From a virus (Duplodnaviria; Caudoviricetes), in IMG/VR virus record IMGVR_UViG_3300021437_000019, positions 1-62,504 of that record: a stretch of 62,504 bases of DNA; one strand, given 5' to 3'. Of this stretch, positions 1 through 62,504 are shown piece after piece. Numbering within the stretch: position 1 is the stretch's first letter; each line of letters opens with the position of its first letter. The translations under genes were made by a program, and so were the position numbers. The notes under the pieces were generated by a model. It was not told where the DNA came from. It worked only from the letters and a program-made list of their open reading frames with translations, and did no database searches.

Positions 1-657
1 TCACCAGGATGTCGTTGTCGCCACAACCCCTCAGAATCGTCAACTGCGGCTGGAGCACACCCTCGTACTCAACCAACCTCAGCATCTCGCTGATCTTGTC
101 GTAGCCGGCATACTGGCGATTCTTCTTTGCTGCCCGGAAGCTGATTCCGGCCTGGCGGTATCTGTCGAAGTAGTTCACGTCTTCGGCGGCATCGAAGTTC
201 TCGCCGGCGGGGTCCATCAAGTCAATGTAGGACTTTGGGAATAGCCCGAATTTCTCTACCGTCGATAGCTTCTCGACGTAATCGGTGCAACTTAGTCGCG
301 GTTGCTTGGCGTCATGCCTCTCCTGATTTTCTTCTTCTGGCCAGTAGGACCACGGCACAACCTTCCGGCCGTACTTGTTCACCATCAACCACACAAACGC
401 GTGGGCTCTCCGTGGATGTGGGTCACAGGCCAACCATACCGTCCACCTATCCGCAGTAATCGTTCCCCTGGGCGTAAGGAACTGATTTACGTAATGAATC
501 GATCGATCAAACTCCGGAAACCACTTCTGCCCGCCCCTCGCGTGGGCGTCAATCTCCATCTCGCGGTCCCACATCGTTACGTCGGGATACGCGCTCTTGA
601 GCAGGGCAACGCGCTCGGGCGTCATGCTCGGGTCAGCCAGGTAATGTAATCTTGCTA
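1..657. repeat. Terminal overlap, left copy (matches 61848-62504)
   Basis: Base-by-base comparison: 657 bp, 21 substitutions, no indels. Confidence 0.95.
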
Positions 658-718
658 CGGCTATTCCCGCCCCTGGTTTGCCTGCCGGGATTCGCCTTAC
701 GCTGAAACCGCGCACCAC
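1..718 (-). CDS. terL: Terminase large subunit, nuclease half (5' part; continues across the circular junction to 61651)
   Basis: Frame open from GTG 718/715: VRGFSVRRIPAG..RLHYLADPSMTPER..WLACDPHPRR; allelic differences almost all at third codon positions. Confidence 0.85.
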   Translation of the reverse strand, partial: MVRGFSVRRIPAGKPGAGIAVARLHYLADPSMTPERVALLKSAYPDVTMWDREMEIDAHARGGQKWFPEFDRSIHYVNQFLTPRGTITADRWTVWLACDPHPRRAHAFVWLMVNKYGRKVVPWSYWPEEENQERHDAKQPRLSCTDYVEKLSTVEKFGLFPKSYIDLMDPAGENFDAAEDVNYFDRYRQAGISFRAAKKNRQYAGYDKISEMLRLVEYEGVLQPQLTILRGCGDNDILV

Positions 719-1224
719 GCCGTCCCATTAAGCACATCCCGCATTGTGCTTCGGTGTACCCCGTACCGCGCCGCAAGAGACGCTATCTCTCCGTACTTGC
801 CAGTGAACTGATTTCGAGCCGCTTCAACCCGGGCTGGCGTTAATTTCGCCCGTCCATTCAGTTCACCGCGATTGCGATTGGGCGGCATAAGGCCGGTTCC
901 CCATGCGTGGAATTTGTTCTGAGAAGATGTCACCCACTCCAAATTAGTTAGCGCATTGTTCCAATGGTTGCCATCTATGTGATTGCCCTCATACCCCCCG
1001 GGGGGCCGAGGTCCGACAAAGTTCGTCAGCACGAGGTCATGAACATATCTGACGCGACGACCGCCCTCCCTGCACAAAGACACTGCTGGGTATTCCCATT
1101 GACCACTCGGCCAAGGTTTCAAAATTCGTCCAACCATTGGGCCGCAATCGCGCCGAACTTGCCCATGATCCGATACGCTGTAAATTCCTTCGTAACCAAC
1201 TATCGATTTCCAGGTTTCAATCAT
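697..1224 (-). CDS. NUMOD4-HNH homing endonuclease
   Basis: ETWKSIVGYEGIYSVSDHGQVR (NUMOD4), EGNHIDGNHWNNALTNLEW (HNH), C-terminal HTH; ATG overlaps the terL-N stop (ATGA). Confidence 0.92.
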   Translation of the reverse strand: MIETWKSIVGYEGIYSVSDHGQVRRDCGPMVGRILKPWPSGQWEYPAVSLCREGGRRVRYVHDLVLTNFVGPRPPGGYEGNHIDGNHWNNALTNLEWVTSSQNKFHAWGTGLMPPNRNRGELNGRAKLTPARVEAARNQFTGKYGEIASLAARYGVHRSTMRDVLNGTAWCAVSA

Positions 1225-1934
1225 TGGGCAGGCACCGCGCAAGCAATAAGATCAAAGAACCAGCCCGGATAGGCGGAACTGAAGGCCAAGAGTTTTTGGG
1301 GCCTTGTGGACAGCGCATTAGCGTAAGCCTCGGCACCATTTGGATTGAATGCGCATTCGTCCATCACCACAATCGTTGGGTGCTCCGACCTGATCTTGTC
1401 AGGGTTCTTGCCGGGGAGGGCTTCGAACCAACCACCACCACCAAGCTCGAAGCGGTAGACGGCCTGATCCTCAACCGTCTTTTTCAATCGCGGCAACGGA
1501 TACAATTCTTTGAGGCGTTGGTCTTGCTGCGCATAGAGAACCTTGCAATACTCGATGCACTTCTCGGCGCGGTCCTGGTCGGGGCACCAGAAGATGCAGC
1601 TCGCCGGCTGGTGCGTTTGGATAAAGTGAACGCACTCACCGCACGCCCACCAAGTCGCCATAACCGTTCGACTCTTCTCGATGAAGAGTTTGTCTTCGGA
1701 ATGGAACAACTTGTGGAGTTCGTCGAAGTACGGGTAATCAGGGAGTGGTTTGTAAGGGTTCGCCGTGTCGTGCTCGTCCCAGGTCTTCGTCCACAGCCGC
1801 ATCCACGTCAATGATTGGACCAGCGGGGCTACGAGGGGCGAAGAGTCGAGCAAGAGTTGCTGCTGCTCTTTCGTCGCTGACGACCAAACATACGGTATTT
1901 CTTGAAGTTTGATCGTGACCCTTACTGGCGGCAT
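1221..1934 (-). CDS. terL: Terminase large subunit, ATPase half
   Basis: KTWDEHD..P.KP, Walker A-like IEKSRTVMATW, Walker B IVVMDE, motif III FSSA; start may be 1934 or 1802. Confidence 0.88.
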   Translation of the reverse strand: MPPVRVTIKLQEIPYVWSSATKEQQQLLLDSSPLVAPLVQSLTWMRLWTKTWDEHDTANPYKPLPDYPYFDELHKLFHSEDKLFIEKSRTVMATWWACGECVHFIQTHQPASCIFWCPDQDRAEKCIEYCKVLYAQQDQRLKELYPLPRLKKTVEDQAVYRFELGGGGWFEALPGKNPDKIRSEHPTIVVMDECAFNPNGAEAYANALSTRPQKLLAFSSAYPGWFFDLIACAVPAQ

Positions 1935-2337
1935 CCTCTATGTCCTTGTAGGCTCCGTGGGTGCGTAATGCCATGTCAACGGCGCTCACTTGAATGCTCA
2001 GAGCGTCTACTTCCCGCGAATCAAGCACTATCCCCTTGGAAGCAAAGAACTTAGTTTCCTTCGCATGGCGAAGCCTGTTCACGTCCTCGGCCAGACTCTC
2101 AAGGGTCAAGCCCATGCGGTGGAATACTTCAGGGGCCCTATCTCTGACCGCCTGCATGGCCTGAAACGCACCCTGCCGCGCCGATCGCGCCGGATACCCA
2201 ACCGCCCTACCGGCTTGGGCCAGCGTCTTCCCGGCCGCCACATGCCGTGCCACCTTCAAGTGCTTAGCGATTACTCGCTTCCGCCGCTTCTTCTTCGCCT
2301 TGGGCTCGTCACCTACGGGCTTTTGTTCTTCGCTCAT
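1738..2337 (-). CDS. terS: Terminase small subunit (HTH)
   Basis: AAGKTLAQAGRAVGYP HTH typical of TerS; directly upstream of terL. Confidence 0.7.
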   Translation of the reverse strand: MSEEQKPVGDEPKAKKKRRKRVIAKHLKVARHVAAGKTLAQAGRAVGYPARSARQGAFQAMQAVRDRAPEVFHRMGLTLESLAEDVNRLRHAKETKFFASKGIVLDSREVDALSIQVSAVDMALRTHGAYKDIEDAASKGHDQTSRNTVCLVVSDERAAATLARLFAPRSPAGPIIDVDAAVDEDLGRARHGEPLQTTP

Positions 2338-2373
2338 TGTCCTCGCCTCGTCGGCGCTCCTCAAAAATCAATA

Positions 2374-2400
2374 CCGGGGACGACGGGCAATCGTCCCCGG
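2374..2400 (-). terminator. Candidate intrinsic terminator
   Basis: Perfect 10-bp stem CCGGGGACGA/TCGTCCCCGG with a 7-nt loop, followed on the minus strand by TATTGATTTTT. Confidence 0.5.
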
Positions 2401-2492
2401 CCAACGTGCGTCCCGGTGAAAGGAGGAAACGTCCGGGTTCGCATCTCAGCGCCTTGTGGCGCATTCGCCAACGTCATCGCTCGCTGGCGAAA

Positions 2493-2505
2493 TCTAAACT
2501 TTAGA
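2493..2505. promoter_or_regulatory. TCTAAA-N-TTTAGA palindrome copy
   Basis: TCTAAACTTTAGA, perfect; supplies the SKV-stop of ORF 2494-2700. Confidence 0.7.
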
Positions 2506-2700
2506 CTTCTTACTTCCCATCGCTTTCGCCATCTTCTTGTACTTCGACTTCCCCTTGACCCGCTTCAGCCTCGGATTCGCTTTCTTCGCCGCGGGAGACG
2601 CGTTGCGCGAGGCCGCAGCCAGCACGGCACCGGGATTGCGAATACCCGATTCCTTGCCAATCTTCGCCTCGACGGCCTTGAATCCCGGGTGCGCTTTAAT
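2494..2700 (-). CDS. Small basic phage protein, ATT start
   Basis: Not in ORF track; reads KAHPGFKAVEAKIGKESGIRNPGAVLAAASRNASPAAKKANPRLKRVKG...SKV*; AAGGGG precedes ATT; no in-frame ATG/GTG/TTG upstream. Confidence 0.65.
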   Translation of the reverse strand: MKAHPGFKAVEAKIGKESGIRNPGAVLAAASRNASPAAKKANPRLKRVKGKSKYKKMAKAMGSKKSKV

Positions 2701-2966
2701 GAATCCCCTTAAATTGAAGAAGCGCGGCTGCCCTGTTTCATGGCATGACCTCCGGCAATATCGTTTATTGCCGGCGCTCTATATCTGAGCTACGCGCGCT
2801 TCCCCTCTATCAAAATATGGCCTTCAGGGGCGACCTTCCGCAACTTCTTCGGGGTGTGGACTCAGCGTACTGCATGGCTCATCGCCGTCGCGCCTTTTCT
2901 CTCGCCCGTACTCGGAAAACTACTGCCGCCCCTTCCGGCCTTCGTCGTGTGTTGGGTGGTATCTCG

Positions 2967-3707
2967 TCAGCCCATGGCCTTGGCCAAAGGGCTTTCACTG
3001 ACTACTTTCGTCGCAAACCTGCGGATCGCTTCAAGTGGCGGCTCGTCTGACATCATGGCCGCCAAACCCTGGTCTTCCCCGAGACGCGCATGGATTTCTA
3101 TGACCTTCCATCCCGTGATGGCCTCTCGCAGTTCAACGCAGAATGGGCAATCGTCCAGACCAACCGCATGGACGGCGGCTAGGGCCGCATCTTGAATTCC
3201 GGGCATTTCCGGCGTCGCGCGTCGGTACGCAAGTATTCTTGTACCGTCTCCAGACCATTCTTGCAGTAGGGGGTGAAATGTAAGCGCCTGGCCGCCCACA
3301 ATTGCGCCGTCTATTTCCCATGCGGCACCATCCAGGAATTCTTCCATTACCCCAAAGTGCACAAGTTCTGGCAGGTACTTCGTCAACAATTCGGTGTACT
3401 CTGTCGGGTGGTAAAATCGAACTCCCTGATTCAAAGAACTTGCCGCCGCCTTGACAGCGATTCTACGATCTGCCCACAACTTGATCGGCTCCCATTTCGG
3501 ATTCAGCCCAGTACCACTGAGCGCCACGCACTGCGCCAACCTAGACGTGCAGGCGGCAGCGGCCCCAGGGAGAAGGCGTCGATGGTTCGCATAATCCGCA
3601 CTGAAAGCTACCTCCAAAACGGTTTCCTCGACCAATGGCATAACGAACAACCCGTCATTGCTCGAGCTTATTGGCCAGTGCCCTGACTCACCTACCCACT
3701 TAATCAC
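2967..3707 (-). CDS. ATP-grasp fold protein
   Basis: AVKAAASSLNQGV, VMEEFLDG, FCVELR..GWKVIEIHARLG; GTG start overlaps the upstream stop. Confidence 0.75.
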   Translation of the reverse strand: MIKWVGESGHWPISSSNDGLFVMPLVEETVLEVAFSADYANHRRLLPGAAAACTSRLAQCVALSGTGLNPKWEPIKLWADRRIAVKAAASSLNQGVRFYHPTEYTELLTKYLPELVHFGVMEEFLDGAAWEIDGAIVGGQALTFHPLLQEWSGDGTRILAYRRATPEMPGIQDAALAAVHAVGLDDCPFCVELREAITGWKVIEIHARLGEDQGLAAMMSDEPPLEAIRRFATKVVSESPLAKAMG

Positions 3708-4399
3708 GACGCCAAGATTCCGTCTTTCCCGGTTTTGTCTTCCTGCACAGTCTCGCCGATTCGCGAGTCTTTCAGTAGATTCGCCCACGCCACTAAGTTG
3801 CGCGCCATTGTCGCCACCTCTTCACGGGTGTCCTTATTCTTGGTCACATCCGCAAGCGACGTGCCAGCCCATGTGGCAAATGCTTCCGGGGGCACCGTGA
3901 ATCCGAGCTGTGAGAACAAGCAGTAGAACCGCGACATGCAACTCTGGAAACCGTCGTCCGTCCCGGTGACGATGCATCCGCCGACCTTTCCGTACAGATC
4001 GGACTTGCCACTTTCGATGTACTCGTCATCGTATGTCGTCATGCGCTCGATGACTTTTTGTAGGTAGGAACTCGGCTGATTCCACCAAATCGGCGTGGCG
4101 AACACCACAATGTCGGCCGCTTCTATCTGCGCAAAGATTTCGTCCATCTGGTCGCTGTCATCGCCCGAATCGCGTGCCACACCGGGGATGATCTGAAAAT
4201 CCGGCAGGTAGGAAATGTCAACCTCGGCACCGCGCCGCCTCATCTCATTCGCCACCGCGACCGCAAGAGCAAGCGTATGACTTTCCATTTCATCTGGCTT
4301 GAGCGAACCAACAAGAATCAGCGCCTTAACACCATCGCCTGCTGGCTCGCGCACATTCTCTTTCTTTTGTGTATTGGGCGGTGAAAGCGGGATTGTCAT
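3704..4399 (-). CDS. NAD(P)H-dependent FMN reductase / flavodoxin-like protein
   Basis: LILVGSLK..SHT, ADIVVFATPIWW..SSYLQKVIERM, YGKVGG. Confidence 0.85.
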   Translation of the reverse strand: MTIPLSPPNTQKKENVREPAGDGVKALILVGSLKPDEMESHTLALAVAVANEMRRRGAEVDISYLPDFQIIPGVARDSGDDSDQMDEIFAQIEAADIVVFATPIWWNQPSSYLQKVIERMTTYDDEYIESGKSDLYGKVGGCIVTGTDDGFQSCMSRFYCLFSQLGFTVPPEAFATWAGTSLADVTKNKDTREEVATMARNLVAWANLLKDSRIGETVQEDKTGKDGILAS

Positions 4400-4411
4400 G
4401 CGTTGCCGTCC

Positions 4412-5269
4412 TCAATTTCCACACACACCCAAGCACTCACGCGCGAAACCGATCCACCCTTGGGTTGCCCCTGCCACGGTGTTAAAAACCACTTCATCTA
4501 TCGGGATAAGCTGGCGATGCAAGAACATTGGCTGATTGTTCTTTCTCTTCCGATTGCCAAGAACAGCTTCCGAGCGAAGTGCTGAGTCCACCTTAATGAT
4601 CTCAGCCCATTCTTCGGGCCGTTCTTTCAGTTTGGCCCACGCAAGATCATCGTGGAATGGGCAATACCTGCAAGCCGACTTTGGAACCTTGTGGGGAACA
4701 CGGCTTACCAAGAACTGCTCACAGTGCACTCGCGCCATGAACATCTCGATCAACGGAAAATGCACCTTTAGGTATTTCGGCATCGGTGCTTTGGCGATCC
4801 GACCAGCTCTCCCGGACTCATCCAGCGATATACCCATGTACTGATGAACAACCATTCCCCTTGGAACGTGTGCCCCGGCCTTCAGCCCCAAGACTTCGCG
4901 GCGTAACGCTTGGCGGATCGGAATAATCTTGTATTCCTTTGAGCATTGCCTTCGAAGCTTGGACGTTTCGAGACCGTCAGGGCTTGGCGTGAACGCCGGG
5001 ATGCTGATCCAACGCTGACTCGTGGAGTTAACTCCATGAATCAGATCGTCACTCAGCTTCCCGATCGTTGTCCGAATAATGCGAGGACCACCGAGCGATT
5101 CCATCCATTCAAGGTGCCCATAGACTTCCTTCGGTTCATCTTGGGTGTCGGCAAAAATGGCCGCATCCAGTTTCACTGGAATACGCCCCTCCATGAACAT
5201 TAGGTAAAGGGCCGTGCTCTGAACCCCGGCGCCCAAATTAAGAACATGGAATTCTGCTTGGACGGCCAT
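4412..5269 (-). CDS. PP-loop / PAPS-reductase-like protein
   Basis: LNLGAGVQSTAL, AIFADTQDEP, RQC..YKI.PI, KSAC.YCPF. Confidence 0.75.
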   Translation of the reverse strand: MAVQAEFHVLNLGAGVQSTALYLMFMEGRIPVKLDAAIFADTQDEPKEVYGHLEWMESLGGPRIIRTTIGKLSDDLIHGVNSTSQRWISIPAFTPSPDGLETSKLRRQCSKEYKIIPIRQALRREVLGLKAGAHVPRGMVVHQYMGISLDESGRAGRIAKAPMPKYLKVHFPLIEMFMARVHCEQFLVSRVPHKVPKSACRYCPFHDDLAWAKLKERPEEWAEIIKVDSALRSEAVLGNRKRKNNQPMFLHRQLIPIDEVVFNTVAGATQGWIGFARECLGVCGN

Positions 5270-5273
5270 TCGC

Positions 5274-5471
5274 TTATCCCATCCTCCGAGCCATGCGACG
5301 GTACTTCCGCTTCTTGCGCTTTGGTTGGTACTCTTTCTTGCCGCCCTCGGCGGCGCGCTTCTCGCTCAATATGATGGCGACGGCCTGCTTCTGGCTCTTC
5401 ACGGGCTCGCCGGAACCGCCCGACTTCAACGTGCCGGCCTTAAACTTCGACATCACCTGGTCGTACGGCAT
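5274..5471 (-). CDS. Small basic protein, DUF6496-like
   Basis: VMSKFKAGTLKSG.SG..VKSQKQAVAI.LSE motif. Confidence 0.7.
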   Translation of the reverse strand: MPYDQVMSKFKAGTLKSGGSGEPVKSQKQAVAIILSEKRAAEGGKKEYQPKRKKRKYRRMARRMG

Positions 5472-5474
5472 GAA

Positions 5475-5660
5475 TCACTCGGGCGGGAGCGGACTTTGCT
5501 TCAGATAGGCACCGACCGTCGTTACGATGCTAACGGCGATGAGCGCCTTCAACTGGTGCGCCGTCACGCCAACTGCCCATCCGGTCATACCCGTCCCGAG
5601 GCCGGCAACCGCTGCGGCTATTAGGCCGCGAAACCATGTCTCGGTTTTACGCAAATCCAT
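5475..5660 (-). CDS. Putative holin
   Basis: 61 aa, two hydrophobic segments, ends AYLKQSPLP; start reassigned to ATG 5660. Confidence 0.55.
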   Translation of the reverse strand: MDLRKTETWFRGLIAAAVAGLGTGMTGWAVGVTAHQLKALIAVSIVTTVGAYLKQSPLPPE

Positions 5661-5668
5661 GCAATCAG

Positions 5669-5776
5669 TTACGCCTTGTTGATGAGACTGCGGAGTTTGG
5701 CGATCCCAACCGCCGCCAGTGCGGCAACCAACAGACCGATGAGTATCCACCAGCCACCGGAAATAGATGCGAACAT
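5669..5776 (-). CDS. Small single-TM protein (35 aa)
   Basis: GGAGG SD then MFASISGGWWILIGLLVAALAAVGIAKLRSLINKA*. Confidence 0.55.
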   Translation of the reverse strand: MFASISGGWWILIGLLVAALAAVGIAKLRSLINKA

Positions 5777-5784
5777 GACGCCTC

Positions 5785-5874
5785 CTAACCGCGAAATTTG
5801 ACCTTACTGGCAAGATACGCCATTCCAGCAAAGAAACTCAGCGCAAAAACGAGAATAATTAAAACCCATTTCAT
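5785..5874 (-). CDS. Small single-TM protein (29 aa)
   Basis: MKWVLIILVFALSFFAGMAYLASKVKFRG*; ATG abuts the upstream stop (TGATG). Confidence 0.5.
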   Translation of the reverse strand: MKWVLIILVFALSFFAGMAYLASKVKFRG

Positions 5875-6287
5875 CAAGATTCCTGCCTTGCGAGATATTC
5901 CCTGGCACCATCCAGGAGGTGGCCGTGCTTTTCGATGTAACCAACCATTGAATTGCAGACGTTACAGGGAAGCCCTCGGACTTTTTCCGTCTTGTGGTTA
6001 TGGCCAATGTAGAGCGGATGCAACTCGCTCACGCGAGATTTCCCCTTACAAATGGCGCAGACGCCACCCTGCTTTTCCACGAGAGCGTTGTACCCTTCTT
6101 GCGTCAAACCGTAATGCGATTTTAGATAGAGTACCCTTTGTGCCCTTGGATTCTGCTTCCTGTACCATTTCCAATAGCGGGAATAGCACATCTCGCGGCA
6201 ATAATTCTTCCGACTGGGATGGCACATGGCTGGCCGCTGCCTGGTTGGCCCTGAATATCTCTGCGTGTTAAAGAGTCGCCGTTGCAT
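5874..6287 (-). CDS. Endonuclease VII-like protein, motifs degenerate
   Basis: YGLTQEGYNALVEKQGGVCAIC...GHNHKTEKVRGLPCNVCN versus the family pattern DHDH..G.VRGLLC..CN. Confidence 0.75.
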   Translation of the reverse strand: MQRRLFNTQRYSGPTRQRPAMCHPSRKNYCREMCYSRYWKWYRKQNPRAQRVLYLKSHYGLTQEGYNALVEKQGGVCAICKGKSRVSELHPLYIGHNHKTEKVRGLPCNVCNSMVGYIEKHGHLLDGAREYLARQES

Positions 6288-6295
6288 CTTGACCC

Positions 6296-6937
6296 CTAGC
6301 GACAATGCCCCGTACCACAGACGGCGACGGCCCCGCCGGCGGCCCCGATCGCAAACCACTTGGCCGACCGTTTCAGGTTCGACCAGAATCCGCCACCCTT
6401 CGCTGCGGACTTCCACTTACCCGCATCGTCATTCGCCATCTTGAGCTTGTTCACGTCGTCCGCGTGCCGCTGATCGGCGTAGGTAAGTTTCTGATTGGCC
6501 GCGTCCAGGTTCAGTTTGCAGGTCTCGCACGCTTGAACGTAGGCCTTCACCTGCGGCGCATCCTCGACGGGAACCTGTGCGACTGGCTGCGGGTGCGGAT
6601 TCTCTGGCGTCGCTGGCGGCGTCACAAACGTGATCGGCTTCTGTAGCGCCATGATTTGCTGAACCAGCGCCGCAATGTCTGGCGCGCTCTTGGCCTGGTC
6701 GAACCGACTGTTCATCGCATCCATCTGCGCTTGCTGCGACTTCACGAAGGCGTCGAGCTGCGCCCGGTTCGCGGCGTCATGCTGCTCGATGATCGCCAGC
6801 GCGTTCTTATTGGCCGCTTCGGTTGCCTCAGCTCGGGCCCGGGCCTCGCGCGCATTCACCCAAGAGAACACTAGCCAGCCGACAATCAAGATCCCTGCGG
6901 CCCCGGCAACGGTCTCGGCAATGGTGCGCTTGTTCAT
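6296..6937 (-). CDS. Membrane-anchored coiled-coil protein, spanin-like
   Basis: N-terminal TM, Ala/Gln-rich helices, Pro linker, CxxC, hydrophobic C-terminus; next to holin-like genes. Confidence 0.5.
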   Translation of the reverse strand: MNKRTIAETVAGAAGILIVGWLVFSWVNAREARARAEATEAANKNALAIIEQHDAANRAQLDAFVKSQQAQMDAMNSRFDQAKSAPDIAALVQQIMALQKPITFVTPPATPENPHPQPVAQVPVEDAPQVKAYVQACETCKLNLDAANQKLTYADQRHADDVNKLKMANDDAGKWKSAAKGGGFWSNLKRSAKWFAIGAAGGAVAVCGTGHCR

Positions 6938-6941
6938 AAAA

Positions 6942-6954
6942 TCTAAAATTTAGA
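6942..6954. promoter_or_regulatory. TCTAAA-N-TTTAGA palindrome copy
   Basis: TCTAAAATTTAGA, perfect arms; contains the stop of 6950-7318 and lies 4 nt before the next ATG. Confidence 0.7.
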
Positions 6955-7318
6955 CTTCTAGGCGTACCGGCTCACGCCGCATCTGAATCTGCCGGAGCAT
7001 CGCAACCGCCCAATTCTCTTTGTTTCGTACGGCTTCGGCGTGCTCGCCGCCAAGTTTGCAACTCAATCCACGTATCGGAATGGTTCGCATGCACTGAATA
7101 ACCCGCCCAGGAATCAGCCAGCGCAGGATGTAATCCGGCTCGTCCTTTGGTGCCACAAACCCGTGCGGCCTCATTGGCTCAAGAAAACCCTCGGTCCAGA
7201 GTTCGTTAATCTCGCGCCACGTTAAGTGGGAATGGGAAGCATGATCCTGGGAGGAAAAAGCTGCTTCGTCGCACCACAGGCCAACAAAGCAGAATGTTTG
7301 ACGGTTTTTCCCTGCCAT
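6950..7318 (-). CDS. Hypothetical protein
   Basis: ATG with AGGAG SD; fits operon packing. Confidence 0.6.
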   Translation of the reverse strand: MAGKNRQTFCFVGLWCDEAAFSSQDHASHSHLTWREINELWTEGFLEPMRPHGFVAPKDEPDYILRWLIPGRVIQCMRTIPIRGLSCKLGGEHAEAVRNKENWAVAMLRQIQMRREPVRLEV

Positions 7319-7400
7319 CGAGGACAGTTCTCCTGGCGAGTCTGCCCCTACTCAGGCGCTCAGGGCATGGCGTGCGACCTGCGTGCGGCCGCAGTACACG

Positions 7401-7429
7401 TGTATATCTTCGGGTGGAACAAATGGCAA
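7401..7429 (-). promoter_or_regulatory. Candidate sigma70-like promoter ahead of the lysis/packaging genes
   Basis: TTGCCA-17 bp-TATACA in an intergenic gap. Confidence 0.3.
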
Positions 7430-7450
7430 TGCAAGTATTAATCGCTGATT

Positions 7451-7648
7451 TTACTTCGCGTTTTGTTCGTGGCGTATATTAGTGGGCGGCGCTAGGTCGT
7501 GTCGGATAAATTGTTCGCGCGTGTGAAAGTTTTCCCCGCAATTCAGGCATTTTCTGTGACGTACAATTATGTGTCCGAGATGTGGGATGTCCCTGTGGGT
7601 AGTTTTGGTGACTCGGTTTTTCCTGCTGCGGCAGGCCGGGCATTCCAT
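7451..7648 (-). CDS. NrdR-like zinc-ribbon protein (N-terminal domain only)
   Basis: MECPAC...[18 protein letters not shown]; no ATP cone. Confidence 0.7.
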   Translation of the reverse strand: MECPACRSRKNRVTKTTHRDIPHLGHIIVRHRKCLNCGENFHTREQFIRHDLAPPTNIRHEQNAK

Positions 7649-8163
7649 GAAGTTTCCCCTCCAAACTTCTCGAGTGCGTACCCCAAAAGCAAAATCGCGT
7701 CAGCCTCGTTGTCGTCCGTGATCGTCGGCCTGCCGGAGAGTCGGTTCAAATCGTAGAGTCGTACCTCGGCAGCTTCGATCATGGCCTTCTTATCGGCATT
7801 TCCGTGGCCAGTCGCCCATTTTTTTAACGTCGAACCGTGGATCGGCGAATGGTCAATCCCAAATCGGGCACACATCTCTTGCACGCGAGTCACTAGACCA
7901 ACGCAAATTTCCGTTGCCGCCCCGCCGCGGTGATGGGCCTGCTCAAACACAATCAGATCAATGCGGCGATCACTTCGGCATGACACAATCGGATGATCGT
8001 CGTTCAGGGCTATATCGGCCAGCCACTTGTTGAATTTCCAGAACAGCATCCCGTTCGATTCCCCGCGCTGCTTCGAGAAATCCTGGACGCCACTCTCAAG
8101 CCGCGCACCGTCCCACAGCGCCCAACCCGTACGAGTCGCTAAATCGAGCGCGAGGATCCTCAT
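7567..8163 (-). CDS. RuvC-like Holliday junction resolvase
   Basis: [44 protein letters not shown]. Confidence 0.85.
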
Positions 8164-8329
8164 TCGAGGTTTCTCCATTTCTTGGAATTGCACGACTTAC
8201 AGAGTGGTTGGATATTATCGATGGAGTCGCTGCCGCCCCGAGAAAGCGGGATGATGTGGTCCCGCGTTATATTTTGAGTTGCACCACACTTCGCGCTTCG
8301 TCGCGTTGCTAGATCCAGCGCCAAGATTT

Positions 8330-8962
8330 TCATTTCCCTTCCTGCCCCCCGGTGCGCTGCCCACCTGCCTTGGCGAGAGCGCGGAACTCAATAGCAAGCG
8401 CATTAAGCATCCTCGCTCGATGGGTATGTCCGCCTTTTTCATAGCCATGAGCCACGAGTTCCAGCCGCTGCGCTACTGCGCCAAATGCCTCTTCGCGCCC
8501 CTTCTCGATCCCCTGTTGCTCTATCCGCTTACACCAAGGATCGAACTCTTCATGTAACGCACGATCTCGCCCTCGCTGCTCGGCGAGGTCTTCGATGTCC
8601 TGCATCCCTATTCGAAGCGCATCGCCTGAATCCATTGCGCAAGCAGACAGATACCGCCAACGTTGTTTTTCATCTTTTAAGTCGCGGCGCAAGTCTTTTA
8701 GGTAATCGCTTTCCTGCGCTTCACTGACAGTAGTAGCGGGGGACGCGGGGAATGAAGTTGCAGCAACCATAAGTATTCGTTCAAACTCCGGCAAGTAATC
8801 TGCAACGTCAGGCTCACGACCGACACGGCTACGCATCCCCACAACAAGTTGCTTGGCGTAAATGGCGAGAAGTCTCGCCGTAGCCTTGACTTCCGGCCCC
8901 GCTTCCAGTTTCCCTGCTGCCCCGGCTCGTTCAGGCGCTCCGTCCACCCGTTCATTTCTCAT
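8330..8962 (-). CDS. Hypothetical protein
   Basis: 210-aa ORF on the coding strand. Confidence 0.55.
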
Positions 8963-9092
8963 TGGCCCGCCTTTCGCTTGCTGAGTGGCTGTACTTCATC
9001 TTGGTAACAAACAGCGGGCTTGCACTCGATTGGCCCTTCCAAACAAATCCTCGCATACTGCCCCACCTTGAACTTCGGCTTGCGCTTCCTGG

Positions 9093-9299
9093 TTATGGCT
9101 GGACCTCGATTACTTCGCCGTATTGCCGAAGACGCCTTCTCGCGGCAGAAGCTCCTTCAGTGACACCACGTAAGTTCCTGAATGCCCAAGTCCAAACTTC
9201 CTTTGGTGTGGCGGCTTTTGATGGCCGGACTTCGGCACTATCGTCTTTCCAGCGAAAAATGTACTTTATCTTGCGCTTCCCGGCTTCTTTAGCGGCCAT
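9093..9299 (-). CDS. Hypothetical protein
   Basis: Overlaps the end of rusA; coding strand. Confidence 0.5.
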   Translation of the reverse strand: MAAKEAGKRKIKYIFRWKDDSAEVRPSKAATPKEVWTWAFRNLRGVTEGASAARRRLRQYGEVIEVQP

Positions 9300-9720
9300 C
9301 TGGTGCTCGCTTTCTGCCTTGCTTCACAACGTCATGCGCTGGCTGCCAAATGCTAATATAGGTGTTTGATTCCGGCGCCCGGCGCTTGTGCAAAGCCAAA
9401 TCCGTTACCGCTGCGTCGCTGTGAATGATCCCCGCTTTTGAGAGCGAATCGAGGATCATCTTTGCGCAATTGTCCACGTCCATCCGCTCTTTCGGCCCCA
9501 GATTCAAATAGATTTCTATGAAATAGTTTTCATATCGCACGGCCTCTCGCTTTGAGCAAATCGCAACGGCTTGCATGAATGCCTTCACTTCGGTTGTAAC
9601 ATAGTGCCTGCCGGAGCGCGTGTGCTTCACGTAGTGGTTCGCGCTCGGCGGGAGCATGGGAACCATAAAATTCATGTCCGCGCAGAGCGTTCGTCCGTTC
9701 AAATCCGCTGGCGGCTTCAT
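9289..9720 (-). CDS. rusA: RusA-family Holliday junction resolvase
   Basis: LPPSANHY, DVDNCAKMILDSL..AGII.SD. Confidence 0.88.
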   Translation of the reverse strand: MKPPADLNGRTLCADMNFMVPMLPPSANHYVKHTRSGRHYVTTEVKAFMQAVAICSKREAVRYENYFIEIYLNLGPKERMDVDNCAKMILDSLSKAGIIHSDAAVTDLALHKRRAPESNTYISIWQPAHDVVKQGRKRAPDGR

Positions 9721-10160
9721 CGCTTGCTCCAGCGCGGCTTGCGCTCATCTTCTGCGTCGTGACACCATCCTGACAAATACGCGAGATTTGATAGGCGGTC
9801 ATCTCTACCCTTGCTGCGTCGGCGGATATGATGCGGGTCTCGCCCGTAGCCACTGCAAACCGCCGCATGGGGCCTACCTAGAATCTTTTCTCGCTCGCAC
9901 CTACCGCATGATCGATCAATCAATTCCAATCTCCGCTTAAGCCAGTCAGCACCCTTCAGAACCTCCGAACCATCCCGCCGAACGAAGCTAGATGGGTCGC
10001 TATAGCCCCTGGCAGCCTTCAGGGCCCCGTCACGATCCCTTGAGCCTCTTACCTGTCGCTTTGGCCCCAAGCCCCGCTGCACGCGATTCTCCGCACGTAT
10101 CCGCTTCCGCACGCTGCGCAGCTCTCGGACCAGTTCTTGCTCTCGCTGACGAAGAGTCAT
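9717..10160 (-). CDS. HNH endonuclease-like protein
   Basis: RSCGRCE...DPHHIRRRSKGRDDRLSNL...CH. Confidence 0.7.
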   Translation of the reverse strand: MTLRQREQELVRELRSVRKRIRAENRVQRGLGPKRQVRGSRDRDGALKAARGYSDPSSFVRRDGSEVLKGADWLKRRLELIDRSCGRCEREKILGRPHAAVCSGYGRDPHHIRRRSKGRDDRLSNLAYLSGWCHDAEDERKPRWSKR

Positions 10161-10399
10161 GATTCTGCTCCTGCTAGTTGCTGTATCGCTTCCAAGTGCC
10201 GCCTGAGCCTTTTTATTTGTTCTTGCAGGGCCGCATTCTTTTCCCGCTCAAGCCGCAAATTCTTTTCCATCCGTTCTATCACGCCAAGCCGAATCACCGT
10301 TCCATCAGGAGCAATCTCAATCTCGCCGTCTTCGGTTTCGTTGAGCATTGCCTCAAGTTGTGCGATATTCGGCCTAGGTTGAATCTTTTCGTTGCTCAT
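10157..10399 (-). CDS. Hypothetical coiled-coil protein
   Basis: ATGA-coupled to the next gene. Confidence 0.55.
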   Translation of the reverse strand: MSNEKIQPRPNIAQLEAMLNETEDGEIEIAPDGTVIRLGVIERMEKNLRLEREKNAALQEQIKRLRRHLEAIQQLAGAES

Positions 10400-10626
10400 C
10401 GCTGCTCTCTTTGGCGCAAGGTCATGGCGGTGATTCCCGCAATCCGCGTCTCTGCATTTCTGCTAACAGAATGTCTTTCAGCTCCTTGCCAATATTGCAG
10501 GCATAATCATGCTTCAATTGTTCAAGCGAAATGTCTTGCTATTTAGATAAAGATGTAGCTCTAGATACGGACGACCATAATTCAGCACAACGTCAAACGT
10601 CTCCCTCACCTTCTTCTCTTTGGCTT

Positions 10627-10923
10627 TCATGAAAAAAGGCCTTTTTGGACGTTCTCCGCGCCCGTTCTCACGTTACGGATCACCAAGTCGCTGCCCTTCG
10701 CGTACGTTCGCGTCACGTGCCGGAACTTCTGCAACCCCACTCCCTCCAAGTGCCCGACGTACCTTTCGCCATGAATCGTCCAGATGTGCGTATCCTCGTC
10801 GTACTCGCGGTCGCGGTGCGGCACTTTCATCTTGAGAAACTCGATGAAGTCCGGGTTGTAGGGAAACTCCAGGCGATACGTGTCCTGGCCCATTTCTTTG
10901 ATGTCGAGTTGGTCTTCGTTCAC
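10627..10923 (-). CDS. Hypothetical protein, HARP-like ssDNA-binding motif
   Basis: FPYNPDFIEFLKMKVP..REYD...HIW. Confidence 0.55.
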   Translation of the reverse strand: MNEDQLDIKEMGQDTYRLEFPYNPDFIEFLKMKVPHRDREYDEDTHIWTIHGERYVGHLEGVGLQKFRHVTRTYAKGSDLVIRNVRTGAENVQKGLFS

Positions 10924-11114
10924 AGCCCCACTCCTTCCAGTAGATTAACTACGCACCGTACACCCAAGATCGTTCGCCCTTTCGGCCTTCCGCGGTGAGG
11001 GTGCCTAACGAGTCCGAGGCGGCGGCGCCTCTCGTTTTCGTAGGCATTCTGTTCGGCGCGATGCTCGCGCTTCCATTTAGCCATTTGCCGCAAGTGATGC
11101 GCCCTGTTACGCAT
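10920..11114 (-). CDS. Small basic hypothetical protein
   Basis: Overlaps both neighbours in operon fashion. Confidence 0.5.
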   Translation of the reverse strand: MRNRAHHLRQMAKWKREHRAEQNAYENERRRRLGLVRHPHRGRPKGRTILGVRCVVNLLEGVGL

Positions 11115-11421
11115 GTTTCCGGTTCTTTCCCGTTCTATGGCACTCCGCGCACATCACCTGCAGGTTGTGCAGACAGTCGCAGCGCCCAACCAAACCACCC
11201 TGTTCGTGATCCATCTCGCCCCACTCCTTGCCAACCATGACGCCGCAGCGAACGCACCGGCCACCATCGCGCGCGAATACTTCCCGCCGGCGCTGGCGCT
11301 TGTCCTCGCCATAGAGGTACACATGCCCGTCACGACCGACGAAGGAGCGTTGGTCTCGAAAGTGGCCGACGGCACGACGCCACAGCGTGGCCTGCTCATC
11401 GACTTTGGCTGCGCGTGGCAT
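11107..11421 (-). CDS. HNH endonuclease
   Basis: RDGGRCVRCG...EMDH...NLQVMCAECH. Confidence 0.8.
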   Translation of the reverse strand: MPRAAKVDEQATLWRRAVGHFRDQRSFVGRDGHVYLYGEDKRQRRREVFARDGGRCVRCGVMVGKEWGEMDHEQGGLVGRCDCLHNLQVMCAECHRTGKNRKHA

Positions 11422-11433
11422 TTAAACTTTAGA
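11421..11433. promoter_or_regulatory. TCTAAA-N-TTTAGA palindrome copy (1 mismatch)
   Basis: TTTAAACTTTAGA; supplies the SKV-stop of 11422-11562 and touches the next ATG. Confidence 0.6.
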
Positions 11434-11562
11434 CTTTCTTTCCAGTTTCCGCCGATATCCGGCAGCAAATCCGGCCATGAATGCCAAATCTGAGCGTCCG
11501 CGCAACCCGCACATTGTTCCGATTTTGAAGCACTTCCAAAGTATTCCCAGAAATTCCTTCAT
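11422..11562 (-). CDS. Small hypothetical protein (46 aa)
   Basis: MKEFLGILWKCFKIG...RKSKV*; ATGA overlap with the upstream gene. Confidence 0.5.
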   Translation of the reverse strand: MKEFLGILWKCFKIGTMCGLRGRSDLAFMAGFAAGYRRKLERKSKV

Positions 11563-12269
11563 GCCGCCTCCCCTCCGACCATCTCCGCAGTCAGAACTTC
11601 GTCCGGCGTGTCGTTAATGAGCGCCGCGATGGCCTCAAACACCTGTGCGCGCAGCCCCGCCTTCAATTCGATGTCTAACTCCTGCAGCCGCGCGACCTTC
11701 TTCTCGGCCTCTTCCCATTGCTTCGCTACGCTCTCTGGCACCTGCACGCCGATGTGGACGCGCTTCTCCTCGGGCGTGATGCCGTATTCCGCGCGCCGCT
11801 CCTCGACCATCTCCGCAAACTGGTCATTTGGTACCGTGATGGCCACGTCAAGGTACTGTGCGCGGTCCTGCTCTTTGAGTTGCGTCAGCAAGTACGCCTT
11901 ACCCTCGGTCAGCATTTTCACGCGCTCATCGGGAAGCCCATTCAGCGCCCGGGCGATCCGCAGACTCCTCTGAATCTTTGCCACGCTCGCCGTCTCGCCG
12001 AACACCGAAAGCATCCAGTCGTGGGCGTTCATGCCCATCGCAGTGGGAACGGATCGGTCTAAAGCTTCCTTCACGCGCTGGCCCATTGCCCACCAACCGG
12101 CGGTAAACGCCTGGAACTCTTTGCGCAGCGCGGCCGTTACAGCCTTCGCTTCGCGCTCCGTGGCCGCTACTACCCGCCGCACAGGTTTCTCAATGGTAGT
12201 GGGCGTTGTCTCCGCAGACACAGGCATTCCAGCAACGGTCGCGGACTCCGCTTTCTTCTTTTTACTCAC
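11559..12269 (-). CDS. Hypothetical protein
   Basis: 236 aa, coupled to dnaB. Confidence 0.7.
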   Translation of the reverse strand: MSKKKKAESATVAGMPVSAETTPTTIEKPVRRVVAATEREAKAVTAALRKEFQAFTAGWWAMGQRVKEALDRSVPTAMGMNAHDWMLSVFGETASVAKIQRSLRIARALNGLPDERVKMLTEGKAYLLTQLKEQDRAQYLDVAITVPNDQFAEMVEERRAEYGITPEEKRVHIGVQVPESVAKQWEEAEKKVARLQELDIELKAGLRAQVFEAIAALINDTPDEVLTAEMVGGEAA

Positions 12270-13678
12270 AGCCCCATCTCCCCCTGCCTATCCCTCTCGG
12301 CTTTCTCTGCCTGTTTCTTAGTCCGCTTTGGCTCCAGCTCAACACACTCATTCGTGAACAGCACGCGATCAGGATCAAAACCAATGTCCACGGCACCCGT
12401 CTTGTCATTCCGCGCCTTAAGCACATACGCCTTCGCAACGCGCTCGTACACCGGGTCCATGCCGGTCTGAAAAAACTTCCGAACCACCCACAGGATGTGG
12501 TGCGCCGTGTTCGCCGCCGCGCTTGATCCGAAAATCTGCTCGACGCGCGGGGGCTTCTTCCCACGGGCTACATCGTCGTCCAGCTTGTGCGGCTGGCAGA
12601 GCAGGATAAAACAAATATCGAGCCGCTTCGCCAAGGCCAGAGCCTCGGCCATGAACCGCGCCTGGGCCTTGAACTCGTCGTCCCGGCCGGAAAGCGCCGC
12701 GCGAATCACCAACTGGTCGTAGTCCACGATCACGAAATCTAAACCCTTAGACTTTTTCACCATCTCAGACAACGACCAAATCCGCTTCGGCGTCACGTCC
12801 TGGTCCACTACGAGCAGGCCGCGCTTCGACTCGCGCGCGGCGGCTGAAGTAAGGTCGGCAATCACCGAATCTGGACTCCGAATGATCTCCGGGCGACGCA
12901 GAAGGTACAGGGGAACATTTCCAGAGTGCGCCAGCTCGCGTAATGCGAGAGCCTCCTTGCTCATCTCCGCGCTGAAAATGAGTCCCTTGTACCCTGCGTC
13001 GTCCGAAGTCACGGCGTACTGGCCGGCCAACAAACTCTTCCCGTGCGAGGTCTGCCCCACGATCAACACCACGTCCTTGCGCCGGAAGCCTGCGGTCATG
13101 TCGTCAATCTTGGGAATCCCGCAGAAAATCCGCATCACGGCTTCTTTGTACCGAATAGCCTCAATCGTCTTGTCCATCGCGGACATGATGGCTTCTTCCC
13201 AGGTACTCGGCATGGATGCCGCGCCCAAATCGCTCATCATGGCGAGGAATGTAGAAACAGCACCGCCAAGTATCCCGTCGTCTTCCCCTTCAAACGCTCG
13301 TTGCTGAATGTTGTGGCAGGCGTGGATTACATTCCGAAGAATGGCCTTCTCTTTGACGATGGCGGCGTAGTGCGCGACATTCGAAACCTTCGGCATCCCG
13401 TCGGCTAGGCTTGCCAGATACGGAGCCCCGCCAGCGGCTTCCAGTTCGCCGGCCCTATGCAGTGCCTCGCTCAGTGTCACCAAGTCCACGGGGCCGGTAG
13501 CAGCAAGCGCCTGCATCGCGTTGAACACGCGCCGGTGCTGATCCAGGAAGAAATGCTCCCCGCCGATCACCTGCCCCGCAACCGGAATAGCGGCATTGTC
13601 CAAAAGGCAGGCACCGAGCACCGATCTCTCGGCGTCAAGGTTGTTTGGCAGTGGCCGCTCTATGGCTGTTTGATTCAC
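12266..13678 (-). CDS. dnaB: DnaB-like replicative helicase
   Basis: LPNNLDAERSVLG N-terminal domain, GQTSHGKS, FSAEM, IVDYDQL, LKARN. Confidence 0.93.
   Translation of the reverse strand: MNQTAIERPLPNNLDAERSVLGACLLDNAAIPVAGQVIGGEHFFLDQHRRVFNAMQALAATGPVDLVTLSEALHRAGELEAAGGAPYLASLADGMPKVSNVAHYAAIVKEKAILRNVIHACHNIQQRAFEGEDDGILGGAVSTFLAMMSDLGAASMPSTWEEAIMSAMDKTIEAIRYKEAVMRIFCGIPKIDDMTAGFRRKDVVLIVGQTSHGKSLLAGQYAVTSDDAGYKGLIFSAEMSKEALALRELAHSGNVPLYLLRRPEIIRSPDSVIADLTSAAARESKRGLLVVDQDVTPKRIWSLSEMVKKSKGLDFVIVDYDQLVIRAALSGRDDEFKAQARFMAEALALAKRLDICFILLCQPHKLDDDVARGKKPPRVEQIFGSSAAANTAHHILWVVRKFFQTGMDPVYERVAKAYVLKARNDKTGAVDIGFDPDRVLFTNECVELEPKRTKKQAEKAERDRQGEMGL
12738..12751. promoter_or_regulatory. 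Variant palindrome copy inside dnaB
   Basis: TCTAAACCCTTAGA followed by CTT; one base longer than consensus. Confidence 0.35.
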
Positions 13679-14547
13679 CGCATCAACTCCGGCGCTACCC
13701 CGCGGGGACCGGCCACCCGGGAAATCTCGTCAGATTCTTCCTCTGGCGGTGCGAGTGTCCCGTCGAGCTTCGCCTTAATCAGATCCTCAGCCTCGTCGTG
13801 CAGGAAATTACTGTCCGCATACTTGTTCTTGTAAAGCGCTGCCTTCCCATGAAGCGCCACATACGCATTGATCGCGTCGAGCACTTCATCCTCGCCAAAT
13901 CGCCGGCAGAGTTCCTGGTAGCGTTCGACGTTCTTCGGGTACGGTTTGGGCTTTGTGGCCCTACCGATGGCCGACTTGAAAGCCTCGCGGAATTTGTTGT
14001 AGTTGCCTTCCCGGTGGGTGGTGGGTACTTCTCCTTCTACTTCTCCTTCTTCTTTAACTTCTACTTCAACTTCTAATGCATGGCACTGAGCCGGGACCAC
14101 TCTACTACCTGAATCTAACTGCGTACGAACCGCTTTTTTCGGTTCTTCTGCGGTTCTGAGAACTGAACTGCGCCGTCCTTCTTTGGTGTAGCCCTGGCCG
14201 AGTTCCGGTGGGTGGATCGGGAATTGGACGCAAGCAAAACCATCCAGCCGTAAGTCCTGGTATTTCTCAAAGTCAACAATGTGCAGGTATTCGCGCTCGT
14301 CGGCGTCATACTTCACCACCAGGCCGACTTTCAGGAGTTCCTTGATGGCTCGTTCGGCGGAAGCCTCATCGGCTCCTTTTTTTTCGAGCATGAGTGCTGG
14401 GAACACCCTTCTAACATCCCGGTAGTAATTCCCATTGTCATCCACAACAGTCAGGAGCCTGAACCAGAGCGCCTCGGCCTCGAACGATATGGAGTTCACC
14501 TTCTGCGATTCGCAAACGTTGTCGTGAATCATTCTTTTCCCCGCCAC
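13675..14547 (-). CDS. Replication initiator protein
   Basis: KRMIHDNVCES..EALWFRLLTVVDDNG..F.KYQ winged-helix N-terminus; EVEVEV linker; directly upstream of dnaB. Confidence 0.8.
   Translation of the reverse strand: MAGKRMIHDNVCESQKVNSISFEAEALWFRLLTVVDDNGNYYRDVRRVFPALMLEKKGADEASAERAIKELLKVGLVVKYDADEREYLHIVDFEKYQDLRLDGFACVQFPIHPPELGQGYTKEGRRSSVLRTAEEPKKAVRTQLDSGSRVVPAQCHALEVEVEVKEEGEVEGEVPTTHREGNYNKFREAFKSAIGRATKPKPYPKNVERYQELCRRFGEDEVLDAINAYVALHGKAALYKNKYADSNFLHDEAEDLIKAKLDGTLAPPEEESDEISRVAGPRGVAPELMR
14027..14074. repeat. Hexamer-period repeat in the initiator gene (candidate origin iterons)
   Basis: ACTTCT/CCTTCT units encoding EVEVEVKEEGEVEGEV. Confidence 0.45.
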
Positions 14548-14568
14548 CGCGGCCCCCTCAGACTGAAA

Positions 14569-14745
14569 TTACTTGCAAATCTCGCCAGCCAGATCCCACA
14601 ACAAGCCATCCAACTCCGTTTTCTTCTCCGGCTTGAGTGCTTCGTCAATCCGCTCGAACCTCACGCACAGGGCGTAGTAGGTTGCTTCCTGGCCTATCGG
14701 CGGGGAAAGTTCGAGCCGTTGTAGTAACTTTGGCGCTTCCATCAT
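14569..14745 (-). CDS. Hypothetical protein
   Basis: GGAG SD before ATG 14745. Confidence 0.5.
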   Translation of the reverse strand: MMEAPKLLQRLELSPPIGQEATYYALCVRFERIDEALKPEKKTELDGLLWDLAGEICK

Positions 14746-14850
14746 CGTCTCCGATCTTGAAAATGGTGGGTTCGTGGACCGTCCAACCATGCCCATCCGC
14801 CCACCCCTACCGGACGCGGCAGTTATCGTGGATGAAGCAGGCCGAGTGCA

Positions 14851-15228
14851 TCAGAATGGGATATCGTCAGCGGCCGTGACGGGTGCCACTTCAGGAATAT
14901 GGGGGCCAATCAGCACGTCTTCCGCTACGGAGAGCAATGGTTCGCACTCCCACTTCTCTTCCTGCACCTTCCGGCACGCTACGCCTCGGCCAATAGTCAG
15001 ATGAAGGAGCGGGGCGCCCGCCGGTATAAATGTCAGATCGTATGTGTCGTAGCGTTTCTCGCCTGAACCAAAAGCCTTTGCTGCGGCGATGAACGCATCC
15101 TTTTCATATAAGAAACCGACGAAGAGGCGCGGTTCATGCTCATCCCGCCATCCGAGGGGCACATCCGGCCTGGAAAGAAGAAATGCGGCCGTTTCCTTTA
15201 ATTTTTCTGCGAGTTCGTGTGATTTCAT
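14851..15228 (-). CDS. Hypothetical protein with SSB-like DDIPF tail
   Basis: AAGGAG SD; C-terminus ADDIPF. Confidence 0.7.
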   Translation of the reverse strand: MKSHELAEKLKETAAFLLSRPDVPLGWRDEHEPRLFVGFLYEKDAFIAAAKAFGSGEKRYDTYDLTFIPAGAPLLHLTIGRGVACRKVQEEKWECEPLLSVAEDVLIGPHIPEVAPVTAADDIPF

Positions 15229-15241
15229 TTCTTGCTCCTTT

Positions 15242-15254
15242 TCTAAACTTTAGA
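15242..15254. promoter_or_regulatory. TCTAAA-N-TTTAGA palindrome copy
   Basis: TCTAAACTTTAGA, perfect; immediately 5' of the SD of ORF 15228. Confidence 0.7.
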
Positions 15255-15341
15255 CTTGGCCCGAAACTTTTGGGGCGAACGGCCCAGGCCCTATCGCCCC
15301 TTGCCTATCTCCCGACCGGACGGGTGGAAGAGGGCAAACTC

Positions 15342-16391
15342 TTACGCCGCCCCCGCTTCCTGCGTCGCTGGTCCGGCAGCTTTGATGAACGTCACGCGTT
15401 GCTGCGTGTATGCCGGCTTTGCAGGCACAACCTTCTGTGGCTGCGCTTTCATTTCCACGCGCTTAATGTTGGCGACCCAATCCCCGTACACCACACTTTC
15501 GCCGCCATCGACGCAGAGTGCCTTGATTTCACCCTTCACTTCCTCGTCCAACTCCTCGAACTCCTTCGCCAACGGCTTGAGTTCTGTGAGCCGATCGGTC
15601 TTTGCCGCCAACTCGGACGCCATCTCGTCGGTGAGCACTTTCGCGGCGATGCCGAAATTCAGTTCTGGCAGGCAGACGTTGAAGAACTCGCACTCGGCGC
15701 ACAGGTCGGGCGTCGAAATCTTCATGCTCGCATCCGGCATCTGGCCGATCTGAACTAGCTTATTTGTCTTCTCGGCTTTGTCGGTCATGGCCGAAGCGAT
15801 GCGCAACTCGTCGTCGCCCAAGGTGTACTCGACAATTTTGATCTGCCCGCTAGCTTTGTTCTTGAGCACCAGCCAGTACCGCTCAACACCCTTGAGCACC
15901 ATGTAGAGACATACTTGGCGGTCCCACTTCTGGATGAATTCCCACTTATGGGTGCGGATGTCCTCGACGGAATTGATGCTGTCGTAGGTGAAGGGTGAAC
16001 AGGATTTGATTTCCGCGTCCACCCCGCGCTTCACGCCAACTTTGCGGATCGTCAGGTCCTTACGGCCAGAGATTTGATAGGCCGGCCACGCCATTTGTCC
16101 CTCCGCGCCTTCCACTTCGTACCCCATGTCGAGTAGGTCGCGCTTGATGGCCCGCGCTTGGTCGTCGCCCTCGGCGAAGATCATTCCGAGTTTGGGATCC
16201 AGCGCGCGGCGTTGCGGGGGCGGGACCGTGCGCATGTAAACTGCGTAAGCCTCGCAGGGATGCGCCAGCACGGTTGGCCAATTCGACGTTGCGAGCGAGC
16301 CGCCGTGCACCCTCGACGCTTTGTATTTCTGGTAGTCCTCAATGAGCCTGCCCGGGCTCAGCCGTTCTTGGATCGCTTCTTGAACCTCCAT
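15342..16391 (-). CDS. PD-(D/E)xK exonuclease (YqaJ/Cas4-like recombination nuclease)
   Basis: ISGRKD..AEIKS..QVCLYM, plus C..CEF...C. Confidence 0.8.
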   Translation of the reverse strand: MEVQEAIQERLSPGRLIEDYQKYKASRVHGGSLATSNWPTVLAHPCEAYAVYMRTVPPPQRRALDPKLGMIFAEGDDQARAIKRDLLDMGYEVEGAEGQMAWPAYQISGRKDLTIRKVGVKRGVDAEIKSCSPFTYDSINSVEDIRTHKWEFIQKWDRQVCLYMVLKGVERYWLVLKNKASGQIKIVEYTLGDDELRIASAMTDKAEKTNKLVQIGQMPDASMKISTPDLCAECEFFNVCLPELNFGIAAKVLTDEMASELAAKTDRLTELKPLAKEFEELDEEVKGEIKALCVDGGESVVYGDWVANIKRVEMKAQPQKVVPAKPAYTQQRVTFIKAAGPATQEAGAA

Positions 16392-16409
16392 GCCCTTACT
16401 CCTTTCGTT

Positions 16410-16589
16410 TCACCGTTTCCTACCGACGTTCTCTCGCTTCCTCTGCTCGCGGCACATGACACAACGTGTACCCGTGGCCGCGCGTGGCCGATTCAAACAT
16501 CGCAAGCACAATCGCCCATCGGCCCGCACGATCTTGCGAACTTTGCTTACCGGCATCCCGTGTCTTGCCAACCATGCTCCCCTCGTCAT
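16410..16589 (-). CDS. Small zinc-finger protein (59 aa)
   Basis: LCLRC...RCVMC; below the ORF-track cutoff. Confidence 0.5.
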   Translation of the reverse strand: MTRGAWLARHGMPVSKVRKIVRADGRLCLRCLNRPRAATGTRCVMCREQRKRENVGRKR

Positions 16590-16598
16590 ACCCAGCCC

Positions 16599-17834
16599 CT
16601 AGAAGGGGATGTCCTCGTCCGTAGCAACATAACCATCGTCATCGCCTGGCTCGCGGCGCTGAATCACCGGCTGGCCCTGCTCGTCCCACTGATACACACC
16701 AATCCGCCGAGCGCCTTCGATGTAGTGCATCGTTTCCGCGCCCTTCTGCTTGCTGTCCACGACGAACTCGCAGAACTGGCCATTCGAGGCCACGATCAAA
16801 TCAAGGATGTTTTTCGGACCATCCTTCGTCTCGACTTCCTTGTTGTGGTAGCAGAAGAGGAAGAAGCCGTTCTGGACCACCTTCGCGTAAGGCTTGCCGC
16901 CACCTTTGCCATCCTTCGCCCTAGTCGTGTTCTTGTACGCCTCACTGATGATTCCCTTGCCGATGGGCAGTTCTCCCGTGGGCTTGGTCTTCTTTTCTCC
17001 TGAGGGGATCTGCGCCCTCGGAACCGCGGAGGGGGCACTGGCCGCTGCGGCCGTTGGGGGCTTCTGCTCTGGAGGAACCTGTGGTTTCTGGCTGGTGCCC
17101 TGCGGAGCCTGTTTGTCGCCGCCGAACTTCACGCGGTCCTTCACTTCGTCAAATTTGAAGCCGACGCCAGCGAGTTCTTTCCTGGATGGCTTGAGCCCCG
17201 CATCCTCGACAACGTGATTCCAGAGGTTCGTGATTGCGGCCTGCTTGATGGATGGAATGTCTACTTCGGAGAGCGGCAGGTAGTAGGTCGTTTTTTCCCA
17301 CCGCGCGCGCCCTTGAGTGCATTTCGCCCTACAGAGTGGCGTGTCATTCTTCCACTCAATGTCGGCGCCACAATTCTCGCAAGCGTACTTCGTGCGCTTC
17401 GCAAAGAAGTCATCGTACGTCGAGCGATTCCCCATTGTCCGGTAGTAGCGGCCGTCCGGGGTCAGCCAGGTCGCCCAAACCTCGAAGTCGATGTACGGCC
17501 CCTCGACACCCTCGTACCGTTTTTCGAGAATCCCTGTGTCCGGCTGGACCGTGATGCCTGCCCATGAGAGAACTTGCTTACAGGCGTGCTTTGTAAGATG
17601 GATGGTTTCTTTGTCACCATCCCCATAGATCGCCACGTCAGAGGGCTCAAGGTTCACCGCGATCAATTTCAGGATGCCTTTCCGGAACGCAACCTGTTTT
17701 TCGGCCTTGGCGAGTTTTTGCTCAACCGTCTCGTCGGCAAAGACTCCGAGCGCAGCCGGCGGCGCGCTAATGATTGCCTGAGTTGGCTCTGGCGCCCCAT
17801 GTCCGTTCGCCTTCCCTTCGTTTACTTCGCCCAT
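16599..17834 (-). CDS. Putative single-strand annealing / recombination protein
   Basis: AAGGAGG SD before MGEVNEG; zinc-ribbon insert; acidic DEDIPF tail; adjacent to the exonuclease. Confidence 0.6.
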   Translation of the reverse strand: MGEVNEGKANGHGAPEPTQAIISAPPAALGVFADETVEQKLAKAEKQVAFRKGILKLIAVNLEPSDVAIYGDGDKETIHLTKHACKQVLSWAGITVQPDTGILEKRYEGVEGPYIDFEVWATWLTPDGRYYRTMGNRSTYDDFFAKRTKYACENCGADIEWKNDTPLCRAKCTQGRARWEKTTYYLPLSEVDIPSIKQAAITNLWNHVVEDAGLKPSRKELAGVGFKFDEVKDRVKFGGDKQAPQGTSQKPQVPPEQKPPTAAAASAPSAVPRAQIPSGEKKTKPTGELPIGKGIISEAYKNTTRAKDGKGGGKPYAKVVQNGFFLFCYHNKEVETKDGPKNILDLIVASNGQFCEFVVDSKQKGAETMHYIEGARRIGVYQWDEQGQPVIQRREPGDDDGYVATDEDIPF

Positions 17835-17845
17835 AACCCCTCCTT

Positions 17846-18697
17846 TCACTTCACTGTCGTAAGTCGCCCGTTTTTCACGAAATACCAAGTGTCGGCCTTG
17901 ATTCCCTTTTCTCCAACGTGCCCGACCAGAATTCGCGGGTGGTTGCCTTCGCCCAAATACGCGATGGCAAACGCACCGTTGGGACCGACTTTTACTTTGC
18001 CACCAATTCCAGCCACCATTGCAATTGTGTTTTCTCCTTGCGCTTCCGCAGTGCTGTAGCTCCCCGAGGACGCGCTCTTGCTGGAGCTCCCCGAGGACGC
18101 GCTCGTGCTGTAGTCCCCCGAGGACGCGCTCGTGCTGTAGTCCCCCGAGGACGCGCTCTTGCTGGAGCTCCCCGAGGACGCGCTCGTGCTGCAGTCCCCC
18201 GAGGACGCGCTCGTGCTGTAGCTCCCCGAGGACGCGCTCTTGCTGGAGCTCCCCGAGGACGCGCTCGTGCTGGAGCTCCCCGAGGACGCGCTCTTGCTGG
18301 AGCTCCCCGAGGACGCGCTCGTGCTGTAGTCCCCCGAGGACTTTTCTTTCGCCTGTTCGCACAACCACTTAAACCGAATCTGGGAGCACAGCACATTCGT
18401 GATCGCGCGCCCCATATCTCCGGCGAAAATAACTTTGCCCTTGTGGAACTTCACTTTTTGCTCGTCAATTTTCACTAGATCGGTTTCTTCTACTTCAACG
18501 ACTTGCCAGATGGTGTCCGGATTATCGCGAAGCAATGACCAATCGCCATCACCCCATAGCAAGCCGTGCAGGCCACCGCCGCATTCCGGCTTAGGATTCC
18601 AATCCGGCGCCTCAACTGGGCCGGATTTCGGCCAAATAAATCCTTTGTACGAAGTCATGTCGGAGTTGCAGTTACGAAGAATTAAAACCTTCCCCAT
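17846..18697 (-). CDS. Phage protein with 9-aa Ser/Gly repeats (DUF7666-like)
   Basis: SYKGFIWP..G.VEAPDW.P..ECGGGLHG N-terminus, (SSGDYSTSA)n, GIKADTWY C-terminus. Confidence 0.8.
   Translation of the reverse strand: MGKVLILRNCNSDMTSYKGFIWPKSGPVEAPDWNPKPECGGGLHGLLWGDGDWSLLRDNPDTIWQVVEVEETDLVKIDEQKVKFHKGKVIFAGDMGRAITNVLCSQIRFKWLCEQAKEKSSGDYSTSASSGSSSKSASSGSSSTSASSGSSSKSASSGSYSTSASSGDCSTSASSGSSSKSASSGDYSTSASSGDYSTSASSGSSSKSASSGSYSTAEAQGENTIAMVAGIGGKVKVGPNGAFAIAYLGEGNHPRILVGHVGEKGIKADTWYFVKNGRLTTVK
18051..18341. repeat. 27-bp tandem repeat, about 11 units
   Basis: CCCCGAGGAC recurs every 27 bp from 18062 to 18332. Confidence 0.95.
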
Positions 18698-18710
18698 TGC
18701 CAATCCCCTT

Positions 18711-18723
18711 TCTAAACCTTAAA
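18711..18723. promoter_or_regulatory. Palindrome copy (2 mismatches)
   Basis: TCTAAACCTTAAA followed by CTT; immediately 5' of the SD of ORF 18697. Confidence 0.55.
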
Positions 18724-18731
18724 CTTCCGCC

Positions 18732-19040
18732 CTACTGCAAGAGCCGATGAATTACTGGATAAATCCAGGCGATCACGAAACCCCAAATTGCACCACTGAT
18801 CCCCAGGATCGCCGCCCAAACGCCAACTTTCACGATGCCGGAGCACTCGCGCCCGTAGTCAGATGTCTCCAACTCATCGGCTGACATTTGCTCGTACCAG
18901 CGAGGGAATTCATCCGATGGCACGCCGCTGAATGAACTTACGTGCCCGTCCTTCTGCGCCGCTTCGTTCATGGGCCAATCCTCGTGCGGCTGGATGAAGT
19001 CCTGATAATCATTCGTGCGCGACGTGCTCTCTTTCGCCAT
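18732..19040 (-). CDS. Hypothetical membrane protein
   Basis: C-terminal TM segment. Confidence 0.6.
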   Translation of the reverse strand: MAKESTSRTNDYQDFIQPHEDWPMNEAAQKDGHVSSFSGVPSDEFPRWYEQMSADELETSDYGRECSGIVKVGVWAAILGISGAIWGFVIAWIYPVIHRLLQ

Positions 19041-19041
19041 G

Positions 19042-19275
19042 TCATGCCCCCTTCACGAGAAATAGCTTGAAACCTTCGCGAGCCCGCCGCGCCCACCGTT
19101 CGGCTTCCTGTCGGCGCTCCATTGCCCACGCCGCGCGCGACCACTCAATTTCTATTGGTGTCCAGTTGAAGCAGTCCGGGCATTCCAGTCCCATCCGGCC
19201 ATTCGGCCCGCGGCGAAGTAACTGCCGCGTCGCGTGCGGACAAAAACCAAAGAACAACTTGACCCATGCCCACAT
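19042..19275 (-). CDS. Hypothetical zinc-binding protein
   Basis: GGAGG SD; CPH...CPDC. Confidence 0.6.
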   Translation of the reverse strand: MWAWVKLFFGFCPHATRQLLRRGPNGRMGLECPDCFNWTPIEIEWSRAAWAMERRQEAERWARRAREGFKLFLVKGA

Positions 19276-19284
19276 GAGGGCCTC

Positions 19285-19383
19285 CTAGCGACTGAACATC
19301 ACAAGCGCGAAACACAAACCGACGGCGATCACGAACGCCGCGCCCACGATGAATCCGTGCAGAAACTCAGTGCCGCGTCTCAT
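19285..19383 (-). CDS. Small TM protein (32 aa)
   Basis: MRRGTEFLHGFIVGAAFVIAVGLCFALVMFSR*; ATGA overlap. Confidence 0.5.
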   Translation of the reverse strand: MRRGTEFLHGFIVGAAFVIAVGLCFALVMFSR

Positions 19384-19673
19384 GCCGAAGCCCCTCTCTT
19401 CCCGACCACCCTCTTGGGTTCCGGTACGTCTGGCTTACCCGGTACACTTGGTCCCTGAATCCCATTACGGGGATTACTCCGTACCCGCTGGACGGCTTCC
19501 AGGTTCCACTCGATAATCCCCTGGTCAATGAGGTCGTATGCGTAGCGAATCAATTCCCGGCCTACGGCGCTGCGCCCCTCGCAGAAAGGGGCGAATCGTT
19601 GAACGTCCCGGTCCATACGTTCCACGATCTCAGGGTCCAGCTTCATCGGTACTTGGATTTTCCATTCGCCCAC
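19380..19673 (-). CDS. Ribbon-helix-helix-like DNA-binding protein
   Basis: IQVPMKLDPEIVERMD...GRSAVGRELIRY. Confidence 0.6.
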   Translation of the reverse strand: MGEWKIQVPMKLDPEIVERMDRDVQRFAPFCEGRSAVGRELIRYAYDLIDQGIIEWNLEAVQRVRSNPRNGIQGPSVPGKPDVPEPKRVVGKRGASA

Positions 19674-19703
19674 GCCTCATCCCCATGACGACAATTACAT
19701 CGT

Positions 19704-19719
19704 TAGTACGTTGGTACTA
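19704..19719. promoter_or_regulatory. Inverted repeat, candidate operator
   Basis: TAGTAC-GTTG-GTACTA between divergent genes; further GTAC at 19736 and 19752. Confidence 0.4.
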
Positions 19720-19790
19720 TTGCCTTACCCGCCCCGTACTGGAACCCTTGTGTACGAACACAACAAATTGAACTTTCAGGAAAGGACAAA

Positions 19791-20057
19791 ATGGGCAGTC
19801 CCGCCCTTCCCACGCTCGAATATCTGTTTGAATGCTCTGACCAGTCCCTACACGACCTGGAGCTGGCCGCGCTGGACCGATCCGCACAATGTCTCAGGAA
19901 AGCCAAGGAGGAATGGATGGAGGGCGCGGCGCAGCGCGAATCCGCAGGAGTGGCCAGATGGCTGATTACCAACCGCGCCGGGATTCTGGAAATGGCCCGG
20001 CGAACCGTGGACGCACAAACAGCAATACCGTTCCCGCAGGCGCGGAGGCGCGCATAG
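19791..20057 (+). CDS. Hypothetical helical protein
   Basis: AAAGGA SD; fills the gap between minus-strand genes. Confidence 0.65.
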   Translation: MGSPALPTLEYLFECSDQSLHDLELAALDRSAQCLRKAKEEWMEGAAQRESAGVARWLITNRAGILEMARRTVDAQTAIPFPQARRRA

Positions 20058-20122
20058 CCACGTTCTGTTAACCGAGATATATGGATGGGTTTATTGCTTG
20101 CCGCCAGTAAGTTGTTCTGATT

Positions 20123-20150
20123 AAAGTAGTTAATATACCTTATGGGACGC
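20123..20150 (-). other. dif-like (XerC/XerD) site with degenerate XerD arm
   Basis: GCGTCCCATAA-GGTATA-TTAACTACTTT versus E. coli dif GGTGCGCATAA-TGTATA-TTATGTTAAAT; AT-rich gap between convergent genes. Confidence 0.45.
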
Positions 20151-20183
20151 GATGTGGCGGATTGAGGGAAGGAATTCATTGTG

Positions 20184-20345
20184 CTAGGCTGCCTGTTCCT
20201 TGGATTGCCGTGACCTGAGGGCCTCGGTGACCAAGAATGCGACGGTTTGGGAAATGGTGCGCTGTTCGCGTTGAGCAAGTTCGCGTACTTGCTGCTTCGT
20301 TTTGGCATCGACCCGCGTCGAGAGGTACTGTTTCTTCGTTGCCAT
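20184..20345 (-). CDS. Arc/CopG-like ribbon-helix-helix regulator
   Basis: YLSTRVDAKTKQQVRELAQREQRTISQTVAFLVTEAL. Confidence 0.8.
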   Translation of the reverse strand: MATKKQYLSTRVDAKTKQQVRELAQREQRTISQTVAFLVTEALRSRQSKEQAA

Positions 20346-20351
20346 GGGCCA

Positions 20352-20381
20352 AAGGTACACGAAAAGAAAAAAACGCGTCAA
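20352..20381 (-). promoter_or_regulatory. Sigma70-like promoter, probably giving a leaderless mRNA
   Basis: TTGACG-18 bp-TACCTT; ATG begins at the 7th nt after the -10; no SD. Confidence 0.55.
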
Positions 20382-20419
20382 GAGGTATTTTCAATTATTT
20401 TCCACAGGAGAAACCCGGC

Positions 20420-20722
20420 ATGTTGAAAAGTCAGAAACACAAGCCCCGGCGCACGATGATGGTCTTCTCCTGGTCGCCGGCGTGGCTCAAGGCATTCCGC
20501 CTGCTGGCGGATCGCTTCCCTGTCAGTATTGGCAGGAAGAACGGTGCCGCACTCGCGCGTGCCATCTTGGAACAGTGGGCGTTCTCCGTGCTGGACTTAC
20601 AGGAAGCAGTCAAACTCGGCCTTGTGAGCCCCTGGGACGCCAAAGAGGGGCAATACCCGCGGCCCTCCCTGCTCCGGTTGGCGCTCTCAAAACACGACGG
20701 TCGCAAACGGTCTAAAGTTTAG
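20420..20722 (+). CDS. Divergent regulator-like protein (possible RHH repressor)
   Basis: AGGAG SD; strand MMVFSW followed by two helices; head-to-head with the Arc-like gene. Confidence 0.55.
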   Translation: MLKSQKHKPRRTMMVFSWSPAWLKAFRLLADRFPVSIGRKNGAALARAILEQWAFSVLDLQEAVKLGLVSPWDAKEGQYPRPSLLRLALSKHDGRKRSKV

Positions 20723-20724
20723 AC
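20710..20724. promoter_or_regulatory. Palindrome copy, perfect 15 bp
   Basis: GTCTAAAGTTTAGAC; carries the stop codons of both convergent genes. Confidence 0.72.
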
Positions 20725-20919
20725 AAACTCCAAAACTTCTTGCGCGAGGCGCCGTTTGGCGATTTCGATGTATGCCGGATTCAGTTCGAGGCCCACGGCG
20801 TTGCATTGGAGGTTTCGCGCTACCAGGGCTGTGGTGCCGCTACCCATGAAATGGTCGAGCACCGTCCCGCCTGCCGGACACCCGGCCAAGATGCACGGCT
20901 TGATGAGTGTGGTAATCAT
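20719..20919 (-). pseudogene. C-terminal remnant of an N4/N6 DNA methyltransferase
   Basis: LIKPCILAGCP.GGTVLDHFMGSGTT..GLELNPAY; catalytic PPY half absent. Confidence 0.75.
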
Positions 20920-21159
20920 TTAGACCGAAGCTTGCGCCTCGCCGGGAGGCTTGTCTGCGCAGACAACGGCATTCCTGACGACGGCCTGACCGCATCTTGG
21001 GCAGCGTTTACCGGGTTGCTTGGCGCGTTGGAGTTGCTTCTTTCCGAGATTGTCGGCGTTCAAGCAAGGGCGCGAACAGAAGTGTTTACGGAAGGAAGGC
21101 GAGCCGTCGGAGTTAAGGAGGGGCTGGCCGCAGCCAGCACGGTTACAGACACGTGACAT
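20920..21159 (-). CDS. Zinc-finger protein
   Basis: CNRAGC..FCSRPC..CPRC. Confidence 0.6.
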   Translation of the reverse strand: MSRVCNRAGCGQPLLNSDGSPSFRKHFCSRPCLNADNLGKKQLQRAKQPGKRCPRCGQAVVRNAVVCADKPPGEAQASV

Positions 21160-21195
21160 ACGTTTCGTTATACCTCAAGCACTACCATTGGTCAA

Positions 21196-22230
21196 TCACC
21201 AAGTTCTATATTTGTCGTTCTTTTCGTAGAATCCGCGATCAAAGAAGCCGAGGAACTCAACGCGGAAACGGTTGATCTCGCCGCTGTCGGCCTGATGGAA
21301 GTCGATAATCGTGCCGCCAACGTCCACACGAATCTTCTGGCGGCGCAAAAATGCTGTCTGGTCGCACGTGCAGGCCGTCTGGACCGTGTAAACCTCGCGC
21401 GGATACCCCTGGTCAAATTTGTGGTAATGCCCAATCAGCATGAACCGTGGCTTCTCGCCGCCCTGCAGCGCTTCCACAATCTTCTGCTCGGTGTAGCTTG
21501 TCGCGTATGCTGAACCGCCGCCCGGGTGCATTAAGCGCCCCCAAGACATCCCGTTCTTGGCCTTAAAGTGGATGTCGCGCTCAAGGTGCCCAATCCACTT
21601 CAAATCATGGCGGCCGGCTTTTTCCGCGCTTTGCTGCATCCGCTCGCCAACGTTGATGGCCTCGCGCTGGACCCACCACCCTTCATGGTCTTCACCAGTG
21701 ATGAACCATGTTTCGATTCCCTTCCGTTCCGGGTACTCATTCACGAGGTATTCGATTTGAGGTTCAAACCCGCTCCGGACAAGGAGCTCGTGACGGTTGA
21801 AACGGAACTCTCCGTCCACGATATTGCCGGTATGGAACACGCGCGTGATGCCCTCGCGCTCGTAAATATCGTAGAGGGAATTGAGAACGTCCAGCCGGGC
21901 ATGGCGGTTACAAAGGTGGGAATCCCCGAGTGCTCCAAACTTATACCGCTTGCCATCGAAGAAGTCTTTGGAATTGACGACGAGTGGAGGGGCCGAGGGG
22001 ATTTCGCAGGAGAGGAAGACTTCTCCGTCTTTCAGGCTCACGTTGTAGCCATCCAGTTTCAGCTTTTCGATGATCGCTTCGGCCTTGGAAGGCGAACAAT
22101 CAAGGCCATTGGCAAACTCAACCAGCGTGACATTCCGGCGCCGAAGGAGTTTCTTGGCTTTCTTTTCCTGTGCGGCCGCTTCGGTAACCGTGGCGCTCTT
22201 CGCGGCCTTCAATAGCTGGTCTGCCTTCAT
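21196..22230 (-). CDS. Calcineurin-like metallophosphoesterase with N-terminal HTH
   Basis: GDSH, HTGNIVDG, GEDHE, GHYH. Confidence 0.85.
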   Translation of the reverse strand: MKADQLLKAAKSATVTEAAAQEKKAKKLLRRRNVTLVEFANGLDCSPSKAEAIIEKLKLDGYNVSLKDGEVFLSCEIPSAPPLVVNSKDFFDGKRYKFGALGDSHLCNRHARLDVLNSLYDIYEREGITRVFHTGNIVDGEFRFNRHELLVRSGFEPQIEYLVNEYPERKGIETWFITGEDHEGWWVQREAINVGERMQQSAEKAGRHDLKWIGHLERDIHFKAKNGMSWGRLMHPGGGSAYATSYTEQKIVEALQGGEKPRFMLIGHYHKFDQGYPREVYTVQTACTCDQTAFLRRQKIRVDVGGTIIDFHQADSGEINRFRVEFLGFFDRGFYEKNDKYRTW

Positions 22231-22511
22231 GCCAGGATCTCCTTGTGCTTGCGAAGTTCGCGGATGGTCTTCGGATTGCCCCACACGATTGCGGGCGATG
22301 GAAAGCGAACGATGGCGCGGTATTCGGCGAGTGCTGGGTTGGTCTTATATTGGTTGAATGAGCCAACCGTATAGCCCGTTCTTTGTGCGGCCTCCGACGT
22401 GTTGAGCAGGTCGCCGTCGGGCAACTTCGAGAGAACTTCCACGATCCGCAGGGCGGCGCGGCAGATGGGAACAGCTTCAAACACCTTACCGTTCAGGCGG
22501 AAGCCTTTCAC
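22227..22511 (-). CDS. Hypothetical HTH-like protein
   Basis: LLNTSEAAQRTGY; coupled at both ends. Confidence 0.55.
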   Translation of the reverse strand: MKGFRLNGKVFEAVPICRAALRIVEVLSKLPDGDLLNTSEAAQRTGYTVGSFNQYKTNPALAEYRAIVRFPSPAIVWGNPKTIRELRKHKEILA

Positions 22512-22741
22512 GTTCGTACCTCCGTAACCATGTGGCGGCCGCCGGGATGTGTGTTCACCGTACCACCGCCGCGCTCGATAATTGCTTTCTTGAGGTACAT
22601 CACAAGATCCAACGCCTCTTCGTATGCCTCCACGATGGAATCCCTGCCGTCGTGCGGCTGCATGGGGCCACCGTAGGACTGCCTGCCAAGTTCGTTCCTC
22701 GCATCTAAGTCCCTCTTCACCTCATCGAAGATGTCCACCAT
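22508..22741 (-). CDS. Small all-alpha NTP pyrophosphatase-like protein
   Basis: R..LGRQSYG...GRD..EAYEEALDLVMYL. Confidence 0.55.
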   Translation of the reverse strand: MVDIFDEVKRDLDARNELGRQSYGGPMQPHDGRDSIVEAYEEALDLVMYLKKAIIERGGGTVNTHPGGRHMVTEVRT

Positions 22742-22746
22742 TCCCC

Positions 22747-23178
22747 CTAAGAGTAGTTTTTGATCCTGGCCAACACCTCGGCCGGGTAGTTCGAATTCCC
22801 GCCGCCGTTCCAGGCAAGCAGCGCCTTCGTGAAGTCGCCGCCGAACGCGGCGAGTTTAACTTTTAGATGGGTGCAACCCCACACCAGCCCAAATGTCGGG
22901 TCGCAAAGTTGCGGAATGTCGCCGGTGTAGCCATGCTCGCACGCGCTCTGCCCCATAAGCTGCATAAGGCCCCAACTGATCGACCGCGCCCACTCTTCGG
23001 TTGGCGTTTTGTGAAGCGGCTGAACGTACTTCGCATCGAACGCGGGCTCTGCGCGGATCGCCCATGTATTCCACCCGCTCTCTTGCTCGACAACCGCGCA
23101 TACAAGAATGGGATCTATGCCGAATTGCGTGGCGATGCTCTTCGCCAGCGCGATCAACTCATCCTTCGTCAACGTCAC
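22747..23178 (-). CDS. SLT-family lytic transglycosylase (endolysin)
   Basis: AVVEQESGWN, SWGLMQL, ALLAWNGG..Y...V. Confidence 0.9.
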   Translation of the reverse strand: MTLTKDELIALAKSIATQFGIDPILVCAVVEQESGWNTWAIRAEPAFDAKYVQPLHKTPTEEWARSISWGLMQLMGQSACEHGYTGDIPQLCDPTFGLVWGCTHLKVKLAAFGGDFTKALLAWNGGGNSNYPAEVLARIKNYS

Positions 23179-23425
23179 GTCTCGGCCCCCACGACCTTCC
23201 GTTAAGGTCTACGAATTGTACGAGCGGCGGTTCTTTCAGTTCGATTCCCTGGGCCTCCGCGAGTTGGCGAAGTGCGCCGTACAGATGTGGCAGGTGATTT
23301 GTGGCCATATCGCGTACGAAGGCGCGGTTAATTTCGTCGTTCCTGGCCCTGCGGTACAACCAGCGCACGAAAAGCACAAACTGCACACACACCACAACCA
23401 ACGCAGTGACCCATCCGGGATTCAT
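23159..23425 (-). CDS. Holin-like membrane protein
   Basis: N-terminal TM, MATNHLPH motif; directly upstream of the endolysin. Confidence 0.45.
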   Translation of the reverse strand: MNPGWVTALVVVCVQFVLFVRWLYRRARNDEINRAFVRDMATNHLPHLYGALRQLAEAQGIELKEPPLVQFVDLNGRSWGPRRDVDEG

Positions 23426-23453
23426 GCAAGTCTCCTGAAATTATCGAATTGAA

Positions 23454-23735
23454 TTACTCAAACACAGGGAATCGGCGCGGGCCACCACCAAGGATGGGGC
23501 CAGCATCACCATCATCGCCAAACGGGAACCTGAACCGCGGGTTGGGCATCGGCGGCTCCGGCAAGCCTGGCATCGGCGGTTGCGGTGGCAATTCCGGTTT
23601 TGGGAAACTCGCCGGATTGCCCGCGTCAAAGTTCTGCGGCGCGCCGCCTTGATAGGTGATCGGCGCCTGAAAATTGCCACCACTCCCAAGCGGCTGCGCG
23701 CCGCCGAACAGTTTTGGTTGTGTTCCCGAGCACAT
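23454..23735 (-). CDS. Pro/Gly-rich small protein with Met-Cys start
   Basis: GGGAG SD, MCSGTQP. Confidence 0.55.
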   Translation of the reverse strand: MCSGTQPKLFGGAQPLGSGGNFQAPITYQGGAPQNFDAGNPASFPKPELPPQPPMPGLPEPPMPNPRFRFPFGDDGDAGPILGGGPRRFPVFE

Positions 23736-23750
23736 GAAGTCTCCCTAAAA

Positions 23751-26700
23751 TTATCTGCCAACTGCGATACACGATAAAATATCGCTAGCTGCCCACGGTG
23801 CGGCTACCGCACTGGAATTGAAATTACCGATGGTCGCAGTCGTTGTTGTGGACGCTGTTTGGCGCGTTCTAAAAACCGTCGTAGAAAAAGTTGTTACATC
23901 CTCACAAAATACATTCCAGCCCGACGAAGCAGCGGTGGGGAACCCGATCACTCCGCTTGTGGCCGTCCCGCCCGTTCCGACGTTGATCGTAAAACTGATG
24001 GAATCGTTGGTAACGGGCAGACTAGGTGCTGTTCCAAACCCCGATGAAATTGTTGGTATTCCGCCGATGAATGCGGGGCTGCTCCCGCCGAACGATGCCG
24101 AAGTGGTTCCCAGGTTTAAGACACCCTGAAGGCTATTGCTCGCATTGCTCATCACTAGAGAACCTGAAAACGTTGCCGGGCCGCTTATGGTTCCGCTCAA
24201 CACTGGGGTGGTTAAAGTTGGGCTGGTCAGTGTCTTGTTCGTGAGCGTCTGCGTGGCGGCCAGAAGGGCTAACGTATCCGTTGCGTCAGGCACCGTTAAG
24301 GTGCGGTTCGCCGTGAACGTCCCGCTGATGGTGTTCTTGAACCCGCCACTAAGAACGATTGCGGACGCGTTGATGTTGCTCTGACTGAGGCCGGACGCCA
24401 GAGCCAGGGCCGCCGGTGGGGCGCCTGCCGTGAAACCAAACGTGTCCACCATATTGGTTCCCCAAGCGTTGGGGCCAGCGTTGACCGCGCCTTGTCCCCC
24501 ACCGGGATTGTGACGATACGCTTTGTAGGTTACGGAACCTGTTGGAGCGGCGGGTGGAGTAATCGTGACGGTTTGGTTGCCAGTAGTGGTGGTGACGGTT
24601 ACGTTAGAACTCAAATTGCTTTCGTTTCCGTTTGCGTCAAGCGCGGTCAGTTGGTAGAACCAAGTCCCGACCGGCACGGAGCCGCCAGCGGAAACGACCG
24701 CCGTTGGCGCGGCCGGCGTGCTCATCTGATAGCCGATGGAGCCCAACGTCCCGTTTACCTGCACCGAATTGTTCGAGAAAAATCCAGTACTTAGATTAAC
24801 AACATTTGTGTTCTGTCCTACCGGCCCGCCAGTACTTGTGAAAATCGCCGCTCCCGCCGGACTGCCGGTGATATAAGGCAGGGCGCTCGATGGAGCGCCG
24901 GTGTTGACAAAGAGCGCGCTGGCATTTGAACCGCTCCCTGCTACGGGCAGGTTCGCATACATCGCGTGCGCCATCGTGTCCAACTCATAGTTCTGGAAGG
25001 AATAGAAGCCGCCAATCGTGCCCGCTATGGATGGAATAGCTGTAAACAACGGCATGATCCCACCCTGGATTCTTCCTCCCTTGAGATGGAAGTCTGCGTT
25101 GCTAGATGACGGGGTATAGGCAATCGACCTGCCGCTCATGCTGATGTTATCAAGCAGCGTCTCGCCGCAGAATGAACAAAGGAAGAACGGCGTGGCCGTG
25201 GCTCCCAACGGCGTAACCTGCGGGCTTACGAACGTAATGTTCGTCAGCTTATTGGGGAAGGCTGTGTTGGTGTTCGAGCCGCGCAGCGTCAACCCCACAC
25301 CCGTCTGGTCGGCGTTGGTCGTCCCGCCGAAGAAGTTCACGTTGTCCAGAACGTTGAAATCGCCTTCCAGAAACATCAGGCTGTAGGCGTTGGTCTGGTT
25401 GGTGGTAAACCCTACATTATGGAAGCTGGGAGATGTGGCAGACGTAAACGGCTGATAGATGCCCGGATTCGCCCGGCCAACCGTAATTGCATTCTGCGCT
25501 TCCCATGCGAACGACGGCGCGCCTGCCTGTTGCGGGGTTAGGTTGCCGAACCAACGTTCGTTGCTTCCAGGCTCTACCGTATCGTTCAAGAGCAATGAGC
25601 CAGCCACGTTGACGCCAATAAAACCGCCGAGCGTCAAATAGGAATTCACGACAAACGCTGTCGAAGCAACGGGAATATATAACGTCCCAAAAGTTGTCAA
25701 TCGCGCGGCATTGTGAGCAGCCAAGATGGTGGGGGCGTTGTCGAACAGAATCGTTGCAGCAGCCAGCGTCGCCCCCGCCGTATTCGCCAGCGTCAGCGTC
25801 GTGGTGCCCGCGCCAGATACAATCGTGGTCGAAAGCGAGTTGTTCGTGGCCGCTACTGGCGGCGTCGTAGGCACGAAGTAAGGAGCAAGAAAGCCATCCA
25901 TCATCGGGGAGCCGAAGTCATCCCACGAAAGAGCCGTTGAACCGTTGTCCGGGCTGCTCACGCCCAGCAACGTCAAGGCCCCGCCGGTGCGCCCATAGAT
26001 GTAGTACTTAATCGCTCCTGCAACGCTTGTCCACGTCAGATGGTTGCAGTTGAACCAGTGTGCGTTGCCGCCTGTTACGCCCGCGCCAGTAGGGGCACCC
26101 GAAGCGGTATCCAGCGGCTGAGAGTAGGTGTAGTGGGTCGTGTCCGCAACCGTGACAACCTGAAACCATCCCCCGAAGTTCGTCGTGTCGCTGCTGCCCT
26201 CCTGGTAGACCATCGAACCTACTGAGAGCCCGTGCGCCGCCGTAGTGGTGACGGTCACGGTGGTGCCTGAGCGGGAGTACGAGGTAATAGCGACCTGCTG
26301 TGGGCCGAGCGAAGCCGACCCAATAGCGGTTGTGCCGACCGCGCTGGCCGCTGTCAGCCCACCTGCCTTATTTTGCGCGACGAGCTGGTAGTTATAGGTA
26401 GTCGTTCCGCCAGCCGGAGCCGCAACCGTGAAACCCGTGCCGGTCAGGGCTGCCGCCCGCGAGGGCGTTACCGTTGGCGCGCCCGGCGTGGTCATGGTGT
26501 GGGCCGCTCCTGCGCCAAACACAACCACGCCATCCCCATTCAGAAAGCACACGCTGCTGGTCTGTTGTGCGCAGGTTGCGGTTGAAACTGTCACCGTGGC
26601 CAAGCCAGAGGTCGTACTCGCCGTGATCCCTGGAACAGCGGGAATGTTGGCATTGGACAACAGTGACCGCGCCCCGTAGCGGCGGATGTCTACGTTCGGG

Positions 26701-27380
26701 TTCGGACCTTTGAAGCCCAAGTCCACGTCAAAATTTAACGGACTCGGCGTTGTCACCGGGCTGGTGAGCGGGGTGTTTGTCCCGCACGGACCACTGGCAG
26801 TTGTCAACAGGCCGCCAGTAGATGCTTGGACGCAATTCCCAGCAGTGAGAGTCGAACCCGTGATCGCGGGGCTTGTAACCCCTCCGCTTAATGTGAGTGG
26901 TCCGGGAATGGGGCTGTTCCCCCCATCCTTTCGGATATAGGTGTTGTCTCCTGTCGGCGCAGGAACGGTCGGAACCGTGCTGTTCGGGGTTGCGGTATTC
27001 AAATTGAACAGGCTGCCATTGATCGTGTACGGTTGGCATCGGAACTGCTGGCCCCAATAGAAAATGCAGACTTGATACCACGTGCCACCGGGAAGCGAGG
27101 CACCACCGATCGTGATCGTGTCGTTCCCCTGGACCGTGCCGGAAATGTTCCCGCTGGCGTCGGGCTTGAAGTCCTTGTATGGGACAGCAATGACATTCGT
27201 CGAGGTCACCCGCGGGATGTTGCCGCCGAAGCCGGTGAGCGTGAATCGGACGTAAGTGTTTGAAGCCGTCACGTTCGCAACTCCGGCATCTTTTAGGTTC
27301 CCGCTGACGGTCACTTGAGCACGCAGCCCGAGTGGGGCCAATAGACACACCAGCGCGAGTAGAAGAAAACACCTCTTCAT
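23751..27380 (-). CDS. Tail fibre / tailspike-like protein with signal peptide
   Basis: MKRCFLLLALVCLLAPLGLRA|Q; Thr/Gly-rich; DIRRYGA and beta-helix-like region; TQTLTNKTLTSP. Confidence 0.8.
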   Translation of the reverse strand: MKRCFLLLALVCLLAPLGLRAQVTVSGNLKDAGVANVTASNTYVRFTLTGFGGNIPRVTSTNVIAVPYKDFKPDASGNISGTVQGNDTITIGGASLPGGTWYQVCIFYWGQQFRCQPYTINGSLFNLNTATPNSTVPTVPAPTGDNTYIRKDGGNSPIPGPLTLSGGVTSPAITGSTLTAGNCVQASTGGLLTTASGPCGTNTPLTSPVTTPSPLNFDVDLGFKGPNPNVDIRRYGARSLLSNANIPAVPGITASTTSGLATVTVSTATCAQQTSSVCFLNGDGVVVFGAGAAHTMTTPGAPTVTPSRAAALTGTGFTVAAPAGGTTTYNYQLVAQNKAGGLTAASAVGTTAIGSASLGPQQVAITSYSRSGTTVTVTTTAAHGLSVGSMVYQEGSSDTTNFGGWFQVVTVADTTHYTYSQPLDTASGAPTGAGVTGGNAHWFNCNHLTWTSVAGAIKYYIYGRTGGALTLLGVSSPDNGSTALSWDDFGSPMMDGFLAPYFVPTTPPVAATNNSLSTTIVSGAGTTTLTLANTAGATLAAATILFDNAPTILAAHNAARLTTFGTLYIPVASTAFVVNSYLTLGGFIGVNVAGSLLLNDTVEPGSNERWFGNLTPQQAGAPSFAWEAQNAITVGRANPGIYQPFTSATSPSFHNVGFTTNQTNAYSLMFLEGDFNVLDNVNFFGGTTNADQTGVGLTLRGSNTNTAFPNKLTNITFVSPQVTPLGATATPFFLCSFCGETLLDNISMSGRSIAYTPSSSNADFHLKGGRIQGGIMPLFTAIPSIAGTIGGFYSFQNYELDTMAHAMYANLPVAGSGSNASALFVNTGAPSSALPYITGSPAGAAIFTSTGGPVGQNTNVVNLSTGFFSNNSVQVNGTLGSIGYQMSTPAAPTAVVSAGGSVPVGTWFYQLTALDANGNESNLSSNVTVTTTTGNQTVTITPPAAPTGSVTYKAYRHNPGGGQGAVNAGPNAWGTNMVDTFGFTAGAPPAALALASGLSQSNINASAIVLSGGFKNTISGTFTANRTLTVPDATDTLALLAATQTLTNKTLTSPTLTTPVLSGTISGPATFSGSLVMSNASNSLQGVLNLGTTSASFGGSSPAFIGGIPTISSGFGTAPSLPVTNDSISFTINVGTGGTATSGVIGFPTAASSGWNVFCEDVTTFSTTVFRTRQTASTTTTATIGNFNSSAVAAPWAASDILSCIAVGR

Positions 27381-27390
27381 AAAACACCTC

Positions 27391-27403
27391 TCTAAAGTTT
27401 AGA
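27391..27403. promoter_or_regulatory. TCTAAA-N-TTTAGA palindrome copy
   Basis: TCTAAAGTTTAGA, perfect; immediately 5' of the GAGG SD of the fibre gene. Confidence 0.7.
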
Positions 27404-27465
27404 AGTTGACTTTCGCCGTTTGTTCGTCTTGAAATATCGCGAACTGCGGGCGCAGAATTGCCGTC

Positions 27466-27747
27466 ATGGCACTTACCAAACGGCTTGTCCACCTGCTAAT
27501 AATTTTGACCTGCTACTTTTACGTTCTTCCCGCGGGGTTTGCTTCACTACTTCTCTGGCTGCAGGCCGTCAACGTTGGCCACCAAGAAAGACTCTTCATC
27601 GTCCAAAATCTCCGCATGGCAGCGATTCTTTTACTTGTTGGCTGGCTAGCCTGGACTCTCTATGGCGTTGCGGTCATCGCCGCGCCTGGCGGTCGCCGCG
27701 GGATTGCGGCACTCCGCACCTTCTTCAGTCGTTCCGCTAAAATCTGA
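27466..27747 (+). CDS. Membrane protein antisense to the virion operon
   Basis: Two long hydrophobic segments; fills the gap between giant and fibre genes. Confidence 0.5.
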   Translation: MALTKRLVHLLIILTCYFYVLPAGFASLLLWLQAVNVGHQERLFIVQNLRMAAILLLVGWLAWTLYGVAVIAAPGGRRGIAALRTFFSRSAKI

Positions 27748-30700
27748 TCGCCGATCTGTGCTCTGGCATCCCGCTCGGCTTGGTGAATGGCGTCCTCTGA
27801 CGCCTGAATCTTGTCTTCGTCGCTCATCTGCTTGTATTCTGGTGCATTAAACGTCTGTCGCAGGTAAGATTGCAGGTACGCCCCGCGCAGTTTTTGATAG
27901 CGATCTTGCTCATCTATGGACAATGCCACCTTGTAACCTTCCACCACTAAATGTTTTCCGGCGAAGCCAACATTCTTCAGCCCTAGCTTGTTCAGGCGAT
28001 CAAGTTCTGCGTCAATGGCGCTTTTTGGTTCGTCTTTTGAAAACCCTCCGGGGAACAGGGCCGCGAAACCGCTTGAACCTTCCTTCGTGGAAGGGCGCCC
28101 AAGAGTATCGAGTTTCGGTGCAACCGTTTTGCTCAACACCGGGAGGCCTGCCGCGATTCGTTCATACATCGTTTGCGGATTACGCACCGTAGGATCAAGT
28201 GCATCCCCGAGCGTACGCAGTGCGGACTCCATGGGAACAAACCCGCCGAGCCAACTAGAAACAAGGCGCCCGGAAAAACGTTCGGGATCCTGCATTGCAT
28301 CAAGGCCGCCCTTGAGTCCCCGCAAGAAGGATTCATCGGCGAGCGCCCGCCCCATCGCACCGCCAAATGCTAGAATCTGGTCAGTGGCGGGCATATCATT
28401 TTTCTTTTCGTTTCGGTCATGCCATGCAGCTACCGCCGCCGCCGTCAACGCAAATGGGCCGGCCGCCTTGTACGATACCCACCGGTTTCCAATTTTTATC
28501 GAGTACGGTTGTTTTCCTGAACGGTAGAACTCATCACGTCCAGCGGGATCATTCGGTGCCGCCCCTGTGAGCATTTTCTTGGCAGCAAAGTACGCGAACA
28601 GGCCCACGATGGCAGTACCGATCAGTGCGCGGCTGATGGTCTTTGTCGCTTCCGGGGATTTCGCGTGTTCGAAGTCGTTCAAACGTGCAAAGCCAAAGGG
28701 TGAATATCGGAGGGAGTGCTTCGTCAGATTGTAAGGAATCTGGACAAAGGGGATCACGAACCGCAACGGGTGTAGTCCTCCAATGAGAGGAATTCCCTTT
28801 GGGAGCGCCACTTTGTCGCGCATACTCATCAGGATGCGCGAAAGAACATCCGGGCGTTCCGTGAATGTTTGAAATTCACCGGCCTTCATCGCCGCGTCAA
28901 TCATGTCTTCGGTCGGATGCTGGATCAACTCAGCCGCACGGTTCTTCAACCCTTCGCCCTTCAATCCTTCACTGGCCGCTTGTCTTACTGCTTGGGCGTG
29001 CATCTCTCCTTGAAAGGCGAGCACCTGAAAGAACTTCGTCGCGGCGGAAAGAGCGCGCCCAGGCACGTTGAGCGGGTTCTTGATACCTCCCGGGAATTCG
29101 TACCTGCGCGGCAACTCAAAGGTGAGTGGATCGCCGGTGTCAAACCCGTGCATGATGATGTACGAGGCCTTGCGAATGCCTTCTGGCAGTGCGGATAGAT
29201 AGGATAGCGGCGCAACCAGCGCCTCACGGAGAGTCGTCTCGCTCTTGCGGCCCTGAATTGCCGCCATGATCTTATCCACAGGGACATCAACAAAACGTCG
29301 CGCCGTTTCAACGATCCCGAGCGAAACATCCCCCAACACTTTTTTTATTGGCGTGCGCGGACTTGAAAGCACGTTCGCAATCCAGTAGGCTTCAATCTTC
29401 TGTGCCGTTGTCCAATGCTTCTGCGAACGCAGGAAGTTGTTCAGTGCCACGGAATCATCTTCTGGAATCTCAGCCAACCGCCGCGCGGCGTCTTCGCTCA
29501 ATTCCTTCCCGCCAAGGGCCTCGAGCACGCGCTCATGTGCCGTCTGGTCTTTGCCTTCGAGGGCTTTCGCTACCATCCGTTGCTGTGACAGCGCCCGACC
29601 TGCTTCTGCGACGGCACCGGAAACCGCTTTCTGGATACCATCATGACGCAAGAGAGCTTCCTGGAATGCCAGAACGTTATCAACGTTCCCATTGGTCCTA
29701 ACCTTCGCGGCCGCCTCGCGGACCTTCTGCGCACTGGCGATCAGCATGGATCGCGCCGCCTGCAACTCTTCGGCATTCAGGGCCGTCCCAGCCTTCATGC
29801 TTTTGAGGTCTTTTTCAGTGAACATCCCCTCTTCGACAAGCTTCTTCGCCATGTCACGCGTCTCGTTGAATGGGATACTCCCGCGGCGTTGCTCATTGAA
29901 CTCCGGAGCATTCTCTTTAGCCGCCCTGCGAATCTCGTTGAGTACATCCTCGGGCGCGTTCAGCTTGTCAAGGCGGATGTTGCCCGCGTGTTCCACCGGG
30001 CGCTTGTCAGGCGCGGTTCGGGGAACGCCAGACGATTCAACCCTTGCACCTACTGGAATAGGTTCTCCCGACGCAGGTACGCGTTTGCCGCGAAGTGCCC
30101 TGAATGCCCGATAAATCAGGTGCCCGAGTTCGATAAGTGGATTGAAGCCGAAACCGGCTTCGGGATTCTCCGGGTTGACGATGCGCCGGGGGATTTCGGA
30201 AAGCCCCTCCCCCTCTCCTGGTACGACATGGGAAGGCGCAATCTCTTTGAAATTATCGTCAAACTCCTGCCCCTCGCGGGCGCCGGCCATGGTCTTATCT
30301 TCTTTGTTCACGGCGAGGGCTTCGTTCAACTCCTTCTGCTTGGCAAGCAGTTTGTTGAGTTGCGCCTGCTTGTTAAATGGTTTTTCGAGTTCCGCCTTGC
30401 GCGCTTCCAGGTCGCGCCGCAAGGCTTTAATATCCTCTTCCCTGTTCGCGGCGTAGGTTTCCAGGTTCCCGATGTTCCGCTCTGCGCTCTGGATCGTGCC
30501 AATCGGACTTTCATGATTCACCGTGAATCCGTGCGAGGATTTCCCGTACAGGTAGGGGTTTCCACTTCCATCGGCCTCAATGTCGAATCCCTGGAAGGTT
30601 CCAACCTTCATCCGGCCACTGCCGCGGTTAGCCTCGACGGCAGCATTCAGTGCGGCACCGGCATCCTTCCGGTCGGTGTAGGTTTTCTTCCCAACCGTCA

Positions 30701-33700
30701 TCTGGAATTCTTCGCGCTTGTTTGCATCGCGCGTTTTTATGTCTTGCAGGATGGCGTCCCGTGACGCTTCAGTGCCAGAAATCCGCTCCGGGATCTGCGC
30801 GAGCCGAATCCGGTTCGTGATCGCCGACTGTTCGTGAATCTGTTTCAACTTCTGTAGGCGGTCCACATCGGCATCCGTTTGGACCTTTTCGAGCACGCGC
30901 TTGTCGCCGGTGGCAATCGCGGCCGCCTCGGCATAACTCAGCGTCGCACCGTCCACGTCTTCGAGTTCGCGCTGATCATAGCCGTGCTGCATCATCTCTT
31001 TGATAAAAGACGCCTTGCGCGCGATCGTGCTCCACATATAGGCGTCAAACGTGCCCTGAGTCACGTAGCGATAGATTTGCACGGTTGGGTTGGTATTTCC
31101 TTGCCGGATGATGCGGCCTTCCCGCTGTTCGATGTCTGACGGGCGCCACGGAGCATCTACGTGGTGAAGGGCCAAAAGGCGCTCCTGAATGTTCGTTCCA
31201 ACCCCCATCTTATCGCTCGAACCAATAATGACGGCCTTCTCGCCGGAGTTCACGGCATCGAATAGTGCCTGCTTGGCGGCGTCGCTTTTCGCGTCGTGGA
31301 TGAACGCAACCTGGTCGGCCGGCACGCCCATGCCAACCAGTTTGTTTTTCAGGTCCGCGTAGGCGTTGAACTGGCCGCGTTTCTTCCCGGCATCGCTCGG
31401 GGTCATCAAATCGAGCATGACGGCTTGGGCTCGCTTCGTGCTCCGCGTTTCATGGTAGATGTCGGCAACTTTCTTCGCCGCCGCGGCAATCTTGCTCTCG
31501 CCGTCGTCGTTTGCGCCCGGGACCATCGAGCGGTAGTCTAGCGCGACCTTCCGCCCCTCGCTCGTGATCTTGAGCATATTATCTTCGGTGGGATCGACTT
31601 CTTTCCTGCGGATGGCCTTGGCGCGCTCGCCGAGTGTCTGGATGTAGTCAAGTACCCGCTGGCTGGCGGGAACCTCGATTACCTTCGCCTTCCCGCCCTC
31701 GACGTCCGGCACCTTGACGATGCCCTCCAAGTCCTCCGGGTGAATCACATCGGCGGTCTGCCGGAACATGCGCTTGAGTTCCGGCACGTTCATAAACTTG
31801 GCGAAGCGGGTGCTCACGCGAAACTTTGTCGGATCCTCCGGCGAAACTTCCATGTTCTGTACGGTATTCCCGAAGGCGGCTGCCCAGGAATCGAAGTGCG
31901 ACAGGTTCCCGGCCTCAAGGCGCCCTTCATCGAGATACCGCATCATCGTGTAAATCTCGGCCATGGTGTTGCTGATCGGCGTGCCGGTTGCAAACGCCAC
32001 ATTCGCACCATTGTTCAGGTCGGAAATGTACTTCGTTTTCAAATACATATCGAACGCGCGCTGCGCGTCTGACTTCGGGATGCCATTGATATTCCCCATC
32101 TTCGTCGAGAAGAAGAGGTTCTTATACATATGCGCTTCGTCAACGTAAAGCGCGTCCACGCCGGTATCCTCAAAATTAATGGTGTTGTCTTTGCGTTCCC
32201 TGTTGGCCGCACGCTCCATTCGGACCTTGATGCGCTCTTTGGCCTTCTCCAACTCCTTCACCGTGCGCCGGTTACTCTGCCCGCGCTCGTCTTTCAGTTC
32301 TCGAATGTGATCTTCGAGCATGTCGAGTTGCTTCTGTGCGTAGCGCTGCAAGGTCTCGATGCTGACGGGAAGTAACCCAAAACTCGCGTGTGGAACAATT
32401 ACCGCATCCCAATCGCCAGTGGCAATGCGGCTCATAATCGTCTTGCGATTCTTTGCTTCAAAGTCCTCTTTTGAGGCCGCAAGAATGCGCGCCTGTGGGT
32501 AGAGTCGCAGGAAGTCCGCGCCCCATTGCTCGACCAGGTGGTTCGGAACGACGATCATGGGCTTCTTCGCCAGACCGAGGCGCCTCTTTTCCATGGCCGA
32601 GCCGATGATCGTGTACGTCTTGCCGGCACCGACAACGTGTGCCAGAAGGGTGTTGCCGCCCACAACGCTGCGCCAGATGGCATTCATCTGGTGCGGCCGC
32701 ATGGTGATGCCAGCAGATTTTCCGGGGAGTGTCAGGTGGGAGCCATCATAGTTTCGGTCAACGATGTTGTTCCGATTCTCGTTGTACCACTTCGTTAGTC
32801 GTTCGGCCCGGTCGGGGTCTTTGAACATCCACTTCGAGAACTCTTCCTCGATCTGTTCAAGTTTCTCGCGCGCGGCGAGGGTTTCTTTCTCATTGACGCT
32901 GCGCTTCCCGTCGGCAGCCTCATCATAAACCGTTGGGCGCTTGAGGTTTAACGCACCCTCGATGATCTCCAATGGGCGCATCCGCGCCGTGCCCCACTTC
33001 GTCTGTGCGGCCTCATTGTACCGGGCTTGCCCGTTTTCTAATTTCCAGATCGCTTCGCTCGCAATATGTCGGACGGTCGTGCGGTTGCCGTACCGCTGAT
33101 GACCCAAAATCGCTTCGTCGATGAAGTTCGCGATGTCTTCTTCGGGAATCCACGGCGTACCGAGTCGCACGCTGATCTCGCCGGGTTCTAGGTCTCGCGG
33201 CTGAACCTGCTTCAATGCCTCGACATTTTGCGTGAAGTCTTTGTCCAACTTCGCCGCTTCTTCCGCATCGCGCAGTTTCGCGCGCACGTCGCCAGAGAGG
33301 TATTCATCCTTCGTTTCCCAGTGTCCCTGCGGTGCCTGAAAAGCCAATCCCGCCGCGCGAAGTTCTGTCCTAATCTCGTCTTCTGGCCGCCCGGAAATCT
33401 TCGACATATAATCGAAGTCAATCTTCCCTTTCTCCGCGAGGGATGCCGGGAGCGCGTCCGCGACGTTGTCAACGCTCGTTACTTCCTTCCGCGGCGCGAT
33501 GGTCTGTTTGAAGAACACATCGGCCTTGCTAGCCGTGCGCTCTTTCGCGTTCCACTTCTCAAGCGCCAGAAGTAGCGGTGCGTCTGGATCTTCTGCGACG
33601 ATCCGGTAATTCTTTGGCTGGTTGAGGTAGCCGTGTTTCTTGACAAAAGCATCGTAGGCGCGGTTCAGGCGGCCGCGGATCGCCGTCAAGTCTTTCCCTG

Positions 33701-36700
33701 GCCTTCCATTCCCTTCGGCCTGGAATAGTTCGCGCGTGACATCGCGGATGCCAAGCATTTGTTTCAATGGCTCAACGTTCGCCTTTGGAAATTCCGCCCG
33801 ATGGACCATCTGCCCATCGCGGTTTTGGAAAACCCTGCCATCTTGGACCTTGTACCCCCACGGCTTCGTGTCACCCCAATCGGGGATGCTTTCGACGGTC
33901 GCGGCCCTGGTCACGGACGCCGGTGCTTCGTGCTCGCCCATGACTTGTTCGGGCAGCTTCTCGATCGCGCCCTTGAGCAATCCCGGCAGAGGCTCTTTTC
34001 CGGCCTTCAACTCATAGTTCTGCCCATGCCCATACATCGTCCCTTCGAGGGTATGTTCTCCGAGCGCCATCGACGGATGGTCGTGGAAATACTCATTTAC
34101 TTGGGCTTCGCCGCCAGGAAGTTCCATTTCTTTGGTGGCGACGAAGTTCTGGCCGCCGGGCTTTTCGCCCGTGCCGCGCTTGCGGAAGAACAGCATATCT
34201 GTCGTGACTTCGGTTCCAGCGTTCTTTTGGAACGCGCCACCGGGCAGGCGAATCGCGCCAATCAGGTCTGCGTGGTCAAGGAAGGCTTGCCGTGCGCGGT
34301 TGTCGTAAGCATCGAGGGAGTGGTGCGAAGTAATGATCGCCGCGAGGCCGCCCGGGCGCACCTTGTCAAGCATCCGAGCGATGAAATAGTTGTGAATGCT
34401 CTCGGTGAGATACTTCTTGCCTTTATAGGTAGGATCGTTGACAGGGTAGTTGCCGAATGGGACGTTCGAGATTGCAAGGTCGTAGAAGTCGTTCAGGCCC
34501 TTGAGTTCTTGGAAACGCTGAATGCGTACATCGGCATTCTGATAAAGTTGGCGAAGAATCTTGCCGGAAGTCTGGTCAAGTTCAATCGCGGTTTTCTTCG
34601 ATCCCGCGAAGATGTCGTCGGGCATTAAGCCGAGGAAATGGCCGATACCAGCCGAGGGTTCCAAGATGCGACCAGCCCTGAACCCAAGGCGGCTGACTGC
34701 ATCCCACATGGCGGTAACAACTTCAGGGGAAGTGTAGTGCGCGTTCGTGGTGGAACGTACTGCGGAGTCGTATTCTTCTTCTGTGAGGAGTTTCTTCAGT
34801 TCGGCGCGTTCATTGCGCCACTTGTCGTGGTTCTTGTTGAGGAGGTTCCCTGTCCACCCCCAACCACTGTAACGGACTAATTTGGCTTGTTCGTCGGGTG
34901 TGGCGTTGCGCCCGGAGGCTTCAAGTTCCTTGAGAACGCGGATGGCGGCGACGTTGAGTCGGTACTTTTCTTGAATGGAGCCTTCGCCAATGTGGTCGGT
35001 TTCGGTGATCCGGTAGTCGTTACCAGACTGGCCGGATCTGGACTGGACGGCTGGCTCTCCCCCAGGTGCGGCTGGTCCTCCTCGCTCGGCAACAGGTAAT
35101 GGTTCAACTTCGCCTCCCTCTGTGCCTCGAACGGGTGTATTCCGTTCTGGATGCTGCGCGCCGACTCCTCGACCGCTCGGTTCGCCGCGTTCTGCGCCCA
35201 ATCGTCCAGCTTGCCGGCTTGCGACAACTGGCTCGCCATTTTCGGCCGGTACTTTTCGAGGTGCTTCTTCGCCTCGACCGCCCATGGACTCAATTGCTTG
35301 GACATTGGCAGGCTCCTTCTCTGGCTGGATTGTGCGCTCCGGTTCTTCGTTTGTCAAGTGACTCAAGGGCACGAATTCGATACGGCCAATAGGCACCACG
35401 CCAGAACGGCCGGGGATACGCATGACGGCTTGCTGATCGACATCGACAATGGCCTCGCCGCGGCCCGCGTCCACTGACTGAATCTTCCCGGTGAGTTTCT
35501 GCCCCTTGGAATTGGTATAGCTTACGCGGTCGCCCTTTCTAAACTTTACACTTTCAGACGCGGCACCTTCGGCGGTCCGGGCAACCTCGGCAGGCTTGGT
35601 GGATGTATTTGCGGGGGCCGTGGCAACTTCGGCAACCCGATTTTCGGCAGGCTTGGCTTTGACGGCTTCGGACTTTTCGGCTGCTTCGGCAGTAGGCTTT
35701 TCGCCCTTTGCAAGAACTGGTTTACCTGCTGCGGACTCGCGTACTGGTTCTGCATTGACAGCCTCCATCTTGTCCATCAGCGCATGGCCCTCTGTCAGTT
35801 CGGCCACTGGAATCTGATCACCGGCCACCGCGCGCGCCTCAATGGATGCAACTTTTTGCTCAAGTTCGTGTTGGTCCATCGCCCGAAGAATTTCATCGGA
35901 TGAGGTCGATTCCGTTCCAATCTCCCCAAGATCATGTACACCAACGGCGGGGTGCACTTCCTCTGCGGCCTTGGACGCCGGCTGCCCCTTGGTCGGGAGT
36001 GCCTTCGCGCCTTCGTTAAGCGTGGTTTCGGTGCCATTGGCCTGCCTGGACACAATCCGATCATACGGGCCAGCCTTGGCGTCCACCGCTTCCGGGCCGA
36101 TGAGCGGCGTTTCCTTGCCCGTGCGCGTGTCGATCCTCACCCGCTGGACACCACTCGCTTTTTCATTGCGTGTGCGGCTGATTGCTTCAAGGCTTGCACC
36201 AGACTCCGCGCTGGCATTCGGAAGTCCCTGTACTGGCCGTGTCTCCGCAGACAACGGCGTTTCCGTGGCGGAAGTTTCCGGCTTGGGGATAGAGGCTTGC
36301 CGTCCCGCGACGACGTTCTCGGGCGTCTCTATGCCGATTTGCGCGCCGGGGAACTGGTCGGCAAGTTTCTGTGCTTGCGCCTGAACCGCTTCGGGCTTGC
36401 TGGTATCGACTACTGAGGCTTTCTGTTCTGTGCCCCTCGCGTCGCGGGCGACTACTGCGGCGGGTTGGCCTTGCGCGGCTGCCTCTTTCGTTTGGACATT
36501 GCCAAGGAGTTCACCGTACGTGCCATTCTTGACCGCCTTTCGAATGTCCGCTGGCGTCACACTGTCGTCGTGGTAGTACGTTCCCGCGCCTGGCTTGTCG
36601 CCCTTTACAATGGTCACATTGGCATCTTCCGGGGGTGCGGGGATCGTCTGCGTGCCCTTCGGGAAGTACACAACCTTGTTCGTACCCTTCGCCAGCGCAT

Positions 36701-37982
36701 CCACCTGGGCGTTGAGAGTTTCCGGCTTTTCGGGAACGGTCGCTTCACCGGCACCTACGGATGCGGGTGCACCGGGAAGTTGTGCCGGTTGAGGCGGTTG
36801 CTGTGGACGCTCAGGAACTTGCGGCGTGCGCTTCGCGGATACTTCCTGCCCTTCTGTCGCTTTCCGCGCCGCCTCAAATGTTTCTGCCTTGACCTGCTTC
36901 TCCGCGCCACCACCACGAACTGCGCCAACCGCTGCGGCACCACCAAGAGCGGCTTGCCCCAATCCTTCCAGAACCTTCGAAGCGTCTTTATCCTTCACGC
37001 CTTCGACGATGTTTCCGCCGCCCTGTGCGGCGAAGCCGCCCGCAGCGGCTTGTCCGGCAACCTTTCCAGCCGTCGCGGCTTTCTGCGCCTTTGCTGCCGC
37101 GATGATGGTCTCCTTCATCTTCGTTTCCACGTCAGCGAGCTCGGCACCCGTAGCTCCCGCTGCGCGCATCGCTTCATACTCTTGCGCTATCTTCGCCGCT
37201 CTGCCGCCAAACTGCCCGGCCTTCGAAAGCGCAACTGTCTCTCCAAGGCCGAGCGCGGAAACACCGAGCCCAATAGGAGACAAAAACATATCGTTAAGAG
37301 TTTTGACGGTATCGGCCGTCGCACCCGCAAAGAAGGCTTCGCCGCGTGTCTTGGGAATGTCGGGACGGTTCAGAAATTCGCTTGCAAGGTCGGTCAGTTC
37401 ACCGACATTCGAAGTGCGAACTCCAAGAGGGAATGGGTTGGTCGGTCCGGGTTCCGTAAAAGCGGGAAGTGGCATCTTGCGTGAGCCGGATTGGAGGTCA
37501 GTGGAGAATTGATCCTGGGCACGCTGCGCCTCTTCAATCCCCTCGGCGGTAGTCGGGCCCCCACGCTGCGCGCTGGCTCCAATCTCGGCGGGGTTCAATT
37601 TCCTTGTACGCTCGGTTTCAGCGGCAAGAGCTGCGCGCTCGGCCGCTTGCTGCTCCTCGACGGTTTGCGGAGTCTGAGAAGGATCGTAGTAGCGATTCGT
37701 GAACGGATTTAGCGGAATTTTTGTGGCATCAACAAAAGGAGGATTCTGCGGAGGGGGCAGCTTCGTCATCGGCTGTCCCATCTTCGCTGCGCGCGTGCTC
37801 AGTGGGGTTGTCTGTGTTTCGGGGGATTGTCCTGTGGCAAGTTCGTTCAGAGTTGGGGTGCGAAGGTTTGTTCCCGGCTTCGGCCCGCGGATCGCTGAAA
37901 GGATTGGGTCGTCTTCTTCCTCGTCAGCAACCGCAACTCCACCGCCGCCCTGAATCGCTTTCAGGATAGGGTCGTCTGCCAT
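27660..37982 (-). CDS. Giant DarB-like virion protein: N6-adenine methyltransferase + SNF2-like helicase + polyvalent-protein C-terminus
   Basis: ILEPSAGIGHF, ISNVPF, AHVVGAGKT, VDEAH, ATGTP, QREGRIIRQGN; position after the ejection genes. Confidence 0.9.
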   Translation of the reverse strand: MADDPILKAIQGGGGVAVADEEEDDPILSAIRGPKPGTNLRTPTLNELATGQSPETQTTPLSTRAAKMGQPMTKLPPPQNPPFVDATKIPLNPFTNRYYDPSQTPQTVEEQQAAERAALAAETERTRKLNPAEIGASAQRGGPTTAEGIEEAQRAQDQFSTDLQSGSRKMPLPAFTEPGPTNPFPLGVRTSNVGELTDLASEFLNRPDIPKTRGEAFFAGATADTVKTLNDMFLSPIGLGVSALGLGETVALSKAGQFGGRAAKIAQEYEAMRAAGATGAELADVETKMKETIIAAAKAQKAATAGKVAGQAAAGGFAAQGGGNIVEGVKDKDASKVLEGLGQAALGGAAAVGAVRGGGAEKQVKAETFEAARKATEGQEVSAKRTPQVPERPQQPPQPAQLPGAPASVGAGEATVPEKPETLNAQVDALAKGTNKVVYFPKGTQTIPAPPEDANVTIVKGDKPGAGTYYHDDSVTPADIRKAVKNGTYGELLGNVQTKEAAAQGQPAAVVARDARGTEQKASVVDTSKPEAVQAQAQKLADQFPGAQIGIETPENVVAGRQASIPKPETSATETPLSAETRPVQGLPNASAESGASLEAISRTRNEKASGVQRVRIDTRTGKETPLIGPEAVDAKAGPYDRIVSRQANGTETTLNEGAKALPTKGQPASKAAEEVHPAVGVHDLGEIGTESTSSDEILRAMDQHELEQKVASIEARAVAGDQIPVAELTEGHALMDKMEAVNAEPVRESAAGKPVLAKGEKPTAEAAEKSEAVKAKPAENRVAEVATAPANTSTKPAEVARTAEGAASESVKFRKGDRVSYTNSKGQKLTGKIQSVDAGRGEAIVDVDQQAVMRIPGRSGVVPIGRIEFVPLSHLTNEEPERTIQPEKEPANVQAIESMGGRGEEAPRKVPAENGEPVVASRQAGRLGAERGEPSGRGVGAQHPERNTPVRGTEGGEVEPLPVAERGGPAAPGGEPAVQSRSGQSGNDYRITETDHIGEGSIQEKYRLNVAAIRVLKELEASGRNATPDEQAKLVRYSGWGWTGNLLNKNHDKWRNERAELKKLLTEEEYDSAVRSTTNAHYTSPEVVTAMWDAVSRLGFRAGRILEPSAGIGHFLGLMPDDIFAGSKKTAIELDQTSGKILRQLYQNADVRIQRFQELKGLNDFYDLAISNVPFGNYPVNDPTYKGKKYLTESIHNYFIARMLDKVRPGGLAAIITSHHSLDAYDNRARQAFLDHADLIGAIRLPGGAFQKNAGTEVTTDMLFFRKRGTGEKPGGQNFVATKEMELPGGEAQVNEYFHDHPSMALGEHTLEGTMYGHGQNYELKAGKEPLPGLLKGAIEKLPEQVMGEHEAPASVTRAATVESIPDWGDTKPWGYKVQDGRVFQNRDGQMVHRAEFPKANVEPLKQMLGIRDVTRELFQAEGNGRPGKDLTAIRGRLNRAYDAFVKKHGYLNQPKNYRIVAEDPDAPLLLALEKWNAKERTASKADVFFKQTIAPRKEVTSVDNVADALPASLAEKGKIDFDYMSKISGRPEDEIRTELRAAGLAFQAPQGHWETKDEYLSGDVRAKLRDAEEAAKLDKDFTQNVEALKQVQPRDLEPGEISVRLGTPWIPEEDIANFIDEAILGHQRYGNRTTVRHIASEAIWKLENGQARYNEAAQTKWGTARMRPLEIIEGALNLKRPTVYDEAADGKRSVNEKETLAAREKLEQIEEEFSKWMFKDPDRAERLTKWYNENRNNIVDRNYDGSHLTLPGKSAGITMRPHQMNAIWRSVVGGNTLLAHVVGAGKTYTIIGSAMEKRRLGLAKKPMIVVPNHLVEQWGADFLRLYPQARILAASKEDFEAKNRKTIMSRIATGDWDAVIVPHASFGLLPVSIETLQRYAQKQLDMLEDHIRELKDERGQSNRRTVKELEKAKERIKVRMERAANRERKDNTINFEDTGVDALYVDEAHMYKNLFFSTKMGNINGIPKSDAQRAFDMYLKTKYISDLNNGANVAFATGTPISNTMAEIYTMMRYLDEGRLEAGNLSHFDSWAAAFGNTVQNMEVSPEDPTKFRVSTRFAKFMNVPELKRMFRQTADVIHPEDLEGIVKVPDVEGGKAKVIEVPASQRVLDYIQTLGERAKAIRRKEVDPTEDNMLKITSEGRKVALDYRSMVPGANDDGESKIAAAAKKVADIYHETRSTKRAQAVMLDLMTPSDAGKKRGQFNAYADLKNKLVGMGVPADQVAFIHDAKSDAAKQALFDAVNSGEKAVIIGSSDKMGVGTNIQERLLALHHVDAPWRPSDIEQREGRIIRQGNTNPTVQIYRYVTQGTFDAYMWSTIARKASFIKEMMQHGYDQRELEDVDGATLSYAEAAAIATGDKRVLEKVQTDADVDRLQKLKQIHEQSAITNRIRLAQIPERISGTEASRDAILQDIKTRDANKREEFQMTVGKKTYTDRKDAGAALNAAVEANRGSGRMKVGTFQGFDIEADGSGNPYLYGKSSHGFTVNHESPIGTIQSAERNIGNLETYAANREEDIKALRRDLEARKAELEKPFNKQAQLNKLLAKQKELNEALAVNKEDKTMAGAREGQEFDDNFKEIAPSHVVPGEGEGLSEIPRRIVNPENPEAGFGFNPLIELGHLIYRAFRALRGKRVPASGEPIPVGARVESSGVPRTAPDKRPVEHAGNIRLDKLNAPEDVLNEIRRAAKENAPEFNEQRRGSIPFNETRDMAKKLVEEGMFTEKDLKSMKAGTALNAEELQAARSMLIASAQKVREAAAKVRTNGNVDNVLAFQEALLRHDGIQKAVSGAVAEAGRALSQQRMVAKALEGKDQTAHERVLEALGGKELSEDAARRLAEIPEDDSVALNNFLRSQKHWTTAQKIEAYWIANVLSSPRTPIKKVLGDVSLGIVETARRFVDVPVDKIMAAIQGRKSETTLREALVAPLSYLSALPEGIRKASYIIMHGFDTGDPLTFELPRRYEFPGGIKNPLNVPGRALSAATKFFQVLAFQGEMHAQAVRQAASEGLKGEGLKNRAAELIQHPTEDMIDAAMKAGEFQTFTERPDVLSRILMSMRDKVALPKGIPLIGGLHPLRFVIPFVQIPYNLTKHSLRYSPFGFARLNDFEHAKSPEATKTISRALIGTAIVGLFAYFAAKKMLTGAAPNDPAGRDEFYRSGKQPYSIKIGNRWVSYKAAGPFALTAAAVAAWHDRNEKKNDMPATDQILAFGGAMGRALADESFLRGLKGGLDAMQDPERFSGRLVSSWLGGFVPMESALRTLGDALDPTVRNPQTMYERIAAGLPVLSKTVAPKLDTLGRPSTKEGSSGFAALFPGGFSKDEPKSAIDAELDRLNKLGLKNVGFAGKHLVVEGYKVALSIDEQDRYQKLRGAYLQSYLRQTFNAPEYKQMSDEDKIQASEDAIHQAERDARAQIGDQILAERLKKVRSAAIPRRPPGAAMTATP
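34877..35305 (-). CDS. Nested out-of-frame gene, TnpV-like helical protein
   Basis: AAGGAG 7 nt before ATG; WAVEAKKHLEKYRPKMASQLSQAGKLDDW..A.RE..YLLP. Confidence 0.7.
   Translation of the reverse strand: MSKQLSPWAVEAKKHLEKYRPKMASQLSQAGKLDDWAQNAANRAVEESARSIQNGIHPFEAQREAKLNHYLLPSEEDQPHLGESQPSSPDPASLVTTTGSPKPTTLAKAPFKKSTDSTSPPSAFSRNLKPPGATPHPTNKPN
35538..35550. promoter_or_regulatory. Palindrome copy (1 mismatch) inside the giant gene
   Basis: TCTAAACTTTACA followed by CTT; about 230 bp upstream of the nested gene. Confidence 0.5.
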
Positions 37983-37985
37983 GTC

Positions 37986-39443
37986 CTACTGTTCTTCGTC
38001 GTCTGTAACGGAACTTGCTGTTGGACTAAGACCTGCGGCTTTCGCGTCCTCCGGAGAGAGTGACAACCGTTTCTTGCCTTGCTTCGAACGGTCGCGGATA
38101 TGTTGGCGAATCTTCGGCAACATCGCCTGTAGGCGTTTCTGTGCATCCGGATCGCCCACCTGAAGGCCGTTCAGGAATTGAATGGCCTTGTCGGGATCGT
38201 TGCCGTTACGCTTTAGGGCTTCCGCCGCGTAGGTTTCAACCTGTGAATTTACCTCGTTCGTCTTATCTGTTCGATCTGCCGCGCGGTCGGGTACTGGCTG
38301 GCGCGTGTTGTCAGTCGAAGCAATTTTCTTTCCAAATGTCGGGCTGTTCGGATTCGTGTCGAGAATGTTATCCGTCTCGATACCGGCACCATTCCGACTG
38401 GCGCGCACCACCGCCTTTGGTGTGTTGTATCCCGGGGATCGGAGTGGAATGCTCGCAGCCACACCAGAAGGCGACTGGCTCGCCGTTCCGCTTCCCGGCG
38501 TTAACCCTCCCGGAGAACCCGGTATCTCGTCAAATGGCCCTGTCCGCGAAGTCACTCCCGTAATAGGATTTTTCATTCTCTGAAAATTCGGCCTGCTTGG
38601 ATTGTCGATGCCAAATGGCGGTCTGGTTGGCAGTGGAACCGCACCGGATGGAGAAATGCTCGACGGTAGTGGTACGGCACCAGAAGACCCGGAACCGCCG
38701 GGAAGCGGAACGGCCCCAGATGTTGTGGCGCCCGGTAATGTCAACAACCTTGTGGGTGCCTGGCCGTGCTTATCGTAAGTGACGATGCCCTGATCAGTAT
38801 TCGTCGCCGCGTAGTCGGCGTTGCTCTCTGGCTGGATTCCCTCGATCGGCTCGTACCGCAACGTGTGCGGGTTCAGAGTCATGTAAATTTCGTTGCCCTG
38901 CGGATCGTGCCCCTTGATCGCGTTTGGCACACGGCTAATCGGCGGCAACTGCATCTCGTGCAGCGTGCGGGCGTATTCGAGCAAGTTCTTGAATTGATCG
39001 TTCACTTGCTGACGCTGGAGCATCATCTTCTGCATCTGGAATGCACGCTGACGGTCATAGAAATCTTGCGCCGCGCCAAAACCGCCGCCGGGATGCCCCT
39101 TGCCGCCAGCGAGTCCAATCAAGCCGCCTTGCAAAGCTGGGCCAAGTACCCGCGCCAGCATCCCCCACTTCGTCAGTTTGCCGTTATCGTTGTCCGGATG
39201 TCCCGCTCCGGGTAACCCAAGATTTTGCATGAAGTCGCCAAATCCCGTAGTGCGCGTAACTGGAAGATTTACCGATGGGCGCGCGCCACCGGTCGCGTTC
39301 AGCGGATCAACACCTGGCGGAAGGGGGCTTGGTGCGCTGACGCCGTTGGCGTCCGTACTTGCTGGCGCTCCGAAATCAGACTGGTCCGTGCTCCCGCTGG
39401 CCTGTGTCAACGGCATTTGATCTGTCTGATGCGTGTGGCACAT
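37986..39443 (-). CDS. Putative ejection / internal virion protein
   Basis: AGGAG SD, MCHTHQ start, Gly/Pro/Gln-rich, SGAVPLP three times. Confidence 0.65.
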   Translation of the reverse strand: MCHTHQTDQMPLTQASGSTDQSDFGAPASTDANGVSAPSPLPPGVDPLNATGGARPSVNLPVTRTTGFGDFMQNLGLPGAGHPDNDNGKLTKWGMLARVLGPALQGGLIGLAGGKGHPGGGFGAAQDFYDRQRAFQMQKMMLQRQQVNDQFKNLLEYARTLHEMQLPPISRVPNAIKGHDPQGNEIYMTLNPHTLRYEPIEGIQPESNADYAATNTDQGIVTYDKHGQAPTRLLTLPGATTSGAVPLPGGSGSSGAVPLPSSISPSGAVPLPTRPPFGIDNPSRPNFQRMKNPITGVTSRTGPFDEIPGSPGGLTPGSGTASQSPSGVAASIPLRSPGYNTPKAVVRASRNGAGIETDNILDTNPNSPTFGKKIASTDNTRQPVPDRAADRTDKTNEVNSQVETYAAEALKRNGNDPDKAIQFLNGLQVGDPDAQKRLQAMLPKIRQHIRDRSKQGKKRLSLSPEDAKAAGLSPTASSVTDDEEQ

Positions 39444-39450
39444 GAAGCTC

Positions 39451-39972
39451 CTATACGGAGAAAAGTCCCGGATTCTGCACAAGTCCCTGTGCCAATCCAC
39501 CAACAAAGTTCCCGAACCCGCCGCTGTTCACCGGTGGCGCACTGAGCACTGAGCCCGCCGCGCCACTGCCTGCGGTAGCGTAACCCAAAGGATTCAGCAT
39601 GTTCGCGGCGTTTTCCTTTGCCGCCTCGTTTGCGCCAAGCGCGCCAACGATGTTGCTGTCAAAGCCCCGCGCCAAGTTTGCGTTGAAGTCTCCGACGACT
39701 CCTTCCTTAAATCCCGATGGAAGCGTATCGCCAAAACCGGACAAGCGGCGCAATAACGACGCCCGCTCCGGGGCCGCCGCGCGCGCCAGCGTGCCGTTGT
39801 TGAAATCAATCAGGTCGTTGAAATACGGCAGGCCGTTCTTCAACCGGTCCATCAAAAATGGGGTTTGCGCGTTATTCCGCTGCGTGTATCCGGCCGTCAG
39901 TGCCCGGTTCAAGTCGATCTGTGACTGCGCCGATTGCTTTTTTTCATCCGCAAGTGCATCGCCCCCACACAT
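39451..39972 (-). CDS. Putative ejection (DNA transfer) protein
   Basis: GGAGG SD, MCGGD start, Ala/Gly-rich helices. Confidence 0.65.
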   Translation of the reverse strand: MCGGDALADEKKQSAQSQIDLNRALTAGYTQRNNAQTPFLMDRLKNGLPYFNDLIDFNNGTLARAAAPERASLLRRLSGFGDTLPSGFKEGVVGDFNANLARGFDSNIVGALGANEAAKENAANMLNPLGYATAGSGAAGSVLSAPPVNSGGFGNFVGGLAQGLVQNPGLFSV

Positions 39973-39995
39973 GGAACCTCCGGCCGCATTTGCGG

Positions 39996-40430
39996 CTAAA
40001 CTTCCACTTCCCATCGGTTCGCTGGCTTCGCCCGAATTAGCCGTAAAAATCCACGCCAGAACCGTTCTTTCTCCGGTGCCACATGCACCATGATCCGCGT
40101 ACCGACGCCGAACTGATCCTGCAGAAACGCCGCGGCGCGCTTCATCAGCATGTCGCGCACGCCGCGCGCCAGTTCGCGGCCTTCTTCGTCGTCAGCGGAC
40201 GTCACATGGAAGGTCGGGCAATCCAGCATGAATCGCAGGATTGTCAGTCCGTGAACGGTGTAACCCTCGTCACTTTCGCTTACCACGGCCCATGCCTTCA
40301 GGTTCCCGTGCAGCGGAATCCGCCCGCCAAATTCGTTCTCGCAATACTTCTGGACTGCATCGAATAGGTGCGGATTCTTCGGGTTCGTCGAACCTTCGAA
40401 AAACTCGACAGGGAAGATTGCCCTTGTCAT
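39996..40430 (-). CDS. Hypothetical protein, possibly GNAT-like
   Basis: Alpha/beta pattern (GRELARGVRDMLMKRA; WRGFLRLI); lies between nozzle and ejection genes. Confidence 0.45.
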   Translation of the reverse strand: MTRAIFPVEFFEGSTNPKNPHLFDAVQKYCENEFGGRIPLHGNLKAWAVVSESDEGYTVHGLTILRFMLDCPTFHVTSADDEEGRELARGVRDMLMKRAAAFLQDQFGVGTRIMVHVAPEKERFWRGFLRLIRAKPANRWEVEV

Positions 40431-40927
40431 AACAGGATAATCCGGCCGCTTCCACCGCCTGTCGGTTCGGACGGGTATCCGGGCGGCGGCGGCGCCGCCG
40501 ATCCGCCGGTCCCGCCGGCCGTGCCAGCCACAACGTATTGATCGGTATTCGCCTTACCAATGATTTGTACCTTGCTGCTTTCCGCACCGCGCGTGCTGAC
40601 TGACGAAACGTATAAAGCGACCGAAGTGTTCGCTGGAACTTTGACCCTTGTCTGCCGCGCGGATGGATCCGTGATGTTCTGCACCAGGTTCGTTTCATTG
40701 TCACGGTACACACGCCAGCCAGCAATGTCGCTGCTACGAATCTGCGGCGCGTTCCACGTGATGAGTAGTTCCAGGCTTCCACCCTGCGCGATTAAATTGC
40801 GTGGCGGGAGCGGTCGTTTCTTTGCACCTGAAATCTTCAATAGCGTGGCGGAATTTTCTTGGAGCAGTCTTTGAAGTATCGGCATGGCCTGCTGATACGT
40901 TCCAGGCAATTGAAATTCGTTGTTCAT
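40427..40927 (-). CDS. Fibronectin type III-like virion protein
   Basis: PLPPRNL..ITWNAP..IAGWRVYR..VSSV..GAES. Confidence 0.65.
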   Translation of the reverse strand: MNNEFQLPGTYQQAMPILQRLLQENSATLLKISGAKKRPLPPRNLIAQGGSLELLITWNAPQIRSSDIAGWRVYRDNETNLVQNITDPSARQTRVKVPANTSVALYVSSVSTRGAESSKVQIIGKANTDQYVVAGTAGGTGGSAAPPPPGYPSEPTGGGSGRIILL

Positions 40928-42873
40928 CGCGCTTCCTGCCTGGCCGCACCAAGTTTCGGCATCACCATGTTGATTCGTCCGTAGGTCGCCACCGGGATTT
41001 CTTCGTTAGTCACCGTCAATGTCCCATCTGCCGGATGTGAGGTAAGCTGGACACGCCCGAATATCCAGCGTGCCTCGGTCCCAATCTTTGCGGCATATCG
41101 GTTATCGCTGGCGCTGATCTGGTCCGTATCAGCCACCGTCCAATCCGCGAGCGCAAGGTCGGTTTCCGCCGCGTAGGACCACTGTGCGAGGCCATCGCCC
41201 TGCCACTCGATCTCACTCACTAGCACGTTGTTGTTTCCAACGTTCAGCAGCGTGATGTAATCGCCCGTGTAGGTGGAACCGTTGTCCGAGTCACCATCTT
41301 CGAGTTGGTACACCTTCCCGTTGTCGGCGGCGCCCCACAGGCGCTCTCTCCCGTTCACGTCGCGCACATTCTGCCGCGGCGTGTAGCCCGTGCCAGCCAG
41401 CGTCTTCAGGGTTATGCCTGAATACGTTGCATCGTATGCCTGCCCGTGCGGACTGAGTTCGTCGCGCAGCAGGTAGTCGTGGACAACGACAATTGGATTG
41501 CCATTCGTGTCTTTACCGAACACGTACACGCAATCAATTTCCTTGATCGGGTCGCGCAGATAGGCCAGTTCCACCGTCGAAACGAACTGGTCGGCAATCT
41601 GATTGAGCAGCATTCGCTCATACTCGTTGCTGATCGGCGTCGGCCCGTAATAACCCGAATTCAGCAGCGTGTTGTAACCCTGGCCAAAGCTCATCAACTG
41701 CTTGTCGGTTGTGAACCACACGGGCCCGTACGGCGTTTCGATCCACGCGCGCTGCCCGGAACAGCCACCAACCCACGGTCCGCGCCACGGGTTTGCGCCC
41801 TGATCGCGCAATGCCTGCGACCAGATCGCCAGATAATTCTTACTGTGGAACCAGCCTTCCAGCCGATAGGTGTGCAGGCACGTCGGCACTTCCCCGGTCG
41901 GAAAAGGTTCGATGTTGTTCGCCGGCCACGCTTCCGGTGCCGAACCAACAAATTCTCCCACATTGAAAGCTGTGTCGTCTTCCGAGTAGTAGATGTTTAC
42001 ATCGCCATCTCGCGCGGCGAAGACCCGATTGCCAACCCTGGTAAACCTGTTCAGGCCGCTGATTGGCAAACCATTGCGGATCGGAAGTTCCTGGTTCGCG
42101 GCAATCGTCGGCGCGGTGAATGTCGCCACGGTTGCGGCATTTCCAACGATGATGCGGTTTCCGTTCGCATCCACCAACCAGTAAGGCACCTGACCGCCAT
42201 CGTTCGTGCGCCCGATGCCCTTCACCCACTCAGTATTTACACCCGCAAGGCTTGGCAGGCCGCTCACCACAAGCGAGTATCCGGCCGTCCCAACCGTGAA
42301 GGTCGAGCCGATCTGGACGCAATTGCCGACAGCGCCGGTGACCTGGTTGTAATACACCATCCAGAGGCCAAAGCCGCCCAAGACGGTAATTGCCCACGTT
42401 CCCGTTACGCCGTTCGTAAGGTTGTTTGTGACACCAGAGGATTCCGTGCTGTTTGGTGCCCGGATGCCCACCGGCCGCAGTGTCGTGCCGTCGTAGCTGT
42501 CGAAGTCCGTACCGTTCCCGATGAAGATGCGATTCGCGGCCCGGAAGTGTCCCCACGGGTTCCCACTCGCTAGCGCCGCGATGGTCGTGACCGCGCCGCC
42601 GTTTATGGCAACGCGCTTCAAATTCGCACCTTGGCCGAAAAGTGCGTACTGCGTTCCACCGTACTGCTCGTAATAGGCAATGGAATGAATCGCCGTCGTG
42701 TTATCGACGGCGCTCATCGCCGGCGCCGTGTAACCCCAGCGCAACTTCAGCCGGCCGGATTGATGCACCCGGAAATTCCGACACCGCTGGCTGCGCTTCG
42801 GCGGGAAATTGAGCGGATTGCTGCGACTGTCTACCCCGCCAAACTCGAAGTCATCGATCTTCTTGAGTGGCAT
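40924..42873 (-). CDS. Podovirus tail nozzle / DNA stabilisation protein
   Basis: FGGVD..N..G.LK.R.G N-terminus, propeller-like IYYS motifs, position after the adaptor. Confidence 0.75.
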   Translation of the reverse strand: MPLKKIDDFEFGGVDSRSNPLNFPPKRSQRCRNFRVHQSGRLKLRWGYTAPAMSAVDNTTAIHSIAYYEQYGGTQYALFGQGANLKRVAINGGAVTTIAALASGNPWGHFRAANRIFIGNGTDFDSYDGTTLRPVGIRAPNSTESSGVTNNLTNGVTGTWAITVLGGFGLWMVYYNQVTGAVGNCVQIGSTFTVGTAGYSLVVSGLPSLAGVNTEWVKGIGRTNDGGQVPYWLVDANGNRIIVGNAATVATFTAPTIAANQELPIRNGLPISGLNRFTRVGNRVFAARDGDVNIYYSEDDTAFNVGEFVGSAPEAWPANNIEPFPTGEVPTCLHTYRLEGWFHSKNYLAIWSQALRDQGANPWRGPWVGGCSGQRAWIETPYGPVWFTTDKQLMSFGQGYNTLLNSGYYGPTPISNEYERMLLNQIADQFVSTVELAYLRDPIKEIDCVYVFGKDTNGNPIVVVHDYLLRDELSPHGQAYDATYSGITLKTLAGTGYTPRQNVRDVNGRERLWGAADNGKVYQLEDGDSDNGSTYTGDYITLLNVGNNNVLVSEIEWQGDGLAQWSYAAETDLALADWTVADTDQISASDNRYAAKIGTEARWIFGRVQLTSHPADGTLTVTNEEIPVATYGRINMVMPKLGAARQEAR

Positions 42874-42876
42874 GAA

Positions 42877-43578
42877 TCAGCCGTGCGCCTGCACGGTGTT
42901 GACCGTCAACTCGTTCGCGCGAGCTTCCTGGGTCTTGCGTCCTGACCAGTGCGGTGTACGGGATGCCTTGAGGACGAAGTTCTCACGGTTCGCGCTCGCA
43001 ACGGCAAAGCGCGGGTCTTCCTGGCCGTAGAGAAACTCATACACGCGCTTCTCCAAACACGGCAGCATTCCCCAGTGAAGATAGGGCGGCAGAAGCGGGA
43101 TCGTATCCTGGGTGGGATCCGTCACCATCGGAATGGCCCAGTAGCCGTAGAGGATTTTTTGCGCGACGTTGGCGGGCGCCTGCAGAAAAAGTGTCCAGAT
43201 GGAGGTCTTGGGATCGATGAAATACGAGGCGGGAGTATCTTGTACGTTTTGCACCGTAGCGGCAAGAATTTGCTGAGGATCGAAGAGGGGGATAAGCTCG
43301 GCGGCAACTGTAACGCCGTCAGCGTTCAGGAGTATCATTTCGTCGAGTTCAACTAGGTCCGGGGAACTTCCACCGGCGGCAACGGACAGGTCGTAACTTT
43401 GCGTGTTGATGGCAGTGGTAAAACTCGACCGCTTCTTTCGCCACCAAAAATGCTGCTCGTTACAGAACTCGTCCAGCGCGAGAAAGAATTCCATGCGCAG
43501 ATCGATCAACTTGCTCGCGCGGTTCTCCGTGCGCCTGTTCACCTGCTCGACGATCTGTGTGACGCTCCAACCCGCCAT
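42877..43578 (-). CDS. Head-tail adaptor
   Basis: T.INTQSYDL, P.SYF, D.IPLLPPYLH; position in the module. Confidence 0.7.
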   Translation of the reverse strand: MAGWSVTQIVEQVNRRTENRASKLIDLRMEFFLALDEFCNEQHFWWRKKRSSFTTAINTQSYDLSVAAGGSSPDLVELDEMILLNADGVTVAAELIPLFDPQQILAATVQNVQDTPASYFIDPKTSIWTLFLQAPANVAQKILYGYWAIPMVTDPTQDTIPLLPPYLHWGMLPCLEKRVYEFLYGQEDPRFAVASANRENFVLKASRTPHWSGRKTQEARANELTVNTVQAHG

Positions 43579-43585
43579 GAGCTCC

Positions 43586-44527
43586 CTAACCGACTGCGAT
43601 TCCGACTTTGTTTTCTTGTTGTGCTACCGGCCAGCGCCCCTGCCGCTTTTCTTCTTCGACGTGGCCGCGATAATCCATAATCGAGAATCCGTAGTCCCCG
43701 ATGTGCCCGGGCAGCACTTGCGGATCGGCATAGATGCGAAAGCCGAGTTTCTTGGCTTTCCAGCAGAATCCCAAGTCCTCACCAAGCTCCCCCTGCTGGC
43801 TATCCACAATGTTGTCAAGAAACTGGAACCACCAACCATCGGCAAACTTCCAGTCGCCGCCTGGCGCGGTCGACCCAGCGAACAGATCGCGGCGGCGCTT
43901 CTCTTTCTTGTCCCAGTAGGCGTCGATGCACGCCCGCGAGCCACAACCATCGTCTGGTACTTTCCGCTTATCCTCTTCCCGCTCGAAGTAGCAACTTCGG
44001 TATGCTTCGCCCATTTTCTCGAGAACGCGCCGATGGACCAGCATGTACGCTGCGCCAGCGCCGTCAATCTCCATCAATTTGTTCGAGTCGAAGTCCCATT
44101 CCAGCGGGTCAACGTAGCCCTCTTTTTCCTTATTCCAGAAGCGGATATTCGGCACGGGCGGATCACGACGCACCGTCGCTATCCCGCAAACTATGTCGAG
44201 TTTGTAGGAAAGCAGCCGCGCAAGGTGCCCCGGCTGGCACAGCATGTCATCGTCCATCAGAAAGAAGTATTCCGGCTCCGGCCGGCCATCGGGCAATTGG
44301 TTCATGCCGTACATGGATACGGTCAACGTCTGATTCCTCGACCAGTGAACGACAGAGGCCCCTTTGACGCTCGGTGGGAAGCGGAGGCTATGCTTCCCTT
44401 TCTTGCATTTCCAGGGTGCGTGGTCGCCGCATTGGCATTGTGTCGCCTGAATCATCTGAATCAGCGACGCGCGGGATTCTTCCTTCATGCCGCGGTATGT
44501 CGGCACCACGATGTCACAAACGGCCAT
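43586..44527 (-). CDS. GT-A (family 2-like) glycosyltransferase
   Basis: IVVPTY, FLMDDDM, GAAYMLV.R.V, GEDLGFC..A. Confidence 0.88.
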   Translation of the reverse strand: MAVCDIVVPTYRGMKEESRASLIQMIQATQCQCGDHAPWKCKKGKHSLRFPPSVKGASVVHWSRNQTLTVSMYGMNQLPDGRPEPEYFFLMDDDMLCQPGHLARLLSYKLDIVCGIATVRRDPPVPNIRFWNKEKEGYVDPLEWDFDSNKLMEIDGAGAAYMLVHRRVLEKMGEAYRSCYFEREEDKRKVPDDGCGSRACIDAYWDKKEKRRRDLFAGSTAPGGDWKFADGWWFQFLDNIVDSQQGELGEDLGFCWKAKKLGFRIYADPQVLPGHIGDYGFSIMDYRGHVEEEKRQGRWPVAQQENKVGIAVG

Positions 44528-44530
44528 ACG

Positions 44531-44797
44531 TCAGTCTCTCGCCTCTCTCCATGGATAACGCCTTCGGGTTTCTGCTGCGCGCCGCGCGATCTTTTCACCA
44601 AACGCGTGAATTTTTTCGCGGTTACGCTCTACGCCGTCAACCTGGATGCCAGTCCAAATCTTTTTTCCGGTGTAGAGATTCTGCTCGTATCGCACTGGCA
44701 CGCAGGTATGGCATCCTTCAATCACCTTGCCCGCGGGCGTGACCTTAATGAGTAGTGCGGTCACTTCACGGCCGCACCTTCGGTTCGGGCAGCGCAT
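44531..44797 (-). CDS. Small Cys-motif protein
   Basis: MRCPNRRC...GCHTC. Confidence 0.6.
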   Translation of the reverse strand: MRCPNRRCGREVTALLIKVTPAGKVIEGCHTCVPVRYEQNLYTGKKIWTGIQVDGVERNREKIHAFGEKIARRAAETRRRYPWREARD

Positions 44798-45220
44798 CTA
44801 CGCCGCCGGCGGGGCGTTGCGCGGGCCGATCCTCTTGTCTGCCAGCTTCGCCCGAAGTTCTTCGATTTCCTTGTCCTTCTTGGCGTTCTCAGCCGCCAGA
44901 CCATCGTTCAGTTTGATGGCTCGCTTGGCCTGATCCTCCGGTTTCATGGTGTGCCGGAGGTACACTTCTTTGTCTTCCGTGATCGTGTCGCCGCCCTGGA
45001 TGAGTTTGCGGATCTGCGCGATCACCTCGGGATCATCGGTGTGCAACAGACCCATGGTGAAGCGCACTTCTTTGTGTTCCAGCGCCATGATTGCGCCGGA
45101 GTTGGCATCCTTCACGCGCTGGCCACCACTGATTCGAATGGTCACACTGGAAGGCGACCCGTGGGGCGCGGTGTCAATCCAGGAATAAAAGGTCACTACT
45201 TCCTGCTTCGTTGCTGTCAT
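44798..45220 (-). CDS. Hypothetical virion-module protein
   Basis: GAGGA SD; downstream of the capsid gene. Confidence 0.65.
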   Translation of the reverse strand: MTATKQEVVTFYSWIDTAPHGSPSSVTIRISGGQRVKDANSGAIMALEHKEVRFTMGLLHTDDPEVIAQIRKLIQGGDTITEDKEVYLRHTMKPEDQAKRAIKLNDGLAAENAKKDKEIEELRAKLADKRIGPRNAPPAA

Positions 45221-45296
45221 ACAGTCCTCTCAAAAGGAATCGGGGCTGGAAGTCGTCCCTCCAGCCACGAGCTGAATTGTTGAGTTACGGTAAAAG

Positions 45297-45833
45297 TTAG
45301 GTTGCTTTGTGCGGGCAGATGCCGCCGTTCATCCGTTTGCCAAACTTACAATTCATGCAAAGCACTTGGAATCCGGGCGGAAAATGGTGTTTCAAGAGCC
45401 AGCGATAGATCGCGCCCGTGCGGCTTCCGTTGAAAATGCTGCGACGGTGTTGTGCGCTGTTGTTGTCCTCGTGATCCAGGGAAAGAAATTCAAATATTGA
45501 TTCACCGCAACACGCGCATTTTGCACCGCCGTAAGCCTCAAAAACTTCACGTTTTATTTCTGCGTGACGCTTCCGCACGACGGCGTTATATGCAGGCGTC
45601 GGTGGTCGATATTTGTAGTGCTTCCTTCCATATATCCGCTGCTTCTTGAGACACTTCTTGCACCGCAAGCCATTTGGTTCATGTGGGCGTTTTCCACATC
45701 GGTAGCAGAGGCCACCCTTAACTCTTTTCAGGGTAGTCCTTGCCACCGATGTGGAATTTTCGTTTTTGTAATACCCGGGTGTAATTAGATTTCGCTCAAG
45801 CCGTTCTATTGCCCTCGAAACATCTGTAAACAT
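45297..45833 (-). CDS. HNH-family endonuclease inserted after the capsid gene
   Basis: YGGAKCACCGE..FLSLDH..GFQVLCMNC; N-terminal CxxC pair. Confidence 0.8.
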   Translation of the reverse strand: MFTDVSRAIERLERNLITPGYYKNENSTSVARTTLKRVKGGLCYRCGKRPHEPNGLRCKKCLKKQRIYGRKHYKYRPPTPAYNAVVRKRHAEIKREVFEAYGGAKCACCGESIFEFLSLDHEDNNSAQHRRSIFNGSRTGAIYRWLLKHHFPPGFQVLCMNCKFGKRMNGGICPHKAT

Positions 45834-45849
45834 GGCACCTCCATTACGA

Positions 45850-45879
45850 AGTATGCCATATTATGCAAATGTGCGTCAA
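45850..45879 (-). promoter_or_regulatory. Promoter of the HNH gene
   Basis: TTGACG-18 bp-CATACT with TG extension, followed by GGAGG SD. Confidence 0.5.
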
Positions 45880-45892
45880 TAGAACATTTGCT

Positions 45893-47107
45893 TCAAGCGA
45901 ATGCCGTCACATTATACATTCGGGCATGGCGGCTTTCGAACCGAATCACCCATGCGCCTTCCGTGATGTACTCATCCTGGTACTTGTCGCTGCCGTCTTT
46001 CACGACGTCAGTCAACAGGTGAGTGTCGCGGTTTTCGCCGTTGCCGGACAGTGGTGCGAACTCGATCGAGTCCACGTCGAGTGCGTAGGCTTCGTCAGCC
46101 CATCCCAATGCACCGGTGGGACCGCCTTCGAGCAACAGGTCGCGGGTAATCATGAAGTCGCCATGCGACGTCACGTACCGCTTGACCTTCACTCCGTACA
46201 GTTCCTCACCGGGCTGATGCCGCATGTGGCCGAGCGAGAAGAAGTCGAACGCCGAGATGACTTTCTTCGCGGCAACGAGCAGTTTCTCGTGCCCTTCGTA
46301 GTAGGTGCCGAAGGACAGTTCTGCGAACGATTCCAGGCCGGTCTCGGTCAGGGTGTTGTTCGCGTTGTAAACGTTGGTGACGATGCGGCTCTTCAGCCCC
46401 ATCGTAGTGCGGATGGTTCCAGGTGCGCCAAGCGCCAGCAACTCGGAAGCACGCCCCCACAGGCCGGTTGATTCGATTTCCTTGCGGATCTCTTCCAGTG
46501 CTTTGCGGCGCTGAAAGAGGCGCTCGTTGGACGGCCCGAACTGAGCTTGTGCGACCATCGACTTCGTGATCTGCACGGGACGCCGGAAGATTTGTGTGTA
46601 ACTGATCTTCACGGCCTTGGTGGTTGTGCGCGGCGTTCCAAACGCAGCGCCTTCGGCGTATGCCGAACCGACGATGCGGATGTCTGCCGTAGCGCCGATC
46701 GTGTCTGCGCCAGCGCCGCCAACACCGCGGGTGAGCGTCAGGGTGTTGGTTGCAACCGCACTGACGCGAGCGATTTCTTCCGCCGCAGAGTTGGAATTGG
46801 CTTTCGGAATGGCGATCAAGTCGCCGGGATTGAACAGGGTGCCGTCCACAACCAGAAGTGCGGTGGCAACCGAACTCTGATCGGAACCGGCATTTGCTTG
46901 TCCCCAATGCCCAACGTAGTCGTCTTCGATCCACTCGACGCGGGCACTGGCGGTTGACTTCTTGCGGTTACCAATTTTGGTAACCAGCGTAAAGATCGGG
47001 GTGAGGCTCGGGTTCAACAGAACGTCCGACTCACCCAGGAAAATACGCTTTTGTACTGTTTCTGAAATGGCCTGGTCGATTGACCGAGGCACCGTGTTAA
47101 CGGCCAT
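45893..47107 (-). CDS. Major capsid protein (SU10/DUF5309-like)
   Basis: VEWIEDD, IVGSAYAEG, YTQIFRRPVQIT, RTTMGL; follows the scaffold gene. Confidence 0.9.
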   Translation of the reverse strand: MAVNTVPRSIDQAISETVQKRIFLGESDVLLNPSLTPIFTLVTKIGNRKKSTASARVEWIEDDYVGHWGQANAGSDQSSVATALLVVDGTLFNPGDLIAIPKANSNSAAEEIARVSAVATNTLTLTRGVGGAGADTIGATADIRIVGSAYAEGAAFGTPRTTTKAVKISYTQIFRRPVQITKSMVAQAQFGPSNERLFQRRKALEEIRKEIESTGLWGRASELLALGAPGTIRTTMGLKSRIVTNVYNANNTLTETGLESFAELSFGTYYEGHEKLLVAAKKVISAFDFFSLGHMRHQPGEELYGVKVKRYVTSHGDFMITRDLLLEGGPTGALGWADEAYALDVDSIEFAPLSGNGENRDTHLLTDVVKDGSDKYQDEYITEGAWVIRFESRHARMYNVTAFA

Positions 47108-47141
47108 GTATTTCTTCCCGGCAAAGCCGGGCAGGGGTTAC

Positions 47142-48383
47142 CTAACTACCGGGTCGCTTTATAACACGGCCTGCGGTCGCCAGCGCGTGGGAGAATTTGC
47201 TTCCGCCGCCGCTGACAATCTCGTTGACCGTTTGCTGCCCCGGTGATGGTCCCTTGCCGATTTCGCCTTTGGTTTTTCCGGGAGTCGTGCGGCCGGCGGC
47301 GATTTTCTTCGCCCGTTCGGCCTCTTGTTTCTTGCCAGTCTGGACAGCCTTTTGAACTGTTTCAGGGTTCACCTGTTCCCCGCGCGCGATCTTGTACGCA
47401 GCCTCAACCTGCGCTGCGTAGTTCGCCACCCTGTCGCGGCCGTTGCCAGCCACAACGTTCTTGATCCACGCATTCGACTGCATCGCGCGCTGGATCGCTC
47501 CACTCTCCACCATCTGCTCGAGGTTCGGGTAGAGTTGCTTTCCAGTCGCTTTGTCGGTCAACCCATCGAGGTGCTCGAAAGCCGCTTCACGAATCGCCAT
47601 CGTCTCGACGCGCCCGATTACCGGGTCATTACCAAGTGCGCCGCGCATCGAATTGTAAATGGCTGGCAGTGCGTCTTCGAGTTGCATCCAGAACGCTTGC
47701 GACAGTGCGGTAGTGATTCCATCCGCCTGCTGCTGGCTGAGTTTCTCCGGAGCCTCATCGCCCCAAAGGGCCTTCACAAAGGTGGTCGCAACGTGCATGG
47801 ACACTTCTGGCACGACACGCGCCTTCGCAACCTCGCCAGCGTTCTTGATGAACGCTTGGATCTGTTCAGGTGTAGGCTTGGTCGGCTGCGCCGCCGCTTC
47901 AACCTTCTCCTCGGGCTTCTCGTCGTCACCCTTGGCTTCGGCCTCTGCGCGCTCGGCTTGCTGCCGCTTCAGCGCCTCGCCGCGGTCAATGACCTCTTTC
48001 AAGAGGGCATGATGCGCGGGGTCATTCGGGTCCAATTGGACCTTGTAAGTCTTAGAGTAGTGGTCAGCGGCCTTCTTGTAGGCGGCTTCGGAGTAATCGC
48101 GGTCGTTCTCGTCGATAGAGAATTCGCTTTCTTCCTCTGCCGCTTCTTCTTCGGCCTCTTCGGCTTCGGCTTCCTCTTCGGGTGCCTCTTCCTTGCCGGC
48201 TTCTTCGCCGGCTTCTTCACTACCGGTTTCGGGCGTATCGGTTTCAGTTTCCGCCGCCGACTCCTCGGTTTGTGTTGCTTCGGCAGAACTTGATTCCGGT
48301 CCCGCACCTCCAAGCAGGGCGTTCAGTTCCGACTCACTGCTTGGTACTGCTGTTTCTTGGCTCGTCGCCGTTTCCGTTGCCAT
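47142..48383 (-). CDS. Scaffolding protein
   Basis: Very acidic N-terminus, helical; upstream of the capsid gene; AGGAG SD. Confidence 0.7.
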   Translation of the reverse strand: MATETATSQETAVPSSESELNALLGGAGPESSSAEATQTEESAAETETDTPETGSEEAGEEAGKEEAPEEEAEAEEAEEEAAEEESEFSIDENDRDYSEAAYKKAADHYSKTYKVQLDPNDPAHHALLKEVIDRGEALKRQQAERAEAEAKGDDEKPEEKVEAAAQPTKPTPEQIQAFIKNAGEVAKARVVPEVSMHVATTFVKALWGDEAPEKLSQQQADGITTALSQAFWMQLEDALPAIYNSMRGALGNDPVIGRVETMAIREAAFEHLDGLTDKATGKQLYPNLEQMVESGAIQRAMQSNAWIKNVVAGNGRDRVANYAAQVEAAYKIARGEQVNPETVQKAVQTGKKQEAERAKKIAAGRTTPGKTKGEIGKGPSPGQQTVNEIVSGGGSKFSHALATAGRVIKRPGS

Positions 48384-48479
48384 ACTCGCTCCTACCGCTC
48401 GTCGCGGACAAAAGAAAACGGCAGCGGTGATACGCTCTTCGCGCATTCCACTGCCGTCGAAAATCGGATGGTTCTAAAC

Positions 48480-48552
48480 TGGTGGCGGGGCTCGGAGTCG
48501 CACCGAGTTCAGGGGGTCATGAACCGCCTATGGACTGTTCCACTTCCCCGCA
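48480..48552 (-). tRNA. Atypical tRNA, CAT anticodon, initiator-like
   Basis: Acceptor GCGGGG/CCCCGC with T1:C72 mismatch, anticodon loop TTCATGA, T-arm CTCGG-TGCGACT-CCGAG, encoded CCA. Confidence 0.75.
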
Positions 48553-48559
48553 CAGCACT

Positions 48560-48572
48560 TCTAAACCTTAGA
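48560..48572. promoter_or_regulatory. Palindrome copy (1 mismatch)
   Basis: TCTAAACCTTAGA, 7 bp upstream of the tRNA. Confidence 0.62.
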
Positions 48573-48576
48573 AAAC

Positions 48577-48644
48577 GGGGCGGTGCCTGGTAGCTCGCTC
48601 CCTAAAGGTCGCGTTCCCACCGCCCCAACCCCGCAAAAGCGGGG
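48577..48644 (-). terminator. Two GC-rich hairpins upstream of the tRNA
   Basis: CCCCGC-TTTT-GCGGGG, then GGGGCGGTG...CACCGCCCC followed by GTTTTCT. Confidence 0.4.
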
Positions 48645-48650
48645 ATCTCG

Positions 48651-49130
48651 TCAGTTCGGATTACCGAAGCAGCCCCACGAAACCACATCCGTGGCGCCAA
48701 CAGTATCGGTAAGAACCACCTGCGTTGCGGTCGCTAGCGCTTTCACGAGTTGTGGCGTGGTTTGGTCTGTCGCAAAGCAGATTGGCGCATTCGTGAATGG
48801 CTTCGCAAATACCACCGTGGCAGTGTTGGCAGCCAGCGTTACTTGCCCCCAAGCAAAGGGGCCCGCCGGCGCGGTCGTGGTGTTTGCCACTGAGCCGCCG
48901 CCACCCACGTTTCCAGAAATGCCAAGGACATTCACGCCGTTCTTCTGCAGATAAATGTCCGAAGTGGTGGTATCCCCAAAGGCCAGGTAAAACACGGACG
49001 GAATGAGCAGGTTGCGACTCGCTTGGTTGCCATTCCACTGCGCGTATCCCGCAACCACCAGAAGGAACGCCAGCGCGAACACTCCGAACACCGCGAGCGC
49101 ACCCCTTACCGCCGAAAATAGCTTCTTCAT
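48651..49130 (-). CDS. Signal-peptide protein with H-type-lectin/fibre-tip-like domain
   Basis: MKKLFS..VVAGYA|Q; WGQV..TVVFAKPFTNAP..VSWGCFG. Confidence 0.7.
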   Translation of the reverse strand: MKKLFSAVRGALAVFGVFALAFLLVVAGYAQWNGNQASRNLLIPSVFYLAFGDTTTSDIYLQKNGVNVLGISGNVGGGGSVANTTTAPAGPFAWGQVTLAANTATVVFAKPFTNAPICFATDQTTPQLVKALATATQVVLTDTVGATDVVSWGCFGNPN

Positions 49131-49168
49131 GTATCTCTCCTGATTTGAAGTTGGGAAACCCTTGAAAT

Positions 49169-49579
49169 CTATCGCCAAGTCACCGTGATCTCGCCCGGGG
49201 TCGTACCCGCAGTCAAGACGCACAGGCCGGTGCTGAAATCCAGATTGAAATCCAGCGATGTGCTGGCTGCGGGTACGGTCACGGCCGTAGCACCGAAAAT
49301 TGCTGGCGCGGCACAACTCGTGTTATCGAAAACCTGAATCGTCCACGCCGAGCCCGGCCCGGAAACGATGAGCTTGCCCAGGGTTCCCGTACTCGATTTG
49401 ATCTGAGTGCTGGCATTGGTCGTAATCTTTGAGTATGAGAAAGGTGCAATGATGATTCGTTGCTGCCCATCCGCGCGCATCCCGTTCGAGAGTACGAAGC
49501 CGGCCTGACCCTCGACGATCCCGACAATAACAAGTGCCGCCAAGGAGATTGCGGCAAGGGAAAGCAGTATTCTTTTCAT
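49169..49579 (-). CDS. Signal-peptide beta-sandwich protein
   Basis: MKRILLSLAAISLAALVIVG; IKSSTGTLGKL..FSTGLCV..ITV. Confidence 0.7.
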   Translation of the reverse strand: MKRILLSLAAISLAALVIVGIVEGQAGFVLSNGMRADGQQRIIIAPFSYSKITTNASTQIKSSTGTLGKLIVSGPGSAWTIQVFDNTSCAAPAIFGATAVTVPAASTSLDFNLDFSTGLCVLTAGTTPGEITVTWR

Positions 49580-50175
49580 GCTCTAACTCCCCGGGCCAGC
49601 CCAATGGTATAGCTGCCCATTTTGAATTTTTCACCGTCGCGCATGTTGTGGCCACCCGCATGAAACCAGCCCCGCAGGTCATCCTCGCTGAACGACCAGC
49701 AGTGATCGCCGCCGGACAGGCCCGAATCCAATGCCTCATCCAGCGGATGCGAAATCACCGACGCGCGGCATTTCGGCAGCCACTTCTTGACCAGGGTAGC
49801 TGGGTCTTCCAGGTGTTCTAGGACTTCACAGAACACCACCACATCTGCATCGAAAGGCTCTACTTCCTCAATCGAACCATCTCTGACGAGTGCGAACGGG
49901 TACAACTCCCTCGCCGTGGCGATGCAACCCTGATTACACTCGACGCCAATGACTTCGTGGTAGTCGGATAGCGGCCCGGAGATGTCCAACGTCCCGCAAC
50001 CCAATTCCACAATCGTTTTCTTCCCGGGCCCGAGTTCGACCAGGGCAAAGGTCAGCATCCGCCGCGCCTTCTTTACGCGATCCTCTTGCACGCCGTCACG
50101 GGAGTACACGCGAACGGGGTTCAACTTGTGGTGCTCGATTCCTTCCACTACAGCCCGCACCTTCATCTGTTTCAT
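49576..50175 (-). CDS. Class I SAM-dependent methyltransferase
   Basis: IVELGCG, DVVVFCEVLEHLEDP. Confidence 0.9.
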   Translation of the reverse strand: MKQMKVRAVVEGIEHHKLNPVRVYSRDGVQEDRVKKARRMLTFALVELGPGKKTIVELGCGTLDISGPLSDYHEVIGVECNQGCIATARELYPFALVRDGSIEEVEPFDADVVVFCEVLEHLEDPATLVKKWLPKCRASVISHPLDEALDSGLSGGDHCWSFSEDDLRGWFHAGGHNMRDGEKFKMGSYTIGLARGVRA

Positions 50176-51215
50176 AGCAATTCCGGGAGTGCCTCATTCT
50201 TCACCACGTACTTCTCAATCGCTCGATTTGTCCCGCACTGCACGCACCTTCCACAAAGTTTGGGGGTTATGCTCGCCGCTATCTCCCGGTGCTTCTGCGA
50301 CAGCCAGATATGCCGGAAGGGCGTCTCATTGACGTTCCCGAACACGATGTCTCGCCGGTCACAGCACGCCGACACATCACCGTTCGCGCCGATAACCGCC
50401 AAGGTCAGGGCCGCATAGCACTTCTCAAACTCGCGCTGATAAAACACGTCTCTGTGACGCTGGCCAAGAATCTCTAATCGGAACGATTGACCGCCCGGCG
50501 CCAGTGCTCGGCGCTCAATCTGCCCCCATAGCCCCGAGGCAGCCGTAAGGAGTGCCGGTGTCTCCTCAGACAACGGGCGCACCTGCACGAAGTCCACGCC
50601 CAAGTCCTCTGCCAGCCTGAAAAGGCGTTCAAGGCTCTCCGTGGAACTATTGCAGTCCGCGACGTTGTAGGCGATGCCCACTTCCGGACCGCCACCAGCG
50701 AACTTCCGCCCTACCAGGGCCCGAATGTTTTCGATAACCTTCCCGAACTCTCCCGCTTTCGACCCATGCATCTTTTGGTGCTCTTCCTCGCACGACGCAT
50801 CGAGAGATACACGCACATGGTCCGCACCATGAAAGAGAAGCTCAAGCCAACGATCAATAAAACCGCCGTGAGTGATAACGAAGGTACGGAAACCATGCTG
50901 TTTGGCCGTACAAAGGGCCGCGCCGAAGCCCGGATGCAGCGTTGGTTCGCCGCCTCCGGAAAACTGAATCGCCCGGCAATCCAACTCTGCCAGATCGGCC
51001 AATACGGCTTCAATTACGGTGTTACTGAGGCTGTGCCGCTTGTCCGCAATTGTCGCCTTGCGGAAGTCCAGCGGCTCGCACCATGGGCAGGCGTGGCTGC
51101 AAAGGTTCGTCAGGTCGATGTTCGCCCGGATCGGCCCATGCGTTTCGCCAGCGAGAATCCCCTGAATCCTGTCCGTCCATCTCAGGACACGCAACTCGGA
51201 ATGGCGCTCACTCAC
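50172..51215 (-). CDS. Radical SAM/SPASM enzyme
   Basis: CSHACPWC, FSGGGEP, C-terminal C..GDV.ACC..GN..C..C. Confidence 0.92.
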   Translation of the reverse strand: MSERHSELRVLRWTDRIQGILAGETHGPIRANIDLTNLCSHACPWCEPLDFRKATIADKRHSLSNTVIEAVLADLAELDCRAIQFSGGGEPTLHPGFGAALCTAKQHGFRTFVITHGGFIDRWLELLFHGADHVRVSLDASCEEEHQKMHGSKAGEFGKVIENIRALVGRKFAGGGPEVGIAYNVADCNSSTESLERLFRLAEDLGVDFVQVRPLSEETPALLTAASGLWGQIERRALAPGGQSFRLEILGQRHRDVFYQREFEKCYAALTLAVIGANGDVSACCDRRDIVFGNVNETPFRHIWLSQKHREIAASITPKLCGRCVQCGTNRAIEKYVVKNEALPELL

Positions 51216-52264
51216 TGAACGGTCTCGCGCACGCCAATCTTCTCGAGGATGACCGTCAACCGCTTCTCAAGCGAGTGCTTTTCGTGGACCTCGCGGCATC
51301 CTTCTGCGGCGATCCGTTCGCGCTCTTCGGCCTTCTCGTCGCTTGGCCACTCCCTCAGAAGTTGCGCCACGTAAGGCAAGTTGCTCGATCTGTAATAGAC
51401 GAGGTGGCGACCAGATTCGAACGCTTCCTGGTTCTTCGAGATACCACGGTCGGCACTCAACTGCGGGGTAAGGAGAAACGTTCCGCACGCCATAACCTCG
51501 TAAATCTTCGTCACCAGCAACGCGCTCATCGCCGGCAGGTTGAAGAATACCTTCACGCGCCTGTAGTTCTCGACCAGACGCCGCACGCTCTCTTCCGAGC
51601 AGTACCCGCTCAGGTCGTTGATGGACACGTTGCCAATCCGGATCGGCGGATGGTCATGTTGGCTCAGGGCTTGCAGGAAGCGCCCGCGCTTCTCGTAGAC
51701 CAGGCCAACGAAAGCGATGGGCCAAGTCTTTTCGTAGTTCAGGCGACCGTGCTTGTCGATTACGTTATCCTCACGATCGCCGAGTCGGCACGGTCTGAAC
51801 ATTTCCGTATCCACCCCAAACGGCAACCAGTGAACGTGCCCCTTGCCGAACATCTCCTGGTCGAGCCATTCGGCATCCTGGTACGCCGGCACGAAGTTCT
51901 CGTCGGCCCACATGCTCACGCTGTCCCAATCAAGCGTGTAGTCGGCGCGGTGCATCGTCTCGTGCCACCAAGCCGCCTTCGGGACGCCGATATTCTTCCA
52001 TTCGTACTTCGTGTAGACAGCATCCAGCCACGGGGCGATGTGCTCCGGACCGCTCACCAAGATTGCGTCGCACTTCTTGAGGGTATCCAGCGCTGGCAGT
52101 TGCGCCTTGATGCCTTCAAACACTCGTTGTGGCATCTCGGCACCCGCTCCCGGCATCTCGCCGGGCACCACCTCGTGCCCCATGCGCCGAAGCGTGGTCA
52201 CCAAGCCGTTGCTCATCGACCATGCTGCGTACTGCGACTTCGGGTATAGCACCGCGATTCTCAT
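51212..52264 (-). CDS. GT-B glycosyltransferase (CgeB-like)
   Basis: WLPFGVD, IAFVG..Y..R, KIYEVMACGTFLLT, H....R. Confidence 0.88.
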   Translation of the reverse strand: MRIAVLYPKSQYAAWSMSNGLVTTLRRMGHEVVPGEMPGAGAEMPQRVFEGIKAQLPALDTLKKCDAILVSGPEHIAPWLDAVYTKYEWKNIGVPKAAWWHETMHRADYTLDWDSVSMWADENFVPAYQDAEWLDQEMFGKGHVHWLPFGVDTEMFRPCRLGDREDNVIDKHGRLNYEKTWPIAFVGLVYEKRGRFLQALSQHDHPPIRIGNVSINDLSGYCSEESVRRLVENYRRVKVFFNLPAMSALLVTKIYEVMACGTFLLTPQLSADRGISKNQEAFESGRHLVYYRSSNLPYVAQLLREWPSDEKAEERERIAAEGCREVHEKHSLEKRLTVILEKIGVRETVQ

Positions 52265-52309
52265 ACATCTCCTGTGCGCGCGCCGATCACCACGAATCCA
52301 GCGAGTGGC

Positions 52310-52498
52310 TTATTCGCCGCCGCCGGCCGGTGTGTTCGCTTCCGCGTCGTTGCTCGCATCGCCGGGAACCAAACTCACCTCGTGACGTCCGGGCACAACT
52401 TGCTGGCTTCCGGCCGGGCCCAAGTCTTTCGGGCTTCGGCTGCCGTGGCCGGTTTCCTTGCTGCCGAGATTCCGTTCCCCATACATTTTCTTGTTCAT
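52310..52498 (-). CDS. Small hypothetical protein
   Basis: AAGGAG SD. Confidence 0.55.
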   Translation of the reverse strand: MNKKMYGERNLGSKETGHGSRSPKDLGPAGSQQVVPGRHEVSLVPGDASNDAEANTPAGGGE

Positions 52499-52525
52499 GC
52501 TGTTCTCCTTGGAAAAGTTAAAGGC

Positions 52526-52777
52526 TCACAAACACACTGCCTTCCGAATGATTTGCTCGAACTGATTTGCTTCGGCGGCGCGCGCGGCATATTCGATCAA
52601 CCGCGCCATCGACGGATTGCCGTTCAGTGCCTCGGCGTCACCGTGCCGCCGCCAGTACGTACGTTCCTCTTCCCACACCTTACGAAGTGCGGAGAGCAGA
52701 ACGCCATGATCAAGCAGCATCAATAGCTGCGACGCCTCTTCCGTTGTTAGGTCGTTAAGAATCGGCACTGCCAGCAC
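52526..52777 (-). CDS. Small helical protein downstream of the portal
   Basis: Position and size typical of post-portal genes. Confidence 0.55.
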   Translation of the reverse strand: MLAVPILNDLTTEEASQLLMLLDHGVLLSALRKVWEEERTYWRRHGDAEALNGNPSMARLIEYAARAAEANQFEQIIRKAVCL

Positions 52778-53354
52778 CCTGTCCGGCCAGACCCTTCACG
52801 CCGGGGCCCTTCGGCTCCTGGTGAGCCGGTTCGGCTAACTTCGCCGCGGAATCGGCCGCCCTCCCAACGTGTTCAACCATGTCGGCGGTATGCTTCACGG
52901 TGCTCATAATGCCCGTGCCTTCCGTTGGCAGGCCCACGGCACTGAGAATCGCCGCCTGAACGTCGGCAGACAACTCTTCGAACTTTGCTGTGACGTTGAA
53001 ACCGATCTTCACTGGCGGCGCTTGCGGCTGAGGCGCTGGTGCCAAACCCTCTTCCGGGGAAATTCCCGGTACTGACTTGAGATACGCGGCCGCGATCCCG
53101 CGAACGTTGAATACTTGGGGAGCACTCAGCGCCAACGCCAAGAGCTGCTGCAAACTTTTCGTCCGGTAGGAATCGTCATCAGCCAGCGTCGAACCTTCCT
53201 CGGGTTCAATCTGGAACTCTTCCTGAATGTCCATCGGGTCGATGCGAATCGTTCGCGGGTTTCCACCCGGAGTATTCGCGCTGAGAGCCTCAACGGTCGT
53301 CTTTTGCTGTGGCTCCTGCGGTGGTTGCGGTGGTCCCGGCGGCATCGTACTCAT
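52755..53354 (-). CDS. Portal protein, C-terminal fragment
   Basis: IDPMDIQEEFQIEPEEGSTL..LQQLL..P..NV resembles portal wing/crown segments; AAGGGG SD and ATGA overlap. Confidence 0.65.
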   Translation of the reverse strand: MSTMPPGPPQPPQEPQQKTTVEALSANTPGGNPRTIRIDPMDIQEEFQIEPEEGSTLADDDSYRTKSLQQLLALALSAPQVFNVRGIAAAYLKSVPGISPEEGLAPAPQPQAPPVKIGFNVTAKFEELSADVQAAILSAVGLPTEGTGIMSTVKHTADMVEHVGRAADSAAKLAEPAHQEPKGPGVKGLAGQGAGSADS

Positions 53355-55006
53355 TGCTGTGCCCCTTGATTCTTAAAGAGTTGATCGATGCGCTGGTTTT
53401 GCCCCAAAGGAATCTCGGCAGCATCTTCCATGGCCTGTTGATTGAACCACAGCCACAACTCCAAAGTGTCTCGAATGAACTGGCCCATGTTGTTCAACTC
53501 ATCGGCTAGCACCGCATCGGCGCCCTGCTTCTGCAGGAGTGCCGTTGTTGCCAGCTTCCCGCTCTGCGGCACACCCTCCGTCCCGGGCTGGTAGTCGTTC
53601 ATCCCGGGCTCGACCTGCTGCATCTCTCGAATCCACTGCGCCTGATCCTGCAACGCTTCTGCGGGGAAAGGCGGATCCTGCTGGAACTCCAATTCGGCCA
53701 TGTTCCGCACTTCTAGGATGCGGGCGAAAGAGGTCCGAATTAGATTCGCATCCGTGATGTTGCCGCCCTCCAACTTCTTGAGTAACGGGAGGAGCTTGTT
53801 GTTGATGAAGTCCGTCGTCTGATTCGCGCGCGAGTTCCGCAACTGCATCAGGAACCGGCTGATCCGCAATGTCGAGTCGCCAATCCCCTCGATCATGTCA
53901 GGGATCAGCACCATCTCCGTGTAGGTGTAGCGTCCGTAAGTCTCCCACGGGAACCACAGCCTGCCGAGGTTGATATTCTCCTCGCCAACAAAGTCGATGG
54001 CTAAACGGCCATCCACAACGCTTTGCCGTTCGTCAACCATGAACCGCTTCCGCGGCGGCTTTAACGGCCTGCCAGCAGTACGCGGATCGGCAATCGCTAC
54101 CGCTTCGCGCATCGCCCGGCGCAAGCTGATCGATTTTTCGTCGATGTAGTTCCGGTCGCCAGCCGCGTCAAGCACCTCTTGGGCCTTCTTTGGATCAATC
54201 ACCGGAGATTTCTCGCCCGTCTCGGGATCTTCGCTTTCCTGACGCGTCCAGTAATCGAGCCACTGTTCATCGCGGATGCTGTTCTCGATCACATAGGCCG
54301 ACTCGTTCAGCGAACGGAAGCCGGGCTCGAGGAACGAATCACCGGCAAACACGTAATCAAGCTTCGAGCCCTCGTACTTCGTGACCGGAATACCCAAACT
54401 TACCCGATCGCCATGCTCGGCAATGGCCTGCGAAATCTGAACCTCGTTCGGTTGCGCACCCTGCTTCTCGGCGTGGGCAATCTCGTCCTCGGGAGCGCCC
54501 TGCAAGCGCATCAGATCGCCCATGCTCAACTTCGAAGTCACCCTCTTCAGGCGCCGCGTTACCACCACCTTGTCGTAATAGTTCTTTCCAAGGCACCATC
54601 CAAACGCGCGCGCACAGTTAATGACCTTCCGGAAAGCTAGTTGCGATTCACTTTTGTCCCACTGCCACATCAACAACGCTGCGGCCTTGTCGGACTGCCC
54701 GGGCTGGCCGCCACGCAACCGGAGATTCGGGGCGTTGCGCGTCAGCCGTGCTACGCCATGCCGATGCATCACGAAATGGTCTGGCAGGCAGACGTTTGAC
54801 CGCGACTTGTCCTCAACCTCTTCGCCTTTCTGGTTCGTCCGCATGATCGGTCGCACGCGAGCTTTCAGGTTCCGGTAAATCTCCGTCCACTCGTCGTAAT
54901 AGTTGTTCTGCATGTAGCGCTGAGATGCTTTGCGCTGCTCGAGAATCTCTGCGGCCGTGTCATCCGTCACCTTGTCGATTACCGCTGCACTTTGGTTGTC
55001 AGCCAT
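53351..55006 (-). CDS. Portal protein, main part
   Basis: FGWCLGK, EGIG, Q..N...NQ..D, LATTA..Q clip region; P22-like size and position. Confidence 0.85.
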   Translation of the reverse strand: MADNQSAAVIDKVTDDTAAEILEQRKASQRYMQNNYYDEWTEIYRNLKARVRPIMRTNQKGEEVEDKSRSNVCLPDHFVMHRHGVARLTRNAPNLRLRGGQPGQSDKAAALLMWQWDKSESQLAFRKVINCARAFGWCLGKNYYDKVVVTRRLKRVTSKLSMGDLMRLQGAPEDEIAHAEKQGAQPNEVQISQAIAEHGDRVSLGIPVTKYEGSKLDYVFAGDSFLEPGFRSLNESAYVIENSIRDEQWLDYWTRQESEDPETGEKSPVIDPKKAQEVLDAAGDRNYIDEKSISLRRAMREAVAIADPRTAGRPLKPPRKRFMVDERQSVVDGRLAIDFVGEENINLGRLWFPWETYGRYTYTEMVLIPDMIEGIGDSTLRISRFLMQLRNSRANQTTDFINNKLLPLLKKLEGGNITDANLIRTSFARILEVRNMAELEFQQDPPFPAEALQDQAQWIREMQQVEPGMNDYQPGTEGVPQSGKLATTALLQKQGADAVLADELNNMGQFIRDTLELWLWFNQQAMEDAAEIPLGQNQRIDQLFKNQGAQQ

Positions 55007-55838
55007 GAATTTTGGGTTGTGCGCGGGCTGCGTTGTCTTGCGACCTATCCCGAATCAGAAGTGCAGTCTGGTCGTCTAGCTGTTCGAGTTTCTGGCGCTT
55101 GTTAATTCCCATGGGAGCCGCACCCCCAGCCACCGCCGGGTAAAAGGCCACAATACAAGCGCGCCAGAAATTGGAGGTAGCTCCGGCATTCCACGTCGCA
55201 TTGGTCGCGCTTCCGCCCCCTCCCACGAGGATGCGGTCTTCGTCCGCAAAGCCTGTCGAGGTGTCATTGTCGAGCAGAGTGAAGCTCGTTCCCGCCCCGA
55301 CGATGGCGGTGCTGTAGGTCAGCGACGAATAAATAAGCGCGTTGTCGTTCGCCGGGGTGATATTCGCCGACGTGTAAGTGCCCGAGCCGCTTCCATTCGC
55401 CGTGTTGTCCGCTGGCCCCAGGACGGTGCTGTTTGTAATCGCCCCTTTCCAACTGGAGGCCGTCATGGCCAGGAACGTGGCAGCGGCGCTCAACGTTACC
55501 GTGATGGTTACGGAGCCCCCGCCAGAGTTGGCAAAATACCAACTCTGGGTGATCTGACCGATGTTCGTGTCGTTGACCGACGCGATGGCCACGGGATAAT
55601 TCCCCGCGTTCACGTTATCGGCGCAGGTCGCGGTAGGCGTCCCAGCGTTGTTCCAAGTGGCGGAGACAACGATCAGGTCGCCCGCCGTCACCGCCAGCGT
55701 CACCGAAAGGGTGGAAGCTGAAACGCTCCCATTGTCCGCCCCGCCGTGCGTGTCTGGAGTAATGGCCGCTTCTGAAGGAAATGCTCCTAGTAGAAGTAGC
55801 AGGGCGATAAGCACCGCTTTCTTCATACAACTTTTCAT
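54999..55838 (-). CDS. Signal-peptide Thr/Ala-rich beta protein
   Basis: MKKAVLIALLLLLGAFPSEA|A; VTAGDLIVV; start 55838 or 55826. Confidence 0.7.
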   Translation of the reverse strand: MKSCMKKAVLIALLLLLGAFPSEAAITPDTHGGADNGSVSASTLSVTLAVTAGDLIVVSATWNNAGTPTATCADNVNAGNYPVAIASVNDTNIGQITQSWYFANSGGGSVTITVTLSAAATFLAMTASSWKGAITNSTVLGPADNTANGSGSGTYTSANITPANDNALIYSSLTYSTAIVGAGTSFTLLDNDTSTGFADEDRILVGGGGSATNATWNAGATSNFWRACIVAFYPAVAGGAAPMGINKRQKLEQLDDQTALLIRDRSQDNAARAQPKIHG

Positions 55839-58633
55839 AGCCCCGTCGTCTCTATCCATTGAAAGGTGATATTGAAAGAGCTGCCCGTTACCGTCACGCC
55901 GTTCAAGTTCACGGCAAGCTGTTGTGTTGTTCCGCGAAGCGCAACCGACTGGCCCATTCCAGGTTTCCAGATGTAAATATCGGACGGAGTCGCTGTTCCT
56001 GGGGCCATGCAACCCAATTTTGCGCTATCCACGTTACCGACCGCCGTGCCCACTGTCGGATTCGCGGTGTAGGTTAGGGGCGCTGAAACAGCAGCCGCAT
56101 CATTCGAATCCAACGGCACAATCGTCATGGCCGACGAAGTTCCAAGCGTATCCGCCGTGGACCGCTTGATAAGTTGCAGGTCGATGATGCCAGCGGTTGT
56201 CTGCGTGCAGGTGACTTGAACACGCGTGACGAGTACCGTGTTCGTCGCGTTGCCCGGAAGGATTGCTATATCGGTGGCGGATGCCACTGACGCCAAACCA
56301 ACCTTGTTGGCTGCATAAGTGGTCAGGTCCGTCTCGGGCAGTACCGTAGAACGAAGAACGCCGTGCAGGCCAGTATTCAGCGCAGCATCCCGGCCAGCCG
56401 TCGCTGCGGCAGGAAGATTCGTTCGCGCAATTGCTGGAAGCGTGCCAAGGCGATTCGTGGCCGCCGCAACTCCATTATCCGCCAGCGTTCCAGCGAGCGA
56501 GGAATCATTCGAAACGGTCACCCGTGGAATGCCTGCGCCGCTAGCGCCCGTACCGGTTACGACTCCAGACCCACCAACTTGTGCAAGGTTGACGCTTTGG
56601 TTGGCGGATAGTGCCCCAATCGTGTTTGTACCCGCTGCCAGGGAAACCGTAGGAGCCGCTTCGACAGGTGCGGCGCTGAGAGTGATCCCAACGTTTGCCG
56701 TTCCTGACGTCCACGCGCTTGCCCTTACGCGGAAATTGCTGGCTGCATATACGGAGCAGTTCCACGCCCTCGTTTGGTTGGAAGGAAGGGCTTCGCTGCC
56801 TTCTTGAATCGAAGTGTCTGTCCGGGTACAGGTATCGCTGTACCAGATCGTGCCGCCATCATCGGAAAATTCAAAGTTGATCGTGACGCCAGCATAAGTT
56901 CCATTCACCGTCACCGTGGATACGCCGTAGCCATTGACTGTTACCGGGCCGACCACTGAAGTCGCGGAAGTGACCGTCCCGGTTGTCCTGGTCGGCTGCG
57001 CCATCGAAATGCCGCTCGTTGTTCCAGCGGTGGTCTGGTCAATACCGACCTTCCCAACGATTGCCGCGCCAGCGACCAATCCAACGGTTGAATCATTGGA
57101 CACAGTGACGCGCGGGATCCCCGTTCCAGAAGCTCCCGTTCCCGTGGCTACTGCCACGCCACCGAACTGTGTAACGTTAGTTGAAGCGTTCGCTGGAGGA
57201 GAGGTTGTTACCGTCCCACTGACCGGCTGAGTGACCGCACTACCATCAACCTTCCACGCGGTCGTATTGGCCGTGTTGCCAGGTTGGACCGTCCAAGTGC
57301 CGCCTTGATTCGCGGTTACGGCCCCTGATACCGGCTGTGTAACACCCGAACCATCCACCGGTAACCTGCCAGCAACCGGCGTGTACTGCGCCAAATTCAC
57401 CCCGCCGATCGTGTTCGCACCGGTCGGCAGAGCACTCGTGATATTCGCCAGCACTGCGCTCAGGTTCGGAGAGCCAAGCGCCTGCGGAATGACGTTAACA
57501 TTCGCCGTTCCCGCTCCAGTGATTACCGTCGAGAGCCGTACGCGGAAGTTTGTGTACCCGCCAACGGCAAAAGTCCAGCTTTGATTCGCGCCCGTCAGCG
57601 TGTACGTTGTCTCAAAAGCGCCAGCATCGCCACGCACGCCCGCCTTTGCGTACCACGTTGTGTTGTCCGGGCTAACCTCAAACGTTACTGCGCCACCAGT
57701 GATACTTGAACCGTTGAAGGATACTGTGACCGTGGATCGCTGCGACACCGCCGCGGAAAGTGCCGTATTCAGTGCCGTCGCACTTGTCCATGCCGTCGTC
57801 GAAGCCGTGTCCTGATTGGGCGACACGATCGGGTCAGCAAACGTCGCCGTGCCATCGGCATTCGAGATGGGAACCTGCCCAGCCACTCCCTTATTCGTCG
57901 AGCCGATGAGCAGGCGATCCGCGCCATTCACCCAGGCGTGCCACACTCCATCCGTTGAATTCTGCCCAATGTCACCGTTCGCCGAAGTGGTAAGCCCTGT
58001 ACCCACGCGCAGCTTGAAGAATGTCGCGCCGGTGAAATCCCAACTATTGCCCGAGGCACTGAAAGCGCCAGCATTGACGTTTGCCGCCGCGGTAATCGCG
58101 CTCCATGCCGTGCTCGCAGTGCTCGCCGAGGAAATTGCCATCGTACTGCCCGATGGCGTGCATGTGATGTTTGTCGAGCACTGAATCGAGAAAGGGGCAG
58201 CATAGGTCTTGAGCGTTGCGCCACCGCTATCTTTGAACTTGATAACGTCAATTTGTGCGTGGGCTGGCCGAGCCAGTAGCAAGCCTAGGATTCCCAAAAC
58301 GCCAAGCAGCAGTATGATCCGCCACACCCACAAAAGCCGCCGATCACGGTCAATGCGCCGCACAAATTCAGGGTGCGCTTTTGGCCTTACGTGCTGACGC
58401 CATGCCACGCGCGCAACTGCCCGGGCAATGGCCTCGTCCTGTGTGTGATCTTCATGTTGACGGCGCACGTGGATGTATTCGGCCAGTACCGCATCCCGCG
58501 GCAAACTCATTTTCGCAGGAAGTTCAGTGAAGCCCATCGCTCGCATGGTATTCGCCACGTGTGTCGGATAATGGCCTTCTTCGATCAGCGCGAGGACGGC
58601 TTCTATTGGCCCTTTGGTGAAAGATGCGTTCAC
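55835..58633 (-). CDS. Fibre-like protein with internal signal sequence
   Basis: About 100-aa N-terminal domain, then LLWVWRIILLLGVLGILGLLLARPAHA|Q; VDGS.VTQPVSG twice and TGTGASG.GIPRVTVSNDS twice. Confidence 0.75.
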   Translation of the reverse strand: MNASFTKGPIEAVLALIEEGHYPTHVANTMRAMGFTELPAKMSLPRDAVLAEYIHVRRQHEDHTQDEAIARAVARVAWRQHVRPKAHPEFVRRIDRDRRLLWVWRIILLLGVLGILGLLLARPAHAQIDVIKFKDSGGATLKTYAAPFSIQCSTNITCTPSGSTMAISSASTASTAWSAITAAANVNAGAFSASGNSWDFTGATFFKLRVGTGLTTSANGDIGQNSTDGVWHAWVNGADRLLIGSTNKGVAGQVPISNADGTATFADPIVSPNQDTASTTAWTSATALNTALSAAVSQRSTVTVSFNGSSITGGAVTFEVSPDNTTWYAKAGVRGDAGAFETTYTLTGANQSWTFAVGGYTNFRVRLSTVITGAGTANVNVIPQALGSPNLSAVLANITSALPTGANTIGGVNLAQYTPVAGRLPVDGSGVTQPVSGAVTANQGGTWTVQPGNTANTTAWKVDGSAVTQPVSGTVTTSPPANASTNVTQFGGVAVATGTGASGTGIPRVTVSNDSTVGLVAGAAIVGKVGIDQTTAGTTSGISMAQPTRTTGTVTSATSVVGPVTVNGYGVSTVTVNGTYAGVTINFEFSDDGGTIWYSDTCTRTDTSIQEGSEALPSNQTRAWNCSVYAASNFRVRASAWTSGTANVGITLSAAPVEAAPTVSLAAGTNTIGALSANQSVNLAQVGGSGVVTGTGASGAGIPRVTVSNDSSLAGTLADNGVAAATNRLGTLPAIARTNLPAAATAGRDAALNTGLHGVLRSTVLPETDLTTYAANKVGLASVASATDIAILPGNATNTVLVTRVQVTCTQTTAGIIDLQLIKRSTADTLGTSSAMTIVPLDSNDAAAVSAPLTYTANPTVGTAVGNVDSAKLGCMAPGTATPSDIYIWKPGMGQSVALRGTTQQLAVNLNGVTVTGSSFNITFQWIETTGL

Positions 58634-58635
58634 GC

Positions 58636-58914
58636 TCAATCTTCCTCTTGGGCCAAGGTAATCGTGCCCGTAACTGCTTTCACGTATCCAACCACATCGC
58701 CTGGGTTCCAAAATACCCCTGGGCTGCGTTCGAATTCTTTTTTAGACCCTGCTGGCTTGGTAATCTGCGCGTCGTTCGCGGTGGGTGCCGCAAGAATCCA
58801 GTCCGTTGTGCCCGCTTGGTCGTTTTCGTATATCGTGACCTTGCGACAGACAGACTGCACCGTAACCGCGTGGAGACTGAGATTGTCCACGCTCATCGTG
58901 AAGGTTTTCGCCAT
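58636..58914 (-). CDS. Small beta-rich protein
   Basis: MAKTFTMSVDN...; ATG abuts the upstream stop (TGATG). Confidence 0.6.
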   Translation of the reverse strand: MAKTFTMSVDNLSLHAVTVQSVCRKVTIYENDQAGTTDWILAAPTANDAQITKPAGSKKEFERSPGVFWNPGDVVGYVKAVTGTITLAQEED

Positions 58915-59420
58915 CAATGCTTCTTGGGCATTCTCTGATACACCGCAAACCAGTCGGTTGCGATGTCGTGCTGGGCTTTGGCCAGCGGGATGCGACCGGA
59001 GCAGACTTCTCGGTGTAGCCAGTTCTCGACGGCGTCTTTCTCGTGCGCGCCTGGGCGCGGTTCGTAGGGTTGCGGCCAAAGGTTCTTCACATCATCGGCC
59101 CCACCGAGTTCAAGGCTGATCAGGTGGTCAACTTCACAACAGATGCCAGGCTTCTTTTTCGCGCCATATTGCGCATAGACCCTGTTCTTCATCGCCTCGG
59201 TGGTATGACGAAACTGCTTTGTTGACCCGCCACCGCAGACCGCCTTGGCGTCCGTCGTGCGCACCGCACCGGGCGTCACAGTAACATCATTGAGCAGGGC
59301 ACCCGTGCCAACCCGGTAATGCGCCTCCTGTGCCGCGGCCACCAACGCCACCACCAAGAGAATTGCAAGCAACGACAGGGCATCCAGCAACAGCATGTGG
59401 TAGGTGCGGGGCTGCTTCAT
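58914..59420 (-). CDS. Signal-peptide HNH-like nuclease
   Basis: Hydrophobic N-terminus; TPGAV, EVDHLISLELGGADDVKNLWPQ, KDAVEN.LH..VC. Confidence 0.8.
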   Translation of the reverse strand: MKQPRTYHMLLLDALSLLAILLVVALVAAAQEAHYRVGTGALLNDVTVTPGAVRTTDAKAVCGGGSTKQFRHTTEAMKNRVYAQYGAKKKPGICCEVDHLISLELGGADDVKNLWPQPYEPRPGAHEKDAVENWLHREVCSGRIPLAKAQHDIATDWFAVYQRMPKKH

Positions 59421-59740
59421 TAGCTCGCCTTCCCGACCGATGCCCTTGTTGGCATCATCGGATCATTCGACCGCTCTTCCACGGCCTCGTCTCCGTCGGG
59501 CTCATCTTCCGGGGTTGCGGTCATCTGCCCCACCAGATTCTTCACATGCGAATGTGCGGCACCCTTCCCCTTGTGGTAGGTCTCTTCGGGCGGCTCGTAC
59601 TTCCCGATCGCGCCGCTGAAGCCCTTCCCGGACTTGCCGGGGCTGTCGTGGTAATGCGCCGTGACTTTGTGAAGATGGCCACCCTTGCCGTCTTTCACTT
59701 TTTCAATCTCGACACGCCGAACTTTTTTGCCATGCTTCAT
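59420..59740 (-). CDS. His/Lys-rich hypothetical protein
   Basis: GAGG SD; operon packing. Confidence 0.6.
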   Translation of the reverse strand: MKHGKKVRRVEIEKVKDGKGGHLHKVTAHYHDSPGKSGKGFSGAIGKYEPPEETYHKGKGAAHSHVKNLVGQMTATPEDEPDGDEAVEERSNDPMMPTRASVGKAS

Positions 59741-59744
59741 GCTG

Positions 59745-60125
59745 TTACCTCGCTCTCGCCAATCTCAGCGCCGCCTGGTAAGCGTGCTCAAGCCACTCAG
59801 TCCGCACCAGATACCCGCGCCGCAATTTCTTCTTGCACCATAGATCGGCCTCTTTCAACTCTCTGTGGGCATCCAACTCATTCCCTCGCAGCATCGCCAC
59901 GAATCGCCCCGCCGCCCAGTTCGCGTACGCCTTCCCCGCCATCTGCCGGCTTGCTTCGTGGACCTCGGCAATCTCGATCGCGGACAGCGCCAGCACTTCG
60001 CGCCCAACTGCAGCGTCTATCTCTTCCCGCTTCGCTGTGGGCGATACCCCTTGCGCCGATTGCAGGTTGCGCTTTACTCGCGCCAAAACTTCCAGCGCCC
60101 GCGGAGATAGGCCGCCCATGATCAC
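59745..60125 (-). CDS. Hypothetical protein
   Basis: Operon packing. Confidence 0.55.
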   Translation of the reverse strand: MIMGGLSPRALEVLARVKRNLQSAQGVSPTAKREEIDAAVGREVLALSAIEIAEVHEASRQMAGKAYANWAAGRFVAMLRGNELDAHRELKEADLWCKKKLRRGYLVRTEWLEHAYQAALRLARAR

Positions 60126-60131
60126 AATCGC

Positions 60132-60377
60132 TTACGACAGGACCAGCGCGCCTTCACTGCCGATGTGGACCGGCTGGGAGTTGAGTAGTTCAATAACCTC
60201 TCCCGCGCGCACGGGGATGTCCGCATTGAGCACCGTGAGAATATCCTTCGGATGCTGACTGATCGCCGACACCAGCGCAACCCGCGAGGGCAGCCTATAC
60301 TGGTCGGCATTCCCGGGGAAACCGCTTGCGGCCTTTTTAATCTGAAATTCCACCCTGCACACCATCAATGTCGCCAT
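60132..60377 (-). CDS. Hypothetical protein, paralog of 60387-60626
   Basis: AAGGAG SD; aligns with its neighbour. Confidence 0.7.
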   Translation of the reverse strand: MATLMVCRVEFQIKKAASGFPGNADQYRLPSRVALVSAISQHPKDILTVLNADIPVRAGEVIELLNSQPVHIGSEGALVLS

Positions 60378-60386
60378 GAACTCTCC

Positions 60387-60626
60387 TTATTGAAAGAGGG
60401 GCTTAGTGCCGAACATCACTTGCTCAACCTCAAGGATGTCGTAAACCTTGCCAGCCTGCAGCGCTATATTCGCGTTGATTACCGCTGAAAGCGTTGGCGG
60501 ATCCTGCCCTGCGGCCACAACAATGGCTTCCACGGGATCCCTGCGGTACACGTCCGCTTTCGTGTCTCCCTGGGTCGTGTCCGGCAAATGAACCTGGTAA
60601 GTGACTTGATAAATATTGTTTGCCAT
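60387..60626 (-). CDS. Hypothetical protein, paralog of 60132-60377
   Basis: GGAGGAG SD; aligns with its neighbour. Confidence 0.7.
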   Translation of the reverse strand: MANNIYQVTYQVHLPDTTQGDTKADVYRRDPVEAIVVAAGQDPPTLSAVINANIALQAGKVYDILEVEQVMFGTKPLFQ

Positions 60627-60628
60627 GC

Positions 60629-60964
60629 TCACTCCTCCTCAAAACGAATTCCCTTCACCTCAAAGACTTGCTCACCCGCAGCGCATGTCAGCGTCAGCGT
60701 TGTAACCGTTGCCGGTTGGTCTTTTTCGATCACTGTGTGCGTGTCGCGACCGGGAATGCACAGGAAAATGTCTCCTTGACCTAGGGCCCGCGGCCCCTTC
60801 TTGAGTTGCACTTCAATCTTTACGGGCAGGATCGGCTGAAACACTGCCACATTGTGCTTTAAATCGTTTCCAACGAACTTGAACGCGCAAGATGAAGAGC
60901 CGGCACGTACCTGCCACGAGGCCAGCAAGAGCAATAAGACGCCGATACATGCCACCCTCTTCAC
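60629..60964 (-). CDS. Signal-peptide hypothetical protein
   Basis: MKRVACIGVLLLLLASWQVRA|G. Confidence 0.6.
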   Translation of the reverse strand: MKRVACIGVLLLLLASWQVRAGSSSCAFKFVGNDLKHNVAVFQPILPVKIEVQLKKGPRALGQGDIFLCIPGRDTHTVIEKDQPATVTTLTLTCAAGEQVFEVKGIRFEEE

Positions 60965-60973
60965 TGCCGACCC

Positions 60974-61285
60974 CTACGCGGCCGCCGCGAATACCTCGAC
61001 GGCCACAAACCCGAACTGCTTTACGATGTCCCCGCAGAAATATCCGTGACGCTTCACGGCCTCGATGGCCCCGCATTCATCCACATCACCGGCAACCGTG
61101 AACTTGAACTCGATGCCCACACCCGCCGGCACGACCACCTCGCGCACCTGTCGAGACCACTCAAGCCGCACGACCGTCCTGGGCAATGGCTGATACACGG
61201 CCGTTACCCGCCATCGCCGCTTCATGCACTGCGGCCTCCCGCGCAACCGGAGAATAAGATCACGCCACTTCGCGCGGACGCTCAC
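60974..61285 (-). CDS. Hypothetical protein
   Basis: Operon packing. Confidence 0.5.
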   Translation of the reverse strand: MSVRAKWRDLILRLRGRPQCMKRRWRVTAVYQPLPRTVVRLEWSRQVREVVVPAGVGIEFKFTVAGDVDECGAIEAVKRHGYFCGDIVKQFGFVAVEVFAAAA

Positions 61286-61289
61286 TGGC

Positions 61290-61559
61290 CTACCGATACA
61301 TCCGCTTGAACGCTTCCCATGCTATTTGGCGCTTCCAGGAGATTCGACGTAGTTCGCCGGGCCAACCAATCTTGTTTTCGACCAACCCCCGAAGTTGTGT
61401 CGGGGTCATCAGGATGGATTCTTTCGCTTCTTCAACTGTCATCCGGCCAGAGAACACAAGACGGATGAAGTCTTTCGCTTCACCTCGCGGCGAGAAGTTG
61501 GCGGTCAGGGCATCGCCAATGTCATCCCGCGAAACGTTGTAATGATGCGAAGCGCCCAT
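61290..61559 (-). CDS. Hypothetical protein
   Basis: AAGGAG SD. Confidence 0.6.
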   Translation of the reverse strand: MGASHHYNVSRDDIGDALTANFSPRGEAKDFIRLVFSGRMTVEEAKESILMTPTQLRGLVENKIGWPGELRRISWKRQIAWEAFKRMYR

Positions 61560-61650
61560 TTACGACTCCTTTGCGAAAAAACGGCCCAACCAGAGGCTCT
61601 CTGGCGCACGATCTCAGTGGCCCTATGGATAGATGGTCGGGTAAAATGGC

Positions 61651-62504
61651 CTAATACCCGATGGCGCCGTAGATCGGTTCCCATCCTCCAACCGACTGCC
61701 TCGGCTCAATGAATCGCGGTTCATCCAGCAGGATGTAACTCAGGCAGTCGATCAGGTGCTTGTCCTTGTTCAACGGATCGGGTGGCGGATCCTTCTCTGC
61801 TGCAGCCACGCCCTTGAGTTCTTTGTATCGCAGCGCCTCGATCTGACTCACCAGGATGTCGTTGTCGCCACAACCCCTCAGAATCGTCAACTGCGGCTGG
61901 AGCACACCCTCGTACTCAACCAGCCTCAGCATCTCGCTGATCTTGTCGTAGCCGGCATACTGCCGATTTTTCTTTGCTGCCCGAAAGCTGATTCCGGCCT
62001 GGCGGTATCTGTCGAAGTAGTTCACGTCTTCGGCGGCATCGAAGTTCTCGCCAGCCGGGTCCATCAAGTCAATGTAGGACTTTGGGAAGAGTCCGAATTT
62101 CTCTACCGTCGATAGCTTGTCGACGTAATCGGTGCAACTTAGTCGCGGCTGCTTCGCGTCATGCCTCTCCTGATTTTCTTCCTCTGGCCAGTAGGACCAC
62201 GGCACAACCTTCCGGCCATACTTGTTCACCATCAACCACACGAACGCGTGGGCTCTTCGGGGATGTGGGTCGCAGGCCAACCATACCGTCCACCTGTCCG
62301 CAGTGATCGTTCCCCTGGGCGTAAGGAACTGATTTACGTAATGAATCGAGCGATCAAACTCCGGAAACCACTTCTGGCCGCCCCTCGCGTGGGCGTCAAT
62401 CTCCATCTCGCGGTCCCACATCGTTACGTCGGGATACGCGCTCTTGAGCAGGGCAACGCGCTCGGGCGTCATGCTCGGGTCAGCCAGGTAATGTAATCTT
62501 GCTA
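61651..62504 (-). CDS. terL: Terminase large subunit, nuclease half (5' end cut by the window edge)
   Basis: WLACDPHPRR, LMDPAG, KDKHLIDCLSY RNase H-fold acidic motifs. Confidence 0.88.
   Translation of the reverse strand, partial: ARLHYLADPSMTPERVALLKSAYPDVTMWDREMEIDAHARGGQKWFPEFDRSIHYVNQFLTPRGTITADRWTVWLACDPHPRRAHAFVWLMVNKYGRKVVPWSYWPEEENQERHDAKQPRLSCTDYVDKLSTVEKFGLFPKSYIDLMDPAGENFDAAEDVNYFDRYRQAGISFRAAKKNRQYAGYDKISEMLRLVEYEGVLQPQLTILRGCGDNDILVSQIEALRYKELKGVAAAEKDPPPDPLNKDKHLIDCLSYILLDEPRFIEPRQSVGGWEPIYGAIGY
61848..62504. repeat. Terminal overlap, right copy (matches 1-657)
   Basis: 657 bp, 21 substitutions. Confidence 0.95.

Follow-up and report, generated by a model that had tools for sequence, protein, structure and literature searches.

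Tailed-phage assembly is, by the textbook, a cytoplasmic process. The question raised by this locus is why a tailspike-like protein, a fibre-like protein and several small proteins encoded among the late genes of a tailed phage begin with Sec-type leaders, and where such proteins would fold and act. The window, i.e. the whole 62,504-nt stretch of DNA analyzed here, is the complete genome (61.8 kb) of a short-tailed soil phage with a T7/SU10-like gene order, and its relatives point to Acidobacteriota as hosts. Our own gene calls gave 61 proteins, 27 in the early and 34 in the late region. The late genes relevant here are the following (arrows mark predicted cleavage sites):

22747..23178, minus strand: SLT-type lytic transglycosylase without a leader, downstream of the spike (Pfam SLT, E 2e-11)
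23751..27380, minus strand: tailspike-like protein, 1209 aa; Sec leader at residues 1-21 (27318-27380), LRA↓Q
27660..37982, minus strand: DarB-like/helicase/internal-virion protein, 3440 aa, directly upstream of the spike
40924-42873, minus strand: nozzle-like protein, 649 aa, without a leader; named by eye from gene order and sequence
42877-43578, minus strand: adaptor-like protein, 233 aa, without a leader; named by eye from gene order and sequence
45893..47107, minus strand: major capsid protein, SU10 type (Pfam PF17236, E 1.6e-32)
48651-49130, minus strand: 159-aa protein from the ATG at 49130; leader GYA↓Q, small beta domain, two Cys
49169..49579, minus strand: 136-aa protein; leader VEG↓Q, followed by a beta domain of 90 aa that carries a Cys pair
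53351..55006, minus strand: portal-like protein, 551 aa, named from position alone
54999..55838, minus strand: 279-aa protein; leader at residues 1-24, SEA↓A, LamG/jelly-roll-like domain
55835..58633, minus strand: fibre-like protein, 932 aa, GTG start at 58633; encoded between terminase and portal-like genes
58914-59420, minus strand: HNH-like protein, 168 aa; long N-terminal hydrophobic stretch ending AAA↓Q
60629..60964, minus strand: 111-aa protein; leader VRA↓G

The transglycosylase is likely the endolysin of the phage. Family searches gave no match for the adaptor-like, nozzle-like and portal-like genes; the equivalent of the adaptor-like gene in a prophage (L052) matches Pfam SU10_adaptor, and the portal-like protein is 64% identical to its counterpart in L037, the closest relative found. 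The 3440-aa internal-virion protein contains zero cysteine.

Leaders and their conservation

Leaders were called with a rule of our own rather than SignalP, demanding a positively charged n-region, a hydrophobic core 8 residues long, and residues of small size at −3 and −1. In its strict form the rule passed 6 of the 61 proteins and none of 219 control pseudo-N-termini beginning at internal Met; with a loose form, the numbers were 9/61 and 4/219. The six strict passes are exactly the plain-leader proteins listed in a preliminary description of this DNA, and all seven N-termini which that description had reported were found on the minus strand at the coordinates it gave. It had placed the signal-bearing genes in the morphogenesis operon; all seven belong to the late region (34 genes), and in the early region (27 genes) the strict rule calls no leader. 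No lipobox with Cys at +1 was seen by eye at the seven sites, although some cellular relatives (L064, L066) resemble lipoproteins. No Tat signal was recognized either: relatives of the 932-aa protein do not conserve the RR found ahead of its membrane helix.

Such N-termini could be artefacts of wrong start codons or chance hydrophobicity, considering that both the rule and the gene calls are our own and that the 159- and 279-aa genes lie within longer open frames having upstream TTG starts. This is very improbable in view of the clean internal-Met controls, the Shine-Dalgarno-like motifs upstream of most chosen starts (those of the 1209-, 159-, 136- and 932-aa proteins and the HNH-like gene), the independent gene calls in public databases that reproduce the N-termini (P0001, P0121, P0149, P0169), and the conservation of leaders in dozens of homologues. 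On this sequence evidence, the leaders are real.

Leaders are kept in homologues of all four families tested, each of which occurs elsewhere in leader-bearing and leaderless forms. A leader is present in 56-57 of 119 spike relatives by the rule (13/27 by eye for those in IMG/VR loci), in 12/20 members of the 136-aa family and in 40 of 97 standalone relatives of the 279-aa protein, while 18 of 27 relatives of the 932-aa protein have either a leader or the N-terminal domain followed by a membrane helix. Where the leader is missing, the homologue begins precisely at the predicted mature residue or domain. The leader also goes together with cysteines: two Cys were found in 12/12 leader-bearing members of the 136-aa family versus 0/8 leaderless ones, and at least two in the spike N-domain of 12/12 leader-bearing versus 0/2 leaderless proteins, with Ser replacing both Cys in an otherwise 60–70% identical spike-type N-domain (P0084). 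Counted independently, this link comes down to only about three contrasts; the leader-bearing 136-aa forms are a single clade. Whole-protein Cys density differs weakly (1.42 versus 1.22 per 100 aa), and Cys-number parity gave no signal. Leaders further cluster by phage, occurring in 7/56 neighbours of at least 300 aa at loci with a leader-bearing spike and in 2/72 at other loci.

The spike, the fibre-like protein and their small partners

The 1209-aa protein comprises the leader, a conserved N-domain of ~115 aa with a Cys pair, and a beta-helix core at ~220-1010. In the AF2 model (md88b18b425f4) the core is a depolymerase-like parallel beta-helix with pLDDT mostly >85 over mature residues 200-990; the C-terminal part has low model confidence, and the fold of the N-domain is predicted at low confidence only. 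The best PDB matches of the core in Foldseek were phage tailspikes, AlgE4 and WceF, and as modelled the core is a tailspike beta-helix. The N-domain is 50–81% identical across proteins whose C-termini are unrelated, a modular, anchor-like pattern of the kind that virion anchors show. By gene order, the spike occupies the tail-fibre slot: it lies after the giant internal protein and before the transglycosylase, which fits the T7-like order, and the same order recurs in L044, where a relative of the 3440-aa protein precedes a leader-bearing spike. The closest relatives of the core (62% identity) are leaderless and carry different N-termini. Leader-bearing cellular relatives of the core are found in polysaccharide-synthesis clusters (L053, L058, L066), and a further leader-bearing relative (L039) lies among genes that are not phage-like by eye. 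A sequence search of GenBank phages gave no match to the spike. No leaderless paralogue was found in the genome, and no leaderless fibre-like protein was recognized.

For the 932-aa protein the preliminary description had proposed an internal signal, and a membrane helix with an AHA↓Q site is indeed seen after ~125 residues. Its h- and c-regions are like those of the plain leaders but come behind a 100-aa domain. A conserved helical N-terminal domain (residues 9-81) is followed by a long helix (88-120) that includes the membrane segment, and the AHA↓Q site comes after residue 126, i.e. downstream of the helix, as it does in most relatives. An alternative GTG that would make this a plain-leader protein has no Shine-Dalgarno-like motif upstream. 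The remainder consists of beta domains, a repeat-rich stretch modelled at low confidence, and a C-terminal domain; the last 250 aa share 50% identity with the final part of a 2134-aa protein that bears a leader (L005). One beta domain, residues 266-385 of the model, superimposes on the XepA C-domain and YomS with Z values of 15.1 and 14.4, respectively (rmsd 2.0–2.5 Å over 108–109 residues), the next entry reaching only Z 9.1, and the XepA/YomS beta-sandwich fold is, as judged from the model, present in this protein.

Among the small proteins, the 136-aa protein has leaderless homologues encoded between capsid and adaptor-like genes (L035, L036). The atlas neighbours of the 159-aa protein are viral proteins; its weak likeness to tail-fibre tips is a lead only. 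The 279-aa gene and the beginning of the portal-like gene overlap; the family of the 279-aa protein (431 matches, mostly viral) contains both leader-bearing and leaderless forms. The sole relative seen of the 111-aa protein, in L037 (7824-8147), retains the leader. The HNH-like name of the 168-aa protein comes from a motif seen by eye and a Pfam HNH match (E 0.033, 14.8 bits) under the 21.4 cut-off; there was no PHROG or NCBIfam match. Its hydrophobic stretch could be an uncleaved anchor. A leader-bearing nuclease of the HNH kind cannot serve as a fibre. The block of HNH, 932- and 279-aa genes is missing between the same flanking genes in L037 and is therefore dispensable there.

The possible anchor on the HNH-like protein, together with the conserved domain ahead of the membrane helix in the 932-aa protein, would also suit a different reading, in which the hydrophobic N-termini do not direct export but stay on the proteins, e.g. 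tethering fibres to the cytoplasmic membrane face while particles assemble, or entering the host membrane at infection. We consider this unlikely, as six of the N-termini show the complete n/h/c organization, small residues at −3 and −1 included, leaderless homologues begin exactly at the predicted mature residue, cysteine pairs are confined to leader-bearing forms, and most 932-aa relatives have the AHA↓Q-type site after the helix.

Comparison with known systems

The best Foldseek matches of the spike core include the beta-helix tailspikes CBA120 TSP2, Klebsiella K2-2 TSP, HK620 and P22 (E 1e-5 to 5e-3). Like these, the window spike has a conserved N-terminal module before a swappable distal part and sits in a tail-fibre slot. 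Its N-domain is preceded by a Sec-type leader, however, which these tailspikes are not known to possess; their assembly is, to our knowledge, cytoplasmic.

WceF of Pantoea stewartii (PDB 6TGF) is described as a trimeric tailspike-like beta-helix that is exported and acts on the cell's own exopolysaccharide, with a Tat signal and a chromosomal gene in a biosynthesis cluster (PMC7949094). The window spike differs in its Sec-type leader, its separate N-domain and its location in a phage late operon; its gene is not in a cellular polysaccharide-biosynthesis cluster; only those of the cellular relatives (L053, L058, L066) are. XepA of PBSX (PDB 6I56), which shares the fold of residues 266-385 of the 932-aa protein with YomS of SPbeta (6I5O), is reported as a phage late protein without a transmembrane domain that is exported beyond the membrane and absent from mature particles (PMC6834076). 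XepA belongs to the lysis cassette of a Gram-positive defective prophage, whereas the window domain is one module of a membrane-anchored protein whose gene is not in a lysis cassette, lying between terminase and portal-like genes away from the transglycosylase. The MAT fibres of Bdellovibrio bacteriovorus, as described in PMC10769870, have a signal peptide, a conserved beta-rich N-domain and a variable fibre, a layout that the window spike family appears to follow, with no homology of the N-domains implied. MATs are cellular predator proteins, many with an S74 chaperone-protease domain, and family searches detected no S74 domain in the window; the Bdellovibrio fibre Bd2133 ranks low (33rd) among the structural matches to the 932-aa model.

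A cultured phage offers a further parallel. In Cellulophaga phage phi46:3 (KC821622), four consecutive large proteins (gp079-082), which are annotated 'structural protein', start with Sec-type leaders that end in A↓Q or S↓Q, and so does the product of the following gene. A further 15 late proteins of phi46:3 were checked, and all lack a leader. This phage differs in having a Bacteroidota host, and no sequence similarity to the window proteins was found. Its structural annotation was made by similarity to phi18:3. Structural annotation of the phi18:3 type is said to have been based, by Holmfeldt et al. in 2013, on virion proteomics.

Export, docking and alternatives

Export of the leader-bearing proteins, which the preliminary description had proposed, is well supported at the sequence level by the conserved leaders, the leaderless forms that begin at the mature start, the Cys pairs and the leader-bearing cellular relatives in polysaccharide clusters. 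Because the only tailspike-like and fibre-like proteins of the genome, and several small partners, carry secretion signals, the host-recognition gear of this phage probably folds outside the cytoplasm, the compartment where tailed particles are built. Export followed by docking is our tentative explanation of the locus as a whole. Late in infection, the spike, the 932-aa protein and the small beta-sandwich partners would be made as ordinary Sec substrates and carried across the inner membrane by their leaders, and signal peptidase I would cleave at the AxA-type site, usually leaving an N-terminal Gln. The exported proteins would then fold and trimerize in the oxidizing periplasm, where their cysteine pairs could form disulfides, and before lysis they could already attack the polysaccharide of the cell itself. 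Once the inner membrane is opened by the lysis proteins, completed particles lacking fibres would meet concentrated periplasmic spikes; docking, which the preliminary description had likewise placed during or after lysis and which is the step that we infer most indirectly, would proceed via the conserved N-domain, at least for the 1209-aa spike. By extension, some tailed phages of diderm hosts, in this case a short-tailed phage of Acidobacteriota, may use a two-compartment route, in which heads and tails arise in the cytoplasm while spikes, fibres and small partners are Sec-exported, processed, disulfide-bonded and docked once lysis merges the compartments, and before that strip the dying cell's polysaccharide; we put this forward with some reserve.

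Several observations count in favour of export and docking: a spike in the tail-fibre slot of a genome with no recognized leaderless fibre, an anchor-like N-domain together with leaders that cluster by phage, leader-bearing 'structural proteins' in the cultured Cellulophaga phage, and leaders that are specific, conserved and paired with cysteine pairs. Counting against docking are the few contrasts behind the cysteine link, the weak difference in Cys density and the low confidence of the spike N-domain fold, which leaves its likeness to known anchors presumptive. The preliminary description had stated that no such pathway was known, and the literature that we searched agrees: it contains no description of periplasmic proteins joining cytoplasmically built tailed particles, which also counts against docking, and offers XepA, WceF, the MAT fibres and the Cellulophaga phage record as partial precedents.

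A rather doubtful though serious alternative is that the leader-bearing proteins form an exported accessory arsenal that is never on virions and works solely within the infected cell's envelope. The depolymerase would trim or destroy exopolysaccharide or receptor from inside, helping release and stopping progeny or rivals from adsorbing; the fibre- and lectin-like proteins would attach to glycans of the envelope, incoming DNA would encounter the nuclease and the XepA-like protein would aid lysis, and the true receptor binder would be an unrecognized leaderless virion protein, e.g. the nozzle. The resemblance of the 932-aa domain to an exported protein absent from particles (PMC6834076) and the dispensability of the HNH/932/279 block in L037 speak for this arsenal and against docking, and so does the leader on the HNH-like protein. 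Moreover, a virion-free exported life for such proteins exists, because leader-bearing, WceF-like relatives of the spike core are found in cellular polysaccharide clusters and, in L039, among non-phage-like genes. However, an arsenal of this kind would leave the phage without a recognizable fibre or spike, and it does not sit easily with the canonical slot and modular N-domain of the spike, the leaderless 136-aa homologues between capsid and adaptor-like genes, the leaderless nearest core relatives with other N-termini, or the leader-bearing proteins annotated as structural in the Cellulophaga phage.

If the exported proteins are the virion spike and fibres, tailed-phage assembly would not always be purely cytoplasmic, and late extracytoplasmic docking would exist. 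Fibres could then bear disulfides or other periplasmic modifications, producing such receptor-binding proteins in the cytoplasm, for structural studies or engineering, could lead to misfolding, and genome annotators would be mistaken in taking a leader to argue against a virion role. Should the exported proteins play no part in virions, an arsenal of more than 2,900 residues would here reshape the infected cell's envelope, and the receptor binder would have gone unrecognized. Either way, the pattern can be tested in culture; the Cellulophaga phage record has the same leaders on structural-annotated proteins.

Leader-bearing proteins in the late region

The window spans the entire assembly of this genome. 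Its first 300 bases recur at 61848-62147 with 97% identity, so the window is a complete genome of ~61.8 kb, either circular or terminally redundant. The overlap as a whole extends over 657 bases (1-657 and 61848-62504), and its imperfect match implies either that two variants of a circular genome were joined in assembly or that the terminal repeats differ. The minus strand carries nearly all genes, among them the following:

23751-27380, minus strand: 1209-aa tailspike-like protein (the spike), plain leader
27660-37982, minus strand: 3440-aa DarB-like/helicase protein with an internal-virion-protein segment (family searches)
45893-47107, minus strand: SU10-type major capsid protein (Pfam E 1.6e-32)
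48651-49130, minus strand: 159-aa protein, plain leader
49169-49579, minus strand: 136-aa protein, plain leader
54999-55838, minus strand: 279-aa protein, plain leader
55835-58633, minus strand: 932-aa protein, internal leader
58914-59420, minus strand: 168-aa HNH-like protein, plain leader
60629-60964, minus strand: 111-aa protein, plain leader

Along this strand the late genes begin with the terminase pieces, followed by small genes, the HNH-like, 932-aa and 279-aa genes and a portal-like gene. Then come glycosyltransferase, radical SAM and methyltransferase genes, the 136-aa and 159-aa genes, an acidic scaffold-like gene and the capsid gene, and finally adaptor-like and nozzle-like genes, small internal proteins, the 3440-aa and 1209-aa genes, a 106-aa gene and a transglycosylase. 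This order is T7/SU10-like; the gene calls and several gene names are our own, and the portal, scaffold, adaptor and nozzle names were assigned from position and from sequence judged by eye. Family searches also name a radical SAM/SPASM enzyme, a methyltransferase, a glycosyltransferase and several HNH endonucleases, and in the other arm a DnaB-type helicase, a replication initiator, RusA- and RuvC-like resolvases, endonuclease VII and an SLT transglycosylase. A homing-endonuclease gene of the HNH/NUMOD4 type (697-1242) appears to split the large terminase (1221-1934; 61651-62472 continuing into 2-718); in L037, the closest relative found, the terminase pieces (5738-6469 and 6584-7498) adjoin, with no homing-endonuclease gene between them. 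In the replication region, a 589-aa open frame opens with a 9-residue repeat, encoded by a 27-base unit that is present in 11 or more tandem copies (17997-18401).

The preliminary description had placed Sec-type signal peptides (leaders) on seven proteins of the morphogenesis operon. All seven N-termini are present as described, and all seven genes lie in the late region. Leaders were scored with a rule of our own, used in place of a trained predictor, which called for a net positive n-region, an 8-residue core without charges whose hydropathy exceeds a threshold, and small residues at -3/-1. In its strict form the rule selected 6 of 61 true N-termini and 0 of 219 internal-Met controls, and the six are exactly the plain leaders named beforehand; in its loose form it selected 9 of 61 and 4 of 219, respectively. 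The three extra calls are weak, and one of them (6296-6937) resembles a spanin-type membrane anchor. This 213-aa protein has an N-terminal membrane helix, a long helical region and a weak DUF2570 match, and adjoins a short two-helix membrane protein readable from an internal ATG of 5475-5831. The two (5475-6937) resemble a spanin plus a holin and are encoded a long way from the transglycosylase (22747-23178).

The 932-aa gene starts with a GTG at 58633 that has an SD-like motif, and a public gene call (P0121) gives the same 932-aa form; for a later GTG that would give the gene a plain leader, we looked for an SD-like motif and found none. Reading RR in this protein as a Tat motif was rejected, as RR is not conserved in its relatives. 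In the HNH-like protein the hydrophobic stretch of the leader is longer, and the leader may be retained as an anchor. The HNH label comes from a Pfam match below threshold, and searches of Pfam, PHROGs and NCBIfam returned no match for the other six proteins. No leaderless paralogue of any of the seven was found in this genome.

Leaders and cysteine pairs among homologues

Among the 119 spike relatives listed (141 found), the rule calls a leader in 56 or 57, a count that misses several leaders obvious by eye. In the IMG/VR viral loci encoding a spike relative, a leader is seen by eye in 13 of 27; two of these loci, L011 and L012, have the same protein start. Spike relatives in species-representative genomes belong almost entirely to Acidobacteriota (Terriglobia, 'Acidoferrales'). 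A single-protein scan of IMG/VR found no spike relatives, tblastn of the 1209- and 958-aa proteins against GenBank phages gave no match, and capsid matches in GenBank phages are distant (24-30% identity). Ten of 27 relatives of the 932-aa protein have the same layout, namely an N-terminal domain of ~100 aa with a shared motif, a membrane helix and an AHA|Q-type site; the remainder comprise eight with a plain leader, seven with none in the first 170 residues and two that are ambiguous. In the 136-aa family 12 of 20 members bear a leader and the other eight start exactly at the mature domain. The 279-aa family has 431 matches, mostly viral by Atlas; among the best 149 of these, 40 of 97 standalone members (≤300 aa) are leader-bearing, and leaderless members start at the domain. 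By these counts the leaders are conserved, with leaderless forms also existing in the spike, 932-, 136- and 279-aa families.

Cysteines follow the leader in two families. The 90-aa domain of the 136-aa family holds exactly two cysteines in 12 of 12 leader-bearing members, in two pair geometries, and none or one in the leaderless members (n = 8). Likewise, the spike N-domain contains at least two cysteines in 12 of 12 leader-bearing forms, again in two geometries, and zero in both leaderless ones; in P0084, a leaderless homologue, both N-domain cysteines are replaced by serine, the rest of that domain being 60-70% identical to its leader-bearing relatives. Such pairing is what folding of the leader-bearing forms in an oxidising compartment would be expected to produce. 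Because the leader-bearing 136-aa forms make up a single clade in the tree, this evidence counts as roughly three independent contrasts, which all point the same way, and a Fisher test on that family (p 8e-6) overstates the association for the same reason. We also set aside cysteine density over the whole spike, where the difference is weak (1.42 vs 1.22 per 100 aa, p 0.017, uncorrected for kinship). Whole-spike cysteine parity gave no signal with respect to the leader, and the spike's own cysteine columns in the spike-family alignment did not track with it. Within this genome, the capsid and the 3440-aa protein contain 0 cysteines and the scaffold-like protein 1, and the mature parts of the seven leader-bearing proteins contain 2, 2, 2, 6, 4, 3 and 11.

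Spike loci and predicted folds

Six IMG/VR loci have a leader-bearing spike at the end of a structural block, with neighbours that include major tail, major head, DNA-ejection, integrase and endolysin families; the leader-bearing spikes in such loci are phage genes. Further large leader-bearing proteins adjoin the spike in L005 (2134, 1191 and 135 aa), L017 and L020 (680, 1525 and 655 aa). The largest leader-bearing block among the loci seen is in L017 (6042-20537), where five consecutive genes of 133, 767, 2247, 1422 and 125 aa account for >4,600 residues, broken only by a 77-aa frame and followed directly by a possible holin. No further large leader-bearing neighbours were seen in eight loci whose spike is leaderless. 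For neighbours of 300 aa or more, a leader is carried by 7 of 56 in loci with a leader-bearing spike vs 2 of 72 in other loci (p 0.04); for all neighbours of at least 80 aa the counts are 16 of 217 vs 8 of 225 (p 0.09). The leaders cluster by phage.

On a tree of 62 beta-helix cores the leader label changes at least 16 times, the same as with shuffled labels, and the nearest relatives of the window's spike core (62% identity) are leaderless with different N-termini; the core recombines freely. The N-domain is 50-81% identical across proteins with unrelated C-termini, and seems to behave like an anchor module. In L044 it again lies downstream of a relative of the giant 3440-aa internal protein, and in L035 and L036 a leaderless 136-aa homologue is found within a structural block, between a 403-aa gene (capsid by eye) and an adaptor-like gene. 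Upstream of leaderless P0084 in L041 (5965-8324), a 78-aa remnant in a different frame comprises a leader and the first part of the same N-domain and looks like a scar of recombination or decay; this element also carries a serine recombinase. A shortened, 1765-aa version of the giant protein is encoded in L038 (4262-10791), within an element that has recombinases and terminase genes and may be a satellite or remnant; no spike was found downstream of the giant-protein relative there.

The mature spike is predicted with high confidence to form a parallel beta-helix with inserted beta domains (residues 200-990). Its best PDB matches are phage tailspikes and a fibre (CBA120 TSP2, K2-2 TSP, Kp9 fibre, HK620, P22, LKA1), and secreted bacterial beta-helix enzymes, AlgE4 and WceF among them, also appear. 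The first 200 residues are of low confidence, below use for a fold search with the N-domain. The 932-aa model is poor overall (mean pLDDT 53), with a four-helix N-terminal domain, a long helix holding the membrane segment and a well-modelled beta sandwich (266-385), which matches the C-domain of XepA and YomS with Z of 15.1 and 14.4, the next entry being at 9.1. For the 279-aa protein the predicted fold is LamG-like; its neighbours are viral, as are those of the 159-aa protein, whose weak likeness to fibre tips is a lead only.

Probable export and what may follow it

Export of the leader-bearing proteins is well supported and very probable, because the leaders are canonical and conserved, leaderless forms start at the mature residue, the cysteines pair, and exported cellular relatives exist. 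Phage-encoded exported late proteins and exported tailspike-like proteins are already known kinds, and the present finding is a variant of these. In its order of signal peptide, conserved N-domain and variable fibre, the spike family resembles the Bdellovibrio MAT fibres as described in the available text (PMC10769870). In the accessible parts of other reports, phage DGR target proteins are without the leaders found on their bacterial counterparts (PMC6199706), and 5% of prophage carbohydrate-active enzymes carry leaders, tail fibres excluded (PMC13507307). The available text on the first Acidobacteriota (Tunturi) phage isolates makes no mention of signal peptide, tail fibre, tailspike, transmembrane or mass spectrometry (PMC11924767). 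The preliminary description knew of no pathway of this kind, and our full-text literature searches likewise returned no paper on leader-bearing tail fibres or on a periplasmic step in tailed-phage assembly.

As to what follows export, we tentatively rank first that the proteins would dock onto particles, because the spike occupies the fibre slot, its N-domain is anchor-like, no other fibre or spike gene was recognised in the window, and the record of a cultured Cellulophaga phage (phi46:3) annotates leader-bearing proteins as structural. Ranked close behind it is an exported arsenal that never joins particles. Its models are XepA, described in the available text as exported and absent from particles (PMC6834076), and WceF, a tailspike-like enzyme described as Tat-exported and encoded in an exopolysaccharide cluster (PMC7949094). 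Several observations point away from a virion role. In L037, whose portal is 64% and terminase pieces 71-76% identical to those of the window, the leader-bearing 111-aa gene is kept and the HNH, 932-aa and 279-aa genes are missing between the same flanking genes; this block is dispensable in the closest relative. In three loci from bacterial genome bins (L053, L058 and L066) the spike relative sits in a polysaccharide-synthesis cluster with glycosyltransferases, FkbM methyltransferases, an epimerase, an acyltransferase or a UDP-glucose dehydrogenase, and in L039 its neighbours are not phage-like by eye. Spike relatives in bacterial genome bins (21 of 30 loci) bear a leader by rule in 13 cases and by eye in about six more, and some of these loci are SU10-like prophages, such as L052, with an SU10_adaptor match two genes upstream.

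Docking after export and the arsenal may both hold, for different genes, with the spike docking and the dispensable HNH/932/279 block being accessory. A two-compartment assembly route for a tailed phage is possible, and we hold it with nearly the same reserve as docking itself.

The glycosyltransferase, radical SAM/SPASM and methyltransferase genes (49576-52264) are flanked by the portal-like gene on one side and by the two small leader-bearing genes on the other; the glycosyltransferase and radical SAM genes are kept in L037. A link of this region to maturation of its exported neighbours is possible; a 2026 paper (HXS) describes, in its available part, an anti-phage effector of the periplasm whose maturation is carried out by a radical SAM enzyme.

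Follow-up and report, generated by a model that had tools for sequence, protein, structure and literature searches.

A small gene distantly related to the TnpV family is probably nested in the +1 frame of a giant DarB-like phage gene

The window analysed here, a stretch of 62,504 nucleotides from a virus of the Caudoviricetes (IMG/VR record IMGVR_UViG_3300021437_000019), contains a giant DarB-like gene that very probably has a second gene nested within it. The open reading frame (ORF) at 34877–35305 on the minus strand is best explained as a real protein-coding gene in the +1 frame of the giant gene. Its product is predicted to fold into four helices over about 80 residues, a domain with distant kinship to TnpV (PF14198), and to end in a variable tail. 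It would be translated separately from the predicted signals GAAGGAG-N7-ATG on the mRNA of the giant gene, and in this phage extra transcription might come from a sigma-70-like site just upstream. In the giant protein the same bases would encode a disordered G/R/E/P linker between a lineage-variable N-terminal part and an LPD36–methylase–SNF2 helicase cassette. Selection in the overlap would act on the hidden frame, the giant frame merely staying free of stops.

The giant host gene and the hidden reading frame

The features under discussion are the following.

27660–37982, minus strand: giant DarB-like polyvalent virion protein gene, 3440 aa (ORF list, translation, PHROG, Pfam)
31098–32708, minus strand: SNF2/SF2 helicase core, giant aa 1759–2295 (Pfam)
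33993–35027, minus strand: LPD36-like helical domain and N6-adenine methylase, about giant aa 986–1330 (phrog_37568, Pfam, alignment)
35028–35306, minus strand: giant-frame reading of the overlap, aa 893–985, low-complexity linker (composition, fold control)
34877–35305, minus strand: hidden ORF, 142 codons and a stop codon, in frame +1 relative to the giant gene (ORF list and translation)
35060–35305, minus strand: conserved part of the hidden ORF, aa 1–82, predicted four-helix domain of the TnpV superfamily with an acidic end motif
34877–35059, minus strand: tail of the hidden ORF, aa 83–142, P/S/T-rich, of variable length, overlapping the LPD36 start
35313–35319, minus strand: predicted Shine-Dalgarno sequence GAAGGAG, 7-nt spacer to the hidden ATG (sequence)
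35329–35357, minus strand: candidate sigma-70-like promoter inside the giant gene, TTGACA-17 nt-CACAAT (consensus match, 10/12)
35354–35356, minus strand: hidden-frame TGA stop, 16 codons before the hidden ATG

The giant gene lies on the same strand as the major head protein gene (45893–47107). Its product consists of a variable N-terminal part, the linker, LPD36 with the N6-adenine methylase, the SNF2/SF2 helicase and a C-terminal part resembling an internal virion protein. It was matched by phrog_10089 ‘DarB-like antirestriction’ (aa 908–2571, E=0), by phrog_6651 ‘internal virion protein’ (aa 3118–3316) and by methylase and helicase PHROGs. The methylase module was covered by phrog_37568 (aa 990–1322) and weakly by Pfam Eco57I (aa 1154–1241), and its alignment contained an invariant N..P.F plus other motif columns. 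The helicase was matched by SNF2-rel_dom (aa 1775–1955), ResIII (aa 1759–1954) and Helicase_C (aa 2224–2295). The module starts with ‘NDYRIT..IGEG..’, corresponding to LPD36 of Iyer et al. 2017, a domain described in a passage of PMC5512222. The giant has the make-up of DarB-like polyvalent proteins, namely LPD36, an EcoKI/TaqI-type adenine methylase and an SF2/SNF2 helicase in one polypeptide belonging to a phage structural module.

The first-pass annotation had described a 142-aa ORF on the same strand as the giant gene and in a different frame, with AAGGAG 7 nt ahead of its ATG. Both were found, the latter as GAAGGAG at 35319–35313. The ATG (35305–35303) opens at the second base of giant codon 893. 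The palindrome copy reported about 230 bp upstream was not recovered: no inverted repeat was detected in 34300–36300 (seed 9, length at least 12, arms at most 60 apart) or in 35350–35750 (seed 6, length at least 10). The window sequence is reproducible, since a contig from a second freshwater metagenome run covers 33487–35921 with 0 differences. Among RNA runs, none turned up that contained the stretch.

The start signals recurred in other loci with the ORF. A Shine-Dalgarno match of at least 4 nt preceded 19 of 21 hidden-ORF starts (ATG or GTG) and one of at least 5 nt preceded 15. For comparison, such matches stood before 22.6% and 6.2% of the 1334 remaining out-of-frame ATGs of these loci; some of the loci are close kin, which inflates the P values. 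The -10 hexamer of the promoter-like site ends 23 nt ahead of the hidden ATG; one such site was found, with 0.3 expected in shuffles. At the same offset, one locus has a perfect TTGACA-17-TATAAT (L010) and another TTGACA-17-CAGGAT in a different codon phase (L005), and only 8 sites matching the sigma-70 consensus at 10/12 or better occur in the 133,354 nt of the 21 loci. Most cultured carriers lack the site. From these consensus matches we infer a putative internal promoter ahead of the hidden ORF in this phage.

We also considered that the TnpV-like sequence is not a separate protein and that frameshifting joins it to a larger product, either as the C-terminal end of the upstream part (+1) or as the N-terminal domain of a shorter methylase–helicase isoform (-1). 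The step from the hidden to the giant frame is -1, the common direction of programmed frameshifts in phages. In phage PBC5 an annotated upstream CDS of 2180 aa shares the reading frame of the domain and runs to the hidden-frame stop, protein P0027 (500 aa) has the same layout, and the BFVD entry Q8W6J4_2 contains the fold within a long viral protein. We nevertheless judge this reading improbable. With a TGA 16 codons before the ATG, only a short stretch is available in which ribosomes could shift in from the giant frame, and the gap between hidden-frame stop and start is likewise short (2–30 codons) in most loci. Start codons with Shine-Dalgarno matches are present in nearly all loci, the hidden ORFs end at very different distances past the domain (76–142 aa in total), and a conserved -1 slippery heptamer was absent: only 2 of 13 loci had one, at different places. 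PBC5 shows a frame change relative to its close relative Atu_ph08 some 15 codons ahead of the ATG; its record dates from 2001, and the change could stem from a sequencing error. Among the 102 protein matches described below, the domain was in frame with the methylase in no giant, and a search for longer proteins gave two (168 and 882 aa), neither of them a methylase.

Selection, fold and family of the hidden product

The length of the ORF is within chance. When the giant gene was reshuffled synonymously, the +1 frame was open across the span in 7.7% of trials, and the longest off-frame open stretch in the giant (158 codons) was reached in 61% of reshuffles. We regard the hidden ORF as a gene because of comparative evidence, not because of its length; what exceeds chance is its conservation, seen in homologues, substitutions by codon position, start signals and fold.

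In a giant-frame codon alignment of nine loci, giant position 1 (hidden position 3) was the most variable in the overlap and giant position 3 the least. In three blocks of 30 columns, the variability of giant positions 1/2/3 was 0.51/0.45/0.42, 0.60/0.52/0.43 and 0.55/0.42/0.33. From the LPD36 start on, giant position 3 was the most variable (0.62–0.71). An alignment built on the hidden frame gave the same outcome. Phages LASTA and SopranoGao differed by 6 synonymous and 0 non-synonymous changes in the hidden frame (giant frame: 0 and 6), PBC5 and Atu_ph08 by 26 and 31 (giant frame: 7 and 50), and all nine pairs of cultured phages showed more synonymous changes in the hidden frame. The frame-specific substitution check proposed at first pass gave a clear outcome: changes in the overlap obey the hidden frame, and the phase switches exactly at the start of the methylase module. 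From the tail onward the pattern obeys the giant frame, and the tail is probably unconstrained past about aa 100. The giant frame had no stops in the overlap in 13 of 13 loci, compared with 3–10 in the third frame of each. The chance of an open giant frame after synonymous reshuffling of the hidden frame was 0–0.12 per locus (joint chance near 1e-30). On this comparison, the linker reading appears to be held open without being conserved as a protein.

The fold predictions for the two frames differed as well. AlphaFold2 with 64 relatives modelled aa 1–82 of the hidden product with a mean pLDDT of 90.3 and a pTM of 0.73, with helices at residues 7–19, 21–30, 33–53 and 58–69. In the final two blocks of this model the pLDDT was lower, 70 followed by 53. 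The expected order and helicity of the first 75 or so residues were borne out, the first 70 or so being modelled as four helices. The giant-frame reading of the same DNA gave a pLDDT of 54.7, a pTM of 0.12 and zero secondary structure, albeit with a shallower alignment (12 rows vs 64). Its composition (75% G/P/E/R/S/A/T, 15% hydrophobic) agrees with the earlier description of a low-complexity linker stopping right before the enzymatic module; LPD36 and then the methylase follow. In the alignment of relatives, H15, R20, P21, L27, G31, L33, G55, A61 and P73 were nearly invariant, and the domain closed with a conserved acidic motif (consensus LP.E.D.P.L). The top structural match was PDB 2apl both in Foldseek (probability 0.97, TM 0.55, rmsd 1.9 over 59 columns, E only 0.71) and in VIA-align (Z 7.0 over 70 residues, next Z 5.0), a Z of 7 being within chance for helical models. 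The viral protein Q8W6J4_2 mentioned above matched with a TM of 0.81, an rmsd of 0.9 and 27% identity.

A phmmer search with aa 1–82 retrieved 102 proteins at E ≤ 1e-3, of which 15 also passed E ≤ 1e-10; most were 65–200 aa long. A profile of 64 relatives found 60 further ones at E ≤ 1e-5, including copies 68–78% identical to that of the window. Among the 64 aligned relatives, 41 matched PF14198 (TnpV) at E ≤ 1 and 18 at E ≤ 1e-3 (best 2.1e-7). No other family recurred; there was a single match to RecX_HTH1 (E 0.00098), and PF08989 was weakly matched by four relatives (best E 0.043). Five of ten phage-embedded copies matched PF14198 (E 4.8e-5 to 0.015), none reaching the Pfam cut-off of 27 bits (best 23.7). 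Of the 60 profile matches, five had a precomputed PF14198 assignment and one was named ‘TnpV protein’ by UniRef. The window ORF itself matched nothing in Pfam or PHROG and did not match PF14198 at E ≤ 1, either as 142 aa or as aa 1–82, and a six-frame family search of the whole record gave no TnpV match. The TnpV identity suggested at first pass therefore holds only as distant homology reached through relatives, and not as a match of the window ORF; by this transitive route the hidden product appears to be a distant relative of PF14198. Its domain has the size and shape of TnpV (small, about 80–120 aa, helical), and most of its relatives measure 77–130 aa.

Many relatives stand on their own. 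In 23 of 36 metagenome loci the -1 frame was closed on both sides of the gene. The neighbours of these free-standing relatives were mixed (radical SAM, ABC transporter and ribonucleotide reductase genes), and only two such loci lay near a restriction–modification methylase or helicase.

It is scarcely credible that there is no gene at all, and that the ORF is open by chance, within a GC-rich linker of low complexity, and owes its apparent conservation to the shadow of giant-frame selection. The ORF length and the missing direct family match would fit such a reading, as would the giant-frame motif ALE.VP.E.V, which overlies the best-conserved motif of the hidden frame, HW...RPKM. It is, however, already contradicted by the substitution patterns, in which changes fall at the third codon position of the hidden frame and mostly alter the amino acid in the giant frame, and by the relatives that have no surrounding giant. 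The enriched start signals and the confident fold, found in the hidden frame and not in the giant frame, also speak against it.

Occurrence in other phages and origin of the nesting

A tblastn search with relative P0076 matched 20 phage records, representing 11 phages. In all eight phages whose giant was annotated as one CDS on that strand (Vibrio phage VvAW1, Pavtok, PEp14, Stean, POI1126, Atu_ph08, LASTA and SopranoGao), the match was +1 to the giant CDS. As anticipated, gene callers had missed the hidden gene: it was annotated in none of the 20 records, which had only the giant gene or an opposite-strand CDS under the match. Seven loci from uncultured viral contigs (L007–L013) were fetched using the small protein alone as the query, and in 7/7 it lay within an open frame 1738 aa long or longer, located at the hidden frame minus 1.

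Four distinct loci reached through the methylase domain (L002–L005) gave a different picture. Compared with the family by hhalign, L003 was marginal (E 4e-4, probability 35%), and L004 and L005 had E values of 0.023 and 0.56. A +1 ORF in L002–L004 was expected by chance (P 0.55–0.92), so universality of the hidden gene among these giants is not supported. By eye, L002 resembles L004. Literature searches on TnpV, DarB, DUF1896 and overprinting found no description of the hidden gene, and the words TnpV, overlapping and frameshift are absent from the main text of the polyvalent-protein survey PMC5512222.

In the phages the ORF always headed the methylase–helicase cassette, while the N-terminal parts changed: of the 153 pairs of loci, only 15 resembled each other over the 400 aa upstream of the hidden ORF, while all 153 did so downstream of it. 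An extra domain separates the hidden ORF from the methylase in Atu_ph08 and PBC5, and in two loci from bacterial metagenome-assembled genomes (MAGs) the small ORF is intact and the methylase frame behind it is truncated. The small gene would be the older reading, once located at the head of the cassette; it would have been buried when upstream virion-protein domains were fused to the cassette by translation through the small gene in another frame. This direction of overprinting is what we infer from the arrangement. The earlier proposal that the small gene was kept when the enzyme fused to a virion protein fits this anatomy and the free-standing relatives.

An origin as the relic of a tnpV-bearing mobilisable element that inserted into an SNF2–methylase gene, lost its remainder and had the giant frame resealed seems very improbable. 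Passages in PMC9815147 report that tnpV-carrying mobilisable elements integrate specifically into snf2 of Streptococcus suis ICEs, which would favour such an origin; they also offer an explanation for the proximity of TnpV to SNF2 genes that differs from the one given at first pass. The surroundings of the ORF showed no recombinase, no repeats and no other trace of such an element. It occupies a domain boundary common to very distant phages, which argues for a single ancient event where the cassette begins and not for site-specific insertion. In any case, the relic reading concerns origin only and leaves the present-day gene unchanged.

Possible role and comparison with known systems

Since the two proteins would come from the same message, the small protein may act with the giant, for example by helping the methylase–helicase to fold or to be packaged, or by controlling it; we consider this role possible but short of probable. 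The obligate partner proposed at first pass, a chaperone, inhibitor or activator, is hypothetical. The mixed neighbours of the free-standing relatives, the domain inserted in Atu_ph08 and PBC5 and the truncated methylases of the two MAG loci weigh against it. It is also somewhat unlikely, in our view, that the task of the small protein is unconnected with the giant enzyme, the protein being a self-standing regulator, DNA-binding or anti-defence factor that was trapped in the linker and is retained for what it does itself. Its expression might then start from a promoter of its own and differ in timing from that of the late giant gene. This agrees with the many free-standing relatives in bacterial contigs without an adjoining methylase–helicase, with the sigma-70-like sites directly upstream in the window, L010 and L005, with the MAG loci that retain the small ORF, with the fusion of relatives P0033, P0037, P0039 and P0109 to membrane or secreted proteins, and with the Xis-like role postulated for TnpV of Tn4451 in a passage of PMC3158075. 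On the other hand, the ORF keeps its place at the head of the cassette in phages despite changing N-terminal parts, most cultured carriers lack the promoter-like site, and by residue count the protein is near neutral, not basic.

A broader proposal, unlikely as it stands, is that giant polyvalent proteins grow by ‘read-through fusion’ and that DarB-type methylase–helicases of the anti-restriction kind cannot do without the TnpV-like protein, a cofactor translated on its own. If so, an upstream gene would join the enzyme by translating the intervening small gene out of frame, and the older gene would stay alive, invisible in an apparently disordered linker. The cofactor might serve as an adaptor for folding or packaging, or switch the enzyme on and off, and TnpV-family proteins of transposons and ICEs might have a related, unrecognised role alongside SNF2–methylase enzymes.

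At least 11 sequenced phages, plus many uncultured ones, would gain an unannotated conserved gene. The hosts of the carriers are Erwinia, Klebsiella, Pseudomonas, Vibrio, Agrobacterium, Sinorhizobium and Ochrobactrum. Some of the carrier phages have been studied for biocontrol or therapy. The overlap would be a clean natural case of dual coding, in which an older gene survives in a linker under differing selection that switches at a single boundary. The hidden gene can be stopped without altering the giant protein, so a role in DarB-type anti-restriction is directly testable. This would open a first functional approach to the TnpV family; what its members do has so far only been guessed from a likeness to lambda Xis, as postulated in the same passage of PMC3158075. 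It is also a warning that ‘low-complexity linkers’ of giant phage and plasmid proteins can conceal genes.

Among known systems, phage P1 likewise has a DarB-type methylase–helicase virion protein with a small companion, ulx, which the P1 RefSeq record lists as ‘Ulx-like anti-restriction’, a separate gene downstream of darB. Unlike the giant, P1 DarB begins directly at the methylase module, and no linker precedes it in which a gene could be concealed. Ulx was rejected as a member of the family (hhalign probability 0.3%). The hidden product resembles TnpV of Tn4451/Tn4453 as a small, all-helical protein of mobile elements whose relatives match PF14198. TnpV proper adjoins a large serine recombinase on mobilisable transposons, according to the account in PMC3158075. 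The hidden ORF, in contrast, sits inside a phage structural gene and not in a Tn4451-type element. The best structural match by two methods, 2apl, is the 149-aa protein PG0816 of Porphyromonas gingivalis, its structure presumably being that of DUF1896 (PF08989), a family of Bacteroidota conjugative elements.

The anti-restriction gene ardD lies inside tniA of Tn5053, antisense to its host gene, as described in PMC3533173. It is likewise a small mobile-element gene hidden in another gene in a context of restriction evasion, whereas the hidden ORF is on the same strand as its host and any anti-restriction role is putative. In phage lambda, the small gene Rz1 lies inside Rz on the same strand and in the +1 frame, with its own start signals on one message; both encode short lysis proteins whose interaction is proven. 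The nested gene described here differs in that its host gene encodes a 3440-aa virion enzyme, any interaction of the two products is hypothetical, the overlap is confined to a disordered linker and the embedded reading appears to be the older one. As in Rz/Rz1, the whole ORF is enclosed by a longer gene of the same strand, is read in a different frame and has a predicted start of its own; the embedded frame is the one under selection, and the host frame is kept open.

A second reading frame inside the DarB-like gene

The window, a complete virus record of 62,504 bp, carries on its minus strand a giant gene in which a smaller ORF (the hidden ORF) is read in another frame.

Features on the giant gene and its internal ORF
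27660-37982, minus strand: giant gene, 3440 aa (ORF list, translation)
34877-35305, minus strand: hidden ORF, 142 aa, ATG start, inside the giant gene
35329-35357, minus strand: putative sigma-70-like promoter, TTGACA-17-CACAAT, 10/12 match, ending 23 nt before the ATG of the hidden ORF

Residues 908–2571 of the giant match the PHROG 'DarB-like antirestriction' family (E = 0), the giant also has methylase and helicase families as well as Pfam SNF2, ResIII and Helicase_C, and an 'internal virion protein' family matches near the C-terminus. The same strand carries a major head protein gene further upstream. The large flanking ORFs at 23751-27380, 37986-39506 and 40924-42873 (all minus strand; 1209, 506 and 649 aa) had no PHROG match at E ≤ 1e-5.

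The ATG of the hidden ORF starts on base 2 of giant codon 893, which places the ORF in the +1 frame; an in-frame TGA lies 16 codons upstream. The first-pass annotation had described a same-strand ORF in a different frame with AAGGAG 7 nt before its ATG, and the layout is indeed GAAGGAG, a 7-nt spacer and ATG. Its account of the giant frame as a low-complexity linker running up to the methylase was also borne out: across the overlap (the DNA read in both frames) this frame is 75% G/P/E/R/S/A/T, and it ends at the start of LPD36, a conserved helical domain that precedes the methylase and was named by Iyer et al. (PMC5512222). The palindrome copy placed about 230 bp upstream was absent in inverted-repeat searches around the hidden ORF.

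With the giant protein sequence fixed, the +1 frame stayed open over the span in 7.7% of synonymous reshuffles, and an off-frame open stretch of at least 158 codons arose somewhere in the giant in 61%. Because open frames were this frequent, the length of the ORF is no argument for a gene; the case for one is comparative, built on other sequences. Of the giant's same-strand off-frame ORFs, the second-longest (35795-36064) had no phage match. Contigs from four freshwater DNA runs were identical over the overlap and thus offered no polymorphism for a within-population test; a search of sequencing runs listed none of RNA containing this DNA.

Relatives and predicted fold of the small protein

A phmmer search of 1.84 billion representatives with the conserved part of the hidden ORF (aa 1–82) returned 102 proteins at E ≤ 1e-3, mostly 65–200 aa long, of which 15 reached E ≤ 1e-10. 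Aligning 64 of these relatives gave the consensus W..A..HW...RPKM..EL...G.L...AA...G..P..A.E.A...LP.E.D.P.L; nine of its positions are nearly invariant. In individual Pfam scans, 41 of the 64 matched TnpV (PF14198) at E ≤ 1 and 18 at E ≤ 1e-3 (best E = 2.1e-7); no second Pfam family recurred among them. A profile search added 60 proteins at E ≤ 1e-5, five with precomputed PF14198; their UniRef names comprised one 'TnpV protein' and one 'ribonuclease D', the rest being unnamed or 'hypothetical'. The window copy gave no TnpV match in any Pfam scan, and scanning the window ORF directly against Pfam and PHROG returned nothing. Five of ten phage-embedded copies matched PF14198 (E = 4.8e-5 to 0.015), each scoring below the 27-bit cut-off. 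With matches in relatives, none in the window copy and sub-cut-off scores in embedded copies, the hidden ORF belongs, by sequence similarity, to a remote branch of the TnpV superfamily, outside Pfam membership under the curated rule. The TnpV likeness proposed in the first pass therefore stands as distant homology through relatives, and does not extend to a match of the window ORF itself. In a protein atlas the nearest clusters consisted of small hypothetical proteins; a cluster labelled TnpV came no higher than rank 20 (score 0.83) and is a lead only.

In relatives P0033, P0037, P0039, P0041 and P0109 the TnpV-like domain is joined in frame to predicted membrane or secreted proteins, C-terminally in the 882-aa P0109 and N-terminally in the others. 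An internal Met directly precedes the domain in P0109, so some fusions may be gene-call artefacts. At aa ~83–100 of the hidden ORF (window ~35005-35059), close relatives share a further hidden-frame motif after the acidic motif (LPDPASL(I/V)T in P0006 and P0007, SPDPASLVTT in the window; P0108 is also among these relatives). In this subgroup, hidden-frame constraint may accordingly extend to the LPD36 start.

AlphaFold2, run on the alignment of 64 relatives, predicted four helices for the hidden frame (7–19, 21–30, 33–53 and 58–69; mean pLDDT 90.3, pTM 0.73). Read in the giant frame and modelled from a shallower alignment (12 relatives), this DNA gave pLDDT 54.7, pTM 0.12 and no secondary structure. 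Among solved structures, two methods placed PG0816 (PDB 2apl), a representative of DUF1896, first, with a Foldseek probability of 0.97, TM of 0.55 and E of 0.71, and a VIA-align Z of 7.0 (next match 5.0); at these scores the likeness of the model is suggestive only. A sequence profile searched against the PDB found designed helical repeats only. The top BFVD match was Q8W6J4_2, a fragment of a long viral protein (TM 0.81, rmsd 0.9, 27% identity), and is probably the phage PBC5 protein described below.

Position in other phages and the frame under selection

Seven viral contigs (L007–L013) were fetched by the small protein alone. In all seven it lay within an open frame of 1738 aa or more, the surrounding frame being the hidden frame minus one, and directly before the LPD36-like start of the methylase module (consensus DY.I...D..G.GG). 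With the window ORF as the tblastn query, VvAW1 was the only phage found (E = 0.05) and plasmids gave no match. The relative P0076 was a far more sensitive query, returning 20 phage records, equal to 11 phages, and two plasmid records, one a phage-like 59-kb replicon. The carriers infect Erwinia (Pavtok, Stean, PEp14), Pseudomonas (Itty13), Sinorhizobium (PBC5), Ochrobactrum (POI1126), Agrobacterium (Atu_ph08), Vibrio (VvAW1) and Klebsiella (LASTA, SJM3, SopranoGao). The small ORF was annotated in none of the 20 records. It was +1 to the giant coding sequence in 8/8 phages with the giant annotated as one CDS on that strand (SJM3, whose tblastn coordinates are those of LASTA, was left out); in VvAW1 it is a 109-aa ATG ORF in the +1 frame of the annotated DarB-like gene.

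Two of the phages have unusual annotations. In Itty13 (NC_070969.1 5602-8820) no stop interrupts the giant frame anywhere in the 3.2-kb locus; RefSeq places two 'hypothetical protein' CDSs opposite a DarB-giant-homologous frame of at least 1072 aa, and the giant gene looks mis-annotated. In PBC5 (NC_003324.1 24745-27948) an upstream 2180-aa CDS is in frame with the TnpV-like domain and ends at the hidden-frame stop; relative to Atu_ph08, there is a change of frame ~15 codons ahead of the internal ATG. Either the giant is truly split here or the old record contains a sequencing error. The 500-aa relative P0027 has the same layout as PBC5.

The first-pass annotation had suggested a scan upstream of the methylase domain in other DarB-like giants. 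At four distinct loci found through the methylase domain (L002–L005; L006 duplicates L002), +1 ORFs of 92–114 aa occupy the same place. Profile similarity to the family was marginal, and for L003 alone (E = 4e-4), with E = 0.023 for L004 and 0.56 for L005; the profile comparison covered these three, and L002 resembles L004 by eye. Such an ORF is expected by chance in L002–L004, so universality of the hidden gene in giants is unsupported. In Atu_ph08 and PBC5 the overlap is followed by another conserved domain (beginning GPFGPIL.GYEG.W.EAALELERRQ) instead of LPD36-methylase, and adjacency to the methylase is thus not universal.

Conservation following only the giant frame would, for the first reading, have counted against its overprinted gene; in the overlap, the substitutions follow the hidden frame. 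Nine loci were codon-aligned on the giant frame, in which giant position 1 equals hidden position 3 and giant position 3 equals hidden position 2. Within the overlap, giant position 1 was the most variable and position 3 the least (0.51/0.45/0.42, 0.60/0.52/0.43 and 0.55/0.42/0.33 in successive blocks), whereas from the LPD36 start on position 3 was the most variable (0.62–0.71 in eight successive blocks). The hidden-frame alignment concurred: variability was 0.495/0.414/0.560 at hidden positions 1/2/3, and the amino acids were 35% identical in the hidden and 25% in the giant frame. Synonymous changes were more numerous in the hidden frame in 9/9 cultured-phage pairs: all six changes between LASTA and SopranoGao were synonymous there and non-synonymous in the giant frame, and synonymous/non-synonymous counts for PBC5 and Atu_ph08 were 26/31 (hidden) and 7/50 (giant). 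The giant frame had no stop in 13/13 overlaps, the third frame 3–10 stops each; the probability that the giant frame stays open after synonymous reshuffling of the hidden frame was 0–0.12 per locus. In 18/18 loci the giant-frame reading was 65–86% G/P/E/R/S/A/T and 4–15% hydrophobic, and the hidden-frame reading had the composition of an ordinary protein.

Predicted expression, origin and possible role

A Shine–Dalgarno match of at least 4 nt at 3–12 nt preceded 19 of 21 hidden-ORF starts (15 of 21 for at least 5 nt), some of the 21 loci being close kin; among 1334 other out-of-frame ATGs the background was 22.6% and 6.2%, respectively. The Erwinia and Klebsiella phages share GAGGT, 8 nt and ATG; in them the hidden frame has a stop two codons ahead of this start. 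A −1 frameshift out of the hidden frame was considered and set aside, no conserved slippery heptamer occurring among the loci. The putative promoter has a perfect 12/12 counterpart at the same offset in L010 (~3940-3968) and a 9/12 match in L005 (~2669-2697); in the latter TTGACA occupies another codon phase, suggesting that selection acts on the DNA itself. Most other loci had nothing comparable, so an internal promoter would at best belong to some lineages.

Upstream of the hidden ORF, giants were alike in 15 of 153 pairs, all within one group of six; downstream they were alike in 153/153. The hidden ORF therefore marks the 5' edge of a conserved cassette. Among 36 metagenome loci, six copies were embedded in long open frames, 23 had the minus-one frame closed on both sides, and seven had it closed on one side with the other running off the contig. 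Four bacterial MAG loci contained free-standing copies, and in two of these the copy was followed by what is left of a truncated LPD36 start. The cassette edge, the free-standing relatives and the selection pattern together point to the hidden frame as the older reading and to the linker as the overprint. At MAG loci L014 (5001-5438) and L017/L039 (2386-2640), the small ORF is intact and the minus-one frame breaks after a short LPD36 remnant; these look like decayed prophage giants that retained the small gene.

A separately translated small helical protein would then be made from the giant's message. That it acts with the methylase-helicase giant is the reading we place first, by a narrow margin and at less than even odds; the main rival, a small protein with a function of its own, is almost as likely. 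The neighbours of free-standing relatives were mixed, with no consistent partner. Two of them (L050, 5182-8731; L027, 1845-4079, minus strand) lie within 1–3 kb of a type I-like N6 methylase and specificity subunit or of a ResIII/SNF2-type helicase, and genes next to the remaining copies are unrelated. Complex prediction pairing the small protein with LPD36-methylase (giant aa 980–1400) scored 0.00 against a mark of 0.32, which bears neither way on binding. The link between TnpV and SNF2 genes drawn in the first pass has another published explanation: the tnpV-snf2 association in S. suis ICEs reflects tnpV-bearing elements inserting into snf2 (PMC9815147). For TnpV itself, a likeness to lambda Xis is a postulate (PMC3158075).

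The literature search found no description of the hidden gene, and the domain tables of PMC5512222 might list the region. P1 Ulx, tried as a homologue, is unrelated to the hidden-ORF family.

TnpV is a known family and embedded genes are a known phenomenon, as in lambda Rz/Rz1. What is new is where the gene sits, how deeply it is conserved, the direction in which overprinting seems to have run and its absence from all record annotations. In P1 a small accessory gene, ulx, lies downstream of darB, whereas the small ORF described here lies inside the DarB-like gene.
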